Source: Deltaproteobacteria bacterium (lineage in GTDB: Bacteria > Myxococcota > UBA727 > JABDBI01). From it: a stretch of 32,888 bases of DNA. Where the stretch lies: positions 1 to 32,888 of the forward strand of contig JAESQZ010000163.1 of the NCBI GenBank assembly GCA_016764955.1. The letters are read 5' to 3'. The notes beneath the pieces were generated by a model. That model made no database searches, was not told the origin of the DNA, and saw only the letters and a list, made by a program, of their open reading frames with translations. Within the stretch, counting starts at the first letter, position 1, and each line of letters starts with the position of its first letter. This document shows positions 1 through 32,888 of this stretch, one piece after another. The position numbers were made by a program, and so were the translations under genes.

Positions 1-143
1 GAGAAGATTAGCTAATTAATTGTTTTTCGAACTCTTCAGACATCTTCTCTTGTAAGTGTTTGTATCGTTTGGAATGTGGGGAATTAGTTAGGGAGCAGAG
101 CTGAAGTGGGCGGAGCCTGTCAGCAGTGACAAAAGCAAAAAAA

Positions 144-1136
144 ATGCTTCAAGACAAATCAATACTGATTACCGGTGGAACAGGATCTTTTGGGCAGGCC
201 TTTGTTGGAACTGTCTTAAAGAAATATCCTGGAATTAAACGCCTGGTGATTTATTCGCGCGATGAGCTCAAGCAGTTTGAGATGTCTCAAAAATTTTCTG
301 ATCGAGAATACACAGGGCTTCGTTATTTTATTGGTAATATTAGAGATTTAAGCCGACTGCAGCGTGCAATGGAGGGTATTGATATTGTCGTGCATGCTGC
401 AGCAATGAAACAGGTTCCTACAGCGGAGTATAATCCATTCGAGTGCATCAAAACGAATATTTTGGGTGCACAGAATGTTATCGAGGCTTGTTTAGATAGA
501 GGTGTTCAACGCGTGGTGGCTTTATCAACTGATAAAGCTGCGGCGCCGATTAATCTTTACGGAGCCACTAAGCTTTGTTCGGACAAGCTTTTTATCGCTG
601 CAAATCATATCAAAGGGACCCGAGATCTTCGATTCAGCGTAGTGCGTTATGGTAATGTGATGGGAAGTCGTGGTTCTGTGATCCCCTTATTTCTAGAAAA
701 ACGTAAAACAGGTATTTTGCCTATAACGGATCCTGAGATGACTCGTTTTAATATCACGCTTAAAGAAGGTGTTGAAACGGTTCTGTGGGCGCTTGAAAAT
801 TCTTGGGGTGGTGAGATTATTATTCCAAAGATTCCGTCATATCGAATCACAGATGTTGCCAGGGCTATTGGTCCTGAATGTGAGCAGGTGGTGATCGGCC
901 TCAGGCCTGGTGAGAAAATTCACGAAGAGATGATTACGATGGCCGATAGCCCTAATGCTGTTGACATCGGTAGGTGTTACATGGTCTTACCAGGGGGCCT
1001 TTCGTATTCTTTAGATGAGTATTGTCAGCGCACAGATGCAAAGCCTGTTCCAGCGGGGTTTAGCTATAATAGTGGTACGAATGGGTCTTTTTTGAGGGTT
1101 GAAGAGCTGCAAGAGTTAATCAGGATACACGTTTGA
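144..1136 (+). CDS. pseB: UDP-N-acetylglucosamine 4,6-dehydratase (inverting), PseB/FlaA1 type
   Basis: The N-terminus MLQDKSILITGGTGSFGQAF is a Rossmann motif. The ~330-aa extended-SDR layout is typical of PseB/FlaA1/CapD. It is the first gene of a full pse set. The ORF opens at GTG 126, but ATG 144 gives the family-typical N-terminus. Confidence 0.85.
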   Translation: MLQDKSILITGGTGSFGQAFVGTVLKKYPGIKRLVIYSRDELKQFEMSQKFSDREYTGLRYFIGNIRDLSRLQRAMEGIDIVVHAAAMKQVPTAEYNPFECIKTNILGAQNVIEACLDRGVQRVVALSTDKAAAPINLYGATKLCSDKLFIAANHIKGTRDLRFSVVRYGNVMGSRGSVIPLFLEKRKTGILPITDPEMTRFNITLKEGVETVLWALENSWGGEIIIPKIPSYRITDVARAIGPECEQVVIGLRPGEKIHEEMITMADSPNAVDIGRCYMVLPGGLSYSLDEYCQRTDAKPVPAGFSYNSGTNGSFLRVEELQELIRIHV

Positions 1137-2455
1137 AAATCGTGATTCGTGCAGATGCTTCAAAGCTAATTGGAAGCGGCCATGTGATGCGTTGCCTCAC
1201 ACTTGCAGAAGGCTTGCGTGAGCGTGGTGCACAGGTATCTTTTATATCGCAGCACTGTGATGGTGATTTATGTGATCTGATTTCGCAAAAAGGGTTTAAG
1301 ATCAGAGAAAGTTGGGTTGAGAGGTTTAAGCCAGATTGGCTTATTGTCGATCACTATGAGCTGGGTGAAGACTGGGAACACTCCATGCGCTCCCACGTAA
1401 AACGTATCATGGTGATTGATGACTTGGCACGGCCTCATGATTGCGATGTGCTTTTAGACCAAAATCTGGTGGCTAATTTTGGGACGAGATATGTAGGAAA
1501 GGTTCCAGGAAGCTGCGCATTGCTGCTCGGTCCTCAGTACGCCCTCTTACAGCCTATTTATCGAGAGTTGCACGACAGAACTCCTCCAAGAGAAGGACCA
1601 ATCAAGCGAATCATGATTTCTTTTGGTGGTGGTGATGTTGCTGGCATGACGGATTTTGCATTAGATACTGTGCAAAGTCTGAAATGCATAGATGTCAAAG
1701 TCGATGTAGTTCAGCCGGGAGATAATCTGCCAAGCTTAGCGCCACTCATAGCCAGGGCTGATTTGGCAATCGGAGCAGCAGGCACAACAGCGTGGGAACG
1801 TTTATGTCTTGGGCTGCCGAGCTTAGTGATTACAGTTGCCGACAATCAGGTCCCCACAGCCAAAGAATTGTGTCAACGTGAGTTGATTCGGTGGGTGAGT
1901 CATCCAGAGGATTTAAAGACAGAGCTTGCAAAAGTATTGGATGTTGGCCTGGATGCAAGCTGGTCAAAGCATTGCTCAAGTATAGTAGATGGGTGTGGGC
2001 TTGAACGTATATTGGCAGTACTGATGGCTCATCGTGATATGCTCCTTCGAGTTCGAGCTGCAATTCTCCAAGATGAAGAACTCTTGTTGGAATGGGTCAA
2101 TGATCCTTTGGTTAGAATAAATTCGTTTGATTCAGATAAAATAATGCCTGTGCATCACCGGGAATGGTTTTATAGACGCCTAAGAGATTTAGACAACTGT
2201 CGGATCTATGTAGTCGAGACAGAAACAGGTGTTCCTGTCGGGCAAGTGCGGTTTGAACGGCGGGAAGAAAAATGGGAGCTTAATTATTCGCTGGGATCTG
2301 TTTTTCGAGGAAAGGGTCTTGGGAAACTGGTGGTCGAGCAAGCTTTAGCAAAACTGCATTCAGAGCTGGGGCGGGTCCAAGTATTTGCTCAGACTAAAGA
2401 TACAAATGAAGCTTCTAAAAAAATATGTGCCTCCCTGGGGTTATTGTGCGAATAG
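1133..2455 (+). CDS. pseG: Fusion protein: PseG (UDP-2,4-diacetamido-2,4,6-trideoxy-beta-L-altropyranose hydrolase) plus a C-terminal PseH-like GNAT N-acetyltransferase
   Basis: N-terminal ~300 aa: MKIVIRADASKLIGSGHVMRCLTLA, ISFGGGD and AIGAAGTTAWERLCLGLP are PseG hallmarks. C-terminal ~135 aa (from about nt 2040): LLEWVNDP...HREWF...GQVRF...FRGKGLGK is a GNAT/PseH pattern. TTG start at 1133 overlaps the pseB stop (TTGA). Confidence 0.8.
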   Translation: MKIVIRADASKLIGSGHVMRCLTLAEGLRERGAQVSFISQHCDGDLCDLISQKGFKIRESWVERFKPDWLIVDHYELGEDWEHSMRSHVKRIMVIDDLARPHDCDVLLDQNLVANFGTRYVGKVPGSCALLLGPQYALLQPIYRELHDRTPPREGPIKRIMISFGGGDVAGMTDFALDTVQSLKCIDVKVDVVQPGDNLPSLAPLIARADLAIGAAGTTAWERLCLGLPSLVITVADNQVPTAKELCQRELIRWVSHPEDLKTELAKVLDVGLDASWSKHCSSIVDGCGLERILAVLMAHRDMLLRVRAAILQDEELLLEWVNDPLVRINSFDSDKIMPVHHREWFYRRLRDLDNCRIYVVETETGVPVGQVRFERREEKWELNYSLGSVFRGKGLGKLVVEQALAKLHSELGRVQVFAQTKDTNEASKKICASLGLLCE

Positions 2456-3486
2456 GGAACCGGGTAATTGGTGTCAATGAAACACCATTTATTATTGCCG
2501 AGATGTCTGGCAATCATAATCGGTCTCTAGAACGAGCATTTGAGATTGTGAAAGCAGCTGCTCAAGCAGGAGCTCATGCACTGAAGCTGCAAACCTACAC
2601 AGCAGACACGATGACGCTGGACCTGTCTGAACGCGAGTTTTTTATTAGCGATGATAAAAGCTTATGGACTGGCAAAAGTTTGCATGAGTTATATCAGCAG
2701 GCCTATACACCCTGGGAATGGCATAAACCGATTTTTGATTTGTGTCGAGAACTTGATTTAATCGCTTTTAGTACGCCTTTTGATGAAACAGCGGTGGACT
2801 TTTTAGAATCTCTTGATGTGCCTTGTTATAAAATTGCTTCGTTTGAAAATACGGATATTGCATTGATTCAAAAAGTAGCTGCTACTGGTAAGCCAATGAT
2901 TATCTCTACCGGAATGGCTAGTGTGGGTGAACTGAGTGAGACAGTTTGTGCCGCTCGAGAAGCAGGATGTAAAGAACTGGTCTTGTTGAAGTGCACGAGT
3001 ACTTATCCGGCCTCACCAGAAAATACGAACCTACGCGCAATTCCACACATGCGAGAGTTGTTTAACTGTGAAGTAGGGCTGTCAGACCATACGATGGGTG
3101 TAGGGGCATCTGTAGGCGCTATCGCTCTGGGTGCGACGGTGATTGAAAAACATTTTACGCTGAATCGCGCTGATGGAGGTGTGGATAGTGCTTTCTCATT
3201 AGAGCCAAAAGAAATGGCAATGCTGGTGACTGAGACTCGGTGTGTTTGGAAGGCGCTTGGGACCGTTAGATATGGGGCGACAGAAGCTGAAAAAGCTTCC
3301 CGTGTTTTTAGGCGTTCGCTTTATGTGGCTCAAGATTTACAAGCAGGTGAAGTTTTGACCCGGCAGAATCTTCGGGCGATTAGACCTGGACATGGTTTAG
3401 CGCCTAAGTATCTTAAGAATCTACTGGGTAGAAAAGTGAGTCAGCCGGTTAAAAGAGGCACCCCAATGCAGTGGGAGCTTGTTTGA
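2425..3486 (+). CDS. pseI: Pseudaminic acid synthase (NeuB family, with SAF/antifreeze-like C-terminal domain)
   Basis: Motifs PFIIAEMSGNHN, YKIASFE, ISTGMA, LLKCTSTYPA, GLSDHT and IEKHFTL, plus C-terminal IRPGHGLAPKY. An alternative GTG start at 2446 (VRIGNRVIG...), preceded by GGGG, may be the true start. Confidence 0.9.
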   Translation: MCLPGVIVRIGNRVIGVNETPFIIAEMSGNHNRSLERAFEIVKAAAQAGAHALKLQTYTADTMTLDLSEREFFISDDKSLWTGKSLHELYQQAYTPWEWHKPIFDLCRELDLIAFSTPFDETAVDFLESLDVPCYKIASFENTDIALIQKVAATGKPMIISTGMASVGELSETVCAAREAGCKELVLLKCTSTYPASPENTNLRAIPHMRELFNCEVGLSDHTMGVGASVGAIALGATVIEKHFTLNRADGGVDSAFSLEPKEMAMLVTETRCVWKALGTVRYGATEAEKASRVFRRSLYVAQDLQAGEVLTRQNLRAIRPGHGLAPKYLKNLLGRKVSQPVKRGTPMQWELV

Positions 3487-4625
3487 TTCCATACGCACGT
3501 CAGAATATTAGTCAGTCAGATATCGATGCAGTGATTGCTGTATTGAAATCTGATTTTTTAACACAAGGGCCAGCTGTTCCGGCATTCGAACAAGCAGTTG
3601 CTGAATATTGCAGGGCCAAACACGGAGTTGCGGTGAATAGTGCGACATCTGCGTTGCATGTCGCCTATTTGGCGCTTGGCCTAGGGCCGGGTGATATTTT
3701 GTGGACATCGCCAAATACTTTTGTGGCTTCAGCAAACTGCGGGCTTTACTGTGGAGCAAAAGTGGATTTCGTAGATATTGATCCTGAGACTCTGAACATG
3801 AGTGTTTCGGCTTTGCAGGAGAAACTTGAGTTGGCCGAAATCAGGGGTTGCTTGCCGAAAGTAGTCGTGCCAGTGCATTTTGCAGGCCAATCTTGCCAAA
3901 TGCGCGAGATTAAAATGTTGTCTCAGCGTTATGGGTTCAAAATTATAGAAGATGCTTCTCATGCTATTGGGGGAAAGTATCTAGGTAAGCCCGTAGGGTG
4001 TTGTGAATATTCAGATATCACCGTGTTTAGTTTTCATGCAGTGAAAATCATGACGACCGGCGAAGGCGGTATGGCGATGACCAATGACTTAGCATTAGCT
4101 GAAAAAATGCAGCTCTTTAGAAGCCACGGCATCACGCGTGATTTCCCCCCTTTGAAAAAGGGGGGTAGGGGGGATTTATGGTATTACGAACAAATCACCC
4201 TTGGCCACAACTACCGCATGACAGATATCCAAGCAGCATTAGGTTTAAGCCAGCTTAAGCGTTTAGATGAATTTGTCGCTTGCCGAAGGCGACTAGCAAC
4301 TCGGTATACCAAAGAGTTTAAAGAAGCATCAGTTAAGATGCAGTGCCAACATGAAAATACAGATCCTGCTTGGCACTTGTATGTGATTCGAGTCCGAGAA
4401 CGCGATCGAGTGTTTGCTGCTTTGCGTGAGAAGGGTATTGGGGTGAATGTGCACTATATCCCTGTACACACGCAGCCATATTATCAAAAGCTTGGTTTCA
4501 AGTGGGGGAATTTTCCACAAGCTGAAAGCTATTATCAAGAGGCTATGACATTGCCGCTGTATGTTGGACTGAATGAAGAGCAACAGGAGAGTGTGATTGC
4601 GAACTGTCGCGATTATACAAGCTAG
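3471..4625 (+). CDS. pseC: UDP-4-amino-4,6-dideoxy-N-acetyl-beta-L-altrosamine transaminase (DegT/DnrJ/EryC1 family, PLP-dependent)
   Basis: IPYARQNISQSDIDAV...FLTQGP, DASHAIGG, SFHAVKIMTTGEGG (PLP lysine) and WYYEQ..LGHNYRMTDIQAALG. The start is GTG 3471 or TTG 3483. The latter forms a TTGA overlap with the pseI stop. Confidence 0.85.
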   Translation: MGACLIPYARQNISQSDIDAVIAVLKSDFLTQGPAVPAFEQAVAEYCRAKHGVAVNSATSALHVAYLALGLGPGDILWTSPNTFVASANCGLYCGAKVDFVDIDPETLNMSVSALQEKLELAEIRGCLPKVVVPVHFAGQSCQMREIKMLSQRYGFKIIEDASHAIGGKYLGKPVGCCEYSDITVFSFHAVKIMTTGEGGMAMTNDLALAEKMQLFRSHGITRDFPPLKKGGRGDLWYYEQITLGHNYRMTDIQAALGLSQLKRLDEFVACRRRLATRYTKEFKEASVKMQCQHENTDPAWHLYVIRVRERDRVFAALREKGIGVNVHYIPVHTQPYYQKLGFKWGNFPQAESYYQEAMTLPLYVGLNEEQQESVIANCRDYTS

Positions 4626-5292
4626 ATTGGGTTCTACACGTTTGCCGGCCAAGATTATGCTTGACTTGGGTGGTAAGACTGCGCTTGAACGTTGTCTTGA
4701 ACGCGTTTCGCGTTTTAGAGGGTTATCAGAAATCGTTTTGGCTACGACCAGAGAAGCTCAGGATGATTTGGTGGTAGCACTAGCAAAGCGTTTAGATGTT
4801 CGTATTTATCGAGGTGATGAAAAAGACGTTTTGAGGCGATATGTAGAGGCTGCGCGTGAAGCTCAGGCAGATATAGTTGTAAGATGTACGTCGGATTGTC
4901 CCTTGTTAGACCCTGAAACATCTTCGAAAGTAATTGAAACTTTTTTGAATCGGCATGTAAGCATGGATCCAGTTGACTATGTATCCAATAACCTTGAGCG
5001 ATATTTGCCGCTTGGTCTTGATACGGAAGTATTCTCTATGAGTGCTCTTGAAAAAGCAAATCGAATAGCAGATGATGCCAGTGAACGAGAACATGTGACT
5101 ATAGCCATGTATCGCCGTCCAGAAGAGTTTAGGTGTATTCCTGTAAGATTGAATGAGCTAGGAGATCTTTCAGGGCATAGGTGGACGTTGGATACGCTTG
5201 CTGATTATCATTTTCTGGCGTCGGTTTTTAACAAACTGGGGGCTTCGGCAGATATGGCTTCCATGAAAGATGTTCTTCGTGCAGCGAATTAA
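4597..5292 (+). CDS. pseF: Cytidylyltransferase, SpsF/PseF-like (predicted CMP-pseudaminic acid synthetase)
   Basis: The TTG-start N-terminus MRTVAIIQARLGSTRLPAK is typical of SpsF-type acylneuraminate cytidylyltransferase-family proteins. It sits directly after pseC in a pse set. Substrate is inferred from context only. Confidence 0.7.
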   Translation: MRTVAIIQARLGSTRLPAKIMLDLGGKTALERCLERVSRFRGLSEIVLATTREAQDDLVVALAKRLDVRIYRGDEKDVLRRYVEAAREAQADIVVRCTSDCPLLDPETSSKVIETFLNRHVSMDPVDYVSNNLERYLPLGLDTEVFSMSALEKANRIADDASEREHVTIAMYRRPEEFRCIPVRLNELGDLSGHRWTLDTLADYHFLASVFNKLGASADMASMKDVLRAAN

Positions 5293-5896
5293 AGCCTGTA
5301 TTCTCAACTATGGCAGCGGGAATGTTGGGTCTGTTTTGAACATGCTTATGCTGTTGAAGGTAGATGTGATTATTTCGAATGAGCACACAGATATTCAAGG
5401 CGCTACCCATCTTATTTTGCCTGGAGTGGCGGCATTTGGGTCAGCCATGGAGAAGATTAAAAAGACTATCCCGTTGGATATTGTCTCCAGAGAAGTTCAT
5501 CAGATAAAAAAACCGTTTTTGGGAATCTGTGTTGGGATGCAAATATTAGCCGACAAGGGTTTTGAATTCGAAGAATATGATGGATTGGGATGGATATCTG
5601 GGGAAGTTAAAAAAATAGACGCTGGGGAGCTAATTCTGCCTCATGTTGGCTGGAACGAGTTGATTCCCAGAAGCTCATCAAACCTGATGCAGCGTATTGA
5701 GGGCCATTCAGATGTTTATTTTACGCATAGTTACGCATTTCATGCAAAAGACCCAAGTCATATTGTGGCGGAGACAAAATATGGTCAGTGCTTCCCCTCG
5801 GTGATCCAGAAGGACAATATTTGTGGTGTTCAATTTCACCCCGAGAAAAGTCAAAAGATTGGAATGGCCATTGTGAAAAATTTCTTGAGCATGTGA
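5270..5896 (+). CDS. hisH: Glutamine amidotransferase subunit, HisH-like (LPS-locus paralogue, WbuY type)
   Basis: NYGSGNVGSV, GICVGMQIL (nucleophile Cys) and VQFHPEKS (His-Glu of the triad). The true start may be GTG 5279. Confidence 0.8.
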   Translation: MFFVQRIKACILNYGSGNVGSVLNMLMLLKVDVIISNEHTDIQGATHLILPGVAAFGSAMEKIKKTIPLDIVSREVHQIKKPFLGICVGMQILADKGFEFEEYDGLGWISGEVKKIDAGELILPHVGWNELIPRSSSNLMQRIEGHSDVYFTHSYAFHAKDPSHIVAETKYGQCFPSVIQKDNICGVQFHPEKSQKIGMAIVKNFLSM

Positions 5897-6729
5897 TGAA
5901 AAAGAAACGGCTGATTCCAGTATTATTGCTCAAGGATGGCTTTTTGGTCCAGAGCCGTAGTTTTTCAACCTATCGAAATTTGGGAAACCCTGTTACTGCG
6001 ACGAAACGTCTCAATGCGTGGGGACCAGATGAGATTATTTATTTGGATATTTCAAAATCAGATAATTATGATCTCCGTAGGGACGATATTAAACATCCAA
6101 ATCGTAACAACTTCTTAGACATTCTTGAAGATGTGGCTCAGGTGACGTTTGCGCCGATTACCATCGGGGGAAAGGTTCGGGCACTTAGAGATGTCGAACA
6201 GCGCTTAAGAAAAGGTGCAGATAAGGTATCTATTAATACGAAGGCACTTGAAGAACCTCGGTTTATCACTGAAATGGCCAATGAGTTTGGTTCTCAGTGC
6301 GTTGTGGTATCGATGGATGTCAAAATCATCGATGGTGAACATCGGGTGATGGCTCATGGGGGTATGAAGGAGATGCGCTATGATCCAGTTGAATGGGCTC
6401 ATATTGTGCAGAATTCTGGGGCTGGCGAGATATTGCTAAATTCGGTGGATAGAGATGGCCAAAAGGTAGGTTTTGATATTGAATTAATAGACAAAGTATC
6501 ATCGAGAGTACGAATTCCAGTAATTGCCCTGGGAGGGGCAGGTGAATGGGAGCATTTTGCAGAGGTATTTTTGAGAACCAAGGCAGATGCTGTGGCTGCT
6601 GCCAACTTGTTTCAGCACATGGAGCAGAGTCTCTATCTAATTAAAAAGCAATTGCACGATCATGAATTCCCCGTAAGGCGTCCATTTATTTCTGAGGATC
6701 TTGCTAATGAAAAACATGACCTATTGTAA
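5896..6729 (+). CDS. hisF: Cyclase/synthase subunit, HisF-like (LPS-locus paralogue, WbuZ type)
   Basis: MKKKRLIPVLLLKDGFLVQS...IYLDIS...IGGKV...SVDRDG...IALGGAG is a (beta/alpha)8 HisF pattern. ATG 5896 abuts the hisH stop (TGATG). The ORF-track extension back to 5788 overlaps hisH and is unlikely to be coding. Confidence 0.8.
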   Translation: MKKKRLIPVLLLKDGFLVQSRSFSTYRNLGNPVTATKRLNAWGPDEIIYLDISKSDNYDLRRDDIKHPNRNNFLDILEDVAQVTFAPITIGGKVRALRDVEQRLRKGADKVSINTKALEEPRFITEMANEFGSQCVVVSMDVKIIDGEHRVMAHGGMKEMRYDPVEWAHIVQNSGAGEILLNSVDRDGQKVGFDIELIDKVSSRVRIPVIALGGAGEWEHFAEVFLRTKADAVAAANLFQHMEQSLYLIKKQLHDHEFPVRRPFISEDLANEKHDLL

Positions 6730-7903
6730 GCAGTGTGTGTATCCATCGATGTCAGTTAATCTTTACATTGGCGAAGATGGGGTATGCTCAGCCTGTGATG
6801 TTGCTGAAAAGTTTGAGTTTCTGACACCTGAATTTTGGAAAAAGAGAGAAGACAAGTTTGTTAAACTGATTTCTGAGGCATTAGAACGTAACACCTCTCA
6901 CTATGACTGTATTATTCCCGTGAGTGGTGGAAAAGATAGTTACTTCCAGACACATCTAATGGTTAACAAATACGGCTTGAAACCGCTACTAGTGACCTAT
7001 CATGGCAATAACTATCTTTCTGAAGGCGACTACAACCGCGATCGAATGCGCCATGTTTTCGATGCGGATCATTTGGTGATGGGTCCCAGTGTAGAAGTGC
7101 TAAAGAAGTTAAACCGTATTTGTTTTCGAAAAATGGGCGATATGAATTGGCATGCCCATTGCGGCATTATGACTTTTCCCATCATTGCAGCAGTTCGTTT
7201 CCAGGTTCCATTAATTATCTGGGGAGAAGCATCATGGGATATATCCGGTATGCATGAACCCGATGATTTTGTGGAGTTCAGTGCCAGAACACGACATGAA
7301 CATTGTCTTCGAGGTTTTGAATGGTTTGATATGCTGGATGATGAGCAAGATAGACTTTCCGAGAAAGATCTAAGCTGGGCAAAATATCCATCTGACAACG
7401 AAATTTTGAAACTGGGAGTCCGGGGAATATATGTAGGCAATTTTTTCAAATGGGATCCGAATCAACAAACTCAATTAATGAAAGATTTGTATGGATGGAA
7501 AGAGGCCGAAAAACCATTTGAACGCACTTATCGAAAGATGTCTAATTTGGATGATCGATATGAAAATGGAATTCATGATTTGCTTAAATTTATTAAATTC
7601 GGTTATGGGCGATGTTCAGACCATGTCTCAAAAGACATTCGGCTCGGTTATATGACGCGGGAAGAAGGGGCCGAGCTTGTCAGAAAATATGACCCTGTTG
7701 TATCGTCTGATCTTCAGTATTGGTTGAAATATGTCGACATAACTGAGGAAGAATTTTGGAAGACAGCTGATAAATTTCGAGACCCTAGAGTTTGGTGGAT
7801 TAAAGATAAAAAGTGGTGGAAAGATAATCTTTGGGGGAGCAGTTCTTCCTACGGAGAGGTACATCTGAGTCGGGTGGAACAAGAGAAGTATGCCTCCTGC
7901 TAG
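6707..7903 (+). CDS. pseA: N-acetyl sugar amidotransferase (PP-loop ATP pyrophosphatase; PseA/WbpG/WbuX/LfnA family)
   Basis: YCKQCVYPS...GVCSAC (zinc-ribbon-like N-terminus) and IIPVSGGKDSY (SGGxDS PP-loop). It directly follows the hisH/hisF paralogues, the classical trio arrangement. ATG 6707 has GAGGA 8 nt upstream. Confidence 0.8.
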   Translation: MKNMTYCKQCVYPSMSVNLYIGEDGVCSACDVAEKFEFLTPEFWKKREDKFVKLISEALERNTSHYDCIIPVSGGKDSYFQTHLMVNKYGLKPLLVTYHGNNYLSEGDYNRDRMRHVFDADHLVMGPSVEVLKKLNRICFRKMGDMNWHAHCGIMTFPIIAAVRFQVPLIIWGEASWDISGMHEPDDFVEFSARTRHEHCLRGFEWFDMLDDEQDRLSEKDLSWAKYPSDNEILKLGVRGIYVGNFFKWDPNQQTQLMKDLYGWKEAEKPFERTYRKMSNLDDRYENGIHDLLKFIKFGYGRCSDHVSKDIRLGYMTREEGAELVRKYDPVVSSDLQYWLKYVDITEEEFWKTADKFRDPRVWWIKDKKWWKDNLWGSSSSYGEVHLSRVEQEKYASC

Positions 7904-8011
7904 AGAGTATGTTCGATTGAATGAGCGCAATGCAATCTTATGAATCTTTAGGTGAAGAAGTAATTGTACTGGTTCCTCCTGGAAGTTCGATTTTAGTTGG
8001 GTTTGAACGGG

Positions 8012-8107
8012 CTAAAAAACACCTGGTTTGGGTCTGATCTGCTCCCGCAAATGCGCATTCGGAGCAAAGACGCCCGCATAGCGGATCATATGCTTGCGGG
8101 GAGTTTC
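8012..8107 (-). mobile_element. Relic of an IS91-family (Y2 rolling-circle) transposase C-terminus; non-functional fragment
   Basis: Minus-strand translation from 8101 down to 8012 reads PRKHMIRYAGVFAPNAHLREQIRPKPGVF-stop. This resembles the conserved RY.GV.APN..LR C-terminal block of IS91/IS801/ISCR transposases. Stops close the frame immediately upstream, so only about 30 codons survive. Confidence 0.4.
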
Positions 8108-8340
8108 TCTTCAGCTTCCTGACGAGCCTGCTTGAGTTCTGAGAGGCTTTCGACGGGCTTCTCAGTTTAAAACAACCCCATAGAGTTTAGCAGTAGCCTG
8201 CGTAAGCCATTTGGCGCCTTGTGAAAGGTAGTAACTCACATAGCTTTGAATAATTTTATTGTTGTGACCGACAAATAAAACAATGCAGATGCAATTTAAG
8301 AAATTCCTCATTGTGAGTGAGTATGCCGGAGGCTTTTTCT

Positions 8341-8466
8341 ATGCATGCTGAACAGTATCAAGAAGATTTGCACTATCCAGAGTTTCGCCTAACTATTGAC
8401 TACAGGGAGGATTTACAACTGATTAAAGAGATCTGTAAGACTTTACACCATGAAACCAAAGAATAA
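8341..8466 (+). pseudogene. 3' fragment of a second SpsF/PseF-like cytidylyltransferase gene
   Basis: It translates to MHAEQYQEDLHYPEFRLTIDYREDLQLIKEICKTLHHETKE-stop. The block FRLTIDYREDLQLIKEI parallels HRWTLDTLADYHFLASV near the C-terminus of the intact pseF. No nucleotidyltransferase N-terminal part lies upstream. Its 3' end overlaps the start of the second pseI. Confidence 0.5.
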
Positions 8467-9528
8467 TCTAACAATAGAAAATAAGGCAATAGAGCTTAGT
8501 TCGCCTCCGTTTATTATTGCTGAAATGTCGGCCAATCATAATCAGAGCTTTGACAGGGCCAAAAATATAATTATTGCGGCTAAAGATTGTGGTGCAGATG
8601 CAGTGAAGGTACAGAATTATTCTGCTGATACTTTGACAATGAATTTCTCAACGGAGTCTTTTAGAATAAAGGACAGCAACCCAGATTGGAATGAGAAAAC
8701 ACTTTATGATTTGTATAAAGAGGCTGCAATGCCGTGGGAGTGGTATCCAGAATTAAAAAGAATTGCAGATGATTGTGGTATTATTATTTTTTCAACTGTA
8801 TGCGATGAGACAGCGGTAGAATTTCTTGAAAAAATGGATGCTCCGGCTTATAAAATCGGATCTTTTGAAATCAATCATATACCTTTGATTGTTAAAGCAG
8901 CATCTACGGGTAAGCCCATTATTATGTCCACAGGCATGGCCACTCGTATTGAAATCGAAGAAGCAGTTGCAGCGGCTCAAGATGCTGGATGTAGAGATAT
9001 TGCTTTGCTTAAATGCACTAGTGCTTACCCATCAACACCTGAGGAAGCAAATATTTTAACTATCCCTGATATGAGAGAACATTTCAATTGTGAATTGGAC
9101 TTTCGGATCATACATTAAGCCTTGGAGTGCCATTAACTGCAGTTGCCCATGGAGCCACTATAATTGAAAAACACTTTACGTTAAATCGTAAAGACGGCGG
9201 TTTAGATGCCTCATTCTCATTAGAACCGGACGAATTAAAGTCCCTTGTGAAGGAGGCTAACATAGCATGGAAGTCATTGGGGAAAGTATATTATGGCGCT
9301 ACCGCTATTGAGAAACCCTCTCTTCAGGAACGCCGTTCTCTTTATATTGCAGAAGATATGCAGATTGGTGATAGACTTAACAGGCAAAACCTTCGGTGTA
9401 TTCGTCCTGGTCATGGACTAGCACCTAAATATTATAATAAACTTATTGGAAAGTCTGTGAAACAAGACGTTAAAAGGGGCAGTCCAATAAGCTGGGAAAT
9501 GGTGGAGACGAGCAATAATGAAAATTAA
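8450..9528 (+). pseudogene. pseI: Second pseudaminic acid synthase paralogue, disrupted by a 1-nt deletion
   Basis: ORFs 8450-9118 and 9127-9528 together align end to end with the intact PseI (PFIIAEMSANHN ... LLKCTSAYPS ... IEKHFTL ... IRPGHGLAPKY). Frame 1 reads NCELDFRIIH-stop. Shifting one base at GG 9097-9098 restores NCEL-GLSDHTLSLGVPLTAVAHGATIIEKHF, including the metal-binding SDH motif. Confidence 0.8.
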
Positions 9529-10690
9529 CTCCCACAACGAATGGGATAAACTTCGCGAAGTTGTCGTAGGCACGGCTGAAAATATGACTGTAGGACTAGA
9601 ATTTAATCCTTCACAGTCTGTTTCTCCAGATCTATTCGCTAAGGCTTGCCAGGCTGCTAAAAAGGCTCTTCCTGAATGGTACAAAGAAGAAGTCGCAGAA
9701 GATCTTCATGATTTATGCAAAATCCTGACAGATTTTGGAGCGGAAGTTTTTCGTCCTGCTCCAATAAAAGGTGAGAAATTGTTTTCCACACCTCATTGGA
9801 GCGCCTCAGGGAAAGATATTTATAACGTGCGTGATCTTCATATTATTATTGGAGATCACGTTATGGTTAGTCCTTTTGTAAGTCGCTGTAGGCTTTACGA
9901 GCCAAATGCTTTTGCCGATATTTGGTATCATTATTTCGAACAAGGTTTTAAATGGCTCATGGCCCCTCAACCGAAACTAGAAGGAACCTATGTTGTTCCC
10001 TACTATCCTGAAGGACAGGAAGAGACAACCGAAGAAGATATTTTGCACCGTAAATTAAGTGATGGAAGAGCGGAAAAGTATTATCGACTTACTGAGGATT
10101 CAATATTATTTGACGCAGCAAATGTAGTTCGGTTTGGAAAAGATCTTATTTATTTAATTTCCAGCACAGGTAATGAAAAGGGAGCTAGGTGGCTACAGAG
10201 CATATTAGGGGAGGAATATCGGGTCCACACAACCTCCACCTATAAATCTTCCCATATCGATTCTACCATAATGCCGTTACGAGCAGGTCTAGTTCTACTT
10301 AATGAGGCTAGAGTCAGTCCAAAAAGTTGTCCTCCAATTCTTAACAGCTGGAATAAAGTTTATTTTAATGACATGGCATCTCTTCCTAAAGAAGAAATCG
10401 ATTTTCAAAGCAATGTTAGAGACAAAGTTTACAAAGAACTTAAGGAATTGGGGGTAGACTCTGATCTAAATCATATAAGCTCGCCTTGGGCGGGCATCAA
10501 CGTACTCTCTCTAGATCAGAGCACCGTTTTGGTGCATGATCGACAAAAAAACCTTATCAAAGAACTTGAAAATCATAAACTAAACGTAATTCCAGTACGT
10601 ATGAGGCACTGTTACACCATGCTTGGAGGATTACACTGTTCAACTCTAGACACAGTGAGAGAAGGGAAGTTGGAAAACTATTTTGACTAA
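9518..10690 (+). CDS. Amidinotransferase of the glycine amidinotransferase (AGAT)/StrB1 family
   Basis: By eye it aligns along its whole length to human AGAT. SHNEWDKLREVVVGTAENM matches SYNEWDPLEEVIVGRAENA. LFDAANVVRFGKD matches CFDAADFIRAGRD. SSHIDSTI matches PMHIDATF. MLGGLHCSTLD matches LGGGFHCWTCD, the catalytic Cys, here codon 374 at 10637-10639. Confidence 0.85.
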   Translation: MKINSHNEWDKLREVVVGTAENMTVGLEFNPSQSVSPDLFAKACQAAKKALPEWYKEEVAEDLHDLCKILTDFGAEVFRPAPIKGEKLFSTPHWSASGKDIYNVRDLHIIIGDHVMVSPFVSRCRLYEPNAFADIWYHYFEQGFKWLMAPQPKLEGTYVVPYYPEGQEETTEEDILHRKLSDGRAEKYYRLTEDSILFDAANVVRFGKDLIYLISSTGNEKGARWLQSILGEEYRVHTTSTYKSSHIDSTIMPLRAGLVLLNEARVSPKSCPPILNSWNKVYFNDMASLPKEEIDFQSNVRDKVYKELKELGVDSDLNHISSPWAGINVLSLDQSTVLVHDRQKNLIKELENHKLNVIPVRMRHCYTMLGGLHCSTLDTVREGKLENYFD

Positions 10691-11339
10691 GAAAAATAGT
10701 AATTTTCACTGGGTGTATTTTGACCTCGATGGAACTCTTGCGGATTGTATTTCTGAATCTTATAAGGCACATATTAATTTTTTAAATCAGTTTGGTGCTA
10801 TGGGAGGAAAGGCAGAATTTGAGGAATTGAATGGTCTTTCTCTGTCTGAGACTATAGCAATATTGAAAAAAAGATATTATCTTCCAGATACTGAAGAGGA
10901 TCTAACTGCTTTATATAGGGGAAGACTTTTAATTGCCTATAATAATTCCATTCAGCCATGTGAGGGTGCATCTGATACTTTAGAAGAATTGATAAATAGA
11001 AAATATAATTTGGCGATAGTGACTTCTGCTGATCAAGAAATTGGTATGGGGTTTATTGAGAAGCAAAATTTGGGCGAACATTTCCAAATCTTTGTATTTG
11101 GAGATGAGGTTGAAAAGGCAAAGCCTAATCCAGAAATTTATAGACTTGCTCTGAAAAAGACCAATGCTTCGGCTCAAAATGTGGCTGTTGTCGAAGATTC
11201 TTATAATGGAGTGAAATCAGCTAAGGCAACGGGAGCATTTGTAATAGGAGTGGCCAACAATCAATCAAAAGAAGATCTTATAAAAGCAGGCGCCGACACT
11301 ACGATTCTAAAACTAAGTGAAATATTGCAAATATTATAA
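10683..11339 (+). CDS. HAD-superfamily hydrolase (beta-phosphoglucomutase/phosphatase-like subfamily IA)
   Basis: VYFDLDGTLADC (DxDGT motif I), VTSA (motif II), KAKPNPEIY (motif III Lys) and VVEDSYNGVKSAKATGA (motif IV). Start is TTG 10683 or GTG 10713. Confidence 0.75.
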   Translation: MTKKNSNFHWVYFDLDGTLADCISESYKAHINFLNQFGAMGGKAEFEELNGLSLSETIAILKKRYYLPDTEEDLTALYRGRLLIAYNNSIQPCEGASDTLEELINRKYNLAIVTSADQEIGMGFIEKQNLGEHFQIFVFGDEVEKAKPNPEIYRLALKKTNASAQNVAVVEDSYNGVKSAKATGAFVIGVANNQSKEDLIKAGADTTILKLSEILQIL

Positions 11340-11353
11340 CTTTAATATGACTC

Positions 11354-12148
11354 ATGAGTAGAATTAGAAAAAACTACAAAGTAGAAGCCTTTGGTAAGAT
11401 ACAGCTACTTGAATGTTTTCCTCCTTCGGTGAGTCAAATCTCTCAAGAGCAAAAGCTTCAAATTGACAGAGTATGGCAAAGAGCCTTAAACACGGTAGGA
11501 GCCAAACTAGTAAATGAAACTTTACTAGACTTTGTCAGCCTCGAAATAGGACCAAGTCAAGTAAAAATATTTGCCAATTTCATTGAATACAAATATTTTT
11601 ATGCTCAAAGAAAACGTATCGATCTGGATCTTGGAATTAGACCAATTGGGGTAAGTGGTATTATATTTTTGGAGCAAGACTTTGATTGCTTTGTAGTTTT
11701 TGCACAAAGGTCTGAGCAAGTTACAGAATATCCGGGATTATATGAGCTAGTTCCCTCTGGGAATATTGATAAAGAGTATTCCTATAGCAATAGAGTTATC
11801 GATTACCGGTCTAAATTATTGTCGGAATTTGTTGAAGAGACAGGGTTGTCGAGAAATTATGTAAGAGATATTTCTGAGTTTGCCTTTATTTTAGATACAA
11901 ATCATAATGTATTTGATGTTTGCTGCAAAATTACTCTTGAGGTAAAAAAGGAAACTCTTTTCAATGGACTCCTGGATTCAGAAGAATATAAAAACCCAAT
12001 GTTTATTTCGACAAAAGATTTGGGTAAATTTATAAATGAGAACAAAAAGACGATAGTGCCAACCTCACTGGCCATTCTCGAGGCATGTGGTGAAGTAATG
12101 TTAGGAAAAGCACTTTGGAAAGATGTTGGAATTTCCGTTAGGATTTAA
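11354..12148 (+). CDS. Hypothetical protein with a possible degenerate Nudix fold
   Basis: A clean 264-aa ORF in the operon frame. The segment PSGNIDKE...(long loop)...LLSEFVEETGLS resembles the Nudix box GX5EX7REUXEEXGU, but with an expanded loop. No other motif was recognised. The function call is weak; the coding call is fairly safe. Confidence 0.4.
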   Translation: MSRIRKNYKVEAFGKIQLLECFPPSVSQISQEQKLQIDRVWQRALNTVGAKLVNETLLDFVSLEIGPSQVKIFANFIEYKYFYAQRKRIDLDLGIRPIGVSGIIFLEQDFDCFVVFAQRSEQVTEYPGLYELVPSGNIDKEYSYSNRVIDYRSKLLSEFVEETGLSRNYVRDISEFAFILDTNHNVFDVCCKITLEVKKETLFNGLLDSEEYKNPMFISTKDLGKFINENKKTIVPTSLAILEACGEVMLGKALWKDVGISVRI

Positions 12149-12151
12149 TCA

Positions 12152-14131
12152 ATGTCGTTTGATTTAACCACCGAACAACGTGAGCGACTCAAACAGCGTA
12201 TCCTGAGGATGAGTTTGCATTTTGGGAAAGAGGATGTTCAAAAGCCGTTAATTCTTGTCAGTACGCCAGGATCTCTCTTAGAAACTGGATTCCAACAAGC
12301 ACAAAAATATCTAATGGATGGCCAAGCTGTTCACTTAGTTGGACATGGTGTGACCCTCCAGCATGTACGGCCTGAATGGGTTTCAAGTCACAGCGGGGCA
12401 AAATTTATTCTGACGGAGCTTGGAGCTTATGTCTCTGAGGCTTTTGTTACTCCTTGGAATTTAGCACTTCGAAATGCTGTTAGAAAATGGCTTGGACAAT
12501 GCTTCAAAAAAGCAGCGTCAGAGTTGGAAGCTGAAAAGATTTTTCTTTCCAGTGTAATAAACCGGTTCTTATGTTTGGATAATGATCCGTCCCGATATAC
12601 AAGCATGGTTAAGATTCACGCAGATTCTGAGTTTATTTTTACAGACCCTTATTGGGAAGGGGCTTGGATTCATCAAACACTTGAGAAACGAACAAGCAGA
12701 GCGGGGTGTTTATGGGCCCAAGTCCTGTTTGCAACCAAGATATTTTTTTTATTACCTATCTATAGTTGTGCAGCAATTTTTAGAATTTTGAAAAATTATT
12801 TGGGTTCTAAACAAGGTGTAAGAAAAATTGCAATTCGGAGAGAGGCCACTCAGAAAAAAAAGCCAGAAGCCTGGTTTGTCCTTGCAGCTAATAATAAACG
12901 CATCAATGCTCAACTGGTCAAGCATATAATTCATGGTTTACCTAAGGCTATGGGGCTTTTTCTGTCAGGCGATCTTAGAATGCTGATTCAGAAAGACAGT
13001 GATTTGAAATCAGCAAAATCAGATATTTTCTTGGAAGGATTAGGTGACTTACTCAAGCACCTGGAGCATTTTTCTTTGGATCAGATTGTATGGCCTGATT
13101 CAATCACATCAATTTTTTGGTGTATTTACCAATGCTGGGTGATTCAGATTAAATCTGTGATTGCGGTAATTAAACAGGGGCCATTTTTAGAATTAGGAGA
13201 AGGTGTCAGGATTAATTTTAATCACTATATGCCTCAGATTCTTCGAATTTTAAGTATTGACCTGTTGAGTGCCCAAATTGGGTATGAGACTGCTCGACTA
13301 ATTTTTAAGAGACAGGAATTAGAGGGCATTCCTGTGGTATTTGCATCGGCCAATAGCCCAGAGCTGTCGACTTTCTGTTGGTATCTAGCTCAAAAAGGAG
13401 CGCATTGCGTAGAGCATTTGCATGGTACTCATGCGGCTGCCAGTGAAGCCTCTCCTATTAAATTTCGATGGGATCAGTCTGAACGAGAAACGTCTAGATT
13501 ATTAGGTGAGAAAGTCATTTTTGCTGGGACACCACCCCTGCTCGATATAAAGAGGCTGGATAGAAGTTTGCATGAGCCAGTGCGTATTCTTTTCTTAAGC
13601 AATTATGTTCATAGAGATTCGGTTACTCAAGGACGGTATCCTGCATTTTGTTTTCAAGAAGAGATGTTAGGGACTATTCCATTGATTCAAACGCAGCTGT
13701 TTTCGTCTCAGCTGCGTTGGAGGCCGCATCCTGCGGATTCACGAGAGGCTGTATATAAAACATCGGAAAAATATAAAACTTTAAACCTTTCTTTGACGGG
13801 GACAATAGAAAAAGATCTCAATTGGGCAGATATTGTAATTTCAAGCTTATCTACATCAATTAGCCAAGCACTACTGATGGGTTTGCCTGTTTTTGTTCAT
13901 TTGATACCAGACTTTCAGGGTTCTTATCAAACCTGTTTTATTTCGTCTAAGCGTATTTTTTTCCGCTCCAATGAACTTGCACCGAAAATTATTGAATTTC
14001 TGGAACATTACTTATATAGAAAAAACGAGGCTTTTCAGCCTGAACGTGAAGCACGAGTAGCTTTGTTTGGCGTCCTTGAAAGACCAACTGGATTTTGGGA
14101 TGGATTATCAGCAATCGATTTAAGTGACTAG
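12152..14131 (+). CDS. Large orphan protein, candidate nonulosonic-acid (or glycerophospho-) transferase
   Basis: A 659-aa ORF starting 3 nt after the previous stop. One strongly hydrophobic segment (VLFATKIFFLLPIYSCAAIF). The C-terminal ~230 aa look like a GT-B-type half: VRILFLSNY, then LRWRPHPAD (HP motif at 13727-13732), then ADIVISSLSTSISQALLMGLPVF. The function is inferred, not recognised by clear homology. Confidence 0.45.
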   Translation: MSFDLTTEQRERLKQRILRMSLHFGKEDVQKPLILVSTPGSLLETGFQQAQKYLMDGQAVHLVGHGVTLQHVRPEWVSSHSGAKFILTELGAYVSEAFVTPWNLALRNAVRKWLGQCFKKAASELEAEKIFLSSVINRFLCLDNDPSRYTSMVKIHADSEFIFTDPYWEGAWIHQTLEKRTSRAGCLWAQVLFATKIFFLLPIYSCAAIFRILKNYLGSKQGVRKIAIRREATQKKKPEAWFVLAANNKRINAQLVKHIIHGLPKAMGLFLSGDLRMLIQKDSDLKSAKSDIFLEGLGDLLKHLEHFSLDQIVWPDSITSIFWCIYQCWVIQIKSVIAVIKQGPFLELGEGVRINFNHYMPQILRILSIDLLSAQIGYETARLIFKRQELEGIPVVFASANSPELSTFCWYLAQKGAHCVEHLHGTHAAASEASPIKFRWDQSERETSRLLGEKVIFAGTPPLLDIKRLDRSLHEPVRILFLSNYVHRDSVTQGRYPAFCFQEEMLGTIPLIQTQLFSSQLRWRPHPADSREAVYKTSEKYKTLNLSLTGTIEKDLNWADIVISSLSTSISQALLMGLPVFVHLIPDFQGSYQTCFISSKRIFFRSNELAPKIIEFLEHYLYRKNEAFQPEREARVALFGVLERPTGFWDGLSAIDLSD

Positions 14132-14148
14132 GATGGTTTTGAATTATA

Positions 14149-15348
14149 GTGAACGCTGATATTATTATCATCGGCGGTGGCATTATTGGTTGCGCAACTG
14201 CCATGCGTCTATTACAGGCCAAACCTAGTATGAAGCTCTTGGTTCTCGAAAAAGAAGGCTCTGTAGCTCAGCACCAAAGTGGCCGAAACAGTGGTGTGAT
14301 TCACTCAGGGCTTTACTATAAGCCGGGCTCTCTGAAAGCAACCAATTGTCGCAGAGGTTATAGGCAGTTGATTGACTTCTGCCAACGAGAAAATATTGCA
14401 CATGAGATTTGTGGCAAGTTGGTTATAGCAACATCAGCTGAAGATGTGCCTAGGCTTGAAGAGCTTCGGCGCCGTGGGATAGCCAACGGCTTAAGAGGCC
14501 TTCGGTGGTTGAAAGCCGAAGAAATTCTAGAGACTGAACCGAATTGTTCTGGTGTCGCAGGGCTGCTTGTGCCTCAGACGGGTATCGTTGATTACGGTGT
14601 TGTCGCCCGCAAATATAGTGAAAAGATCCAGGAACTTGGTGCACAGGTGAAACTTGGAGAAGAGGTTATCGATATTCGGTCTCAGTCTGGCAAAGTAGAA
14701 GTGATTGGCAGAAATCAAAGCTGGATGGCAAGTTCGGCGATTGTCTGCGCTGGCTTACAGGCTGATCGCTTGGCAGTTAAGACGACGAAAGATTTGCCTG
14801 TACGAATTATACCGTTTCGGGGTGAGTATTATAAACTCAAAGAATCAGCTAGATATTTGGTCAAAAATTTGATTTATCCGGTTCCGGATCCAAAGTTCCC
14901 GTTTTTAGGAGTACATTTTACACGAATGATAGATGGTGGCATCGAGTGCGGCCCGAATGCTGTGTTGGCTTTCGGGCGCGAGGCTTATCGAAAGACTGAT
15001 TTTAGTTTGCGCGATACTTGGGAGACACTGGCTTGGCCAGGATTTAGAAAAATGGCCAGGCAATATTGGCGAATGGGGTTTGGCGAATGGCATCGATCGG
15101 TGAGTAAAAGAGCTTTTGTGAAAGCCTTGCAAAAATTAGTCCCCACGATTCAATCTGGAGATTTAGAATCAGGGAGAGCAGGAATCCGGGCTCAAGCCTG
15201 TGATCGAGAGGGGAATCTGCTAGATGATTTTGATATTCGGACTCATGGTCCTGTGATCCAAGTCTGCAATGCGCCATCACCTGCGGCGACAGCATCACTG
15301 GCAATTGCTGATGTTTTAGTTTCCAGAGTTATTGAATGCTTTAAATAA
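14149..15348 (+). CDS. lhgO: FAD-dependent L-2-hydroxyglutarate oxidase/dehydrogenase-like flavoprotein
   Basis: GTG start. DIIIIGGGIIGCATA is an FAD dinucleotide fold. HQSGRNSGVIHSGLYYKPGSLKA closely matches the LhgO/YgaF signature HQTGHNSGVIHAGVYY.PGSLKA. C-terminal VCNAPSPAATASL. Confidence 0.75.
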   Translation: MNADIIIIGGGIIGCATAMRLLQAKPSMKLLVLEKEGSVAQHQSGRNSGVIHSGLYYKPGSLKATNCRRGYRQLIDFCQRENIAHEICGKLVIATSAEDVPRLEELRRRGIANGLRGLRWLKAEEILETEPNCSGVAGLLVPQTGIVDYGVVARKYSEKIQELGAQVKLGEEVIDIRSQSGKVEVIGRNQSWMASSAIVCAGLQADRLAVKTTKDLPVRIIPFRGEYYKLKESARYLVKNLIYPVPDPKFPFLGVHFTRMIDGGIECGPNAVLAFGREAYRKTDFSLRDTWETLAWPGFRKMARQYWRMGFGEWHRSVSKRAFVKALQKLVPTIQSGDLESGRAGIRAQACDREGNLLDDFDIRTHGPVIQVCNAPSPAATASLAIADVLVSRVIECFK

Positions 15349-15407
15349 GTTGAGCGACAAAACATCTGTTGAGCTCTTAATGGGACTGAAATACGCGGAG
15401 CGCGTCT

Positions 15408-15989
15408 ATGCATACAAAACAGTATTTTGAAGAAACATGTAAAATCGCTGGCCTCGTAGATATCCATGCAATTGAAAAACTGGTGTCAGAACTGGTAGCG
15501 CTTCGTAGGCGTGAAGGAAGACTTTTTTTCTTGGGGGTTGGTGGAAGTGCAGCCAACTGTAGTCATGCGGTCAATGATTTTAGAAAGCTTTGTGGCATCG
15601 AGGCTTATACGCCAGTCGATAATGTTTCAGAATTGACCGCTCGTACCAATGATGAAGGATGGCATACCGTATTTTCGGAATGGTTGCAGGGTAGCAAAGC
15701 CAATAAAAACGATGCTGTATTTGTGTTATCTGTAGGCGGTGGAAGTGTTAAAAATCATGTTAGTGTTAACATTGTTAATGCCCTTCGAGAAGCCAAATCC
15801 CGTAATATGAAAATTTTTGGTGTTGTTGGCCGTGATGGTGGTTATACTAAGGAAGTAGGGGATGTGGTCGTCGTTATTCCAACAGTGAATGAATCGAAAA
15901 TTACGCCGCATACAGAGGCCTTTCACGCAGTGGTTTGGCACTGCTTAGTTTCTCACCCGGAATTACAGCAAGTTGCGACGAAATTGTGA
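15408..15989 (+). CDS. gmhA: SIS-domain sedoheptulose-7-phosphate isomerase
   Basis: A 193-aa protein with LFFLGVGGSAANCSHAVNDF and VFVLSVGGGS. The size and motifs fit GmhA, and gmhB and hldE-like genes lie alongside. Confidence 0.75.
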   Translation: MHTKQYFEETCKIAGLVDIHAIEKLVSELVALRRREGRLFFLGVGGSAANCSHAVNDFRKLCGIEAYTPVDNVSELTARTNDEGWHTVFSEWLQGSKANKNDAVFVLSVGGGSVKNHVSVNIVNALREAKSRNMKIFGVVGRDGGYTKEVGDVVVVIPTVNESKITPHTEAFHAVVWHCLVSHPELQQVATKL

Positions 15990-16530
15990 TATTTTAAAAA
16001 GACGAGCGGTCTTTTTAGACCGCGATGGCGTTGTCAATCATCCTGTTATTAGAAATGGGAAATCTTACTCACCTCAATCGATAGAAGAATTCGAGCTTTT
16101 GCCGGGTGTTATCCAAGCAGTAAACTCACTTCGCCAGGCAGGGTTCTTAATTGTTATCGTGACGAATCAACCTGATGTTTCAAAAGGTACTCAAACCCGA
16201 GAAGTCATAGAATCAATGCACAATGTGTTGTGGTCTACTTTATCTCTAGATGATATTAAAATATGTTTTCATGTGGATTTAGATGGTTGTTATTGTCGAA
16301 AACCAAAACCCGGTATGTTGTTTGAAGCAGCTAGAGAGCTGGAAATTGACTTGTCACTAAGTTTTATAGTGGGTGATCGATGGCGAGATGTGGCAGCAGG
16401 AAAAAGTGCTGGTTGTTACACGTTTTTTATTGATTATGGATATGCAGAACAACGTCCTGATGACCCGGATGCAATCGTGGAGTCATTAGAAGAGGCAAGC
16501 CAGCTTATTTTAGAGGGGGAACAAATATGA
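15973..16530 (+). CDS. gmhB: D-glycero-D-manno-heptose 1,7-bisphosphate phosphatase (HAD-IIIA)
   Basis: AVFLDRDGVVN (DxDGV), VTNQPDVSKG, the Cys cluster CFH..DGCYCRKPKPGM (zinc-binding loop plus RKP) and VGDRWRDVAAG. The TTG start overlaps the gmhA end. Confidence 0.8.
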   Translation: MRRNCDILKRRAVFLDRDGVVNHPVIRNGKSYSPQSIEEFELLPGVIQAVNSLRQAGFLIVIVTNQPDVSKGTQTREVIESMHNVLWSTLSLDDIKICFHVDLDGCYCRKPKPGMLFEAARELEIDLSLSFIVGDRWRDVAAGKSAGCYTFFIDYGYAEQRPDDPDAIVESLEEASQLILEGEQI

Positions 16531-17228
16531 AAGTGAAGCTTTTTGCAGATGGTGCAGATCTAAATGGCATGAAAGAAATGTATGCCAATCCGTTGATTAA
16601 GGGGTTTACAACCAATCCGACCTTAATGCGAAAAGCCGGCATTCAAGATTATCGAACATTCGCACGTCAAGTTCTTGAAGCCATACCTGATCGTCCGATT
16701 TCTTTCGAAGTATTCGCCGATGACTTTGATGACATGAAGCGCCAAGCGTTGGAAATCGCATCTTGGGGAAAAAACGTGAACGTAAAAATCCCAGTGACCA
16801 ATACCAAGAATCAGTTTGCTGGTCACTTGATTGAGTATCTTTCCAAAGAAGGAGTTTCTCTGAATGTAACTGCATTAATGTCTCTGAAACAAGTTGGGCA
16901 GGTGTCGGACTGTTTAGCACCTGAGACACCTGCGATTATTTCTGTATTTGCAGGGCGTATAGCAGATACTGGTGTTGATCCAATGCCCATGATGGCTGAG
17001 GCCGTCAAGATTATGCATGCCAAACCTAAAGCAGAATTAATTTGGGCAAGTCCACGGGAATTACTCAATATTTTTCAAGCAGATGCAGTAGGTTGTCATA
17101 TTATTACGGCCACTAATGATATTTTGAAAAAGCTCTCACTGGTTGGTAAAGATCTAGATCAGTATTCGCTCGAGACTGTTGAAATGTTCCATAGGGACGC
17201 CATGGTGGCTGGATACACAATTAACTAA
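16527..17228 (+). CDS. Transaldolase/fructose-6-phosphate aldolase family protein (short TalC/FSA-like type)
   Basis: KLFADGADLNGMKEMYANPLIKGFTTNPTLM and NVKIPVT (Schiff-base Lys context) in a ~230-aa protein. ATGA overlap with gmhB. Confidence 0.7.
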   Translation: MKVKLFADGADLNGMKEMYANPLIKGFTTNPTLMRKAGIQDYRTFARQVLEAIPDRPISFEVFADDFDDMKRQALEIASWGKNVNVKIPVTNTKNQFAGHLIEYLSKEGVSLNVTALMSLKQVGQVSDCLAPETPAIISVFAGRIADTGVDPMPMMAEAVKIMHAKPKAELIWASPRELLNIFQADAVGCHIITATNDILKKLSLVGKDLDQYSLETVEMFHRDAMVAGYTIN

Positions 17229-17242
17229 AAAGGAAACGATAG

Positions 17243-18244
17243 ATGTTTAAGAATGTATTAATCACTGGTGGCGCTGGTTATGTTGGTTGTGTATTGACTC
17301 GTCAATTGCTGGGTGCTGACTATGATGTGACTGTTTATGATGCGATGTATTTTGGACGCGACGGTTTGCCGGAACACTCAAATTTAAGAGTGATTGAAGG
17401 AGATATTCGAGACACCCCAAAACTAAAAAATGCTTTTGAGGGGATGGATATTGTCCTGAATCTAGCTTGTATTTCAAATGACCCTAGCTTTGATCTGGAT
17501 GAGAACCTAAGTAAAAGCATTAATTTTGATTGTTTTGAACCCATGGTTGTTGCTGCTAAGCAAGCTGGTGTAAAACGTTTTATTTATGCTTCTACAAGCT
17601 CAGTGTATGGAGTGAGTTCGGCACCTGACGTGACAGAAGAACATCCATTGGTACCTTTGACCTATTACAACAAGTTTAAAGGGCTATGTGAGCCGTTGTT
17701 GTTTAAGCATCAGTCACCTGAGTTTACTTGTGTGACGGTTCGGCCTGCAACTGTTTGCGGTTATAGTCCGCGGACTCGTTTAGACCTTTCAGTCAATATT
17801 TTAACCAACCATGCAGTTAATAATAACAAGATTACTGTATTCGGTGGTTCTCAGCTACGTCCTAGCCTGCATGTCAATGACATGGCAGACTTGTACAAAC
17901 TTCTATTAGAAGTTCCAAATGAAAAGATAGCTGGTCAGACATTCAATTCAGGTTACGAGAATCATAGCATCGCAGAGATTGCTGGGATGGTTCGAAAAGT
18001 AGTTTTAGAGGAGTTTCCCAAAAAAACAGATATTCCGATTGAGACAGTGCCAACGGACGATCTGAGATCCTACCATATTAATTCGGACAAGATTGCTCGG
18101 GTTCTCGGGTTTAAACCTAAACGCAACATTGAAGATGCTGTTAGAGACCTATGCAAAGCTTTTAAAGATGGCCAACTTCCAAATAGTTTCACGGATGATC
18201 GATACTACAATGTCAAAACCATGAAGAATCTAGATGCCAAATAA
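17243..18244 (+). CDS. NAD-dependent nucleotide-sugar epimerase/dehydratase (extended SDR)
   Basis: VLITGGAGYVGC, ASTSSVYG and YYNKFKG (YxxxK). AAGGAAA lies upstream of the ATG. Specificity is unknown. Confidence 0.7.
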   Translation: MFKNVLITGGAGYVGCVLTRQLLGADYDVTVYDAMYFGRDGLPEHSNLRVIEGDIRDTPKLKNAFEGMDIVLNLACISNDPSFDLDENLSKSINFDCFEPMVVAAKQAGVKRFIYASTSSVYGVSSAPDVTEEHPLVPLTYYNKFKGLCEPLLFKHQSPEFTCVTVRPATVCGYSPRTRLDLSVNILTNHAVNNNKITVFGGSQLRPSLHVNDMADLYKLLLEVPNEKIAGQTFNSGYENHSIAEIAGMVRKVVLEEFPKKTDIPIETVPTDDLRSYHINSDKIARVLGFKPKRNIEDAVRDLCKAFKDGQLPNSFTDDRYYNVKTMKNLDAK

Positions 18245-19229
18245 AGCTATTGCGCTTGTAACTGGTGGCGCCGGGTTTATTGGAAGCCACATGGTAGATT
18301 TGTTGATTGAAGAAGGCTGCGAAGTTCGAGTAATAGATAATTTATCAGGTGGTCGCGAAGAGAATCTTGCACACCATCATTCTAATGCCGTTACTTTAGA
18401 ACATCGAGATATTCGACAAATAATGCCAGGTGATGCGGTATTCCAAGGCGTGGATTATGTGTTTCATTTTGCTGGACTTGGAGATATCGTGCCATCTATT
18501 GAGCGTCCGCTCGAATATATGTCAGCCAATGTCCAGGGTACTGTACAAATGCTTGAGTGTGCGCGTTTTGCAGGTGTTTCAAAATTTGTCTATGCGGCAT
18601 CTTCTTCGTGTTATGGGCTTGCCGATGTGCCTACCAGAGAAGATCATCTGATAGCACCGCAGTATCCCTATGCATTGAGTAAATATCAAGGTGAACAGGC
18701 CTGTTTTCATTGGCATCGTGTTTACGGCTTGCCAGTAAATTCGATTCGAATATTCAATGCCTATGGAATCAGATCTAGAACTTCGGGGGCTTACGGTGCT
18801 GTTTTTGGTGTTTTCTTAAAGCAGAAACTAGCAAGAAAGCCGTTTACAGTTGTAGGCGATGGGGCACAGTCCCGTGATTTCTTATATGCGTCTGATGTTG
18901 CAGATGCTTTTTATTTGGCAGCGATGACAAATCGGGCTGGTGAAATTTATAATCTTGGCGCAGGTAATCCGCAGACAATTAAATACTTGGTAGAGCTGTT
19001 AAATGGCCCTGTGGTGTATTTGCCAAAACGTCCTGGTGAACCGATGTGTACCTGGGCGAATACTTCCAAGATTCAAGCACACTTAGGATGGGCGCCCAAA
19101 GTAAGTTTTGAAGAAGGCGTTAAACGAGTAGTCGCAAATATTGATTATTGGCAAAAGGCGCCTCTGTGGAATCCAGATAGCATCGCGGGTGCGACAAAGA
19201 CATGGTTTGATATGCTAGAGGGGGCGTAG
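18234..19229 (+). CDS. NAD-dependent nucleotide-sugar epimerase/dehydratase (extended SDR, GalE/UXS-like)
   Basis: ALVTGGAGFIGSHMVDLL, AASSSCYG and PYALSKYQGE (YxxxK). Specificity is unknown. Confidence 0.7.
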   Translation: MPNKAIALVTGGAGFIGSHMVDLLIEEGCEVRVIDNLSGGREENLAHHHSNAVTLEHRDIRQIMPGDAVFQGVDYVFHFAGLGDIVPSIERPLEYMSANVQGTVQMLECARFAGVSKFVYAASSSCYGLADVPTREDHLIAPQYPYALSKYQGEQACFHWHRVYGLPVNSIRIFNAYGIRSRTSGAYGAVFGVFLKQKLARKPFTVVGDGAQSRDFLYASDVADAFYLAAMTNRAGEIYNLGAGNPQTIKYLVELLNGPVVYLPKRPGEPMCTWANTSKIQAHLGWAPKVSFEEGVKRVVANIDYWQKAPLWNPDSIAGATKTWFDMLEGA

Positions 19230-19233
19230 GGAA

Positions 19234-20793
19234 ATGGACACAGAGAGCAGAGATCTACTTGCTCACAAGATCAAAACTGTTGATCAGCTCTGTGAGTTAA
19301 TAGGAGCTCGTCCTCGGAAAAAGAAAGTAATCATGTGTCATGGAACATTCGATGTGGTTCATCCAGGACACATTAGACATCTGTTATATGCAAAAACGAA
19401 GGGCGATATACTCATTGCTAGTTTGACGGCTGATGAGCATATCGTCAAAGGAAATGTTCGACCTTATGTGCCAGAAGATTTGAGAGCGATGAATCTAGCC
19501 GCGCTGGAAATGGTCGACTACGTGATTATTGATCGACAAGCGACACCCCTGCAAAACCTGAGTGCTATAAAACCCGACTATTTTGCTAAGGGTTATGAGT
19601 ATTCCGCTGGAGCCCTTCACCCTAAGACTCAAGAGGAGGTGACGGTTTTAGAAAATTACGGTGGTGAAATCATCTTTACACCAGGGGATATTGTCTATTC
19701 GTCTTCGGCATTGATTGAATTAGCGCCACCGGAGATAGCTACTGAAAAATTGATGACTCTCATGCAAGCAGAGAATATTAGCTTTAAAGACCTATATGCT
19801 ACGCTCGAACGATTTAGGGGAATCAAAGTACATGTTGTGGGAGACACGATTGTTGATAGTTATTCCCATTGCAATGTAATTGGTGGCATTACAAAGACGC
19901 CAACAATGAGCGTGTTGTTCCAGGAAAGGACTGATTATGTGGGCGGTGCAGGAATTGTGGCCAAACACCTTCAAACTGCTGGTGCCCAAGTAACCTTTTC
20001 GACTGTATTGGGTGATGATAAGTTGAAAGAGTTTGCTTTGAAAGATTTGGAAGCGGCTGGTGTGCAAGTATGCCCCATTATCGATACAACACGACCCACT
20101 ATTAACAAAAATGCGATTGTGGCAGGGGGATATCGGTTGCTCAAAGTGGACACATTGGACAATCGATCTATTTCTGACAAGCAGATTGAGATTTTGAAAA
20201 AACAAATCGCTGAAACTAAGACAGATACAGTCATATTCAGTGACTTTCGTCATGGTATATTCAATCGTCACACGATTCCAAGCCTTGCTTCGGCCATTCC
20301 AGAAGGTGTATTTAAGGTTGCAGATAGCCAAGTGGCCAGTCGTTGGGGTAATATTCTTGAATTCGAAGAATTTGACCTGATTACGCCAAACGAACGTGAA
20401 ACCCGATTTGCTTTAGGTGATCAGGATTCTGTTATTAGACCTATGGCGCTTGAGTTATTCAAGCGTTCAAAATGTAAAACTCTGATTCTTAAATTGGGAG
20501 AGCGCGGTACAATCACGTACCGTTCTAAGGCATTGGTCGATTATCGAGCATTTTTCGCTATCGATAGTTTCGTTGAGCGTTTGGTAGATGCAGTAGGTGC
20601 CGGTGATGCACTATTGGCCTATTCTACACTGGCCATGATACGAACTGGAAATGAGGTCATGGCCTCTATATTAGGCGCTATGGCTGCAGCAGTTGAATGC
20701 GAGCATGATGGAAATGAACCTGTGATGTTGGAAGCAGTCAGGAAGAAGATTCACCGTGTGGAAACACACGCATTGTATCACTACGATGGATAA
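19234..20793 (+). CDS. hldE: Bifunctional heptose-phosphate kinase/nucleotidyltransferase, HldE-like, with inverted domain order (nucleotidyltransferase N-terminal, PfkB kinase C-terminal)
   Basis: aa ~30-160: VIMCHGTFDVVHPGHIRHLLYAK is the HxGH cytidylyltransferase-like fold. aa ~190-519: VHVVGDTIVDSY...GGAGIVAKHL and DAVGAGDALLA form the PfkB/ribokinase signature. Confidence 0.75.
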   Translation: MDTESRDLLAHKIKTVDQLCELIGARPRKKKVIMCHGTFDVVHPGHIRHLLYAKTKGDILIASLTADEHIVKGNVRPYVPEDLRAMNLAALEMVDYVIIDRQATPLQNLSAIKPDYFAKGYEYSAGALHPKTQEEVTVLENYGGEIIFTPGDIVYSSSALIELAPPEIATEKLMTLMQAENISFKDLYATLERFRGIKVHVVGDTIVDSYSHCNVIGGITKTPTMSVLFQERTDYVGGAGIVAKHLQTAGAQVTFSTVLGDDKLKEFALKDLEAAGVQVCPIIDTTRPTINKNAIVAGGYRLLKVDTLDNRSISDKQIEILKKQIAETKTDTVIFSDFRHGIFNRHTIPSLASAIPEGVFKVADSQVASRWGNILEFEEFDLITPNERETRFALGDQDSVIRPMALELFKRSKCKTLILKLGERGTITYRSKALVDYRAFFAIDSFVERLVDAVGAGDALLAYSTLAMIRTGNEVMASILGAMAAAVECEHDGNEPVMLEAVRKKIHRVETHALYHYDG

Positions 20794-21688
20794 TATTATT
20801 GTTGGACTCGGCGTTCAAGGGATGAAGCGGCTTTGTGTTGCTGGTAAGGAAGTGGTTGCAACCATTGATCCTGTACACCCTAAAGCTGATTATCGGTCAG
20901 TGATGGATGTTCCTTTAAATAACTACGAGGCAGCTTTGGTTTGTACACCAGATGATGCCAAAATAGAGCTGCTGACTTATTTGTTGAGCAATGGCAAGCA
21001 TGTTTTAGTAGAAAAACCTTTGCTGACACGAGACAATAGTGAGCTTATTCGGCTGCAAGAACTTGCAAACTCCAAGCAAGTTGTTTGCTATACAGCGTAT
21101 AATCATCGATTTGAACCGCATTTTATGCGGATGAAGCATTTAATTGAGTCAGAGGAACTGGGTCAGATTTATTGCGCACGATTGTTTTATGGCAACGGGA
21201 CTGCTCGCTTGGTTCGAAACTCGTCGTGGCGTGATCAAGGTGGTGGCGTATTGCCCGATCTGGGTTCACATCTGCTCGATACGGCGTTGTTCTGGTTTGG
21301 AAAACCATCAGCTCGGTTTGATGTTTATTCAGCGAATCGTTTTGAAAATCGTTCTTTTGACCATTTTTCATTTGGCTCAAAAGGGTCACCTTTGCTGCAA
21401 TTTGAAATGACTTTGCTTAGCTGGCGCAATCATTTCTACGCCGATGTCTTCGGGGAATATGGCAGCGCACATATCCAATCACTCTGTAAATGGGGACCGA
21501 GTAGTTTTATTCGGCGTTTTAGAAATCTACCCAGTGGAAGACCTGACGAAGAATCCAATACTTTGGTTCAGCCAGACCCCACTTGGGAGCTTGAATATAA
21601 GCATTTCAAAGAGCTTTGTTTGAATGGGAAAAGCAATATCAAAAATGATATTTGGATTAACACTATGCTCAAGGATTTAATGCAATGA
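20786..21688 (+). CDS. Gfo/Idh/MocA-family NAD(P)-dependent oxidoreductase
   Basis: MDNIIVGLGVQGMKR, PDDAKIELLTYLLSNGKHVLVEKPL and the YNHRF pattern. ATG 20786 overlaps the hldE stop by 8 nt. The ORF track opens earlier, at 20756. Confidence 0.7.
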   Translation: MDNIIVGLGVQGMKRLCVAGKEVVATIDPVHPKADYRSVMDVPLNNYEAALVCTPDDAKIELLTYLLSNGKHVLVEKPLLTRDNSELIRLQELANSKQVVCYTAYNHRFEPHFMRMKHLIESEELGQIYCARLFYGNGTARLVRNSSWRDQGGGVLPDLGSHLLDTALFWFGKPSARFDVYSANRFENRSFDHFSFGSKGSPLLQFEMTLLSWRNHFYADVFGEYGSAHIQSLCKWGPSSFIRRFRNLPSGRPDEESNTLVQPDPTWELEYKHFKELCLNGKSNIKNDIWINTMLKDLMQ

Positions 21689-22916
21689 GAATCGGATTTA
21701 CTGGCATGACCCATCTTGGTCTTAACTCTGCGGTCGCAGCAGCTGAAAAGGGCTTTGAAGTCGTCTGTCATGATTCAGATCCAGTTCGAATATCAAATCT
21801 TGCACAACATGAATTGCCTGTGGTTGAGCCAGGTCTTCTCGAGCTTTTGAAAAAGAACATCGATAGATGTGCATTTGCGACAGATGTGGGTGATTTAAGA
21901 GCTTGCGATGTTGTGTATATCGCTCCCGATGTACCGACTAATGATCTGGGTCAAAGTGATTTGGAGCCTATTACAAGCTTGGTCTGCCAAATGGATGAAG
22001 TGCTTCGGCCAGAAACCATCTTGGTTATTTTGAGCCAAGTTCCTCCAGGTTTTACCAGGCGGTGTTTGGGCTCTAGGAGATCTCTGTTTTACCAAGTCGA
22101 GACGCTTATTTTTGGGCGTGCTATTGAGCGGGCACTTTATCCTGAACGTATTATTGTCGGGTGTTTGAATCCAGGTGATCCACTGCCGGTGATTTTTTCG
22201 AGATTTCTCGAAAGCTTTCGATGTCCCATTTTGCCTATGCGCTACGAGAGCGCAGAACTTGCCAAGATTTCTATCAACATGTGTTTGGTTGCCTCAGTGA
22301 GTGTCGCCAATACATTGGCTGAGCTATGTGAAAATATTGGAGCCAACTGGTCAGAAATAGTGCCTGCACTGAAACTCGATAAACGTATTGGCCCACATGC
22401 TTATCTTGCACCTGGCCTAGGAATTGCAGGTGGTAATCTGGAGCGAGACTTAAAGACGGTGTGTAACTTGGCAGACCAGCATGGCAGTGATGCGGGTGTT
22501 GTTCGTGCTTGGATGGCCAACAGCACTTATAGACGCGACTGGGTCCTGCGTACGCTTCATCGTGAGATTTTAGCTGTTATGAACGATCCGGTGATTACAG
22601 TGCTGGGGCTTGCCTATAAACCAGATACGAATTCTATCAAAACTCAGCTTCTGTTGCATTGCTGAAAGATCTGAAGGCGTATCGCACACGGGTATTTGAT
22701 CCAGTTGTTCAGAATGAGGGGTCCAATGAACTAGACGCCTGTGAAGGGGCTGATGTTTTGATTCTCATGACACCCTGGGAACAATTCGCCAAGCTGGATC
22801 CGATCCAAATACAACGAAAGATGCGGGGTAGATTAGTTATTGATCCCTATGGCGTCCTAAACGCTGAATCCTGCCATACAGCTGATCTTCAATATTTTAC
22901 TTTGGGAGTGACATGA
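21685..22916 (+). pseudogene. UDP-glucose/GDP-mannose dehydrogenase-family gene, interrupted by a 1-nt deletion and lacking the catalytic Cys
   Basis: ORFs 21685-22665 and 22659-22916 join into one family-typical protein if an A is added to the A4 run at 22639-22642. The junction then reads GLAYKPDTNSIK-NSASVALLKDLKAYRTRVFDPVV. The active-site block reads PGLGIAGGNLERD where the family has PG.GFGGSC.PKD, so Asn replaces Cys at 22435-22437. Confidence 0.7.
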
Positions 22917-23731
22917 CAATTCAAAATCGTGTGGTAATTTTAGGCAGCAGAGGCTTTGTGGGTGGGGCACTTTGTAAGCAGCTCGAAGCAGTAGGTACTC
23001 AGGTGGTTGCTCCAGCATCTATGGAGATAAACCTGGCTGAAACAGGTTGCATTGATAAACTGCTTGCATTGCTAAAGCCATCTGATGCAGTTGTGATGCT
23101 CGCAGCGCTCACGCCAGACAAAGGTCGTGATATTGCAACATTGATGAAAAATTTAGCCATGATGCAGAATGTATGTGCTGCACTTGGTCAATCTGCTTGT
23201 GCCCATTTTACCTACTTTAGTTCCGATGCCGTCTATGATTCTGCGTTAAGCCTTGTAGGCGAGGATACGCCAGCTTCTCCACAGGATCTCTATGGTGTCA
23301 TGCATTATACGCGTGAGATTATGGCTAAAAGTCTAAAAATACCTGTTCTTATCCTGAGACCGACACTTATTTATGGTTTGGGTGATACGCATAACTCTTA
23401 TGGCCCCAATCGATTTCGACGAATGGCAGAGAAAACAGGTGAGATTACACTGTTTGGTGAGGGTGAAGACAAACGTGATCACATTCATATAGACGATGTT
23501 ATAGCTTTCACTTTATGCTGTCTGATGTCCAAGAAAACAGGCATACTAAACCTGGCTACTGGAGTCTCCAAAACTTTTTATGAAGTGGCTAAGAGTGTCT
23601 CAAAACAATTTGAGAACCCCATTAAGATTATAACCACTCCGCGTGTGAATCCAGTCACACAGCGTCACTATGATGTGACCCGTCTTATCAAAACATTTCC
23701 AGATTTTCGATTTAAAGGAGAAATTGCCTGA
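22913..23731 (+). CDS. Atypical extended-SDR, RmlD/GDP-fucose-synthase-like reductase or epimerase
   Basis: VVILGSRGFVGGAL and FSSDAVYD. The catalytic region reads LYGVMHYTRE, with His where the YxxxK Lys is expected. ATGA overlap with the upstream gene. Confidence 0.6.
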   Translation: MTIQNRVVILGSRGFVGGALCKQLEAVGTQVVAPASMEINLAETGCIDKLLALLKPSDAVVMLAALTPDKGRDIATLMKNLAMMQNVCAALGQSACAHFTYFSSDAVYDSALSLVGEDTPASPQDLYGVMHYTREIMAKSLKIPVLILRPTLIYGLGDTHNSYGPNRFRRMAEKTGEITLFGEGEDKRDHIHIDDVIAFTLCCLMSKKTGILNLATGVSKTFYEVAKSVSKQFENPIKIITTPRVNPVTQRHYDVTRLIKTFPDFRFKGEIA

Positions 23732-24720
23732 TGTCACGATATGCAATCATTGGTGGAGGAGGCGTATTTGCTATTCATTTTGCAAAATATTTGCTTGAGC
23801 AAAACAGCACGGAATCCGTTCTTTCTATTGGCCGAAATCCACCCAAATCTTCTGCGTTTACGTTGGATATAGGTAAAGAGGATAGTCGTTTCAAATACGA
23901 ACAAGTTCATCTTGTTTTTGAGCAAGATCGCTTATTTGAGTTATTTGATCAGATGCAGCCTAAATATATAGTTAATTTTGCCGCTTTGGCGTATGCCACC
24001 TCGTGGGAGAAGTCCTTTCGCTATTATGAAACAAACGTCGTTGCTGTGGCTAAGATGTGTGAGCAGCTAATGAAAAGAGACTACTTGGAGCGCTTTATTC
24101 AGATAGGCACTTCAGAATTATATGGATCTGTGACTAAACCTGCAGATGAAGATTATCCCATACAGCCAACAAGTCCCTATGCAGTCTCAAAACTTGCGGC
24201 TGATATGCACCTTGAAACTCTGTGGCAGGTGAAAAAATTTCCGATGAATATTATTCGCCCATCGAACGCCTATGCTCCAGGGCAATTGATGTATCGCATA
24301 TTGCCACGGGCTGTGTATGCGGGGCTAACGGGACAGAAATTACCACTTCAAGGTGGTGGCTTGGTGAAAAAATCATACATGCATGCCTACGACCTGGCGC
24401 GAGCCATCGATTTGGTTATGAAGAAGGCGCCATTTGGGAAAATTTATAATGTAGGACCTCAAGAACCTGTTTCGATTCGGCACTTAGTTCGGCTGATTGC
24501 AGAGGGTCTTGGGATGGAGTTAGATCAGTTGGTTGACATAACGCCTGGGCGCGTCGGTGAAGACTCACAGTATTGGCTAGATAGCAGTAGGATTCAGAAC
24601 GAATTGGGCTATCGAGAAGCTATTTCTATCGAAAGAGGCATTCAAGACATGATTGACTGGGGCAAAAGATATCTCCCCTTATTACATAACGAACCGATGG
24701 AGTTTGTTCTTCGAGCTTAG
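23731..24720 (+). CDS. NDP-sugar 4,6-dehydratase, GDP-mannose-dehydratase-like
   Basis: IIGGGGVFAIH, IQIGTSELYG (the T-S-E triad seen in GMD, which has ASTSELYG) and SPYAVSKLAADMH (YxxxK). The family includes GDP-mannoheptose 4,6-dehydratases (DmhA/WcbK). The substrate is inferred from the heptose context. Confidence 0.65.
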   Translation: MSRYAIIGGGGVFAIHFAKYLLEQNSTESVLSIGRNPPKSSAFTLDIGKEDSRFKYEQVHLVFEQDRLFELFDQMQPKYIVNFAALAYATSWEKSFRYYETNVVAVAKMCEQLMKRDYLERFIQIGTSELYGSVTKPADEDYPIQPTSPYAVSKLAADMHLETLWQVKKFPMNIIRPSNAYAPGQLMYRILPRAVYAGLTGQKLPLQGGGLVKKSYMHAYDLARAIDLVMKKAPFGKIYNVGPQEPVSIRHLVRLIAEGLGMELDQLVDITPGRVGEDSQYWLDSSRIQNELGYREAISIERGIQDMIDWGKRYLPLLHNEPMEFVLRA

Positions 24721-24726
24721 CTAAGT

Positions 24727-27219
24727 ATGATTGAAAAAATTAGCTTATCCAGACAAGATCTAGAAGAACTTGAGTGTCTGAAAGTAAATCCAGCAGATAT
24801 TCAAGACGATTACTATGATTACTCAAAAATTGTGGTTAAAAAGCCGTGGGGTTATGAATATCTTATTTTTTCTAATGCCAAAGTCGCCGTCTGGGTTCTT
24901 TATCTTAAACGAGACGCACAAACCTCTGTGCATTGCCATCCCAATAAGAAAACCTCTTTAGTCGTCTTAGAAGGCAAAGTTAATTGTTCGAGCCTTGCGG
25001 GGACACGAGCAAGATCAGCAGGAGAAGGGCTTTTAATTGACAAAGGCGTGTTCCATCAAACAACAGCGGTTTCAAAAACCGGCGCTTTTGTGATGGAAAT
25101 TGAGACGCCCATCAATAAGCGCGATTTGGTTAGGTTAAAAGACAAATATGGACGAGAAGGGAAAGGTTATGAAACCCAAGACCAGTACTGTTTTAATTCG
25201 AAAAATTATAACTATATTTCTTTTCAGAGCAATGTAAAAAAGCATTTTGGACATTGTTCCATGGCATTCAAGAAACTAGTTGATTCAAAAAGTCTCAATG
25301 AAATTTTAGCATTGGACCCTGAAGATGTCGTGTGCCTGCTCGATGGACGGTTGTTAAACGCATCCGGTCATTCTGTTTTAGATATTGGTGACACAGTTGT
25401 TGTCAATGAATTTAGGCAACTGAGACCGGTACAGGTGGATCCAAATTCAGAAATTTTGATTATCAAAAATACAGACCCTATTTCGAAAGTATCAGACATT
25501 GTTTCCAGATTGTTAAATGAAAGAAATGTTAAACCTATTTTTATTGTCCCAGGCGATGCCAATGTTCACCTGCTTGATTCCATCGGAAGATGTGATGGTT
25601 TAAGTTATGTTTGCATGCGAAATGAAAAGAGCGCTTCTTTTGCGGTTGAATCATTTTGTAAATTGCGCTCAACCGTTGGTGCTCTTGTTGTTTCTTCAGG
25701 CTCTTCGGCGATTAGTGCAGTTCCAGGTGTTGCCAATGCCTGGATGGACTCTGTGCCTATGTTGGTGATTTCAGGTCAAGCACGGACAGACCAAAATACA
25801 AAAGGTGGTGTTCGACAATTAAGCGACAAATCTCTCTCTATTACCAACCTAGTCAAGTCTATTACGAAGTATGCGGTTGAGGTGTCGGATCCAGCTCAGA
25901 TTGGCTACCATCTGGATAAGGCTATTTACTTAGCTACTGACGGTAGACCGGGGCCTGTGTGGGTGGATCTTCCTATTGATGTTCAGGGCATGAGTATTCA
26001 TGAAGATGAACTGAGCAAATTTGTTCCTGAAGACAAATCATCTCCTAAGCTAAAAGGACAGATATCGCAGGTCATGGAGATGCTGAAACAGGCATCACGT
26101 CCCGTGATATTAGCTGGGCATGGAATTCGTCAGGCTAAAGCGATAGGAGACTTTTTAGCGCTTATCGAACGACTTAAAATCCCAGTTCTCACTTCTCGAC
26201 GAGGAGCAGATATCATACCCGACGACCATCCTTGGTTTTTTGGTCGACCGGGTGCGTATGGACAACGAAGTGCTAATTTTATTATTCAAAACTGTGATTT
26301 GCTCATCAGTATTGGATCGCGCCTGTCAATTCCGTTGATTGGTCGTAATACTAAAGCCTTTGCCAGAGCAGCTCGTAAAATCGTTGTTGATATTGATGCT
26401 CATGAACTTCAAAAGCCGACTCTCAAAATAGATTTGCCCATTGCTTTGGATGCAGGCGAATTTATTAGAGAGTGCTTGACATTTTTGCCAGATTCGCTGC
26501 CTTCATGTGCTGCTTGGCTTGGGCGCTGCCAAGATTGGCGAGCTAAATTTCCACCTGTCTTATCAAACGACAGTCTATCTTTTGTAAGAATGCTATCAGA
26601 CGAGATGAATGAAAATGATGTCATTGTAGCGGATGGAGGAGCCAGTTTGATTTATGCTCTGCAGGCTTTTTGCTTTAAATCAGGGCAAAGGCTGATCAGT
26701 TCGACGGGACTTGAGCTGCCTGGATTTGCTTTACCAGCAGCGATTGGAGCTTGTATCGCCAGAGACAGCAAATCCATTGTTTGTCTTTGTGAAGACCATG
26801 GATTCCAAAACAATCTGCAAGAATTACAGACAATTATTGATTATCAATTACCTATCAAAATTCTGATTTTGAAAAGCAGAGGGCATTCTATTATCCGCAA
26901 TATACAACGAGATTATTTTGGGAGTCGCTTTGTCGGGACAGATCACGAGATCCGGTTGGGTTCAACGTCTTTGGCACGAATTGCTGAAATATTTGGTTTT
27001 CCAGGTGCAACCACTTTGCAAGAGTTGTTAAAAATCAAAGGACCAGCCGTTTTTGAAGTACAGATCGAAGACGATCAAGATCAAATTCCACGTCCTGGGT
27101 TTATTATTCGGGAAGATCGAAAATGGATGGCCAAGCCACTGGAGGATATGGTTCCATTTTTAGACCGAAAGACATTTCAAGAGAACATGATGATTGATGT
27201 TATTCAGGATGAACTGTGA
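24727..27219 (+). CDS. Fusion of an N-terminal sugar-type cupin (PMI type II-like) to a ThDP-enzyme (acetolactate-synthase-like) body with a degenerate ThDP-Mg motif
   Basis: aa ~35-135: VVKKPWGYEYLIF...SVHCHPNKKTSLVVLEG...GVFHQT is the cupin. From about nt 25491 the sequence aligns to the downstream ThDP enzyme (KYAVEVSDPAQIGYHLDKAIYLATDGRPGPVWVDLP). The PP-domain motif reads CEDHG...ILKSRGH instead of GDG...NNGG. Confidence 0.7.
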   Translation: MIEKISLSRQDLEELECLKVNPADIQDDYYDYSKIVVKKPWGYEYLIFSNAKVAVWVLYLKRDAQTSVHCHPNKKTSLVVLEGKVNCSSLAGTRARSAGEGLLIDKGVFHQTTAVSKTGAFVMEIETPINKRDLVRLKDKYGREGKGYETQDQYCFNSKNYNYISFQSNVKKHFGHCSMAFKKLVDSKSLNEILALDPEDVVCLLDGRLLNASGHSVLDIGDTVVVNEFRQLRPVQVDPNSEILIIKNTDPISKVSDIVSRLLNERNVKPIFIVPGDANVHLLDSIGRCDGLSYVCMRNEKSASFAVESFCKLRSTVGALVVSSGSSAISAVPGVANAWMDSVPMLVISGQARTDQNTKGGVRQLSDKSLSITNLVKSITKYAVEVSDPAQIGYHLDKAIYLATDGRPGPVWVDLPIDVQGMSIHEDELSKFVPEDKSSPKLKGQISQVMEMLKQASRPVILAGHGIRQAKAIGDFLALIERLKIPVLTSRRGADIIPDDHPWFFGRPGAYGQRSANFIIQNCDLLISIGSRLSIPLIGRNTKAFARAARKIVVDIDAHELQKPTLKIDLPIALDAGEFIRECLTFLPDSLPSCAAWLGRCQDWRAKFPPVLSNDSLSFVRMLSDEMNENDVIVADGGASLIYALQAFCFKSGQRLISSTGLELPGFALPAAIGACIARDSKSIVCLCEDHGFQNNLQELQTIIDYQLPIKILILKSRGHSIIRNIQRDYFGSRFVGTDHEIRLGSTSLARIAEIFGFPGATTLQELLKIKGPAVFEVQIEDDQDQIPRPGFIIREDRKWMAKPLEDMVPFLDRKTFQENMMIDVIQDEL

Positions 27220-27232
27220 AGGGATTAGTTTG

Positions 27233-29029
27233 ATGCGCGTTGCTGACTATGTGATTCAGTTTTTTGAAAACCTCGGGGTGGAGCATATCTTCACAGTTTC
27301 AGGAGGCGGATCGATTTTTCTTTGCGATGCTTTAGGGACTGCCAAAAAAATGAAATATGTGGCTTGCCATCATGAGCAAGCGGCATCTATGGCCACAGAA
27401 GCCTATGCGAGAGTTCGCAATGATTTAGGTGTGACTTTGGTGACAGTAGGGCCTGGTGCTACCAATACGGTAACGGGGGTGGCAGGATCTTGGTTGGACC
27501 ACGTTCCGCATGTTACAATTTCAGGACAAATATTTTTAAATCAAACCATTTGCAAAAACCCTGGGTTGCGCACAATGGGTGTGCAAGAGATTGATATTGT
27601 CAGCATTGTTAAGCCCATTACGAAATATGCGGTGATGATAGAAGATGCGACTAAGATTCGTTACCATCTTGAAAAGGCTGTCTATTTAGCAACACATGGC
27701 AGGCCAGGTCCAGTTTGGATTGATATTCCAGGCGATATTCAAAAAGCTGAGATTGATCCTAAACTCCTCCATGGATTTGAACCTGAAGAATCGTCTGTAT
27801 CAATCGAACCCGAATTAAAAGAAAAAGTGAAGTGCTTTATTAAGCTGTTACAGGCAGCAAAACGGCCTTTGTTGCATGTCGGGCAAGGGGTTCGGATTTC
27901 CGGTGCCGAAGGAGAAATGTTTGAACTGATAGAAAAATATAAACTTCCCTTTGTTACAGCTCGAAATGCAAATGATATTACCTCGTCTGACCATGAACTC
28001 TTCGTTGGTCGTCCTGGAACATTTGCGCAGCGAGGTGCTAACTTCGCAGTTCAGACATCTGACTTGTATCTTGCCGTTGGAACACGTTTATCACTTTCTC
28101 AAACGGGATTTAACTCTCACGATTATGCGCGCAATGCCAAGACTGTTATGGTAGATGTTGACTGGGCAGAGTTAAATAAAAAGACTTTGAAGCTCGATTT
28201 GAAGATTCAGGCAGATGCGAAATTATTTTTTCAAGAGTTACTACGCCAATTATCTGAGGAAGACCTGAATACGCACCAATGGGCTTCGTGGATAGAAAAA
28301 TGTCAAACGTGGAAACATCGATACCCGGTTGTTCTCCCAGAATTTCGTGAGCAAGTTGATAGCATTAATTCTTATCATTTTATTGATGTTCTATCAGATG
28401 TTTTGACTCCAGAAGATACGATTGTAACAGATATGGGCTTCGCCTTCCAGAATACACACCAGGCCTTTCGAGTTAAAAAAGGTCAAAGAATGTTCACCAA
28501 TTGTGGTTTAGCCTCTATGGGCTGGGGTTTGCCGGCAGCAGTTGGAGCTTGTTTTGGCAGCGGTAAAAAGAGAACGATTTGTTTGGCTGGCGAAGGGGGA
28601 CTGATGATGACCATCCAAGAGATGGCGACGATTATGCATCATCGTCTTCCAGTAAAGTTGTTTGTTTTCAATAATGGTGGTTATCTGACGATTAAGCAAA
28701 CGCAAGAGTTTGGATTTGGTGGCCGTTTGATGGGGATTAATGCCGAAACTGGACTTTCGTTCCCAGATTTCATGAAAATTGCTGAGGCTTATCAATTCAA
28801 GGCGCTTCGTCTGGATTCGCATGAAAGTCTCAGGCAACGCCTAGAAGAAGTTGTTAATTTCGAGGGCCCGGTTTTTTGTGAAATTATGATGGATCATAAT
28901 CAGTTGCAAGCACCACGAGCGGTCAATCGAAAAAATTCTGATGGCACCATGAAACAAACTCCGCTCGAAGATAGTTATCCATTTTTGGATCAGAGAGAAG
29001 TTCAAGAAAATCTAAACATTGCTAGTTAG
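27233..29029 (+). CDS. Thiamine-diphosphate-dependent enzyme, acetolactate synthase large-subunit/YerE-like
   Basis: MRVADYVIQFFENLGVEHIFTVSGGG, CHHEQAASMATEAYAR (catalytic Glu), GPGATN, RPGPVWIDIP and LAGEGGLMMTIQEMATIMHHRLPVKLFVFNNGGY (ThDP-Mg motif with GEG in place of GDG). The ORF track opens at 27194; ATG 27233 gives the family-typical N-terminus. Confidence 0.8.
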   Translation: MRVADYVIQFFENLGVEHIFTVSGGGSIFLCDALGTAKKMKYVACHHEQAASMATEAYARVRNDLGVTLVTVGPGATNTVTGVAGSWLDHVPHVTISGQIFLNQTICKNPGLRTMGVQEIDIVSIVKPITKYAVMIEDATKIRYHLEKAVYLATHGRPGPVWIDIPGDIQKAEIDPKLLHGFEPEESSVSIEPELKEKVKCFIKLLQAAKRPLLHVGQGVRISGAEGEMFELIEKYKLPFVTARNANDITSSDHELFVGRPGTFAQRGANFAVQTSDLYLAVGTRLSLSQTGFNSHDYARNAKTVMVDVDWAELNKKTLKLDLKIQADAKLFFQELLRQLSEEDLNTHQWASWIEKCQTWKHRYPVVLPEFREQVDSINSYHFIDVLSDVLTPEDTIVTDMGFAFQNTHQAFRVKKGQRMFTNCGLASMGWGLPAAVGACFGSGKKRTICLAGEGGLMMTIQEMATIMHHRLPVKLFVFNNGGYLTIKQTQEFGFGGRLMGINAETGLSFPDFMKIAEAYQFKALRLDSHESLRQRLEEVVNFEGPVFCEIMMDHNQLQAPRAVNRKNSDGTMKQTPLEDSYPFLDQREVQENLNIAS

Positions 29030-29038
29030 GAGAAAAAA

Positions 29039-29560
29039 ATGCAAAAAAAAGCGATTATTATGGCGGGGAAATTGATTCAGGATCACGAGTTTATCTATCC
29101 GTATTATCGACTTCAAGAAGAAGAATTCGAAGTCGATGTTGCCGTCAGAGGGAAAGAGACGGTAACGGGTTTTCTTGGAGCCAAGGTGGTTCCGACGAAA
29201 GATATTCCGGAACTCAAGGTTGAAGATTACCAGGTTTTGGTTTTGCCAGGTGGCGCTAAAGCTATGGAGTATATGAGGCAGGACCAAGATATTTTGAACT
29301 TTATCGCTGATTTTCACGCTTCTGGTAAAGTGATCGCTTCGATTTGCCATGCTGGTCAGTTATTAATCTCGGCCAAGCTGGTGAAAGACAGAAAAATATC
29401 AGCCTATTATAGTATCAAAGACGATGTTAATAATGCCGGTGGAACTTATATCGATGCGCCTTTTGTTACGGATGATCGCATTGTAAGCTGTCCTCACTAC
29501 AAGCATCTAGGCCCATGGATGAAAGAAGTTATTCATCAAGTCCAGAAGACCTGTGGATGA
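29039..29560 (+). CDS. DJ-1/PfpI-family protein (class I glutamine amidotransferase-like fold)
   Basis: A 173-aa protein with VLVLPGG, KVIASICHAGQLL (nucleophile-elbow Cys followed by His, as in PfpI) and DDRIVSCPHY. The RBS TAGGAG lies upstream. Confidence 0.7.
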   Translation: MQKKAIIMAGKLIQDHEFIYPYYRLQEEEFEVDVAVRGKETVTGFLGAKVVPTKDIPELKVEDYQVLVLPGGAKAMEYMRQDQDILNFIADFHASGKVIASICHAGQLLISAKLVKDRKISAYYSIKDDVNNAGGTYIDAPFVTDDRIVSCPHYKHLGPWMKEVIHQVQKTCG

Positions 29561-30201
29561 TTAGATTTAAAGGCATTTTGTTTGATTTCGATGGCACATT
29601 GGCAGACACGATGCCTGGGCATTATATGGCCTGGAAAAGTGCTCTTTCAGAGCATGGTATTGATGTTCAGGCAAACGATTATTATCCCCTGGAAGGGATG
29701 CAGCTTCATGAAATCGCCATGAAATTAACAAGGGAGCAACGTTGGACAAGAAATGCGATCGATGAGCTCGTTCAACGAAAGAAGCGGTGCTATGTTAATA
29801 AGAAATCGGTGAGGTTATATCCAGGTGTAAACTCTCTCATCGCAGAGCTCAAGGCACAGCGAATTCCGATGGGTATTGTAACAGCAGGACATCTCGATCA
29901 ATTGCAGTTGTCAGCTCCGATAGAATTTTTAAAAAAATTTGATGCACTCATAACGGGCGATCAAGTTTCGAAGGGGAAGCCTCATCCAGAGCCTTATTTG
30001 CGAGGAGCCAAGGCACTTGGACTGGATCCACAAGAGTGCATTGCCGTGGAAAATGCGCCGCTAGGAGTTCAATCAGCGAAGCAGGCAGGGACATATTGTA
30101 TTGCAATTTGTTCAACAGTTAGCAGACAAGATCTGTTGGGTGCCGATGAAATTTTGGATCGATTTGAAGAATTGAAAACATGCGCGAATTTGATATTTTA
30201 A
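29557..30201 (+). CDS. HAD-superfamily hydrolase (beta-phosphoglucomutase/phosphatase-like)
   Basis: MIRFKGILFDFDGTLADT (DxDGT), VTAG, SKGKPHPEPY and VENAPLGVQSAKQAG. ATG 29557 forms an ATGA overlap with the pfpI-like stop. The ORF track opens at 29515. Confidence 0.75.
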   Translation: MIRFKGILFDFDGTLADTMPGHYMAWKSALSEHGIDVQANDYYPLEGMQLHEIAMKLTREQRWTRNAIDELVQRKKRCYVNKKSVRLYPGVNSLIAELKAQRIPMGIVTAGHLDQLQLSAPIEFLKKFDALITGDQVSKGKPHPEPYLRGAKALGLDPQECIAVENAPLGVQSAKQAGTYCIAICSTVSRQDLLGADEILDRFEELKTCANLIF

Positions 30202-30878
30202 AAGGTTACCCGGAGCCGAAAGAACCTCGATGGGTTCACCAAAACATTAGAACAATTCAAAATCGTATCAACGCCTCCTATCGAGATCGAAAATTCTACG
30301 ACGGAGATCGAAATGATGGATATGGGGGTTTTCAGTACGATGGGCGATGGGAACCGATTGCTCGGAATATTTGTAAAAAATATGCTCTCGATGATCAGTC
30401 TGCTATTTTACAAATTGGATGTGACAAAGGATTTCTACTCCACGAATTGTTACAATTGCATCCAGGCATGGAAGTAGTTGGGACTGAAATCTCTGATTAT
30501 GCAATTGCTTGTGGAATGCCCTTGGTCAAACCAAAGATTCAAAAAACGCCATTCCAAACTTTGCCTTTTCGAGATGGAAAATTTGATTTCGTGATTGCTA
30601 TTGGAGCTGTCTATACGCTGAATTTGTCGGATGCCATCGCTTGTCTCAAAGAGATTCAGCGAGTTTCCAAGGGAAAAAGTTTTATTACGCTGGGTGCTTA
30701 TGATGGCGAAGAAGACTTCCGTTTGTTTAGATATTGGACATTGTTGGGGTGCACTGTTTTACCCAAGTCAGATTGGATCGAAGTGCTCAAACATGTAGGT
30801 TATACTGGTGACTATAAATTTAATACTGCTGGTTCATTGAATCTAAAGGAGGCGTTTGATGTTAAATCGCTACAATGA
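30180..30878 (+). CDS. Class I SAM-dependent methyltransferase
   Basis: ILQIGCDKGFLLHEL (motif I variant), VVGTEIS (acidic residue at the end of beta-2) and FDFVIAIGAVY (motif III/IV region). The target is unknown. Confidence 0.65.
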   Translation: MREFDILKGYPEPKEPRWVHQNIRTIQNRINASYRDRKFYDGDRNDGYGGFQYDGRWEPIARNICKKYALDDQSAILQIGCDKGFLLHELLQLHPGMEVVGTEISDYAIACGMPLVKPKIQKTPFQTLPFRDGKFDFVIAIGAVYTLNLSDAIACLKEIQRVSKGKSFITLGAYDGEEDFRLFRYWTLLGCTVLPKSDWIEVLKHVGYTGDYKFNTAGSLNLKEAFDVKSLQ

Positions 30879-31719
30879 GCTTTGGAATAAAATTGATAAC
30901 GAAGACACAAGGCCCCGTTTTGCGCGTCATATTATCGAGATGGCCTACGATGAATTTGAAGCAAAAGTTTTGGAGCAGAATCCAGGGTTTGTAAAAGAAA
31001 CAGTTGAATCGTTGTACTCAGGCGATGTTTATTTGCTTAAAAATGGTTTTTCAAAACAATTTATGGAGCGTTTAATTGATAAAGTGTTCCATGTTTTTCA
31101 ATCTGGACCATCAAGATTTTATAAAATGCTGGAGGGGTGCCCTAATTTTCATCGAATTCATGATGAGGAGGCTTCAAAAAAATACATTTTTCAATCAGTT
31201 CGACATTCATATTACTGGTTCCCTTGGAATGGCGATTCTATGGGTGTGAATCAGGGAATCATGAAACGCTGGAGAATTTTTAAATTTCTAGGTGGTTTTC
31301 GACTAGATGAGTATGAAAACAATACGCCAAAAGATGGGGTTGTTGATCGTTTTCAAGTGGCCAGATACCTGCCTGGGATAGGTCGTGTTGAAACCCATTC
31401 TGATCCATTTCAAAATCAAAGATTTTTTATTTCTGGTTTTATGAGTAAACGTGGAGTTGACTATGAAAAAGGTGGGTTTTATGTGGTTTCCCCAGGAAAC
31501 AAATTGAAAGACATCGAAGAGTTTGTTGATGTTGGGGATATTAGTATTGGCTACGCAACTATTTTGCACGGTGTTGATTTGGTAGATCCAGGCAGACCAG
31601 TAGACTGGGCTAAGAATGATGGTCGTTGGTGGTTCGGAGTATATAGTAATTCAACAGATGCAGTGCCTAATCGAGCCATAGGTAAGCCTGTACGGATATC
31701 TTTGACGCGTGAAAGCTAA
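30859..31719 (+). CDS. Hypothetical protein, possible Fe(II)/2-oxoglutarate-dependent oxygenase-like fold
   Basis: A strong RBS AAGGAGG lies 6 nt before ATG 30859. RVETHSDP (HxD) is followed about 60 aa later by YATILHGVD...GR, which fits an HxD...H...R facial-triad layout. No stronger family signature was recognised. Confidence 0.35.
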   Translation: MLNRYNELWNKIDNEDTRPRFARHIIEMAYDEFEAKVLEQNPGFVKETVESLYSGDVYLLKNGFSKQFMERLIDKVFHVFQSGPSRFYKMLEGCPNFHRIHDEEASKKYIFQSVRHSYYWFPWNGDSMGVNQGIMKRWRIFKFLGGFRLDEYENNTPKDGVVDRFQVARYLPGIGRVETHSDPFQNQRFFISGFMSKRGVDYEKGGFYVVSPGNKLKDIEEFVDVGDISIGYATILHGVDLVDPGRPVDWAKNDGRWWFGVYSNSTDAVPNRAIGKPVRISLTRES

Positions 31720-32467
31720 ACGAATTTTAATTACAGGCGCATCGAAGGGGCTGGGTGCTGTTGCTGCGAAAGCATTTGCCAGTCAGGGAGCCCATATAGC
31801 TCTGGTTGCACGTTCAGGAGAACATTTGGAGCGAATTTGTCAATCGTGTGAATTTCCTGAAAGACATAGAATTTTTACTACCGATTTGATGCAAATGACA
31901 AAAATCCAATCTGTCGTACAAGAGATAAAAGAATTTCTCGGTGGTATCGATATTGTTCTTCATGCAGCTGGAGGTGGACTCGGATTGCGAGAAGACTTGC
32001 TTGGGCACGAGGATTTTTCGAAACTCTTTGCCTTGAATCTTGGAGCGGCTGCTGAGATCAATCGCTGGGTTGTACCCTCTATGAAAGATCAAAACTTTGG
32101 CAATCTTGTTCACGTAGGATCGATCGCGTCTAGTGAAGGCATTGGGTCTGTTGGTTATAACACAGTGAAGGCAGCTTTAGCCGCTTATGTTCGAAGTCTT
32201 GGCCGAGAATTGGCACGCTTTAATATTGTGGCAACAGGAATCCTACCAGGTGGATTTATCGCTCCTGAGAATGCCATGGCTAGACTTCAAGAAAACAAGC
32301 CAGATGTCTATCAAAAATTTACTGAAGAACGTTTGCCTCGAAAAAAAATGGGTGAAGCCGAAGAGTTGATACCTATTCTGACACTTCTATGCTCTGAAGG
32401 GGCTTCGATGATGGGTGGGTGTCTTGTGCCCATCGATGCTGGAGAAGGAAGAGCTTACTGCGCTTAA
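31709..32467 (+). CDS. Classical short-chain dehydrogenase/reductase (SDR)
   Basis: ILITGASKGLGAVAAKAFASQGA (TGxxxGxG), HAAGG, GSIASS and YNTVKAAL (YxxxK). GTG start at 31709. Confidence 0.8.
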   Translation: MKAKRILITGASKGLGAVAAKAFASQGAHIALVARSGEHLERICQSCEFPERHRIFTTDLMQMTKIQSVVQEIKEFLGGIDIVLHAAGGGLGLREDLLGHEDFSKLFALNLGAAAEINRWVVPSMKDQNFGNLVHVGSIASSEGIGSVGYNTVKAALAAYVRSLGRELARFNIVATGILPGGFIAPENAMARLQENKPDVYQKFTEERLPRKKMGEAEELIPILTLLCSEGASMMGGCLVPIDAGEGRAYCA

Positions 32468-32481
32468 ATTTGGAGATGACA

Positions 32482-32888
32482 ATGCCATCGTATTTTGTGC
32501 CTTACGCAGCCTTATCGATCGAGGCTTCACGGATCAAAGATGAGCTTATGCGAGCCATCGAGAAAGTGCTTGATGGTGGTCGCTATATACTCGGGCCGGA
32601 AGTAGGTGGTTTTGAGTCTGAGTTTGCAAAATATTGCCAGACAGAGTTCGCCTGTGGTGTCGATAATGGAACCAGTGCTCTGTTTCTGGCACTTCGCGCA
32701 ATGGGTATACAAGAAGGTGATGAGGTTATTACGGCTCCAAACTCGTTTGTTGCCTCTGCTTCTTCTATTGTATTAGCGGGTGCAAAACCTGTATTTATAG
32801 ATATAGCCAATGATGGCAATATAGATCCACAAAGGCTTGAAGAAGCGATTACCCCCAAAACTCGAGCCATCATGCCCGTGCATTTGAC
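32482..32888 (+). CDS. DegT/DnrJ/EryC1/StrS-family PLP-dependent sugar aminotransferase, 5' part only (runs off the window end)
   Basis: This ORF is not in the track because it has no stop in the window. GGAG lies 6 nt upstream. The translation is MPSYFVPYAALSIEASRIKDELMRAIEKVLDGGRYILGPEVGGFESEFAKYCQTEFACGVDNGTSALFLALRAMGIQEGDEVITAPNSFVASA...RAIMPVHL, a typical N-terminal half of the family. Confidence 0.8.
   Translation, partial: MPSYFVPYAALSIEASRIKDELMRAIEKVLDGGRYILGPEVGGFESEFAKYCQTEFACGVDNGTSALFLALRAMGIQEGDEVITAPNSFVASASSIVLAGAKPVFIDIANDGNIDPQRLEEAITPKTRAIMPVHL

Follow-up and report, generated by a model that had tools for sequence, protein, structure and literature searches.

What does an amidinotransferase do in a gene cluster for bacterial surface sugars? 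Nonulosonic acids (NulOs) decorate flagella, S-layers, capsules and LPS, and surface charge, sialidase resistance and recognition by phages and the immune system depend on the N-substituents of these sugars. We analysed a stretch of 32,888 nucleotides (hereafter the window), in which a gene at 9518..10690 (+ strand) encodes an amidinotransferase (AmT) amid pseudaminic acid (Pse) genes. According to the preliminary description of this DNA, the substrate guanidinylated by the enzyme may be an amino sugar formed along the Pse pathway, and we assessed this proposal from the predicted structure of the protein, its phylogeny and the gene neighbourhoods of its relatives.

Sequence and predicted structure of the amidinotransferase

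The AmT gene encodes 390 amino acids in a stop-free reading frame. When PDB sequences were searched with phmmer, StrB1 (1bwd) matched the protein over its full length (residues 3-388, E = 1.4e-68), and further matches were SxtG (6u1r, E = 1.7e-47), human AGAT (1jdw, E about 1e-40 (6e-40), in two stretches) and HsvA (5wpi, E = 3.7e-38). The catalytic triad of AGAT, C407/H303/D254 in 1jdw numbering, aligns exactly with C374/H246/D199 of AmT. The arginine-binding residues of AGAT, D170, D305, R322 and S355, correspond to D106, D248, R265 and S322, and all seven positions are conserved. The motifs FDAAN (D199), SHID (H246 and D248) and GGLHCS (C374) quoted in the preliminary description were all present. 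The likeness to vertebrate AGAT that it had emphasized holds for the family and the active site, but the closest characterized relative is StrB1. The catalytic Cys and His were invariant in 85 out of 85 sequences, and the guanidino/arginine-binding residues D106, D248, R265 and S322 are invariant or nearly so across the AmT clade described below. The catalytic Asp is kept in subfamily A, to which the protein from the window belongs, and is replaced by Glu in subfamily B. Compared with StrB1, AmT carries two insertions of ~22 residues (163-184 and 284-305) that contain clade-invariant residues.

The AlphaFold (AF2) model of AmT (pLDDT 85, pTM 0.87) together with Foldseek predicts the five-fold β/α propeller of amidinotransferases. 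Its best Foldseek match was again StrB1 (E = 6e-35, TM 0.76/0.85, 34% identity), and the best seven matches were all amidinotransferases (TM 0.74-0.87).

The covalent Cys-His-Asp mechanism is common to the whole superfamily, and AmT might instead be a hydrolase or deiminase that trims or converts an acetamidino or guanidino group on a sugar, or that acts as an arginine deiminase. Some sources indeed list homologues under 'arginine deiminase family' or DDAH, the active-site Asp is a Glu in subfamily B, and genes for acetamidino formation (WbuX/HisH/HisF) co-occur with AmT in the window and, in our survey of 66 loci, at about 7. However, the only Pfam match of AmT was to ADI (PF02274), below the gathering score (20.6 bits, cut-off 22.8) and restricted to 57 residues (325-381), and the NCBIfam arginine deiminase model scored 13.6 against a cut-off of 414. 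In Foldseek, deiminases and DDAH were far behind the amidinotransferases, with E-values of about 1e-10 and 11-13% identity (13% for ADI). Given these values, the database label 'arginine deiminase' was dropped, and since the catalytic Asp is also kept by the protein from the window, we regard a hydrolytic function as highly improbable. We conclude that sequence and model comparisons confirm AmT as a genuine member of the AGAT/StrB1 family, predicted to transfer the amidino group from arginine to an amine.

A Pse cluster and a low-GC cassette in the window

Upstream of AmT lies a full pse cluster (126..5292, + strand), identified with Pfam and NCBIfam. PseB (126-1136), the PseG part of a PseG-PseH fusion (1133-2455) and the resident PseI (2425-3486) scored above the cut-offs of the corresponding NCBIfam equivalogs, and PseC (3471-4625) and PseF (4597-5292) were assigned by their Pfam families. 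The GNAT part of the fusion was recognized by Pfam, and its score with the PseH equivalog was below the cut-off (25.9 vs 93.1 bits). This resident cluster would supply the amino-sugar substrate and the CMP activation for a guanidino branch, which would be optional in this organism because of the PseG-PseH fusion. It is followed on the same strand by an acetamidino-forming system (5270..7903) consisting of HisH-like (5270-5896) and HisF-like (5788-6729) proteins, both found with Pfam, and a WbuX/PseA-type N-acetyl sugar amidotransferase (6701-7903; 311 bits with TIGR03573 WbuX, cut-off 203). As had been noted before, this is a gene set of its own, distinct from AmT. AmT itself was considered for the PseA/WbuX role and rejected, as it has no similarity to these proteins and the role is taken by the ORF at 6701-7903.

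AmT belongs to a recently transferred cassette of low GC content whose genes lie on one strand and overlap or abut each other: a pseF remnant, a second pseudaminic acid synthase (PseI2/NeuB2), AmT, a HAD phosphatase, a Nudix protein and a 659-aa protein. The remnant (8326..8460, + strand) comprises the last ~45 codons of a pseF-like CMP-sugar cytidylyltransferase gene; in blastx it matched residues 177-221 encoded by the 242-aa gene upstream of NeuB-AmT at locus L008 (47% identity, E = 8e-10), and a pseF-like cytidylyltransferase gene also precedes neuB-AmT in the closest relatives. A possible transposase remnant was seen at 8012-8089 on the - strand with a weak match (E = 7e-3).

The gene upstream of AmT (8450..9528, + strand) had been described as a PseI paralogue, and it is indeed of the PseI type, but in the window one nucleotide is missing from an A-run at about 9095, which breaks the reading frame into ORFs 8450-9118 and 9127-9528. 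The repaired protein scored 452 bits with the PseI equivalog TIGR03586 (cut-off 340) and shares 54.5% identity with the resident PseI. The 1-11 nt given earlier for the overlaps on both sides of AmT can be refined to 11 nt with this upstream gene and, given a TTG start at 10683, 8 nt with the downstream gene.

The frameshift, together with the truncated pseF, the possible transposase remnant upstream and the low GC content, could mean that the cassette is decaying in this genome and that AmT has no current role. Yet PseI2 is unbroken (356 aa) in two independent metagenome contigs (L087 and L088; 99.6-99.8% identity), another split gene in the window likewise lacks an A in an A-run, here at ~22,640, as homopolymer errors would give, and the ORFs of AmT, the HAD phosphatase, the Nudix protein and the 659-aa protein are all unbroken. 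Since PseI2 is intact in both assemblies, the frameshift is probably a homopolymer sequencing error, and a non-functional cassette appears very improbable. If the frameshift were real, the guanidino branch would be dead in this strain.

AmT represents a clade linked to nonulosonic acid genes

In a neighbour-joining tree with AGAT, StrB1 and SxtG, of the kind suggested in the preliminary description, AmT and its orthologues formed a monophyletic clade of their own, with a StrB1-like group as its sister. AmT was therefore rejected as a StrB1 orthologue; moreover, aminocyclitol genes are absent from the window, where the neighbours are Pse genes. Sequences were counted as members of the NulO-linked clade if they were at least 44% identical and placed inside it. 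The protein from the window, which falls within subfamily A, is 71-44% identical to those of loci L008-L067. The closest one (71% identity) is encoded in a Staskawiczbacteria MAG, possibly as a result of gene transfer. The hosts of the clade include CPR bacteria, SAR11, Prochlorococcus, Calothrix, Nitrospira and Acidobacteriota, among others.

The neighbourhood survey that had also been proposed showed a neuB/pseI link in the AmT clade only: a NeuB homologue was present no more than 10 kb from AmT at 42 of the 62 clade loci and at none of the 15 outgroup amidinotransferase loci, which included StrB1-like ones (Fisher p about 9e-7, a value that overstates independence, as the loci are phylogenetically related). 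Thus, AmT represents a previously undescribed and widespread clade sited inside bacterial NulO clusters.

To define the partners of subfamily A, we counted genes up to 6 kb from AmT at 22 loci. NeuB was found at 16 and PseG at 11 of them, NeuB being located immediately upstream of AmT and on the same strand at 14, and the usual gene order was pseB-pseC-pseF-pseG-pseI-AmT. The NeuB proteins adjoining AmT are of the PseI type, and their tree broadly parallels that of AmT, in a data set with few canonical PseIs. A GNAT protein was detected with jackhmmer at only two of the 22 loci, and no acetyltransferase family appeared among the Pfam matches listed for 67 unassigned ORFs at these loci; PseH could sit elsewhere in these genomes, and detection of GNAT proteins may be incomplete. 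The pse gene order and the near absence of detectable PseH nearby point to the hexose 4-amine, the later N7 of Pse, as the acceptor.

Subfamily B occurs within Leg-type clusters, and its partners are a CE4 deacetylase, encoded directly downstream of AmT at 40 of 44 loci, and a 408-aa methyltransferase. This arrangement suggests deacetylation followed by amidination, that is, a late action of AmT on a free amine of finished Pse or CMP-Pse, and a PIG-L deacetylase in the cluster of L001, a close relative of the AmT in the window, fits the same order of events. In contrast, CE4 was found at none of the 22 subfamily A loci, where the 4-amine would be free without a deacetylase because PseH is hardly detected nearby, and the dedicated PseI, Nudix and HAD proteins of the window fit only a modification before condensation. 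We therefore consider late action unlikely.

The conserved partners also bear on the question whether the product of AmT is instead a free small molecule with a guanidino group (guanidinoacetate, homoarginine, another guanidino acid or a polyamine derivative) that either becomes an N-acyl group later or has nothing to do with the glycan. The characterized relatives AGAT and HsvA do use small amines. However, no ATP-grasp, acyl-CoA or ligase gene was a conserved partner across the surveyed AmT loci; the conserved partners are PseI, PseG, PseB/C and PseF in subfamily A or CE4 and the methyltransferase in subfamily B, and the NulO linkage is clade-wide and missing in the outgroups. A small-molecule product is thus improbable, and the earlier suggestion of a free guanidino acid as an N-acyl decoration found no support, as a ligase is not among the conserved partners.

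The HAD and Nudix proteins as a possible PseG equivalent

The gene directly downstream of AmT (10683..11339, + strand) encodes a HAD-IA phosphatase of the β-phosphoglucomutase/sugar-phosphatase type (Pfam HAD_2, E = 3.6e-33; also NCBIfam), for which we propose a function as sugar-1-phosphate phosphatase. The next gene (11354..12148, + strand) encodes a 264-aa protein with a Nudix-box remnant, EFVEETGL, in which E158, E161 and E162 are invariant. Its AF2 model (pLDDT 91) had human NUDT22 as the top Foldseek match over the whole length (E = 8e-15, TM 0.72-0.76). The earlier designation 'Nudix-like' is thus borne out by structure prediction, and we propose, on the basis of this model, that the two-domain protein is a UDP-sugar pyrophosphatase.

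Many homologues of the 264-aa protein carry a fused HAD domain, and such HAD-Nudix fusions occur in Pse-like clusters without an evident PseG-like gene. This points to Nudix and HAD as a PseG-equivalent module that would provide a PseG-independent path to the free hexose. We searched for homologues of the HAD, 264-aa and 659-aa proteins beside the AmT orthologues and found none except one HAD match at locus L060, showing that they are not clade-wide partners; the other subfamily A loci use PseG, and the combination of AmT, HAD and Nudix occurs only in the window.

The last gene of the cassette (12152..14131, + strand) encodes the 659-aa protein, for which Pfam and PDB, the latter searched by sequence and by profile, gave no match, and which does not resemble the Capsule_synth-like neighbours of AmT at other loci. 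It has 173 representatives in 1.84 billion proteins. A weak match to TIGR04396 (E = 6e-4) and one weak match to Glyphos_transf among 30 homologues hint that it is possibly a GT-B-like transferase.

Proposed pathway to a guanidino pseudaminic acid

The proposed guanidinylation of a Pse-pathway amino sugar is supported by comparative genomics, namely the clade, its NeuB linkage and the rarely detected PseH; the chemistry itself is a prediction. Our favoured reading, to which we assign a probability of roughly 0.55, is that AmT is an L-arginine-dependent amidinotransferase that acts within the Pse pathway and replaces PseH on the product of PseC, leading to 7-guanidino-Pse. From the above we infer the following route, including its donor and acceptor, the sequence of its steps and its product. 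PseB and PseC would produce UDP-4-amino-4,6-dideoxy-β-L-AltNAc. The amidino group of arginine would be loaded onto Cys374 of AmT with release of ornithine, and then passed to the free 4-amino group, in place of the acetylation by PseH, to give a UDP-4-guanidino sugar. In the window, the NUDT22-like Nudix protein would cleave this intermediate to UMP and the sugar-1-phosphate, and the HAD phosphatase would remove the phosphate, so that both together would do the job of PseG. PseI2 would condense the free sugar with PEP to 5-acetamido-7-guanidino-Pse, which the resident PseF would activate with CMP.

Extended to the whole clade, this reading would make guanidino NulOs of the Pse and Leg types, some possibly N-methylated, a widespread and unrecognized class of surface sugars; we put this forward as a plausible but tentative generalization. 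To our knowledge, no guanidino substituent has been reported on any natural NulO. Our literature search found no link of amidinotransferases or guanidino groups to NulOs, and the SugarBase preprint does not mention guanidino or amidino NulOs. Such sugars may have been overlooked, because the N-amidino and N-acetyl forms differ by just 11.2 mDa (C12H22N4O7, 334.1488 Da, vs C13H22N2O8, 334.1376 Da).

A guanidino group, if present, would be protonated at every physiological pH and cancel the carboxylate charge of the sugar, and guanidino and acetamidino groups together would turn an acidic sugar zwitterionic or net-cationic. Members of the clade are frequent in bacteria that dominate marine and fresh waters and in CPR bacteria, whose surface chemistry is hardly known; if the generalization is true, guanidino NulOs would be carried by environmental bacteria that rank among the most abundant (SAR11, Prochlorococcus, CPR/Patescibacteria, Nitrospira and cyanobacteria). 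The hypothesis is testable, since the substrates can be made with the established in vitro Pse pathway, the mass signature is defined and a cultured carrier, Calothrix sp. NIES-2100, exists. The enzyme would also offer a route to guanidino analogues of sialic acid, a type of compound to which the synthetic drug zanamivir belongs.

Comparison with known systems

StrB1, the L-arginine:scyllo-inosamine-4-phosphate amidinotransferase of Streptomyces griseus, is the best match of AmT in both sequence and fold. The two proteins have identical catalytic (Cys/His/Asp) and binding (Asp/Asp/Arg/Ser) residues and share a short loop ahead of the catalytic His. StrB1 amidinates an amine of a six-membered ring that bears a phosphate, an acceptor similar to the nucleotide-linked amino sugar proposed here. 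However, StrB1 is encoded in an aminocyclitol antibiotic cluster, and AmT in a NulO cluster of the Pse/Leg type. AGAT (GATM), SxtG and HsvA share the fold and the covalent Cys-amidino mechanism predicted for AmT but are more distant (E = 1e-38 to 1e-47), and their acceptors are small amines, i.e. glycine, a saxitoxin intermediate and polyamines, respectively; we know of none of them being tied to a sugar pathway.

PseH, the N-acetyltransferase for UDP-4-amino-4,6-dideoxy-AltNAc, acts at the point of the pathway, and on the substrate, that we propose for AmT. It differs in having a GNAT fold, acetyl-CoA instead of arginine as the donor and an acetamido instead of a guanidino product, so the likeness is an analogy of pathway position and not homology. 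The PseA/PtmG/WbuX amidotransferases with HisH/HisF place a cationic amidine-type group on a NulO nitrogen, as AmT is proposed to do. The chemistry is different: WbuX exchanges the carbonyl oxygen of an existing N-acetyl group for NH, whereas AmT would add C(=NH)NH2 to a free amine, and the two belong to different families, both encoded in the window.

Human NUDT22, a UDP-glucose/galactose pyrophosphatase, has the same two-domain Nudix fold as the 264-aa protein at 15-17% identity. The Nudix/HAD pair is proposed to reach the same net result as PseG, a hexose freed from UDP. PseG, a hydrolase of the GT-B type, splits off UDP in a single step, whereas Nudix and HAD would proceed via the sugar-1-phosphate.

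AmT is a member of the AGAT/StrB1 amidinotransferase family

The open reading frame at 9518-10690 (+) encodes a protein of 390 residues (AmT), which we compared with all PDB sequences by phmmer. All four structurally characterised amidinotransferases matched it over the full length: StrB1 (1bwd) with an E-value of 1.4e-68 (query residues 3-388), SxtG with 1.7e-47, human AGAT with about 1e-40 and HsvA with 3.7e-38. The AGAT residues D170, D254, H303, D305, R322, S355 and C407 (1jdw numbering), which we take from the AGAT structure papers to be its active site, correspond to D106, D199, H246, D248, R265, S322 and C374 of AmT, and all seven are conserved. Thus, the motifs FDAAN, SHID and GGLHCS, to which the preliminary description had assigned the catalytic residues, are present and correctly assigned. 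In Foldseek, the AlphaFold model of AmT, built on 22 orthologues (pLDDT 85), matched StrB1 most closely (E 6e-35, TM 0.76/0.85), followed by SxtG, AGAT and HsvA; arginine deiminases (ADI) and DDAH gave E-values of about 1e-10 at 11-13% identity. In Pfam and NCBIfam, only a sub-threshold C-terminal arginine deiminase match was obtained, which probably accounts for the inconsistent public names of AmT homologues. We rejected an annotation as arginine deiminase, since these matches are sub-threshold and the ADI/DDAH fold matches are far weaker than that to StrB1; a role as a hydrolase is less likely than amidino transfer. Judged by every sequence and fold criterion, AmT belongs to the amidinotransferase family, and its active site is intact.

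The AmT clade is embedded in nonulosonic acid clusters

Among the candidates scored in the protein database, 1,327 AmT homologues had E <= 1e-10, most of them metagenomic. We also scanned one genome per species, which gave 79 loci. They include orthologues (44-71% identity) from Patescibacteria/CPR, Pelagibacteraceae (SAR11), Prochlorococcus, Calothrix, Pseudanabaena, Nitrospira, Acidobacteriota, Planctomycetota, Leptospiraceae, Bdellovibrionota and others, and more distant homologues (31-38%) from Streptomyces, cyanobacteria and others. When StrB1, SxtG and AGAT were added to a neighbour-joining tree, the orthologues grouped in a single clade, whose sister was a StrB1-like group. AmT is not a StrB1 orthologue, as both clade and gene context differ; compared with StrB1, it also has two insertions of ~22 residues (163-184 and 284-305) that bear clade-invariant residues.

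The association with nonulosonic acid (NulO) genes that the preliminary description had seen in the window extends across the clade. We called ORFs in all 79 loci and searched these with the window's proteins. A NeuB homologue lay within 10 kb in 42/62 clade loci versus 0/15 true outgroup loci (p about 9e-7 in Fisher's test, although the loci are not independent), and in 29 of the 39 loci with both flanks complete. Five more AmT contexts, obtained by exact protein look-up, agreed with this linkage. We conclude that location within NulO clusters is a specific and recurrent trait of the AmT clade; that AmT makes a free guanidino metabolite is the less likely explanation.

Two subfamilies with different partners

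The alignment divides the clade into subfamily A (22 loci, with the window) and subfamily B (44 loci from SAR11, Prochlorococcus and many CPR; L007, L012-L062, L066, L068 and L070 in our survey, e.g. L007 8744-12167). The catalytic position that corresponds to AGAT D254 is Asp in A (FDAAN) and Glu in B (FEAAN). NeuB within 6 kb was PseI-type in A (16/22) and Leg/Neu-type in B (17/44), PseG was found in 11/22 versus 1/44 loci, and a CE4 polysaccharide deacetylase, usually immediately downstream, was present in 40/44 loci of B whereas A had none (0/22). The methyltransferases differed as well (~237 aa in 7/22 loci of A, ~408 aa in 27/44 of B). Other typical partners were PseB, PseC and PseF for A, and a NeuC-like epimerase, GFO oxidoreductase, CBS-nucleotidyltransferase and SDR for B.

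The usual gene order in subfamily A is pseB-pseC-pseF-pseG-pseI-AmT; in 14 loci, the gene directly upstream of AmT, and on its strand, is NeuB. All AmT-adjacent NeuBs of this subfamily are PseI-type, and their tree broadly mirrors that of AmT. A PseH-type GNAT was found by jackhmmer in only 2/22 loci. Among the 67 same-strand ORFs of 16 subfamily-A loci that had no other assignment, the 25 most frequent Pfam families include no acetyltransferase family; since the rarest of these 25 have two members, at most two of the ORFs can match any one such family. AmT of subfamily A is accompanied by pseudaminic acid (Pse) enzymes, and a PseH can hardly ever be detected in its vicinity. Two Nitrospira loci (L029 and L050) have a pse cluster with both AmT and the WbuX/HisH/HisF acetamidino genes, and PseH was not detected there; this combination predicts a Pse with two cationic N-substituents. 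Subfamily B enzymes, found in legionaminic-acid-type clusters, are often preceded by the ~408-aa SAM methyltransferase, and their gene context suggests a module that would deacetylate, amidinate and methylate.

The window gene belongs to a probable acquired cassette

All large ORFs of the window are on the + strand. A complete Pse cluster (PseB, PseG-PseH fusion, PseI, PseC, PseF) occupies 126-5292. Its fusion protein (1133-2455, 440 aa) joins PseG to a GNAT that is probably PseH but scores below the PseH equivalog cut-off. An acetamidino system follows at 5270-7903 (HisH-like, HisF-like and a WbuX/PseA-type N-acetyl sugar amidotransferase); we rejected the possibility that AmT is part of it. 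After a non-coding stretch (7904-8449) come a second NeuB homologue (PseI2, 8450-9528), AmT, a HAD phosphatase (10683-11339), a 264-aa protein (11354-12148) and a 659-aa protein (12152-14131). Directly after them, and in the middle of a glycan locus, lies an L-2-hydroxyglutarate-oxidase-like flavoprotein (14149-15348; 535 bits versus the NCBIfam equivalog cut-off of 299). Heptose and branched-sugar genes begin at 15408. Up to 32467 they encode a SIS isomerase, a GmhB-like HAD, a transaldolase-family protein, several SDRs, a DJ-1/PfpI protein, a methyltransferase, an HldE-like cytidylyltransferase-PfkB fusion with reversed domain order and two thiamine-diphosphate enzymes, one with an N-terminal extension of ~250 aa without Pfam match. 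This content suggests a second sugar pathway, for heptose and branched-chain sugar synthesis.

The block at ~8-14 kb looks like an acquired cassette, because four features coincide. Its GC content is 35-41%, compared with 42-47% in both flanks. When window 8000-16144 was aligned with L087, a metagenome contig from another sample, the cassette was 99.5-99.8% identical, whereas the heptose genes at 15-16 kb (from ~15,400) were 88-90% identical. Upstream of PseI2, 8326-8460 (+) is the 3' end (~45 codons) of a pseF-like cytidylyltransferase gene, matching residues 177-221 of that in L008, the locus of the closest relative (47% identity, E 8e-10), where the gene sits directly upstream of NeuB-AmT. 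Finally, 8012-8089 (-) has weak similarity to the C-terminal end of transposases carried on plasmids (E 7e-3). The pattern of identity and GC content is the one expected if related lineages had recently exchanged the cassette horizontally.

PseI2 is split in the window (9090-9100) by the loss of one A from an A-run (TGTG-AATTGGA versus TGTGAAATTGGA in L087), but L087 and L088, two independent contigs from metagenomes with 99.5-99.8% identity in this region, both have an intact 356-aa PseI2. A UDP-glucose/GDP-mannose dehydrogenase-like gene is split in the same way near 22,640 (22630-22665), reading atcaaaact where atcaaaaact is expected. Since both genes lack one A in an A-run and PseI2 is intact elsewhere, homopolymer assembly errors are the likeliest explanation, rather than pseudogenes, and a dead cassette is less likely. 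Repaired PseI2 scores 452 bits against the NCBIfam PseI equivalog cut-off of 340 and shares 54.5% identity with the resident PseI. At its start, L087 (534-620) has ~85 extra bases relative to window 8458-8461, and the start ATG differs (MNNLT... in L087, MKPKNNLT... in the window).

HAD and Nudix proteins as a putative PseG equivalent

In the 264-aa protein, the Nudix box is degenerate (EFVEETGL), but its E158, E161 and E162 do not vary among 30 homologues. The model of this protein (pLDDT 91) matched human NUDT22, a UDP-glucose/galactose pyrophosphatase, over the whole length in Foldseek (E 8e-15, TM 0.72-0.76), whereas other Nudix proteins matched in the core only. At least nine homologues carry a fused N-terminal HAD domain. 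Two such fusions (L089 8001-9389 and L091 8001-9356) lie in Pse-like clusters beside PseB-like, DegT, NeuB and CMP-transferase genes, together with a formyltransferase or, once, a GNAT. Neither cluster contained an evident PseG-like gene, although PseG often gives no Pfam match. The arrangement implies a candidate PseG-independent route from UDP-sugar to free hexose. Because of these fusions, the separate HAD and Nudix proteins of the window are a putative functional pair, and the most economical role would be conversion of a UDP-sugar to sugar-1-phosphate and then to the free sugar, which PseG does in one step. The family of the 659-aa protein is small and unannotated, with 173 cluster representatives in a set of 1.84 billion proteins. 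Neither Pfam nor PDB gave a match, even when a profile of 30 sequences was used; the protein had a weak match to TIGR04396 ('surface carbohydrate biosynthesis'), and one homologue matched Glyphos_transf.

Proposed function of AmT

In the window, AmT is flanked by PseI2 and by the putatively PseG-equivalent HAD and Nudix module. Arginine would be the amidino donor, given that every residue expected to contact it is conserved. The acceptor would be the PseC product, UDP-4-amino-4,6-dideoxy-AltNAc: no other intermediate of the pathway has a free amine, PseH is nearly always undetected near AmT in subfamily A, and the StrB1 acceptor is chemically similar. The predicted product is Pse5Ac7-guanidino, which the WbuX system could convert to the 5-acetamidino-7-guanidino form. 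The main rival leads to the same guanidino product but places amidination after condensation, an order suggested by the deacetylase that accompanies AmT in subfamily B. The calculated monoisotopic masses of the guanidino form (334.1488 Da) and Pse5Ac7Ac (334.1376 Da) are 11.2 mDa apart, a difference that low-resolution measurements would miss.

The literature searched contained neither a bacterial link of amidinotransferases to nonulosonic, pseudaminic or sialic acids nor a report of a guanidino NulO. The enzyme family and its mechanism are already known; the acceptor class, the pathway role and the predicted sugar would be new, and the AmT clade spans many phyla. Compared with the established Pse pathway, AmT would be functionally analogous to PseH but with another donor.

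Follow-up and report, generated by a model that had tools for sequence, protein, structure and literature searches.

YerE, ErwE and JanthE all add to ketones, and those members of the group with a known physiological role act on sugar ketones; JanthE is a characterised YerE-like aldehyde-ketone (ketone-accepting) carboligase. The sugars that such thiamine-dependent enzymes are known to branch have six carbons. Keto-sugar genes and the gene for a side-chain reductase accompany the ThDP enzyme in known YerE-type clusters, among them the JanthE locus. A second system for comparison is the lincosamide octose pathway, whose set of families (activation genes, transaldolase, Cys-less UGDH-like dehydrogenase, Gfo/Idh/MocA oxidoreductase, SDRs and DegT) is mirrored by the cassette described here.

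We analysed a contig of 32,888 nt (JAESQZ010000163.1, the window) from a Deltaproteobacteria bacterium. A preliminary description had proposed that heptose-activation genes at 15408-32888 are linked to two ThDP enzymes for the synthesis of a branched or extended heptose, an interpretation that our results partly support. Every listed ORF was confirmed (18 ORFs, all on the + strand), as were the GTSELYG and YAVSK motifs in the translation. The family assignments were reproduced with Pfam or NCBIfam for all but the cupin and the HxD..H protein, for which structure models were needed. The genes are as follows.

15408..15989, +, SIS-domain sugar-phosphate isomerase, distant GmhA relative (Pfam SIS_2)
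15973..16530, +, HAD-IIIA phosphatase, GmhB-like
16527..17228, +, transaldolase, short-type
17243..18244, +, extended SDR 1, epimerase- or reductase-like (Pfam Epimerase)
18234..19229, +, extended SDR 2, GalE/TviC/HldD-like epimerase (Pfam Epimerase, GDP_Man_Dehyd)
19234..20793, +, HldE-like bifunctional nucleotidyltransferase and PfkB sugar kinase
20756..21688, +, Gfo/Idh/MocA oxidoreductase (Pfam; likely start ATG at 20786)
21685..22916, +, NDP-sugar dehydrogenase family (Ugd-like) without catalytic Cys (UDPG_MGDP_dh N-terminal and central domains)
22913..23731, +, RmlD-like short extended SDR, probable keto-reductase (Pfam Epimerase, RmlD_sub_bind)
23731..24720, +, NDP-sugar 4,6-dehydratase-like SDR, RmlB-like overall, with a TSELYG motif
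24727..27219, +, metal-cupin unit (residues 1-250) fused to a ThDP-enzyme-like body with a non-canonical motif
27194..29029, +, JanthE/YerE-like ThDP carboligase, probable catalytic subunit
29039..29560, +, DJ-1/PfpI family protein with an intact Cys-His site (Pfam, 139 bits)
29515..30201, +, HAD-IA phosphatase, beta-phosphoglucomutase family (Pfam HAD_2, 120 bits)
30180..30878, +, class I SAM methyltransferase (Pfam Methyltransf_11, _25)
30859..31719, +, Fe(II)/2-oxoglutarate dioxygenase-fold protein, 286 aa, without a Pfam model
31709..32467, +, classical SDR, candidate side-chain ketoreductase (Pfam adh_short, 118 bits)
32482..32888, +, DegT/DnrJ/EryC1 sugar aminotransferase, N-terminal 135 aa up to the contig end (Pfam, 144 bits)

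The tight same-strand run reported earlier was found again, with junctions between cassette genes that are overlaps or gaps of at most 14 nt, but the + strand run spans the entire 32.9-kb contig instead of beginning at 15408, and it is interrupted by a frameshift in the Ugd-like gene. The members of the run are also as described, except that both extended SDRs stand before the HldE-like gene, not after it (SIS, GmhB-like, transaldolase, SDR, SDR, HldE-like). Promoter-like and terminator-like sites were not commoner than in shuffled sequences. The contig belongs to a larger island, which also produces pseudaminic acid (Pse) and has a second NeuB-type synthase. The window contains just two nucleotidyltransferases: the HldE-like protein and, in the Pse module upstream, a PseF-like cytidylyltransferase. 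Pfam family scans of the window found no glucose-1-P nucleotidyltransferase. The contig stops inside the DegT gene (32888), so that an NDP-hexose route could lie directly beyond.

Sugar-Activation and Sugar-Modifying Genes

The three activation proteins have GmhA, GmhB and HldE as their best family matches, in agreement with the names first given to them, but each scores far under the equivalog cut-off and is a distant relative only: 60 bits vs. 209 for the SIS isomerase (TIGR00441, gmhA), 127 vs. 178 for the phosphatase (GmhB model NF006506), and 94.5 vs. 181.5 (rfaE_dom_II) and 123 vs. 345 (rfaE_dom_I) for the HldE-like protein. PDB matches of the SIS isomerase were to GmhA alone (≤52 bits). 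The HldE-like protein has a reversed domain order, with the nucleotidyltransferase first (CTP_transf_like 35-144, PfkB 201-489), and its cluster has 25 members across 25 related loci. The start codon of the phosphatase gene (TTG) is uncertain. The transaldolase scored 350 bits on TIGR02134 (cut-off 282), and its start overlaps the phosphatase stop by 4 nt. SIS homologues (53-77% identity) in loci L002, L004 and L064 are each followed by the same phosphatase and then by the adjoining transaldolase; the sequences of L008 and L084 begin only at the transaldolase and just before it, respectively, and do not reach the SIS and phosphatase neighbours. Extended SDR 1 reached no NCBIfam equivalog model and has homologues in 18 loci (52-78% identity). 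Extended SDR 2 carries the motif SSSCYG...YALSK, and its homologues (54-77% identity) adjoin the HldE-like gene in many loci. Given the dedicated transaldolase and the LmbL/LmbZ/LmbM/LmbS-like set, an octose is as plausible as a heptose, and by analogy with the lincosamide pathway the sugar product may be an octose.

The frameshift in the Ugd-like gene results from the loss of one nt from an A-run at 22639, which places the C-terminal domain in another frame; the gene is intact in L084 (410 aa). The protein has GGNLERD where UGDH has GGSCFPKD, and the Asn that replaces the nucleophilic Cys is conserved in nine window-type homologues. An enzyme without the catalytic Cys cannot make a uronic acid, and the conserved Asn fits a two-electron oxidation to a carbonyl. 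PDB matches of the Gfo/Idh/MocA protein were weak and to sugar dehydrogenases. The RmlD-like SDR gene comes after the Ugd-like gene in syntenic loci, and the order gfo, ugd-like, rmlD-like is retained in L001-L004, L008, L011 and L084; gfo and the rmlD-like gene were also mapped in L005, with a Ugd-like ORF between them.

The dehydratase had been described as GMD-type. It proved to be RmlB-like instead, with 169 bits on TIGR01181 (RmlB) vs. 43 bits on gmd, and its top PDB matches are dTDP-glucose 4,6-dehydratases. Among the relatives its gene was found only in the window, L084 and L009 (58% identity). Most syntenic relatives do without the gene, so the keto acceptor is unlikely to depend on this dehydratase.

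ThDP Proteins

Comparison with YerE-like enzymes and AHAS placed both ThDP proteins nearest to JanthE (8RPH). The stand-alone enzyme (611 aa; likely start ATG at 27233) matched JanthE, its best solved relative, at 453 bits (37.9% identity), vs. 282 bits for 5AHK and 252 bits for E. coli AHAS I, and the two share a C-terminal "PLED..P" tail. The fusion protein scored 346 bits against JanthE, with 5AHK ranking next, and 192 bits against AHAS I. Both fall under the AHAS equivalog cut-off (383 and 316 bits vs. 538), and no AHAS small subunit was detected in the window by Pfam and family scans.

The preliminary description counted two ThDP enzymes. We found one canonical enzyme and one cupin-fused paralogue in which the Mg-ThDP motif is replaced. 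Of the two proteins only the stand-alone enzyme has a usable cofactor motif (HHEQ, GEG...NN). The fusion protein (830 aa) consists of a 250-aa N-terminal extension and three TPP domains at 254-769, in which GDG has become EDH and NN has become KS, whereas Glu300 is invariant. Among 27 fused paralogues, 25 keep the catalytic Glu and none has GDG...NN, which is the pattern expected if only the PYR domain faces a working active site. Close relatives share the altered motif (CxCEDxGF...LKSxG), so the fused paralogue may, instead of being inactive, have an unusual mode of binding ThDP or some other ligand. The cupin extension gave weak Pfam matches in the window (Cupin_2, 17.8 bits; PMI C-terminal, 17.7 bits), PMI_C being above threshold in one homologue. 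Its AlphaFold model (pLDDT 85.8) matches metal cupins, and His69, His71 and His110 are invariant. The fold match is generic.

DJ-1/PfpI and Tailoring Genes

DJ-1/PfpI enzymes are hydrolase- or glyoxalase-type proteins that act on small carbonyl compounds. The gene occurs in 62 of the 81 related loci, mostly immediately beside the cupin/ThDP genes, and across the 62 homologues conservation is 95% or more at Cys103, His104 and Glu17. The HAD-IA phosphatase (TIGR02009, 131 bits vs. cut-off 153) occurs in 22 related loci, the methyltransferase in 28 (47-73% identity) and the classical SDR, a positional analogue of YerF, also in 28 (51-72% identity). Full-length DegT homologues (66-67% identity) are found in L004 and L008. 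The HxD..H protein had no match in Pfam or NCBIfam, and its 399 homologues are all unnamed or "hypothetical". The suggestion that it could hydroxylate agrees with its predicted model (AlphaFold pLDDT 96.3), which has a 2OG-oxygenase fold (Foldseek matches T7H, JOX2 and IPNS at TM 0.45-0.49) with invariant H180, D182 and H237 and an almost invariant R256.

Conservation in Related Loci

The 81 related loci come from uncultured hosts of many phyla and share a recurring core of cupin, ThDP and DJ-1/PfpI genes. An HldE-like gene lies within 10 kb of this core in 25 of them. The cassette is conserved as a unit: the same genes in the same order are present in Chloroflexota, SAR202, Elusimicrobia and Binatia MAGs from four phyla (43-81% protein identity) and on the independent contig L084 (99.47% identical to the window). 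This recurrence rules out a chance arrangement. The core genes occur in three architectures (fused; fused with a stand-alone copy; split), and such fusion and fission speak for a joint function of their products. The module travels with varied donor-type enzymes, e.g., Ldh_2 and UxaA-like dehydratases, and has DegT aminotransferases alongside in 14 of 21 window-type loci. In CPR bacteria the core adjoins ordinary NDP-hexose genes, with NTP_transferase, SDR and DegT found in 11 of the 15 type C loci, so that nothing intrinsic to the module makes its acceptor a heptose. The related loci show no conserved acyltransferase or ligase beside the module. Our literature search found no paper joining YerE with heptose, in keeping with the earlier remark that no known pathway unites heptose activation and ThDP carboligation.

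Proposed Pathway and Alternative Explanations

We give even prospects to reading the region as a single conserved biosynthetic cassette whose product, a nucleotide-activated, carbon-branched higher sugar, would go into a surface glycan. The transaldolase would provide a ketose phosphate (sedoheptulose-7-P, or octulose-8-P from ribose-5-P), which the SIS isomerase, the HldE-like kinase half, the GmhB-like phosphatase and the nucleotidyltransferase half would convert to NDP-heptose or NDP-octose, and the two GalE-like SDRs would epimerise the NDP-sugar. A ketone would come from oxidation of a secondary alcohol by the Cys-less UGDH-like dehydrogenase, working alongside the Gfo/Idh/MocA oxidoreductase and the RmlD-like SDR. 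The RmlB-like 4,6-dehydratase would act too in this strain, and the outcome would be a keto or deoxy-keto intermediate. The stand-alone JanthE/YerE-like enzyme would then decarboxylate a 2-oxo acid and add the ThDP-bound acyl anion to the ketone, giving a tertiary-alcohol acyl branch. We infer from gene linkage that it acts on the HldE-made sugar. The cupin-fused paralogue most likely pairs with this catalytic subunit and is not an independent second carboligase; it would supply a metal-cupin active site as well as the PYR domain with its conserved Glu. The classical SDR may reduce the side-chain ketone, with methylation by the methyltransferase, hydroxylation by the 2OG-oxygenase-like protein and amination by DegT, and the DJ-1/PfpI protein and the HAD phosphatase may serve the donor or the side chain. 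The sequences show the families, the affinity to YerE-like enzymes, the motif states and the conserved linkage; all substrates, the order of steps and the heteromer are what we infer.

A mosaic glycan island, in which the heptose/octose genes and the ThDP module serve different sugars of one repeat unit, is an unlikely but serious alternative. The YerE-like enzyme would branch an NDP-4-keto-6-deoxyhexose from the RmlB-like dehydratase, with the NDP-hexose supplied elsewhere in the genome. The dehydratase gene is immediately upstream of the fusion gene, the type C loci put the module beside a hexose route resembling that of YerE and JanthE, and the contig ends abruptly within a larger, pseudaminic acid-making island. 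However, the window lacks the glucose-1-P nucleotidyltransferase, in L002, L004 and L008, where the dehydratase is missing, the HldE-like, gfo, ugd-like and rmlD-like genes still lie by the ThDP genes, and order and tight spacing are kept across phyla. The pathway as literally first proposed, from canonical ADP/GDP-heptose to 4-keto-6-deoxyheptose by a GMD/DmhA-type dehydratase and on through two active ThDP enzymes in succession, appears improbable. The family matches of the activation proteins and the TSELYG-motif dehydratase adjoining the ThDP genes are in its favour; it is opposed by the RmlB-like scores of a dehydratase that is not conserved in the cassette and by the loss of GDG...NN from the fused body, and it has no role for a dedicated transaldolase or the Cys-less UGDH/Gfo pair.

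We also regard as improbable that the ThDP/cupin/DJ-1 module leaves the sugar carbon unbranched and instead converts 2-oxo acids into a small acyloin or acyl unit, to be linked through N or O to the island's amino sugars or nonulosonic acids. The accompanying DegT aminotransferases and donor-type enzymes, the Pse and NeuB-type genes and the small-carbonyl chemistry of DJ-1/PfpI enzymes would suit such a route; it is opposed by the absence of a conserved acyltransferase or ligase from the module's neighbourhood and by the known JanthE, YerE and ErwE reactions, which are additions to ketones. That both ThDP proteins serve branched-chain amino acid synthesis as ordinary acetohydroxyacid synthases, in a sugar island by chance, is almost certainly wrong. 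AHAS models are their top NCBIfam matches by name and JGI labels the homologues acetolactate synthase, but this housekeeping identity is effectively refuted by the sub-cut-off scores, by an affinity to JanthE far above that to any AHAS, and by a context that is invariably of glycan genes, with small subunit and ilv genes absent.

Returning to the single-cassette reading, the pathway is real and conserved and would be a variant of the known YerE-type biosynthesis of acyl-branched sugars. Most likely, the cassette makes an activated seven- or eight-carbon sugar to which the ThDP enzyme attaches a carbon side chain.

Gene organization of the cassette

The window is a complete contig of 32,888 nt. 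All 33 of its long ORFs are on the + strand, and 18 of them run from 15408 to the contig end, where neighbouring ORFs overlap or are separated by no more than 14 nt. This agrees with the preliminary description, which saw one uninterrupted same-strand run here. The protein families it named were all reproduced with Pfam and NCBIfam, except for the cupin and the HxD..H protein. Its gene order was corrected: the cassette (15408-32888) starts with SIS, phosphatase, transaldolase, SDR, SDR and HldE-like genes. The genes discussed most are as follows.

15408..15989, + strand, SIS (GmhA-like) protein
16527..17228, + strand, transaldolase
19234..20793, + strand, HldE-like protein
21685..22916, + strand, Ugd-like (UGDH-like) dehydrogenase
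23731..24720, + strand, RmlB-like dehydratase
24727..27219, + strand, fusion of a cupin and a ThDP body, 830 aa
27194..29029, + strand, stand-alone ThDP enzyme
29039..29560, + strand, DJ-1/PfpI protein
30859..31719, + strand, 286-aa protein
32482..32888, + strand, DegT aminotransferase

A scan of the window showed no excess of sigma-70-like promoters or intrinsic-terminator-like sites over shuffled sequence, and an Rfam scan gave no family in it. GC skew was positive in each 1-kb bin of the window (+0.03 to +0.23), with all genes on one strand.

The Ugd-like ORF is cut short by one A missing from an A-run at 22639. The gene is intact (410 aa) in L084, an independent ENA contig with 99.47% identity to 16090-27393; this contig was recovered via a 100%-identical homology-search match, and exact-sequence look-ups of the window proteins gave no match. 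A second NeuB-type synthase (8450-9528) is split into two ORFs by an apparent missing G in TTGG^AC near 9098, and restoring the G gives the NeuB 'GLSDHT' motif. Since two genes are each broken by a single missing nucleotide, the breaks are probably homopolymer assembly errors and not pseudogenes. L084 differs from 16090-27393 by 59 substitutions, which are unevenly spread. They cluster where SDR2 begins (18278-18335) and in the RmlD-like gene (22963-23339), which suggests recombination or heterogeneity between strains at these two places.

Two ThDP proteins related to JanthE

Pfam found TPP_enzyme_N, _M and _C domains in both ThDP proteins. In a PDB search, 8RPH (JanthE) gave 453 bits to the stand-alone enzyme and 346 bits to the fusion, 5AHK (which we take to be PpYerE) gave 282 and 222 bits, and E. 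coli AHAS I, the best true AHAS, gave 252 and 192 bits. Judged by these bit scores, both ThDP bodies are nearer to characterised YerE-like enzymes than to AHAS. The AHAS equivalog TIGR00118 scored 383 bits (stand-alone) and 316 bits (fusion) against a cut-off of 538, and Pfam and NCBIfam detected no ACT-domain AHAS small subunit among the 33 ORFs. A housekeeping AHAS (IlvB/G/I) role is therefore excluded for practical purposes, and the earlier view that these are not IlvB-type proteins stands, with JanthE outscoring the best AHAS.

JanthE, from Janthinobacterium sp. HH01, is a 'YerE-like' enzyme that couples 2-oxo acids to ketones and carries an unusual CDG motif; the substrates it uses physiologically are still to be established (PMC12188165, PMC12247030). 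Among characterised proteins of solved structure it is the nearest relative of both ThDP bodies, and it is 37.9% identical to the stand-alone enzyme. The likeness covers the three domains, the HHEQ glutamate, a variant GDG motif and the C-terminal 'PLED..P' tail, which the stand-alone enzyme also has. By residue alignment the stand-alone enzyme keeps HHEQ and NN and reads GEG (Glu for Asp) where JanthE reads CDG; its GEG...NN pattern was conserved in 18 homologues. The fusion has an invariant catalytic Glu300, and its Mg-ThDP motif reads EDH...KS, unlike G/C-D-G...NN. The two ThDP enzymes counted earlier are better described as one canonical-type enzyme and a cupin-fused paralogue in which the Mg-ThDP motif is replaced.

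Motif alignment of 100-odd ThDP proteins from the 81 related loci showed three architectures.

Architectures of the cupin/ThDP genes at related loci
Type A; 35 loci; fully canonical ThDP body (HHEQ/GDG/NN) that carries a fused cupin
Type B; 21 loci, among them every close relative of the window; motif-altered body (EDR/EDH ... KS/RS) that carries a fused cupin, beside a stand-alone enzyme of canonical type that mostly reads GEG
Type C; 15 loci, most of them in CPR bacteria; separate cupin gene (~255 aa) plus canonical enzyme

The glutamate was kept in 25 of 27 altered fused bodies and GDG...NN in none of the 27. Identity to type A bodies was 47% for the stand-alone enzyme and 39.5% for the fused body of the window, which marks the fused copy as the diverged one. 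In ThDP enzymes two subunits form the active site at their interface, one through its PYR domain and the other through its PP domain. Given this interface and the retention of the glutamate with loss of GDG...NN, the alignment suggests a heteromer, in which the fusion would contribute its PYR domain and the cupin and the stand-alone subunit would hold ThDP. Close relatives conserve the altered motif too, so it may represent an unusual mode of ligand binding rather than a loss.

Distribution of the module

The fusion has hundreds of full-length homologues at 48-68% identity, all of them metagenomic sequences or proteins labelled hypothetical or 'acetolactate synthase'. A one-genome-per-species scan gave 199 relatives; the best 80 of the 199 were all from MAGs or single-cell genomes, with hosts in Chloroflexota, Binatia, Elusimicrobia, Nitrospirota, Planctomycetota, Omnitrophota, Bacteroidota, Proteobacteria, CPR phyla and DPANN archaea. 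The Coxiella burnetii O-antigen region (branched sugars virenose and dihydrohydroxystreptose; GC ~43%) was considered and rejected, the close homologues being all metagenomic instead.

Gene maps placed a DJ-1/PfpI gene in 62 of 81 loci, mostly as the immediate neighbour of the cupin/ThDP genes. The full window-type cassette, with order kept, was found at L002 (Chloroflexota), L004 (SAR202) and L008 (Elusimicrobia) and, within the extent of the loci, at two Binatia loci (L001 and L003) and at L005, with proteins 43-81% identical. The survey proposed earlier for hldE next to ThDP genes placed an HldE-like gene within 10 kb of the module at 25 of the 81 loci, often accompanied by a SIS protein and a homologue of SDR2 (54-57% identity). 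The classical SDR and the methyltransferase each occurred with the module at 28 of the 81 loci.

Other contexts differ. Type A loci (L024-L069, for example L036, L047 and L052) have a canonical Cys version of the UGDH-like enzyme and are rich in radical-SAM genes (81 B12-binding copies in 36 loci, together with SPASM and HemN-like types); UxaA-like sugar-acid dehydratases and NUDIX proteins are also present. These neighbourhoods hint at heavily C-methylated or long polyhydroxylated side chains. Type C loci have the NTP_transferase, SDR and DegT genes of a hexose route, and some also have Ldh_2 dehydrogenases. Since the cupin/ThDP/DJ-1 triad is found in HldE-like, type A and hexose-route contexts alike, it behaves as a portable module joined to varied sugar-activation modules.

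Activation genes

The names gmhA, gmhB and hldE-like used previously are those of the best named models, but every score was under its equivalog cut-off: gmhA 60 bits vs. 209, GmhB 127 vs. 178, rfaE_dom_I 123 vs. 345, rfaE_dom_II 94 vs. 181 and HldE 150 vs. 521. The domain order of the HldE-like protein is reversed, with the nucleotidyltransferase at residues 35-144 and the PfkB kinase at residues 201-489; residues 14-148 align to HldE profile positions 323-455. The transaldolase scored 350 bits (cut-off 282), and there is an overlap between its gene and that of the phosphatase. SIS, phosphatase and transaldolase genes follow one another in this order also at L002, L004 and the distant locus L064, where their identities are 53, 39 and 52%, respectively. 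The window thus has four protein families in common with the ADP-heptose pathway (GmhA, HldE, GmhB and HldD), but differs from it in the reversed HldE domains, the embedded transaldolase and scores far under the cut-offs.

We know of no transaldolase in any described heptose-activation cluster; the enzyme opens the lincosamide octose route. In the lmb/ccb clusters, R is a transaldolase, N an isomerase, P a kinase, K a phosphatase, O a nucleotidyltransferase, M an epimerase, L a 'dehydrogenase', Z an NAD(P) oxidoreductase and S an aminotransferase (PMC12945683, PMC4351081). Matched by enzyme family only, each of these types (LmbR, N, P, K, O, M, L, Z and S) has a one-to-one counterpart in the window, including the neighbouring Gfo/Idh/MocA and UGDH-like pair. 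The kinase and transferase of the window are HldE-type, unlike LmbP (GHMP type) and LmbO (GDP type). In addition, the lmb cluster has no ThDP enzyme and its product is an antibiotic, whereas that of the window is presumably a surface glycan.

Candidate keto-forming enzymes

In the UGDH-like protein, GGNLERD aligns to GGSCFPKD of 4A7P and 3GG2, so that Asn replaces the nucleophilic Cys; this Asn was conserved in 9 window-type homologues. With the nucleophile replaced, a four-electron oxidation to the acid is not expected, and the enzyme would at most convert an alcohol to a carbonyl. The Gfo/Idh/MocA oxidoreductase gave only weak, uninformative PDB matches.

The dehydratase had been called GMD-type. 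Its TSELYG motif is indeed present, but the protein is RmlB-like overall (RmlB model 169 bits; GMD model TIGR01472 43 bits vs. a cut-off of 415), and its best PDB matches are dTDP-glucose dehydratases. It resembles DmhA/WcbK in being a 4,6-dehydratase-like SDR with the Ser-Glu motif beside heptose-type activation genes; DmhA/WcbK, however, belong to the GMD family, and the dehydratase gene of the window is not among the conserved genes of the cassette. Among relatives it was present only in the window, L084 and locus L009, and it is therefore regarded as accessory.

Cupin, DJ-1/PfpI and putative tailoring proteins

The N-terminal 250 residues of the fusion gave only below-threshold Pfam cupin matches with the window sequence. 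An AlphaFold model of this unit (pLDDT 85.8) led Foldseek to metal-dependent cupins, and His69, His71 and His110 were invariant in 30 homologues. A FdtA/RmlC-type NDP-sugar ketoisomerase or epimerase is not supported, as the top 50 Foldseek matches were metal cupins only (oxalate decarboxylase, cysteine and ergothioneine dioxygenases, BacB, AerE and PMI). Searched on its own against 1.84 billion proteins, the cupin unit had 677 representatives (E ≤ 1e-10), some of them free-standing and others fused. The DJ-1/PfpI protein matched PF01965 (139 bits) and scored 138.5 bits for TIGR01382 (cut-off 139.05); Cys103 at the nucleophile elbow, His104 and Glu17 were at least 95% conserved in 62 homologues.

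The 286-aa protein had no Pfam or NCBIfam match, and none of its 399 homologues is named. Its AlphaFold model (pLDDT 96.3) matched T7H, JOX2 and IPNS in Foldseek with probability 1.00, yet TM was only 0.45-0.49. The HxD...H triad (H180, D182 and H237) is invariant, and conservation of R256 is 90% or more. The HxD..H protein of the preliminary description is consequently predicted to have an Fe(II)/2-oxoglutarate dioxygenase fold, with triad and basic residue present and a putative dioxygenase function.

Genes upstream of the cassette

Region 126-7903 encodes a complete pseudaminic acid pathway at the equivalog level (PseB 501, PseI 509 and PseC 547 bits), including PseG with a C-terminal GNAT (PseH-like) domain and a PseF-like cytidylyltransferase. 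The Pse genes are followed by a HisH, WbuZ-like and WbuX amidotransferase trio, which suggests an acetamidino-modified nonulosonic acid. The sole long non-coding stretch of the contig is 7904-8449. In frame 0, positions 8317-8466 encode a fragment, FRLTIDYREDLQLIKEICKTL, that is similar to the C-terminal end of SpsF/NeuA-type cytidylyltransferases and could be what is left of a gene; for the gap as a decayed cytidylyltransferase gene, tblastn with the PseF-like protein of the window gave no match.

Region 9518-14131 encodes a protein of amidinotransferase/arginine-deiminase fold (weak PF02274), a HAD phosphatase and two proteins (264 and 659 aa) that lack a Pfam match. A homologue with 39% identity to the 659-aa protein lies at the edge of locus L081 beside SIS, SDR, cupin and ThDP genes, and the protein may for this reason be part of that system. 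Immediately upstream of the cassette, 14149-15348 encodes an L-2-hydroxyglutarate oxidase (535 bits; cut-off 299). It produces 2-oxoglutarate, the co-substrate used by the 2OG-oxygenase-like protein and by DegT; a role of this compound as ThDP donor is also conceivable. As a conserved donor supplier the oxidase was rejected, since none of the 81 related loci has a homologue.

Comparison with ThDP-branched sugar clusters

YerE and ErwE are established cases of ThDP acyl branching on NDP-keto-sugars, which has also been proposed for several LPS sugars. Krug et al. (2024) reportedly mined more than 200 YerE-like clusters. With YerE/YerF (yersiniose A) and ErwE/ErwF (erwiniose), a 2-oxo acid is decarboxylated on ThDP and added to an NDP-keto-sugar, and the side chain is then reduced. 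The window has a carboligase-like enzyme, keto-forming enzymes and a candidate reductase that fit this scheme. In the window and the 81 loci, the ThDP genes are in NDP-sugar clusters with keto-sugar-forming enzymes and a side-chain reductase candidate. A literature search gave no paper joining YerE with heptose, as the preliminary description had anticipated. Compared with the literature consulted, the HldE/SIS/transaldolase context is new, as are the cupin fusion together with its split forms, the partnership with DJ-1/PfpI, which is constant, and the ThDP paralogue of altered motif, the last three features being absent from the YerE/ErwE descriptions.

The JanthE locus (L082; AMWD01000002.1 4131597-4153429, Janthinobacterium sp. 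HH01) is also an NDP-sugar cluster with DegT and SDR genes. It encodes an NTP_transferase, 4,6-dehydratase, RfbH-like DegT, JanthE, SDR, acetaldehyde dehydrogenase, HMGL-type aldolase and glycosyltransferases, an erwiniose-like layout (PMC9306805). This suggests that JanthE would naturally take a 4-hydroxy-2-oxo acid as donor and a CDP-3,6-dideoxy-4-ketohexose as acceptor. Unlike the window, the locus follows a hexose route with the aldolase and acetaldehyde dehydrogenase as donor makers, and it lacks the cupin, DJ-1, second ThDP body and HldE, SIS and transaldolase genes.

Proposed pathway

From gene families and linkage we propose a pathway to a branched NDP-C7/C8 sugar, to which we assign about an even chance. 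The transaldolase, SIS, HldE-like and GmhB-like proteins would form an NDP-C7 or NDP-C8 sugar, which SDRs would epimerise. A heptose is as likely as an octose, and for a heptose the transaldolase would simply be a source of sedoheptulose-7-P. The Cys-less dehydrogenase, the Gfo/Idh/MocA protein and the RmlD-like reductase (in the window also the RmlB-like dehydratase) would create a keto or deoxy-keto centre. The JanthE-like enzyme with its cupin-fused paralogue would then place a 2-oxo-acid-derived acyl group on the keto sugar, and the branched product would be reduced, methylated, hydroxylated and aminated.

The cassette could instead be a mosaic island whose module branches an ordinary hexose. 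The acceptors described for YerE and ErwE are all CDP-3,6-dideoxy-4-keto-hexoses, and type C loci pair the module with a hexose route; the sole activation route in the window cassette is, however, HldE-like, and we consider this explanation unlikely. The literal version of the preliminary description, a heptose with a GMD-type 4,6-dehydratase and two working ThDP enzymes, carries smaller weight. The dehydratase and the fused ThDP body do not match the labels that it gives them. Smaller weight also goes to a non-branching acyl-donor role of the module. By position, the cupin and DJ-1 proteins may stand in for the donor-making enzymes of JanthE/erwiniose-type clusters.

The branched C7/C8 pathway has a more specific form, rather improbable as a whole, which combines a lincosamide-like NDP-octose route, branching by an obligate hetero-oligomer and the triad as a general branch-installing module. 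Transaldolase and isomerase steps would be followed by 6-oxidation by the Cys-less UGDH/Gfo pair; if true, this would be the first octose route beyond the antibiotic clusters of actinomycetes, and it would supply a glycan of the cell surface. In the hetero-oligomer, the JanthE-like subunit would borrow the PYR domain of the fused paralogue, and each dimer would have a single working site. The triad would be a previously unrecognised module in >15 phyla, including CPR bacteria and DPANN archaea.

The lead is testable and phylogenetically broad; its chemistry is wholly inferred, and the hosts are all uncultured. The 17-kb cassette is compact enough for heterologous expression, so the question can be addressed directly. 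Acyl branches put in place by ThDP enzymes are known from only a few cultured bacteria, and there only on 3,6-dideoxyhexoses. The cassette ties the YerE-like enzyme class to a heptose/octose activation route, and the cupin, ThDP enzyme and DJ-1/PfpI protein form a recurring three-part module in hundreds of uncultured lineages. If the proposal is true, biocatalysis would gain a set of new carboligases that accept ketones and come with partner proteins, there would be a natural example of pairing between a ThDP enzyme and a motif-altered paralogue, and bacterial and archaeal surface-glycan chemistry would extend to branched C7/C8-based sugars.

Follow-up and report, generated by a model that had tools for sequence, protein, structure and literature searches.

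Tandem ThDP genes encode two YerE-like enzymes

What does a ThDP enzyme with a degenerate cofactor anchor do when its gene lies directly upstream of an intact paralogue? We investigated this question in a bacterial contig (JAESQZ010000163.1, assembly GCA_016764955.1), whose whole 32,888-nucleotide stretch is referred to as the window. Gene A (24727-27219, plus strand) is an uninterrupted 830-codon ORF whose 830-aa product combines a cupin module (residues 1-252) with a YerE/JanthE-like ThDP body (residues 253-830) in which the cofactor anchor is degenerate. Gene B lies within an ORF at 27194-29029 on the same strand. Its likely ATG start at 27233 is preceded by AGGGA and lies 13 nt past the stop of A, so that B (27233-29029) encodes a 598-aa enzyme of the same type with all canonical PYR and PP residues present. 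A preliminary description had treated the two as tandem paralogues aligning over about 560 aa, and BLASTP bore this out with 37% identity over 595 aa (E=2e-142), an alignment that takes in the KYAVEVSDP…/KYAVMIEDA… stretch.

Pfam TPP_enzyme_N, TPP_enzyme_M and TPP_enzyme_C scored above threshold in both proteins, and both matched JanthE (8RPH) and PpYerE (5AHK) far above AHAS. B gave 452 bits against JanthE, 281 bits against PpYerE and at most 252 bits against AHAS, and the NCBIfam AHAS models stayed far under their cut-off (316 and 384 bits versus 538). The AF2 model of A (pLDDT 88.3, pTM 0.83) had JanthE as its top PDB match and superposed on it at TM 0.89-0.91. A and B are thus ThDP enzymes of the YerE-like branch. 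The known YerE-like carboligases (YpYerE, PpYerE, ErwE and JanthE), which were the closest matches in sequence and structure, share the three-domain fold and the NDP-sugar pathway setting, and B has every canonical residue. In the published descriptions consulted, however, each of them is a lone ThDP protein, presented without a cupin, a DJ-1 partner or a fusion. The present locus has a pair of paralogues: A is cupin-fused and lacks the V-conformation residue, the Asn ligand and both flanking Gly, and B carries a GEG motif. Neither a cupin nor a DJ-1 partner, a fusion or a heteromer appears in a 2025 review of the family, and our literature search found no paper describing a cupin-fused degenerate ThDP paralogue with an intact partner, in keeping with the earlier view that the architecture is unusual for this family.

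The cofactor anchor of A is non-canonical

The ThDP-Mg motif of B reads G-E-G-G-x23-N-N-G-G-Y (28589-28684, plus strand), a variant of GDG with Glu at the Mg-ligand Asp position, and GEG was found in 14 of 17 B-clade proteins. Every tabulated canonical PYR and PP residue was conserved in 17/17 members of this clade, except N480 and G483 (16/17); the eight tabulated PYR positions (G25, H47, E48, Q49, T71, P74, Q118 and E119) were all 17/17. These results support the description of the downstream copy as intact.

We then compared the three domains of A, all on the plus strand, by Pfam and alignment. The PYR domain (TPP_enzyme_N, residues 254-365; 25486-25821) retains the cofactor-activating Glu, as had been reported: E300 in NEKSA (codon 25624-25626) corresponds to E48 in HEQAA of B. 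Six PYR active-site positions (G25, H47, Q49, P74, Q118 and E119) are altered, with D277, N299, K301, S326 and K368 of A replacing the G, H, Q, P and Q of intact enzymes. Across all intact enzymes, each of the six missing residues, among them the Gln that belongs to the 'FQE' motif of AHAS, is conserved to at least 94%. The middle domain (TPP_enzyme_M, residues 446-582; 26062-26472) is almost wholly conserved; in JanthE, which binds FAD, it is the FAD-binding domain (PMC12188165).

In the PP domain (TPP_enzyme_C, residues 636-769; 26632-27033), the cofactor-binding elements are changed, with VADGG, GLELPG and CEDHG…KSRGH in place of VTDMG, GLASMG and GEGG…NNGGY. T399 and M401 of the first loop are lost, and the V-conformation Met is replaced by P665 (codon 26719-26721), which removes the hydrophobic residue for the V shape of ThDP. 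The motif coordinates first reported were reproduced, with EDHG at 26791 and KSRGH ending at 26886 in A, and GEGG from 28589 followed by NNGGY in B. Alignment of the A motif (E689-D690-H691-G…K716-S717-R-G-H720, 26791-26886) with B, JanthE and 69 intact relatives confirmed that both flanking Gly (to E and H/R) and both Asn, of which the second is the Mg ligand (to K and S), are lost. The same column-by-column comparison placed D690 at the canonical Mg-ligand Asp and S717 at the Mg-ligand Asn, indicating that the Asp ligand is kept. The preliminary description had called this motif ruined, which is right about a non-canonical anchor and goes too far for a site that keeps its Asp and whose new residues are conserved.

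The altered residues of A are under purifying selection

Full-length homologues of A numbered 120, with identities of 47-68%. We compared an A clade of 93 sequences with the 69 intact relatives, using columns at least 93% invariant in the latter. The A clade kept 27/30 such columns in the middle domain and 31/44 in the PYR domain, but only 18/41 in the PP domain, where the lost columns correspond precisely to the cofactor elements (G453E, G455R, N480K, N481S, Y484H/N, M429P, T399A/V and M401G). Conservation extends to the replacement residues (E 88/93, R 67/93, S 77/93, P 74/93, K368 80/93), giving a family consensus of C-E-D-R-G-F…K-S-K-G-H. The Mg-ligand Asp is present in 78/93 and the PYR Glu in 91/93. 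Among the degenerate fusions, a few divergent members no longer have this Glu (Ser in L055, Asp in L017 and L073). Compared between the same genomes, the ThDP body of A diverged slightly faster than B (identity 69 versus 74% and 50 versus 63%). The conserved replacements and the modest excess in divergence indicate that A is under purifying selection rather than in decay.

Frameshifted genes elsewhere in the window (NDP-sugar dehydrogenase, NeuB) and four short deletions in A relative to its closest relatives could be read as signs of a decaying pseudogene, or of an assembly or annotation artefact. Such a reading is extremely improbable. The reading frame is unbroken, a second, independent metagenome contig encodes an identical protein, AF2 modelled A with confidence, and the same altered motif is shared by more than 90 well-conserved homologues from many phyla, all from MAGs or metagenomes. 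Pseudogene decay was therefore rejected, as conservation already refutes it.

In pyruvate:ferredoxin oxidoreductase, Mg is liganded by Asp, Thr and a backbone O. With this precedent, the kept Asp and the Ser/Thr at the Asn ligand, a Mg-diphosphate site may survive in A. The C-terminal residues P788, R789, E806, D807 and P810 are also conserved, and in the alignment R789 takes the place of K567, a residue lining the JanthE active-site cleft, suggesting that the old pocket still matters. It might have been converted to another anionic or diphosphate ligand, such as the NDP part of a nucleotide sugar held for the cupin and B. Such a conversion would fit the retention of the possible Mg ligands D690 and S717 alongside the loss of contacts to thiazolium and pyrimidine, the conserved basic residues gained in or around the pocket (R691 of the consensus, K716, K301 and K368), and the conservation of R789 and its neighbouring C-terminal invariants. 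We regard it as doubtful, since the argument is sequence-based and the new E, R and K residues could equally form salt bridges that fill an empty pocket.

Alternatively, A could still be active through an unusual anchor, in which Asp690, Ser717 and a backbone O bind Mg and Arg/Lys binds the diphosphate, with A and B serving as separate carboligases for different donors or acceptors. D690 is retained, conservation is strong in the new motif, in the FAD domain, among the C-terminal residues and at E300, and the first Gly of GDG already varies in JanthE (CDG; PMC12188165). Against this, the A clade has Pro, Thr, His or Arg at the universal hydrophobic V-conformation position. It has also replaced the T-D-M-G loop, the Asn ligand and both flanking Gly, and six PYR active-site residues are changed. 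We consider it quite likely that the PP site of A does not bind ThDP in the canonical way.

Degenerate fusions are accompanied by an intact ThDP gene

Among 80 related loci, we found three layouts. In the first, separate genes encode the cupin and an intact ThDP enzyme; in the second, the cupin is fused to the intact enzyme and no further copy is present; in the third, the fusion involves a degenerate copy and is accompanied by an intact ThDP gene. All 21 degenerate fusions with enough flank had an intact paralogue in the locus, directly downstream (within 67 nt or overlapping) in 17 of them. In L017, L018 and L040 the partner was non-adjacent and, where placeable, fell outside the B clade. 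Intact systems, fused or unfused, had a second ThDP gene in only about 4/55 loci (Fisher p ~2e-15). Degenerate fusions thus always come with a second ThDP gene and intact fusions never need one, which further argues against an independently active A and leaves that reading improbable.

The topologies of the A and B subtrees largely matched, indicating that the pair has long been inherited together. In the NJ tree the A clade fell outside all intact enzymes, possibly by long-branch attraction, leaving the order of duplication and fusion uncertain. The co-occurrence pattern makes it quite likely that A functionally needs B, and it seems fairly probable that the two form one complex.

The N-terminal module of A is a cupin within an NDP-sugar locus

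The preliminary description had noted about 260 extra N-terminal residues with KPWGYEYL, HCH and FHQ; we found 252 aa carrying these motifs (24727-25482, plus strand). AF2 (pLDDT 94.1) and Foldseek resolved them into a cupin barrel (about residues 36-138) and a second beta-rich domain (about residues 170-250). Modelled in this way, the fold is clearly a cupin, and Foldseek matched cupins and bicupins. Other genomes encode the module on its own, as a protein of about 250 aa, and such homologues cover 98% of it. H69 and H71 of HCH and H110 of FHQ (24931-25056, plus strand) are putative metal ligands, invariant in 72 fusions and in 74 stand-alone or fused modules, and Lys75 at the motif-1 Glu position points to a 3-His type site.

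A type II PMI-like cupin had been proposed. The cupin fold stood, whereas the PMI assignment proved weak: similarity to the type II phosphomannose isomerase cupin (PF01050) was confined to a weak profile match, with MannoseP_isomer scoring 17.7 bits (E=0.004; cut-off 23.6), and PMI structures were absent from the top 50 Foldseek matches. Cupin_2 was likewise below threshold (17.8 bits, cut-off 27.2), and a precomputed PF01050 hit is on record for some of the homologues. Foldseek ranked metal cupins highest (E 2e-9 to 6e-7, at only 8-21% identity), which share the barrel and HxH…H ligands: bacterial cysteine dioxygenase (4QM9/3EQE), oxalate decarboxylase, quercetinase, KdgF and the 'sugar phosphate isomerase' SPO2919. 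Judged on the model, the module resembles 3-His metal cupins more than PMI, RmlC or FdtA specifically. It differs from them in its second beta domain and in its coupling, always to a YerE-like enzyme and near-constantly to DJ-1. Oxygenase chemistry is doubtful, as many hosts are likely anaerobes, and a role in binding or isomerising a nucleotide sugar is a guess.

A DJ-1/PfpI-family gene (29039-29560, plus strand; Pfam DJ-1_PfpI E=1.6e-40) is the third member of the module. It was found on the same strand in 65/80 related loci, mostly directly beside the cupin/ThDP genes, and its nearest solved relatives are A. thaliana DJ-1D and PH1704. Upstream lie an RmlD/epimerase-like SDR (22913-23731) and an NDP-sugar 4,6-dehydratase-like SDR (23731-24720), both on the plus strand and assigned by Pfam and NCBIfam. 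Their homologues occur in many related loci, and they are plausible makers of the keto-sugar acceptor. The window also encodes other SDRs, an HldE-like kinase/nucleotidyltransferase, and SIS, HAD and methyltransferase proteins; its NDP-sugar dehydrogenase and NeuB genes are frameshifted. The genomic context is an NDP-sugar pathway, and YerE-type enzymes add acyl branches to NDP-keto-sugars (PMC9306805). By the YerE/YerF logic of the same work (PMC9306805), a short-chain dehydrogenase (31709-32467, plus strand; Pfam adh_short), with homologues in 25/80 related loci, is a candidate YerF-like reductase of the new branch.

Quaternary arrangement and proposed function

Active sites of ThDP enzymes with this fold form across the dimer interface. 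A possible but less favoured arrangement, put forward in the preliminary description, is a tight A:B heterodimer with one hybrid site, in which the PP domain of B would anchor ThDP and Glu300 of A would activate it, the reciprocal site being dead. This would explain why E300 persists in 91/93 A-clade members while its neighbours change, which an A2B2 complex leaves unexplained, and it suits the adjacent, tightly coupled and co-inherited genes. However, the PYR half of B would then face a cofactor-free pocket and be free to drift, yet its eight positions are 17/17; the sole active site would be atypical, using a PYR half without six conserved residues; and the Glu is lost in the L055, L017 and L073 fusions. 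A fully canonical B clade and an A altered in both halves are consistent with a B:B site that is canonical and an A:A site that has been remodelled. The conserved PYR of B and changed PYR of A are explained at least equally well by homodimers of each protein (B2 and A2), which may be joined as A2B2. For a complex of A and B, we lean slightly towards A2B2 over the shared-site dimer.

Related arrangements differ in several respects. AHAS belongs to the same superfamily, with an FAD-type middle domain, dimer-interface active sites and a second, non-catalytic holoenzyme subunit, but that regulatory subunit is an unrelated ACT-domain protein rather than a degenerate paralogue. TKTL1 is a transketolase-like paralogue whose cofactor-binding elements are damaged; it is proposed to work by associating with intact transketolase, and so likewise pairs a damaged copy with an intact enzyme. 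It is, however, eukaryotic, belongs to another ThDP superfamily branch, lacks a fused accessory domain and does not belong to an operon-encoded pair that persists across prokaryotic phyla. In split ThDP enzymes (E1 alpha/beta and the sulfopyruvate decarboxylase ComD/ComE), two different polypeptides make up the site, each with PYR only or PP only, whereas A and B are both full length and one is degenerate.

Taken as a whole, our preferred explanation (probability about 0.55) is a non-canonical A that works only with B, preferably as A2B2. The ancestral unit would have been a set of three genes, coding for a DJ-1/PfpI protein, a cupin of two domains and a single intact YerE-like enzyme. A second ThDP gene would have joined the cupin-fused enzyme in one ancient lineage; both former active-site halves of the fused copy would then have been remodelled, while the free copy kept all catalytic residues. 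A would thus be a conserved non-canonical paralogue of a YerE-like sugar-branching carboligase, carrying a metal-cupin module, whose PP domain most likely no longer binds ThDP-Mg, or not normally, and which depends on the intact B encoded immediately downstream. B would homodimerise with two canonical ThDP sites, and A, probably also dimeric, would dock on it as a dimer of dimers. Such a complex would hold the cupin beside the carboligase, and a keto-sugar or branched product may pass between them.

Proteins A and B are related to YerE and JanthE

Protein A (24727-27219, 830 aa), which carries an N-terminal cupin module, and protein B (27233-29029 from its likely start, 598 aa) shared 37% identity over 595 aa (E = 2e-142), and the coordinates and peptides quoted for the pair in the preliminary description were correct. 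In both proteins, the Pfam domains TPP_enzyme_N, TPP_enzyme_M and TPP_enzyme_C scored above threshold, giving the POX/AHAS-type order of PYR, middle and PP domains. The best solved relatives of both were JanthE (8RPH-8RPJ) and PpYerE (5AHK), well above AHAS, with bit scores of 452, 281 and at most 252 for B, and 346, 222 and at most 192 for A. A 2025 review names a PpYerE structure, which we assume to be 5AHK, deposited under the title Pseudomonas protegens 'AHAS Pf5'. Assignment of A and B as generic AHAS was rejected, as both fell far below the NCBIfam AHAS equivalog cut-offs and matched JanthE and PpYerE best. YerE-like enzymes, whose products include chiral tertiary alcohols and branched sugars, are pursued as biocatalysts. 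YerE-type enzymes transfer an acyl branch from a 2-oxo acid onto an NDP-keto-sugar (PMC9306805), and JanthE is a ThDP-, Mg- and FAD-binding enzyme in which the motif takes the unusual form CDG (PMC12188165). The AF2 model of A (pLDDT 88.3, pTM 0.83) superposed on JanthE with a TM score of 0.89-0.91 and an rmsd of 2.3-2.6 Å; AHAS also superposed.

The ThDP-Mg motif is altered in A

We read the motif columns from an alignment of A with B, JanthE (PDB 8RPH) and 69 intact relatives. The results showed that the cofactor-activating Glu of the PYR domain was present as E300 in A, as the preliminary description had stated, and as E48 in B; it was kept in 91 of the 93 degenerate fusions related to A (A clade) and in all 17 of their intact partners related to B (B clade). 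In some divergent degenerate fusions (loci L017, L055 and L073), this Glu is replaced by Asp or Ser. The canonical ThDP-Mg motif is GDG-x24-27-NN, with its Asp and second Asn as Mg ligands. That of B read G-E-G-x24-N-N, with Glu in the place of Asp, and that of A read E-D-H-x24-K-S. In A, the first Gly was replaced by Glu, the second Gly by His (Arg in most of its family), the first Asn by Lys and the Mg-ligand Asn by Ser, leaving the Mg-ligand Asp, D690, as the sole canonical residue. The motif of A had been described as ruined and B as an intact copy, with an alignment against ThDP enzymes proposed as a check. Aligned with JanthE and the 69 relatives, A had indeed lost both flanking Gly residues and both Asn residues of GDG/NN, but its Asp was retained; B had the canonical PYR and PP residues, but in a GEG rather than a GDG variant.

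The changes in A extended beyond this motif. The large hydrophobic residue that keeps ThDP in the V conformation, M429 in B, was P665 in A (G-L-A-S-M-G to G-L-E-L-P-G); this column held Met in 68/69 intact enzymes and Pro in 74/93 A-clade sequences, followed by S, H, T, C, Q or R. The first PP-domain loop, T-D-M-G, read A-D-G-G in A, and Tyr484 (B numbering) was also lost. From the PYR domain, A had lost G25, H47, Q49, P74, Q118 and E119 (B numbering); Q118 of B, within V-Q-E, appears to correspond to the Gln in the 'FQE' motif of AHAS. Because the V-conformation residue, both Gly residues, the Asn ligand and the first PP loop are lost, A, judged from its sequence, probably does not bind ThDP-Mg in the normal way.

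The altered body of A is conserved

More than 120 full-length homologues of A (845-907 aa) were found at 47-68% identity, with the motif consensus C-E-D-R-G-F…K-S-K-G-H. In a 72-sequence alignment of this family, E300 was invariant and E689, D690 and G692 were at least 90% conserved. Compared between the same pairs of genomes, identity in the ThDP body of A was only a little below that in B (69 vs 74%, 56 vs 72% and 50 vs 63%). Homologue conservation, these identities, the confident AF2 model and its superposition on JanthE indicate that A is a folded protein under purifying selection, and this conservation ruled out a pseudogene or artefact. The closest relatives of A (863 aa; compared with homologue P0003) are 33 aa longer than the A of the window, which has four short deletions: 5 aa near residue 168, 6 aa near 441, 14 aa near 609 (middle-PP linker) and 9 aa near 761 (PP domain).

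We then took the columns with at least 93% invariance across the 69 intact enzymes and checked whether the A clade retained them. Retention was 31/44 in the PYR domain, 27/30 in the middle (FAD) domain and 18/41 in the PP domain. The replacement residues were themselves conserved: G453E in 88/93, Q118K in 80/93, N481S in 77/93, M429P in 74/93 and G455R in 67/93. At the C-terminus, P788, R789, E806, D807 and P810 were kept, R789 aligning with the cleft-lining K567 of JanthE.

All tabulated canonical PYR and PP residues were present in 17/17 B-clade proteins (16/17 for N480 and G483), the sole peculiarity of this clade being GEG. GEG (28589-28597 in the window; surveyed in L001-L020) occurred in 14/17 B-clade proteins, against 0/34 intact single fusions and 3/18 unfused enzymes; the Asp-to-Glu change therefore tracks the presence of a degenerate partner.

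The N-terminal module of A is a probable metal cupin

The fold search with full-length A was dominated by ThDP enzymes, and the N-terminal module (residues 1-252) was modelled apart, using stand-alone homologues. The AF2 model (pLDDT 94.1) comprised a cupin barrel and a second beta-rich domain. This small beta-barrel fold gave 713 PDB matches at E ≤ 0.001, and all of the best 50 listed were cupins or bicupins, confirming the cupin fold proposed earlier. The best match was a bacterial cysteine dioxygenase (E = 2e-9); others near the top included oxalate decarboxylase and quercetinase bicupins, ergothioneine dioxygenase, KdgF and a 'sugar phosphate isomerase' cupin. The proposed likeness to type II phosphomannose isomerase failed to reach threshold: PF01050 scored 17.7 bits on the A N-terminus (gathering cut-off 23.6; E = 0.004). 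The Cupin_2 match was likewise below threshold, and a PDB sequence search with this region gave one weak cupin match only.

H69, H71 and H110 of the cupin metal motifs were invariant and may form a 3-His-type site; the motif-1 Glu position is Lys75. Given the invariant His residues, the metal-cupin fold matches and the sub-threshold PMI and Cupin_2 scores, we read the module as a probable metal-binding cupin. A role as a sugar isomerase or epimerase acting beside a keto group is reasonable, as are other chemistries. An obligate oxygenase role is disfavoured because many hosts are probably anaerobes.

The whole module is a separate protein in many genomes, and its family comprised 518 clusters at E ≤ 1e-30 among 1.84 billion representatives. 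P0284 (666 aa) and P0298 (576 aa) are longer proteins that carry it at their C-terminal end, so the module also takes part in other fusions.

Degenerate fusions always accompany an intact ThDP enzyme

A genome scan with one genome per species gave 198 loci with relatives, of which the best 80 were kept. These 80 came from Chloroflexota, Binatia, Myxococcota, Acidobacteriota, Elusimicrobiota, Nitrospirota, Verrucomicrobiota, Planctomycetota, Omnitrophota, CPR groups and DPANN archaea. Three layouts were observed. In the first, a stand-alone cupin module of about 250 aa is followed directly by an intact ThDP gene of about 600 aa. In the second, the cupin is fused to an intact ThDP body (GDG…NN, HHEQ and G-x-S-M-G canonical) and there is no second ThDP gene. 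In the third, the cupin is fused to a degenerate body and an intact ThDP gene is also present; in 17 loci of this layout, the intact gene lay directly downstream, with a gap of at most 67 nt or a 4-nt overlap. In L017, L018 and L040, which carry divergent degenerate fusions, the intact partner was non-adjacent, a few kb off, and the partners that could be placed in the tree (L017 and L040) fell outside the B clade.

Among loci with enough flank, 21/21 degenerate fusions had an intact ThDP partner in the locus, and about 4/55 intact systems had any second ThDP gene (Fisher p ~2e-15). A shows two features expected of a pseudoenzyme subunit in a paralogous hetero-oligomer, a constant intact partner and purifying selection. 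Since the degenerate fusions are always paired with an intact paralogue, we consider it likely (roughly 80%) that A works with a ThDP enzyme rather than replacing one.

In a neighbour-joining tree, the degenerate fusions formed one clade, and the branching within it largely mirrored that of their partners, indicating that the pair is old and co-inherited. The A clade fell outside all intact enzymes, which may reflect long-branch attraction. A Woesearchaeota MAG locus (L023:471-4938) carries a cupin fusion with intact GDG…NN and, after it, another ThDP gene. The pair shares 50% identity overall but is identical across a stretch of about 50 aa at the motif, pointing to gene conversion or an assembly chimera. 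In the fused copy, the TDMG loop, the Met (to Val) and GPG (to GSA) are already altered, and this locus may represent an independent, earlier stage on the same path as A and B.

A and B lie in a glycan-biosynthesis cluster with a DJ-1/PfpI gene

The window is a glycan-biosynthesis cluster of about 33 kb (GC ~0.43) with every gene on the + strand. Upstream of A and B, its genes include those for a PseB-like dehydratase, a GNAT, two NeuB proteins, an aminotransferase, a CMP-type cytidylyltransferase and a HisH/HisF-like pair. SIS, HAD, transaldolase, several SDR epimerases/dehydratases, an HldE-like nucleotidyltransferase/kinase, a GFO/IDH/MocA oxidoreductase and an NDP-sugar dehydrogenase are also encoded there. 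Genes for DJ-1/PfpI, HAD, methyltransferase, a 287-aa protein with no family match and an SDR lie after A and B. The surroundings of A and B, here and in related loci, are those of an NDP-deoxy/keto-sugar pathway (4,6-dehydratase-like SDR, other SDRs, nucleotidyltransferase/kinase, aminotransferase, methyltransferase). An identical copy of protein A was found on an ENA metagenome contig (TULL18-1, SAMN07571245), and the closest other relatives (64-65% identity) came from Chloroflexota, Binatia and SAR202 MAGs. The source organism is uncultured, and the 80 related loci all come from MAGs or single-cell genomes.

A DJ-1/PfpI gene shared the strand of the cupin/ThDP genes in 65/80 loci, mostly directly adjacent (29039-29560 in the window); it lay downstream in the third layout and mostly upstream in the second. 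Its product resembles A. thaliana DJ-1D and PH1704, which are glyoxalase III/deglycase-type members. Other frequent neighbours in related loci were SDRs, a methyltransferase, an HldE-like enzyme, SIS, aminotransferases, radical-SAM and B12-radical-SAM proteins, and glycosyltransferases; the FabG-like SDR among them could fill the role of YerF. From this neighbour survey, the conserved core therefore consists of DJ-1, the cupin and a YerE-like enzyme, and the A/B pair is a derived form of it.

Radical-SAM and B12-binding radical-SAM genes occurred in 32-35 of the 80 loci (two largest clusters), in other phyla (e.g., L050:11550-12638, L060:14197-16029 and L011:12025-13464), and none was present in the window. 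The HldE-like bifunctional enzyme (19234-20793), found in 25/80 related loci, has its cytidylyltransferase-like domain first and its PfkB kinase second, the reverse of E. coli HldE, in which the kinase comes first. The NDP-sugar dehydrogenase gene (21685-22916) is broken into ORFs of 326 and 85 aa at about 22638, and is an unbroken 410-aa gene in the otherwise identical metagenome contig L081. An A-run in the window is shorter by one A than its counterpart there (ATCAAAAC vs ATCAAAAAC in L081), through either a homopolymer sequencing error or a true frameshift. The second NeuB-like gene (8450-9528) is likewise broken, with one ORF at 8450-9118 (NeuB positions 2-174) and another, in a different frame, at 9127-9528 (NeuB 187-239 plus SAF), probably through a further frameshift; an unbroken NeuB lies at 2425-3486. 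The 287-aa protein (30856-31719) had no match in Pfam, NCBIfam or PDB sequence searches. Its homologues occurred in 8/18 loci with an A/B pair vs 0/62 other related loci, and it has an HSD…H pattern that, by eye only, recalls Fe(II)/2-oxoglutarate oxygenases.

How A and B may work together

Both halves of the active site are altered in A and both are canonical in B, as tight A:A and B:B dimers would give. Dimer-of-dimers assembly is common in the ThDP-enzyme fold, and two such homodimers could be joined in this way. We slightly prefer this arrangement, an A2B2 complex in which A would serve as a cupin-bearing scaffold, and on sequence evidence rank it above the A:B heterodimer sharing one ThDP site that the preliminary description had proposed. 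The near-constant retention of E300 in A speaks for a shared site, but the PYR half of B would then face an empty pocket, yet it is perfectly conserved, and the sole hybrid site would have a PYR half without six residues kept by every intact enzyme. We therefore regard the shared site as rather unlikely.

Another possibility is that the pocket of A now binds a different anionic or diphosphate ligand, such as an NDP-sugar. Such a conversion is suggested by the retention of D690 and S717, which may be Mg ligands, by the gain of R691, K716, K301 and K368, and by the conserved C-terminal residues, but these residues could instead just form salt bridges filling the pocket. A broader reading, which we offer as a long shot, joins these elements: a widespread three-protein machine of DJ-1/PfpI, two-domain 3-His cupin and YerE-like enzyme would make a branched sugar in many uncultured bacteria and archaea, and, after duplication of the ThDP body in one old lineage, the ThDP pocket of the cupin-bearing copy would have become a Mg-diphosphate/anion site holding the nucleotide sugar. 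If true, a ThDP cofactor site would have turned into a substrate-binding site within a paralogous hetero-oligomer.

Significance of the A/B architecture

The 2025 review of YerE-like and related enzymes mentioned no cupin, DJ-1, fusion or heterodimer. In the open-access full-text literature, we found neither this architecture, nor a cupin or DJ-1 linked to YerE-like enzymes, nor an inactive ThDP paralogue subunit in bacteria. The sequence comparisons provide good support for a degenerate, cupin-fused paralogue within a YerE-like system as a conserved, unexplained architecture. Across some 200 related genomes and 500 or so protein clusters, one YerE-like branch consistently occurs with the probable metal cupin and, in most loci examined, with DJ-1/PfpI, and duplication of its enzyme body has given rise to one presumably catalytic copy and one non-canonical copy that is itself conserved. 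If A and B do form a complex, they would offer a clear example, in prokaryotes, of a ThDP pseudoenzyme subunit and would allow a direct test of half-site evolution in ThDP dimers after duplication. A further implication is a sugar modification, so far undescribed, at the surfaces of CPR bacteria, DPANN archaea, Planctomycetota, Omnitrophota, Chloroflexota and others.
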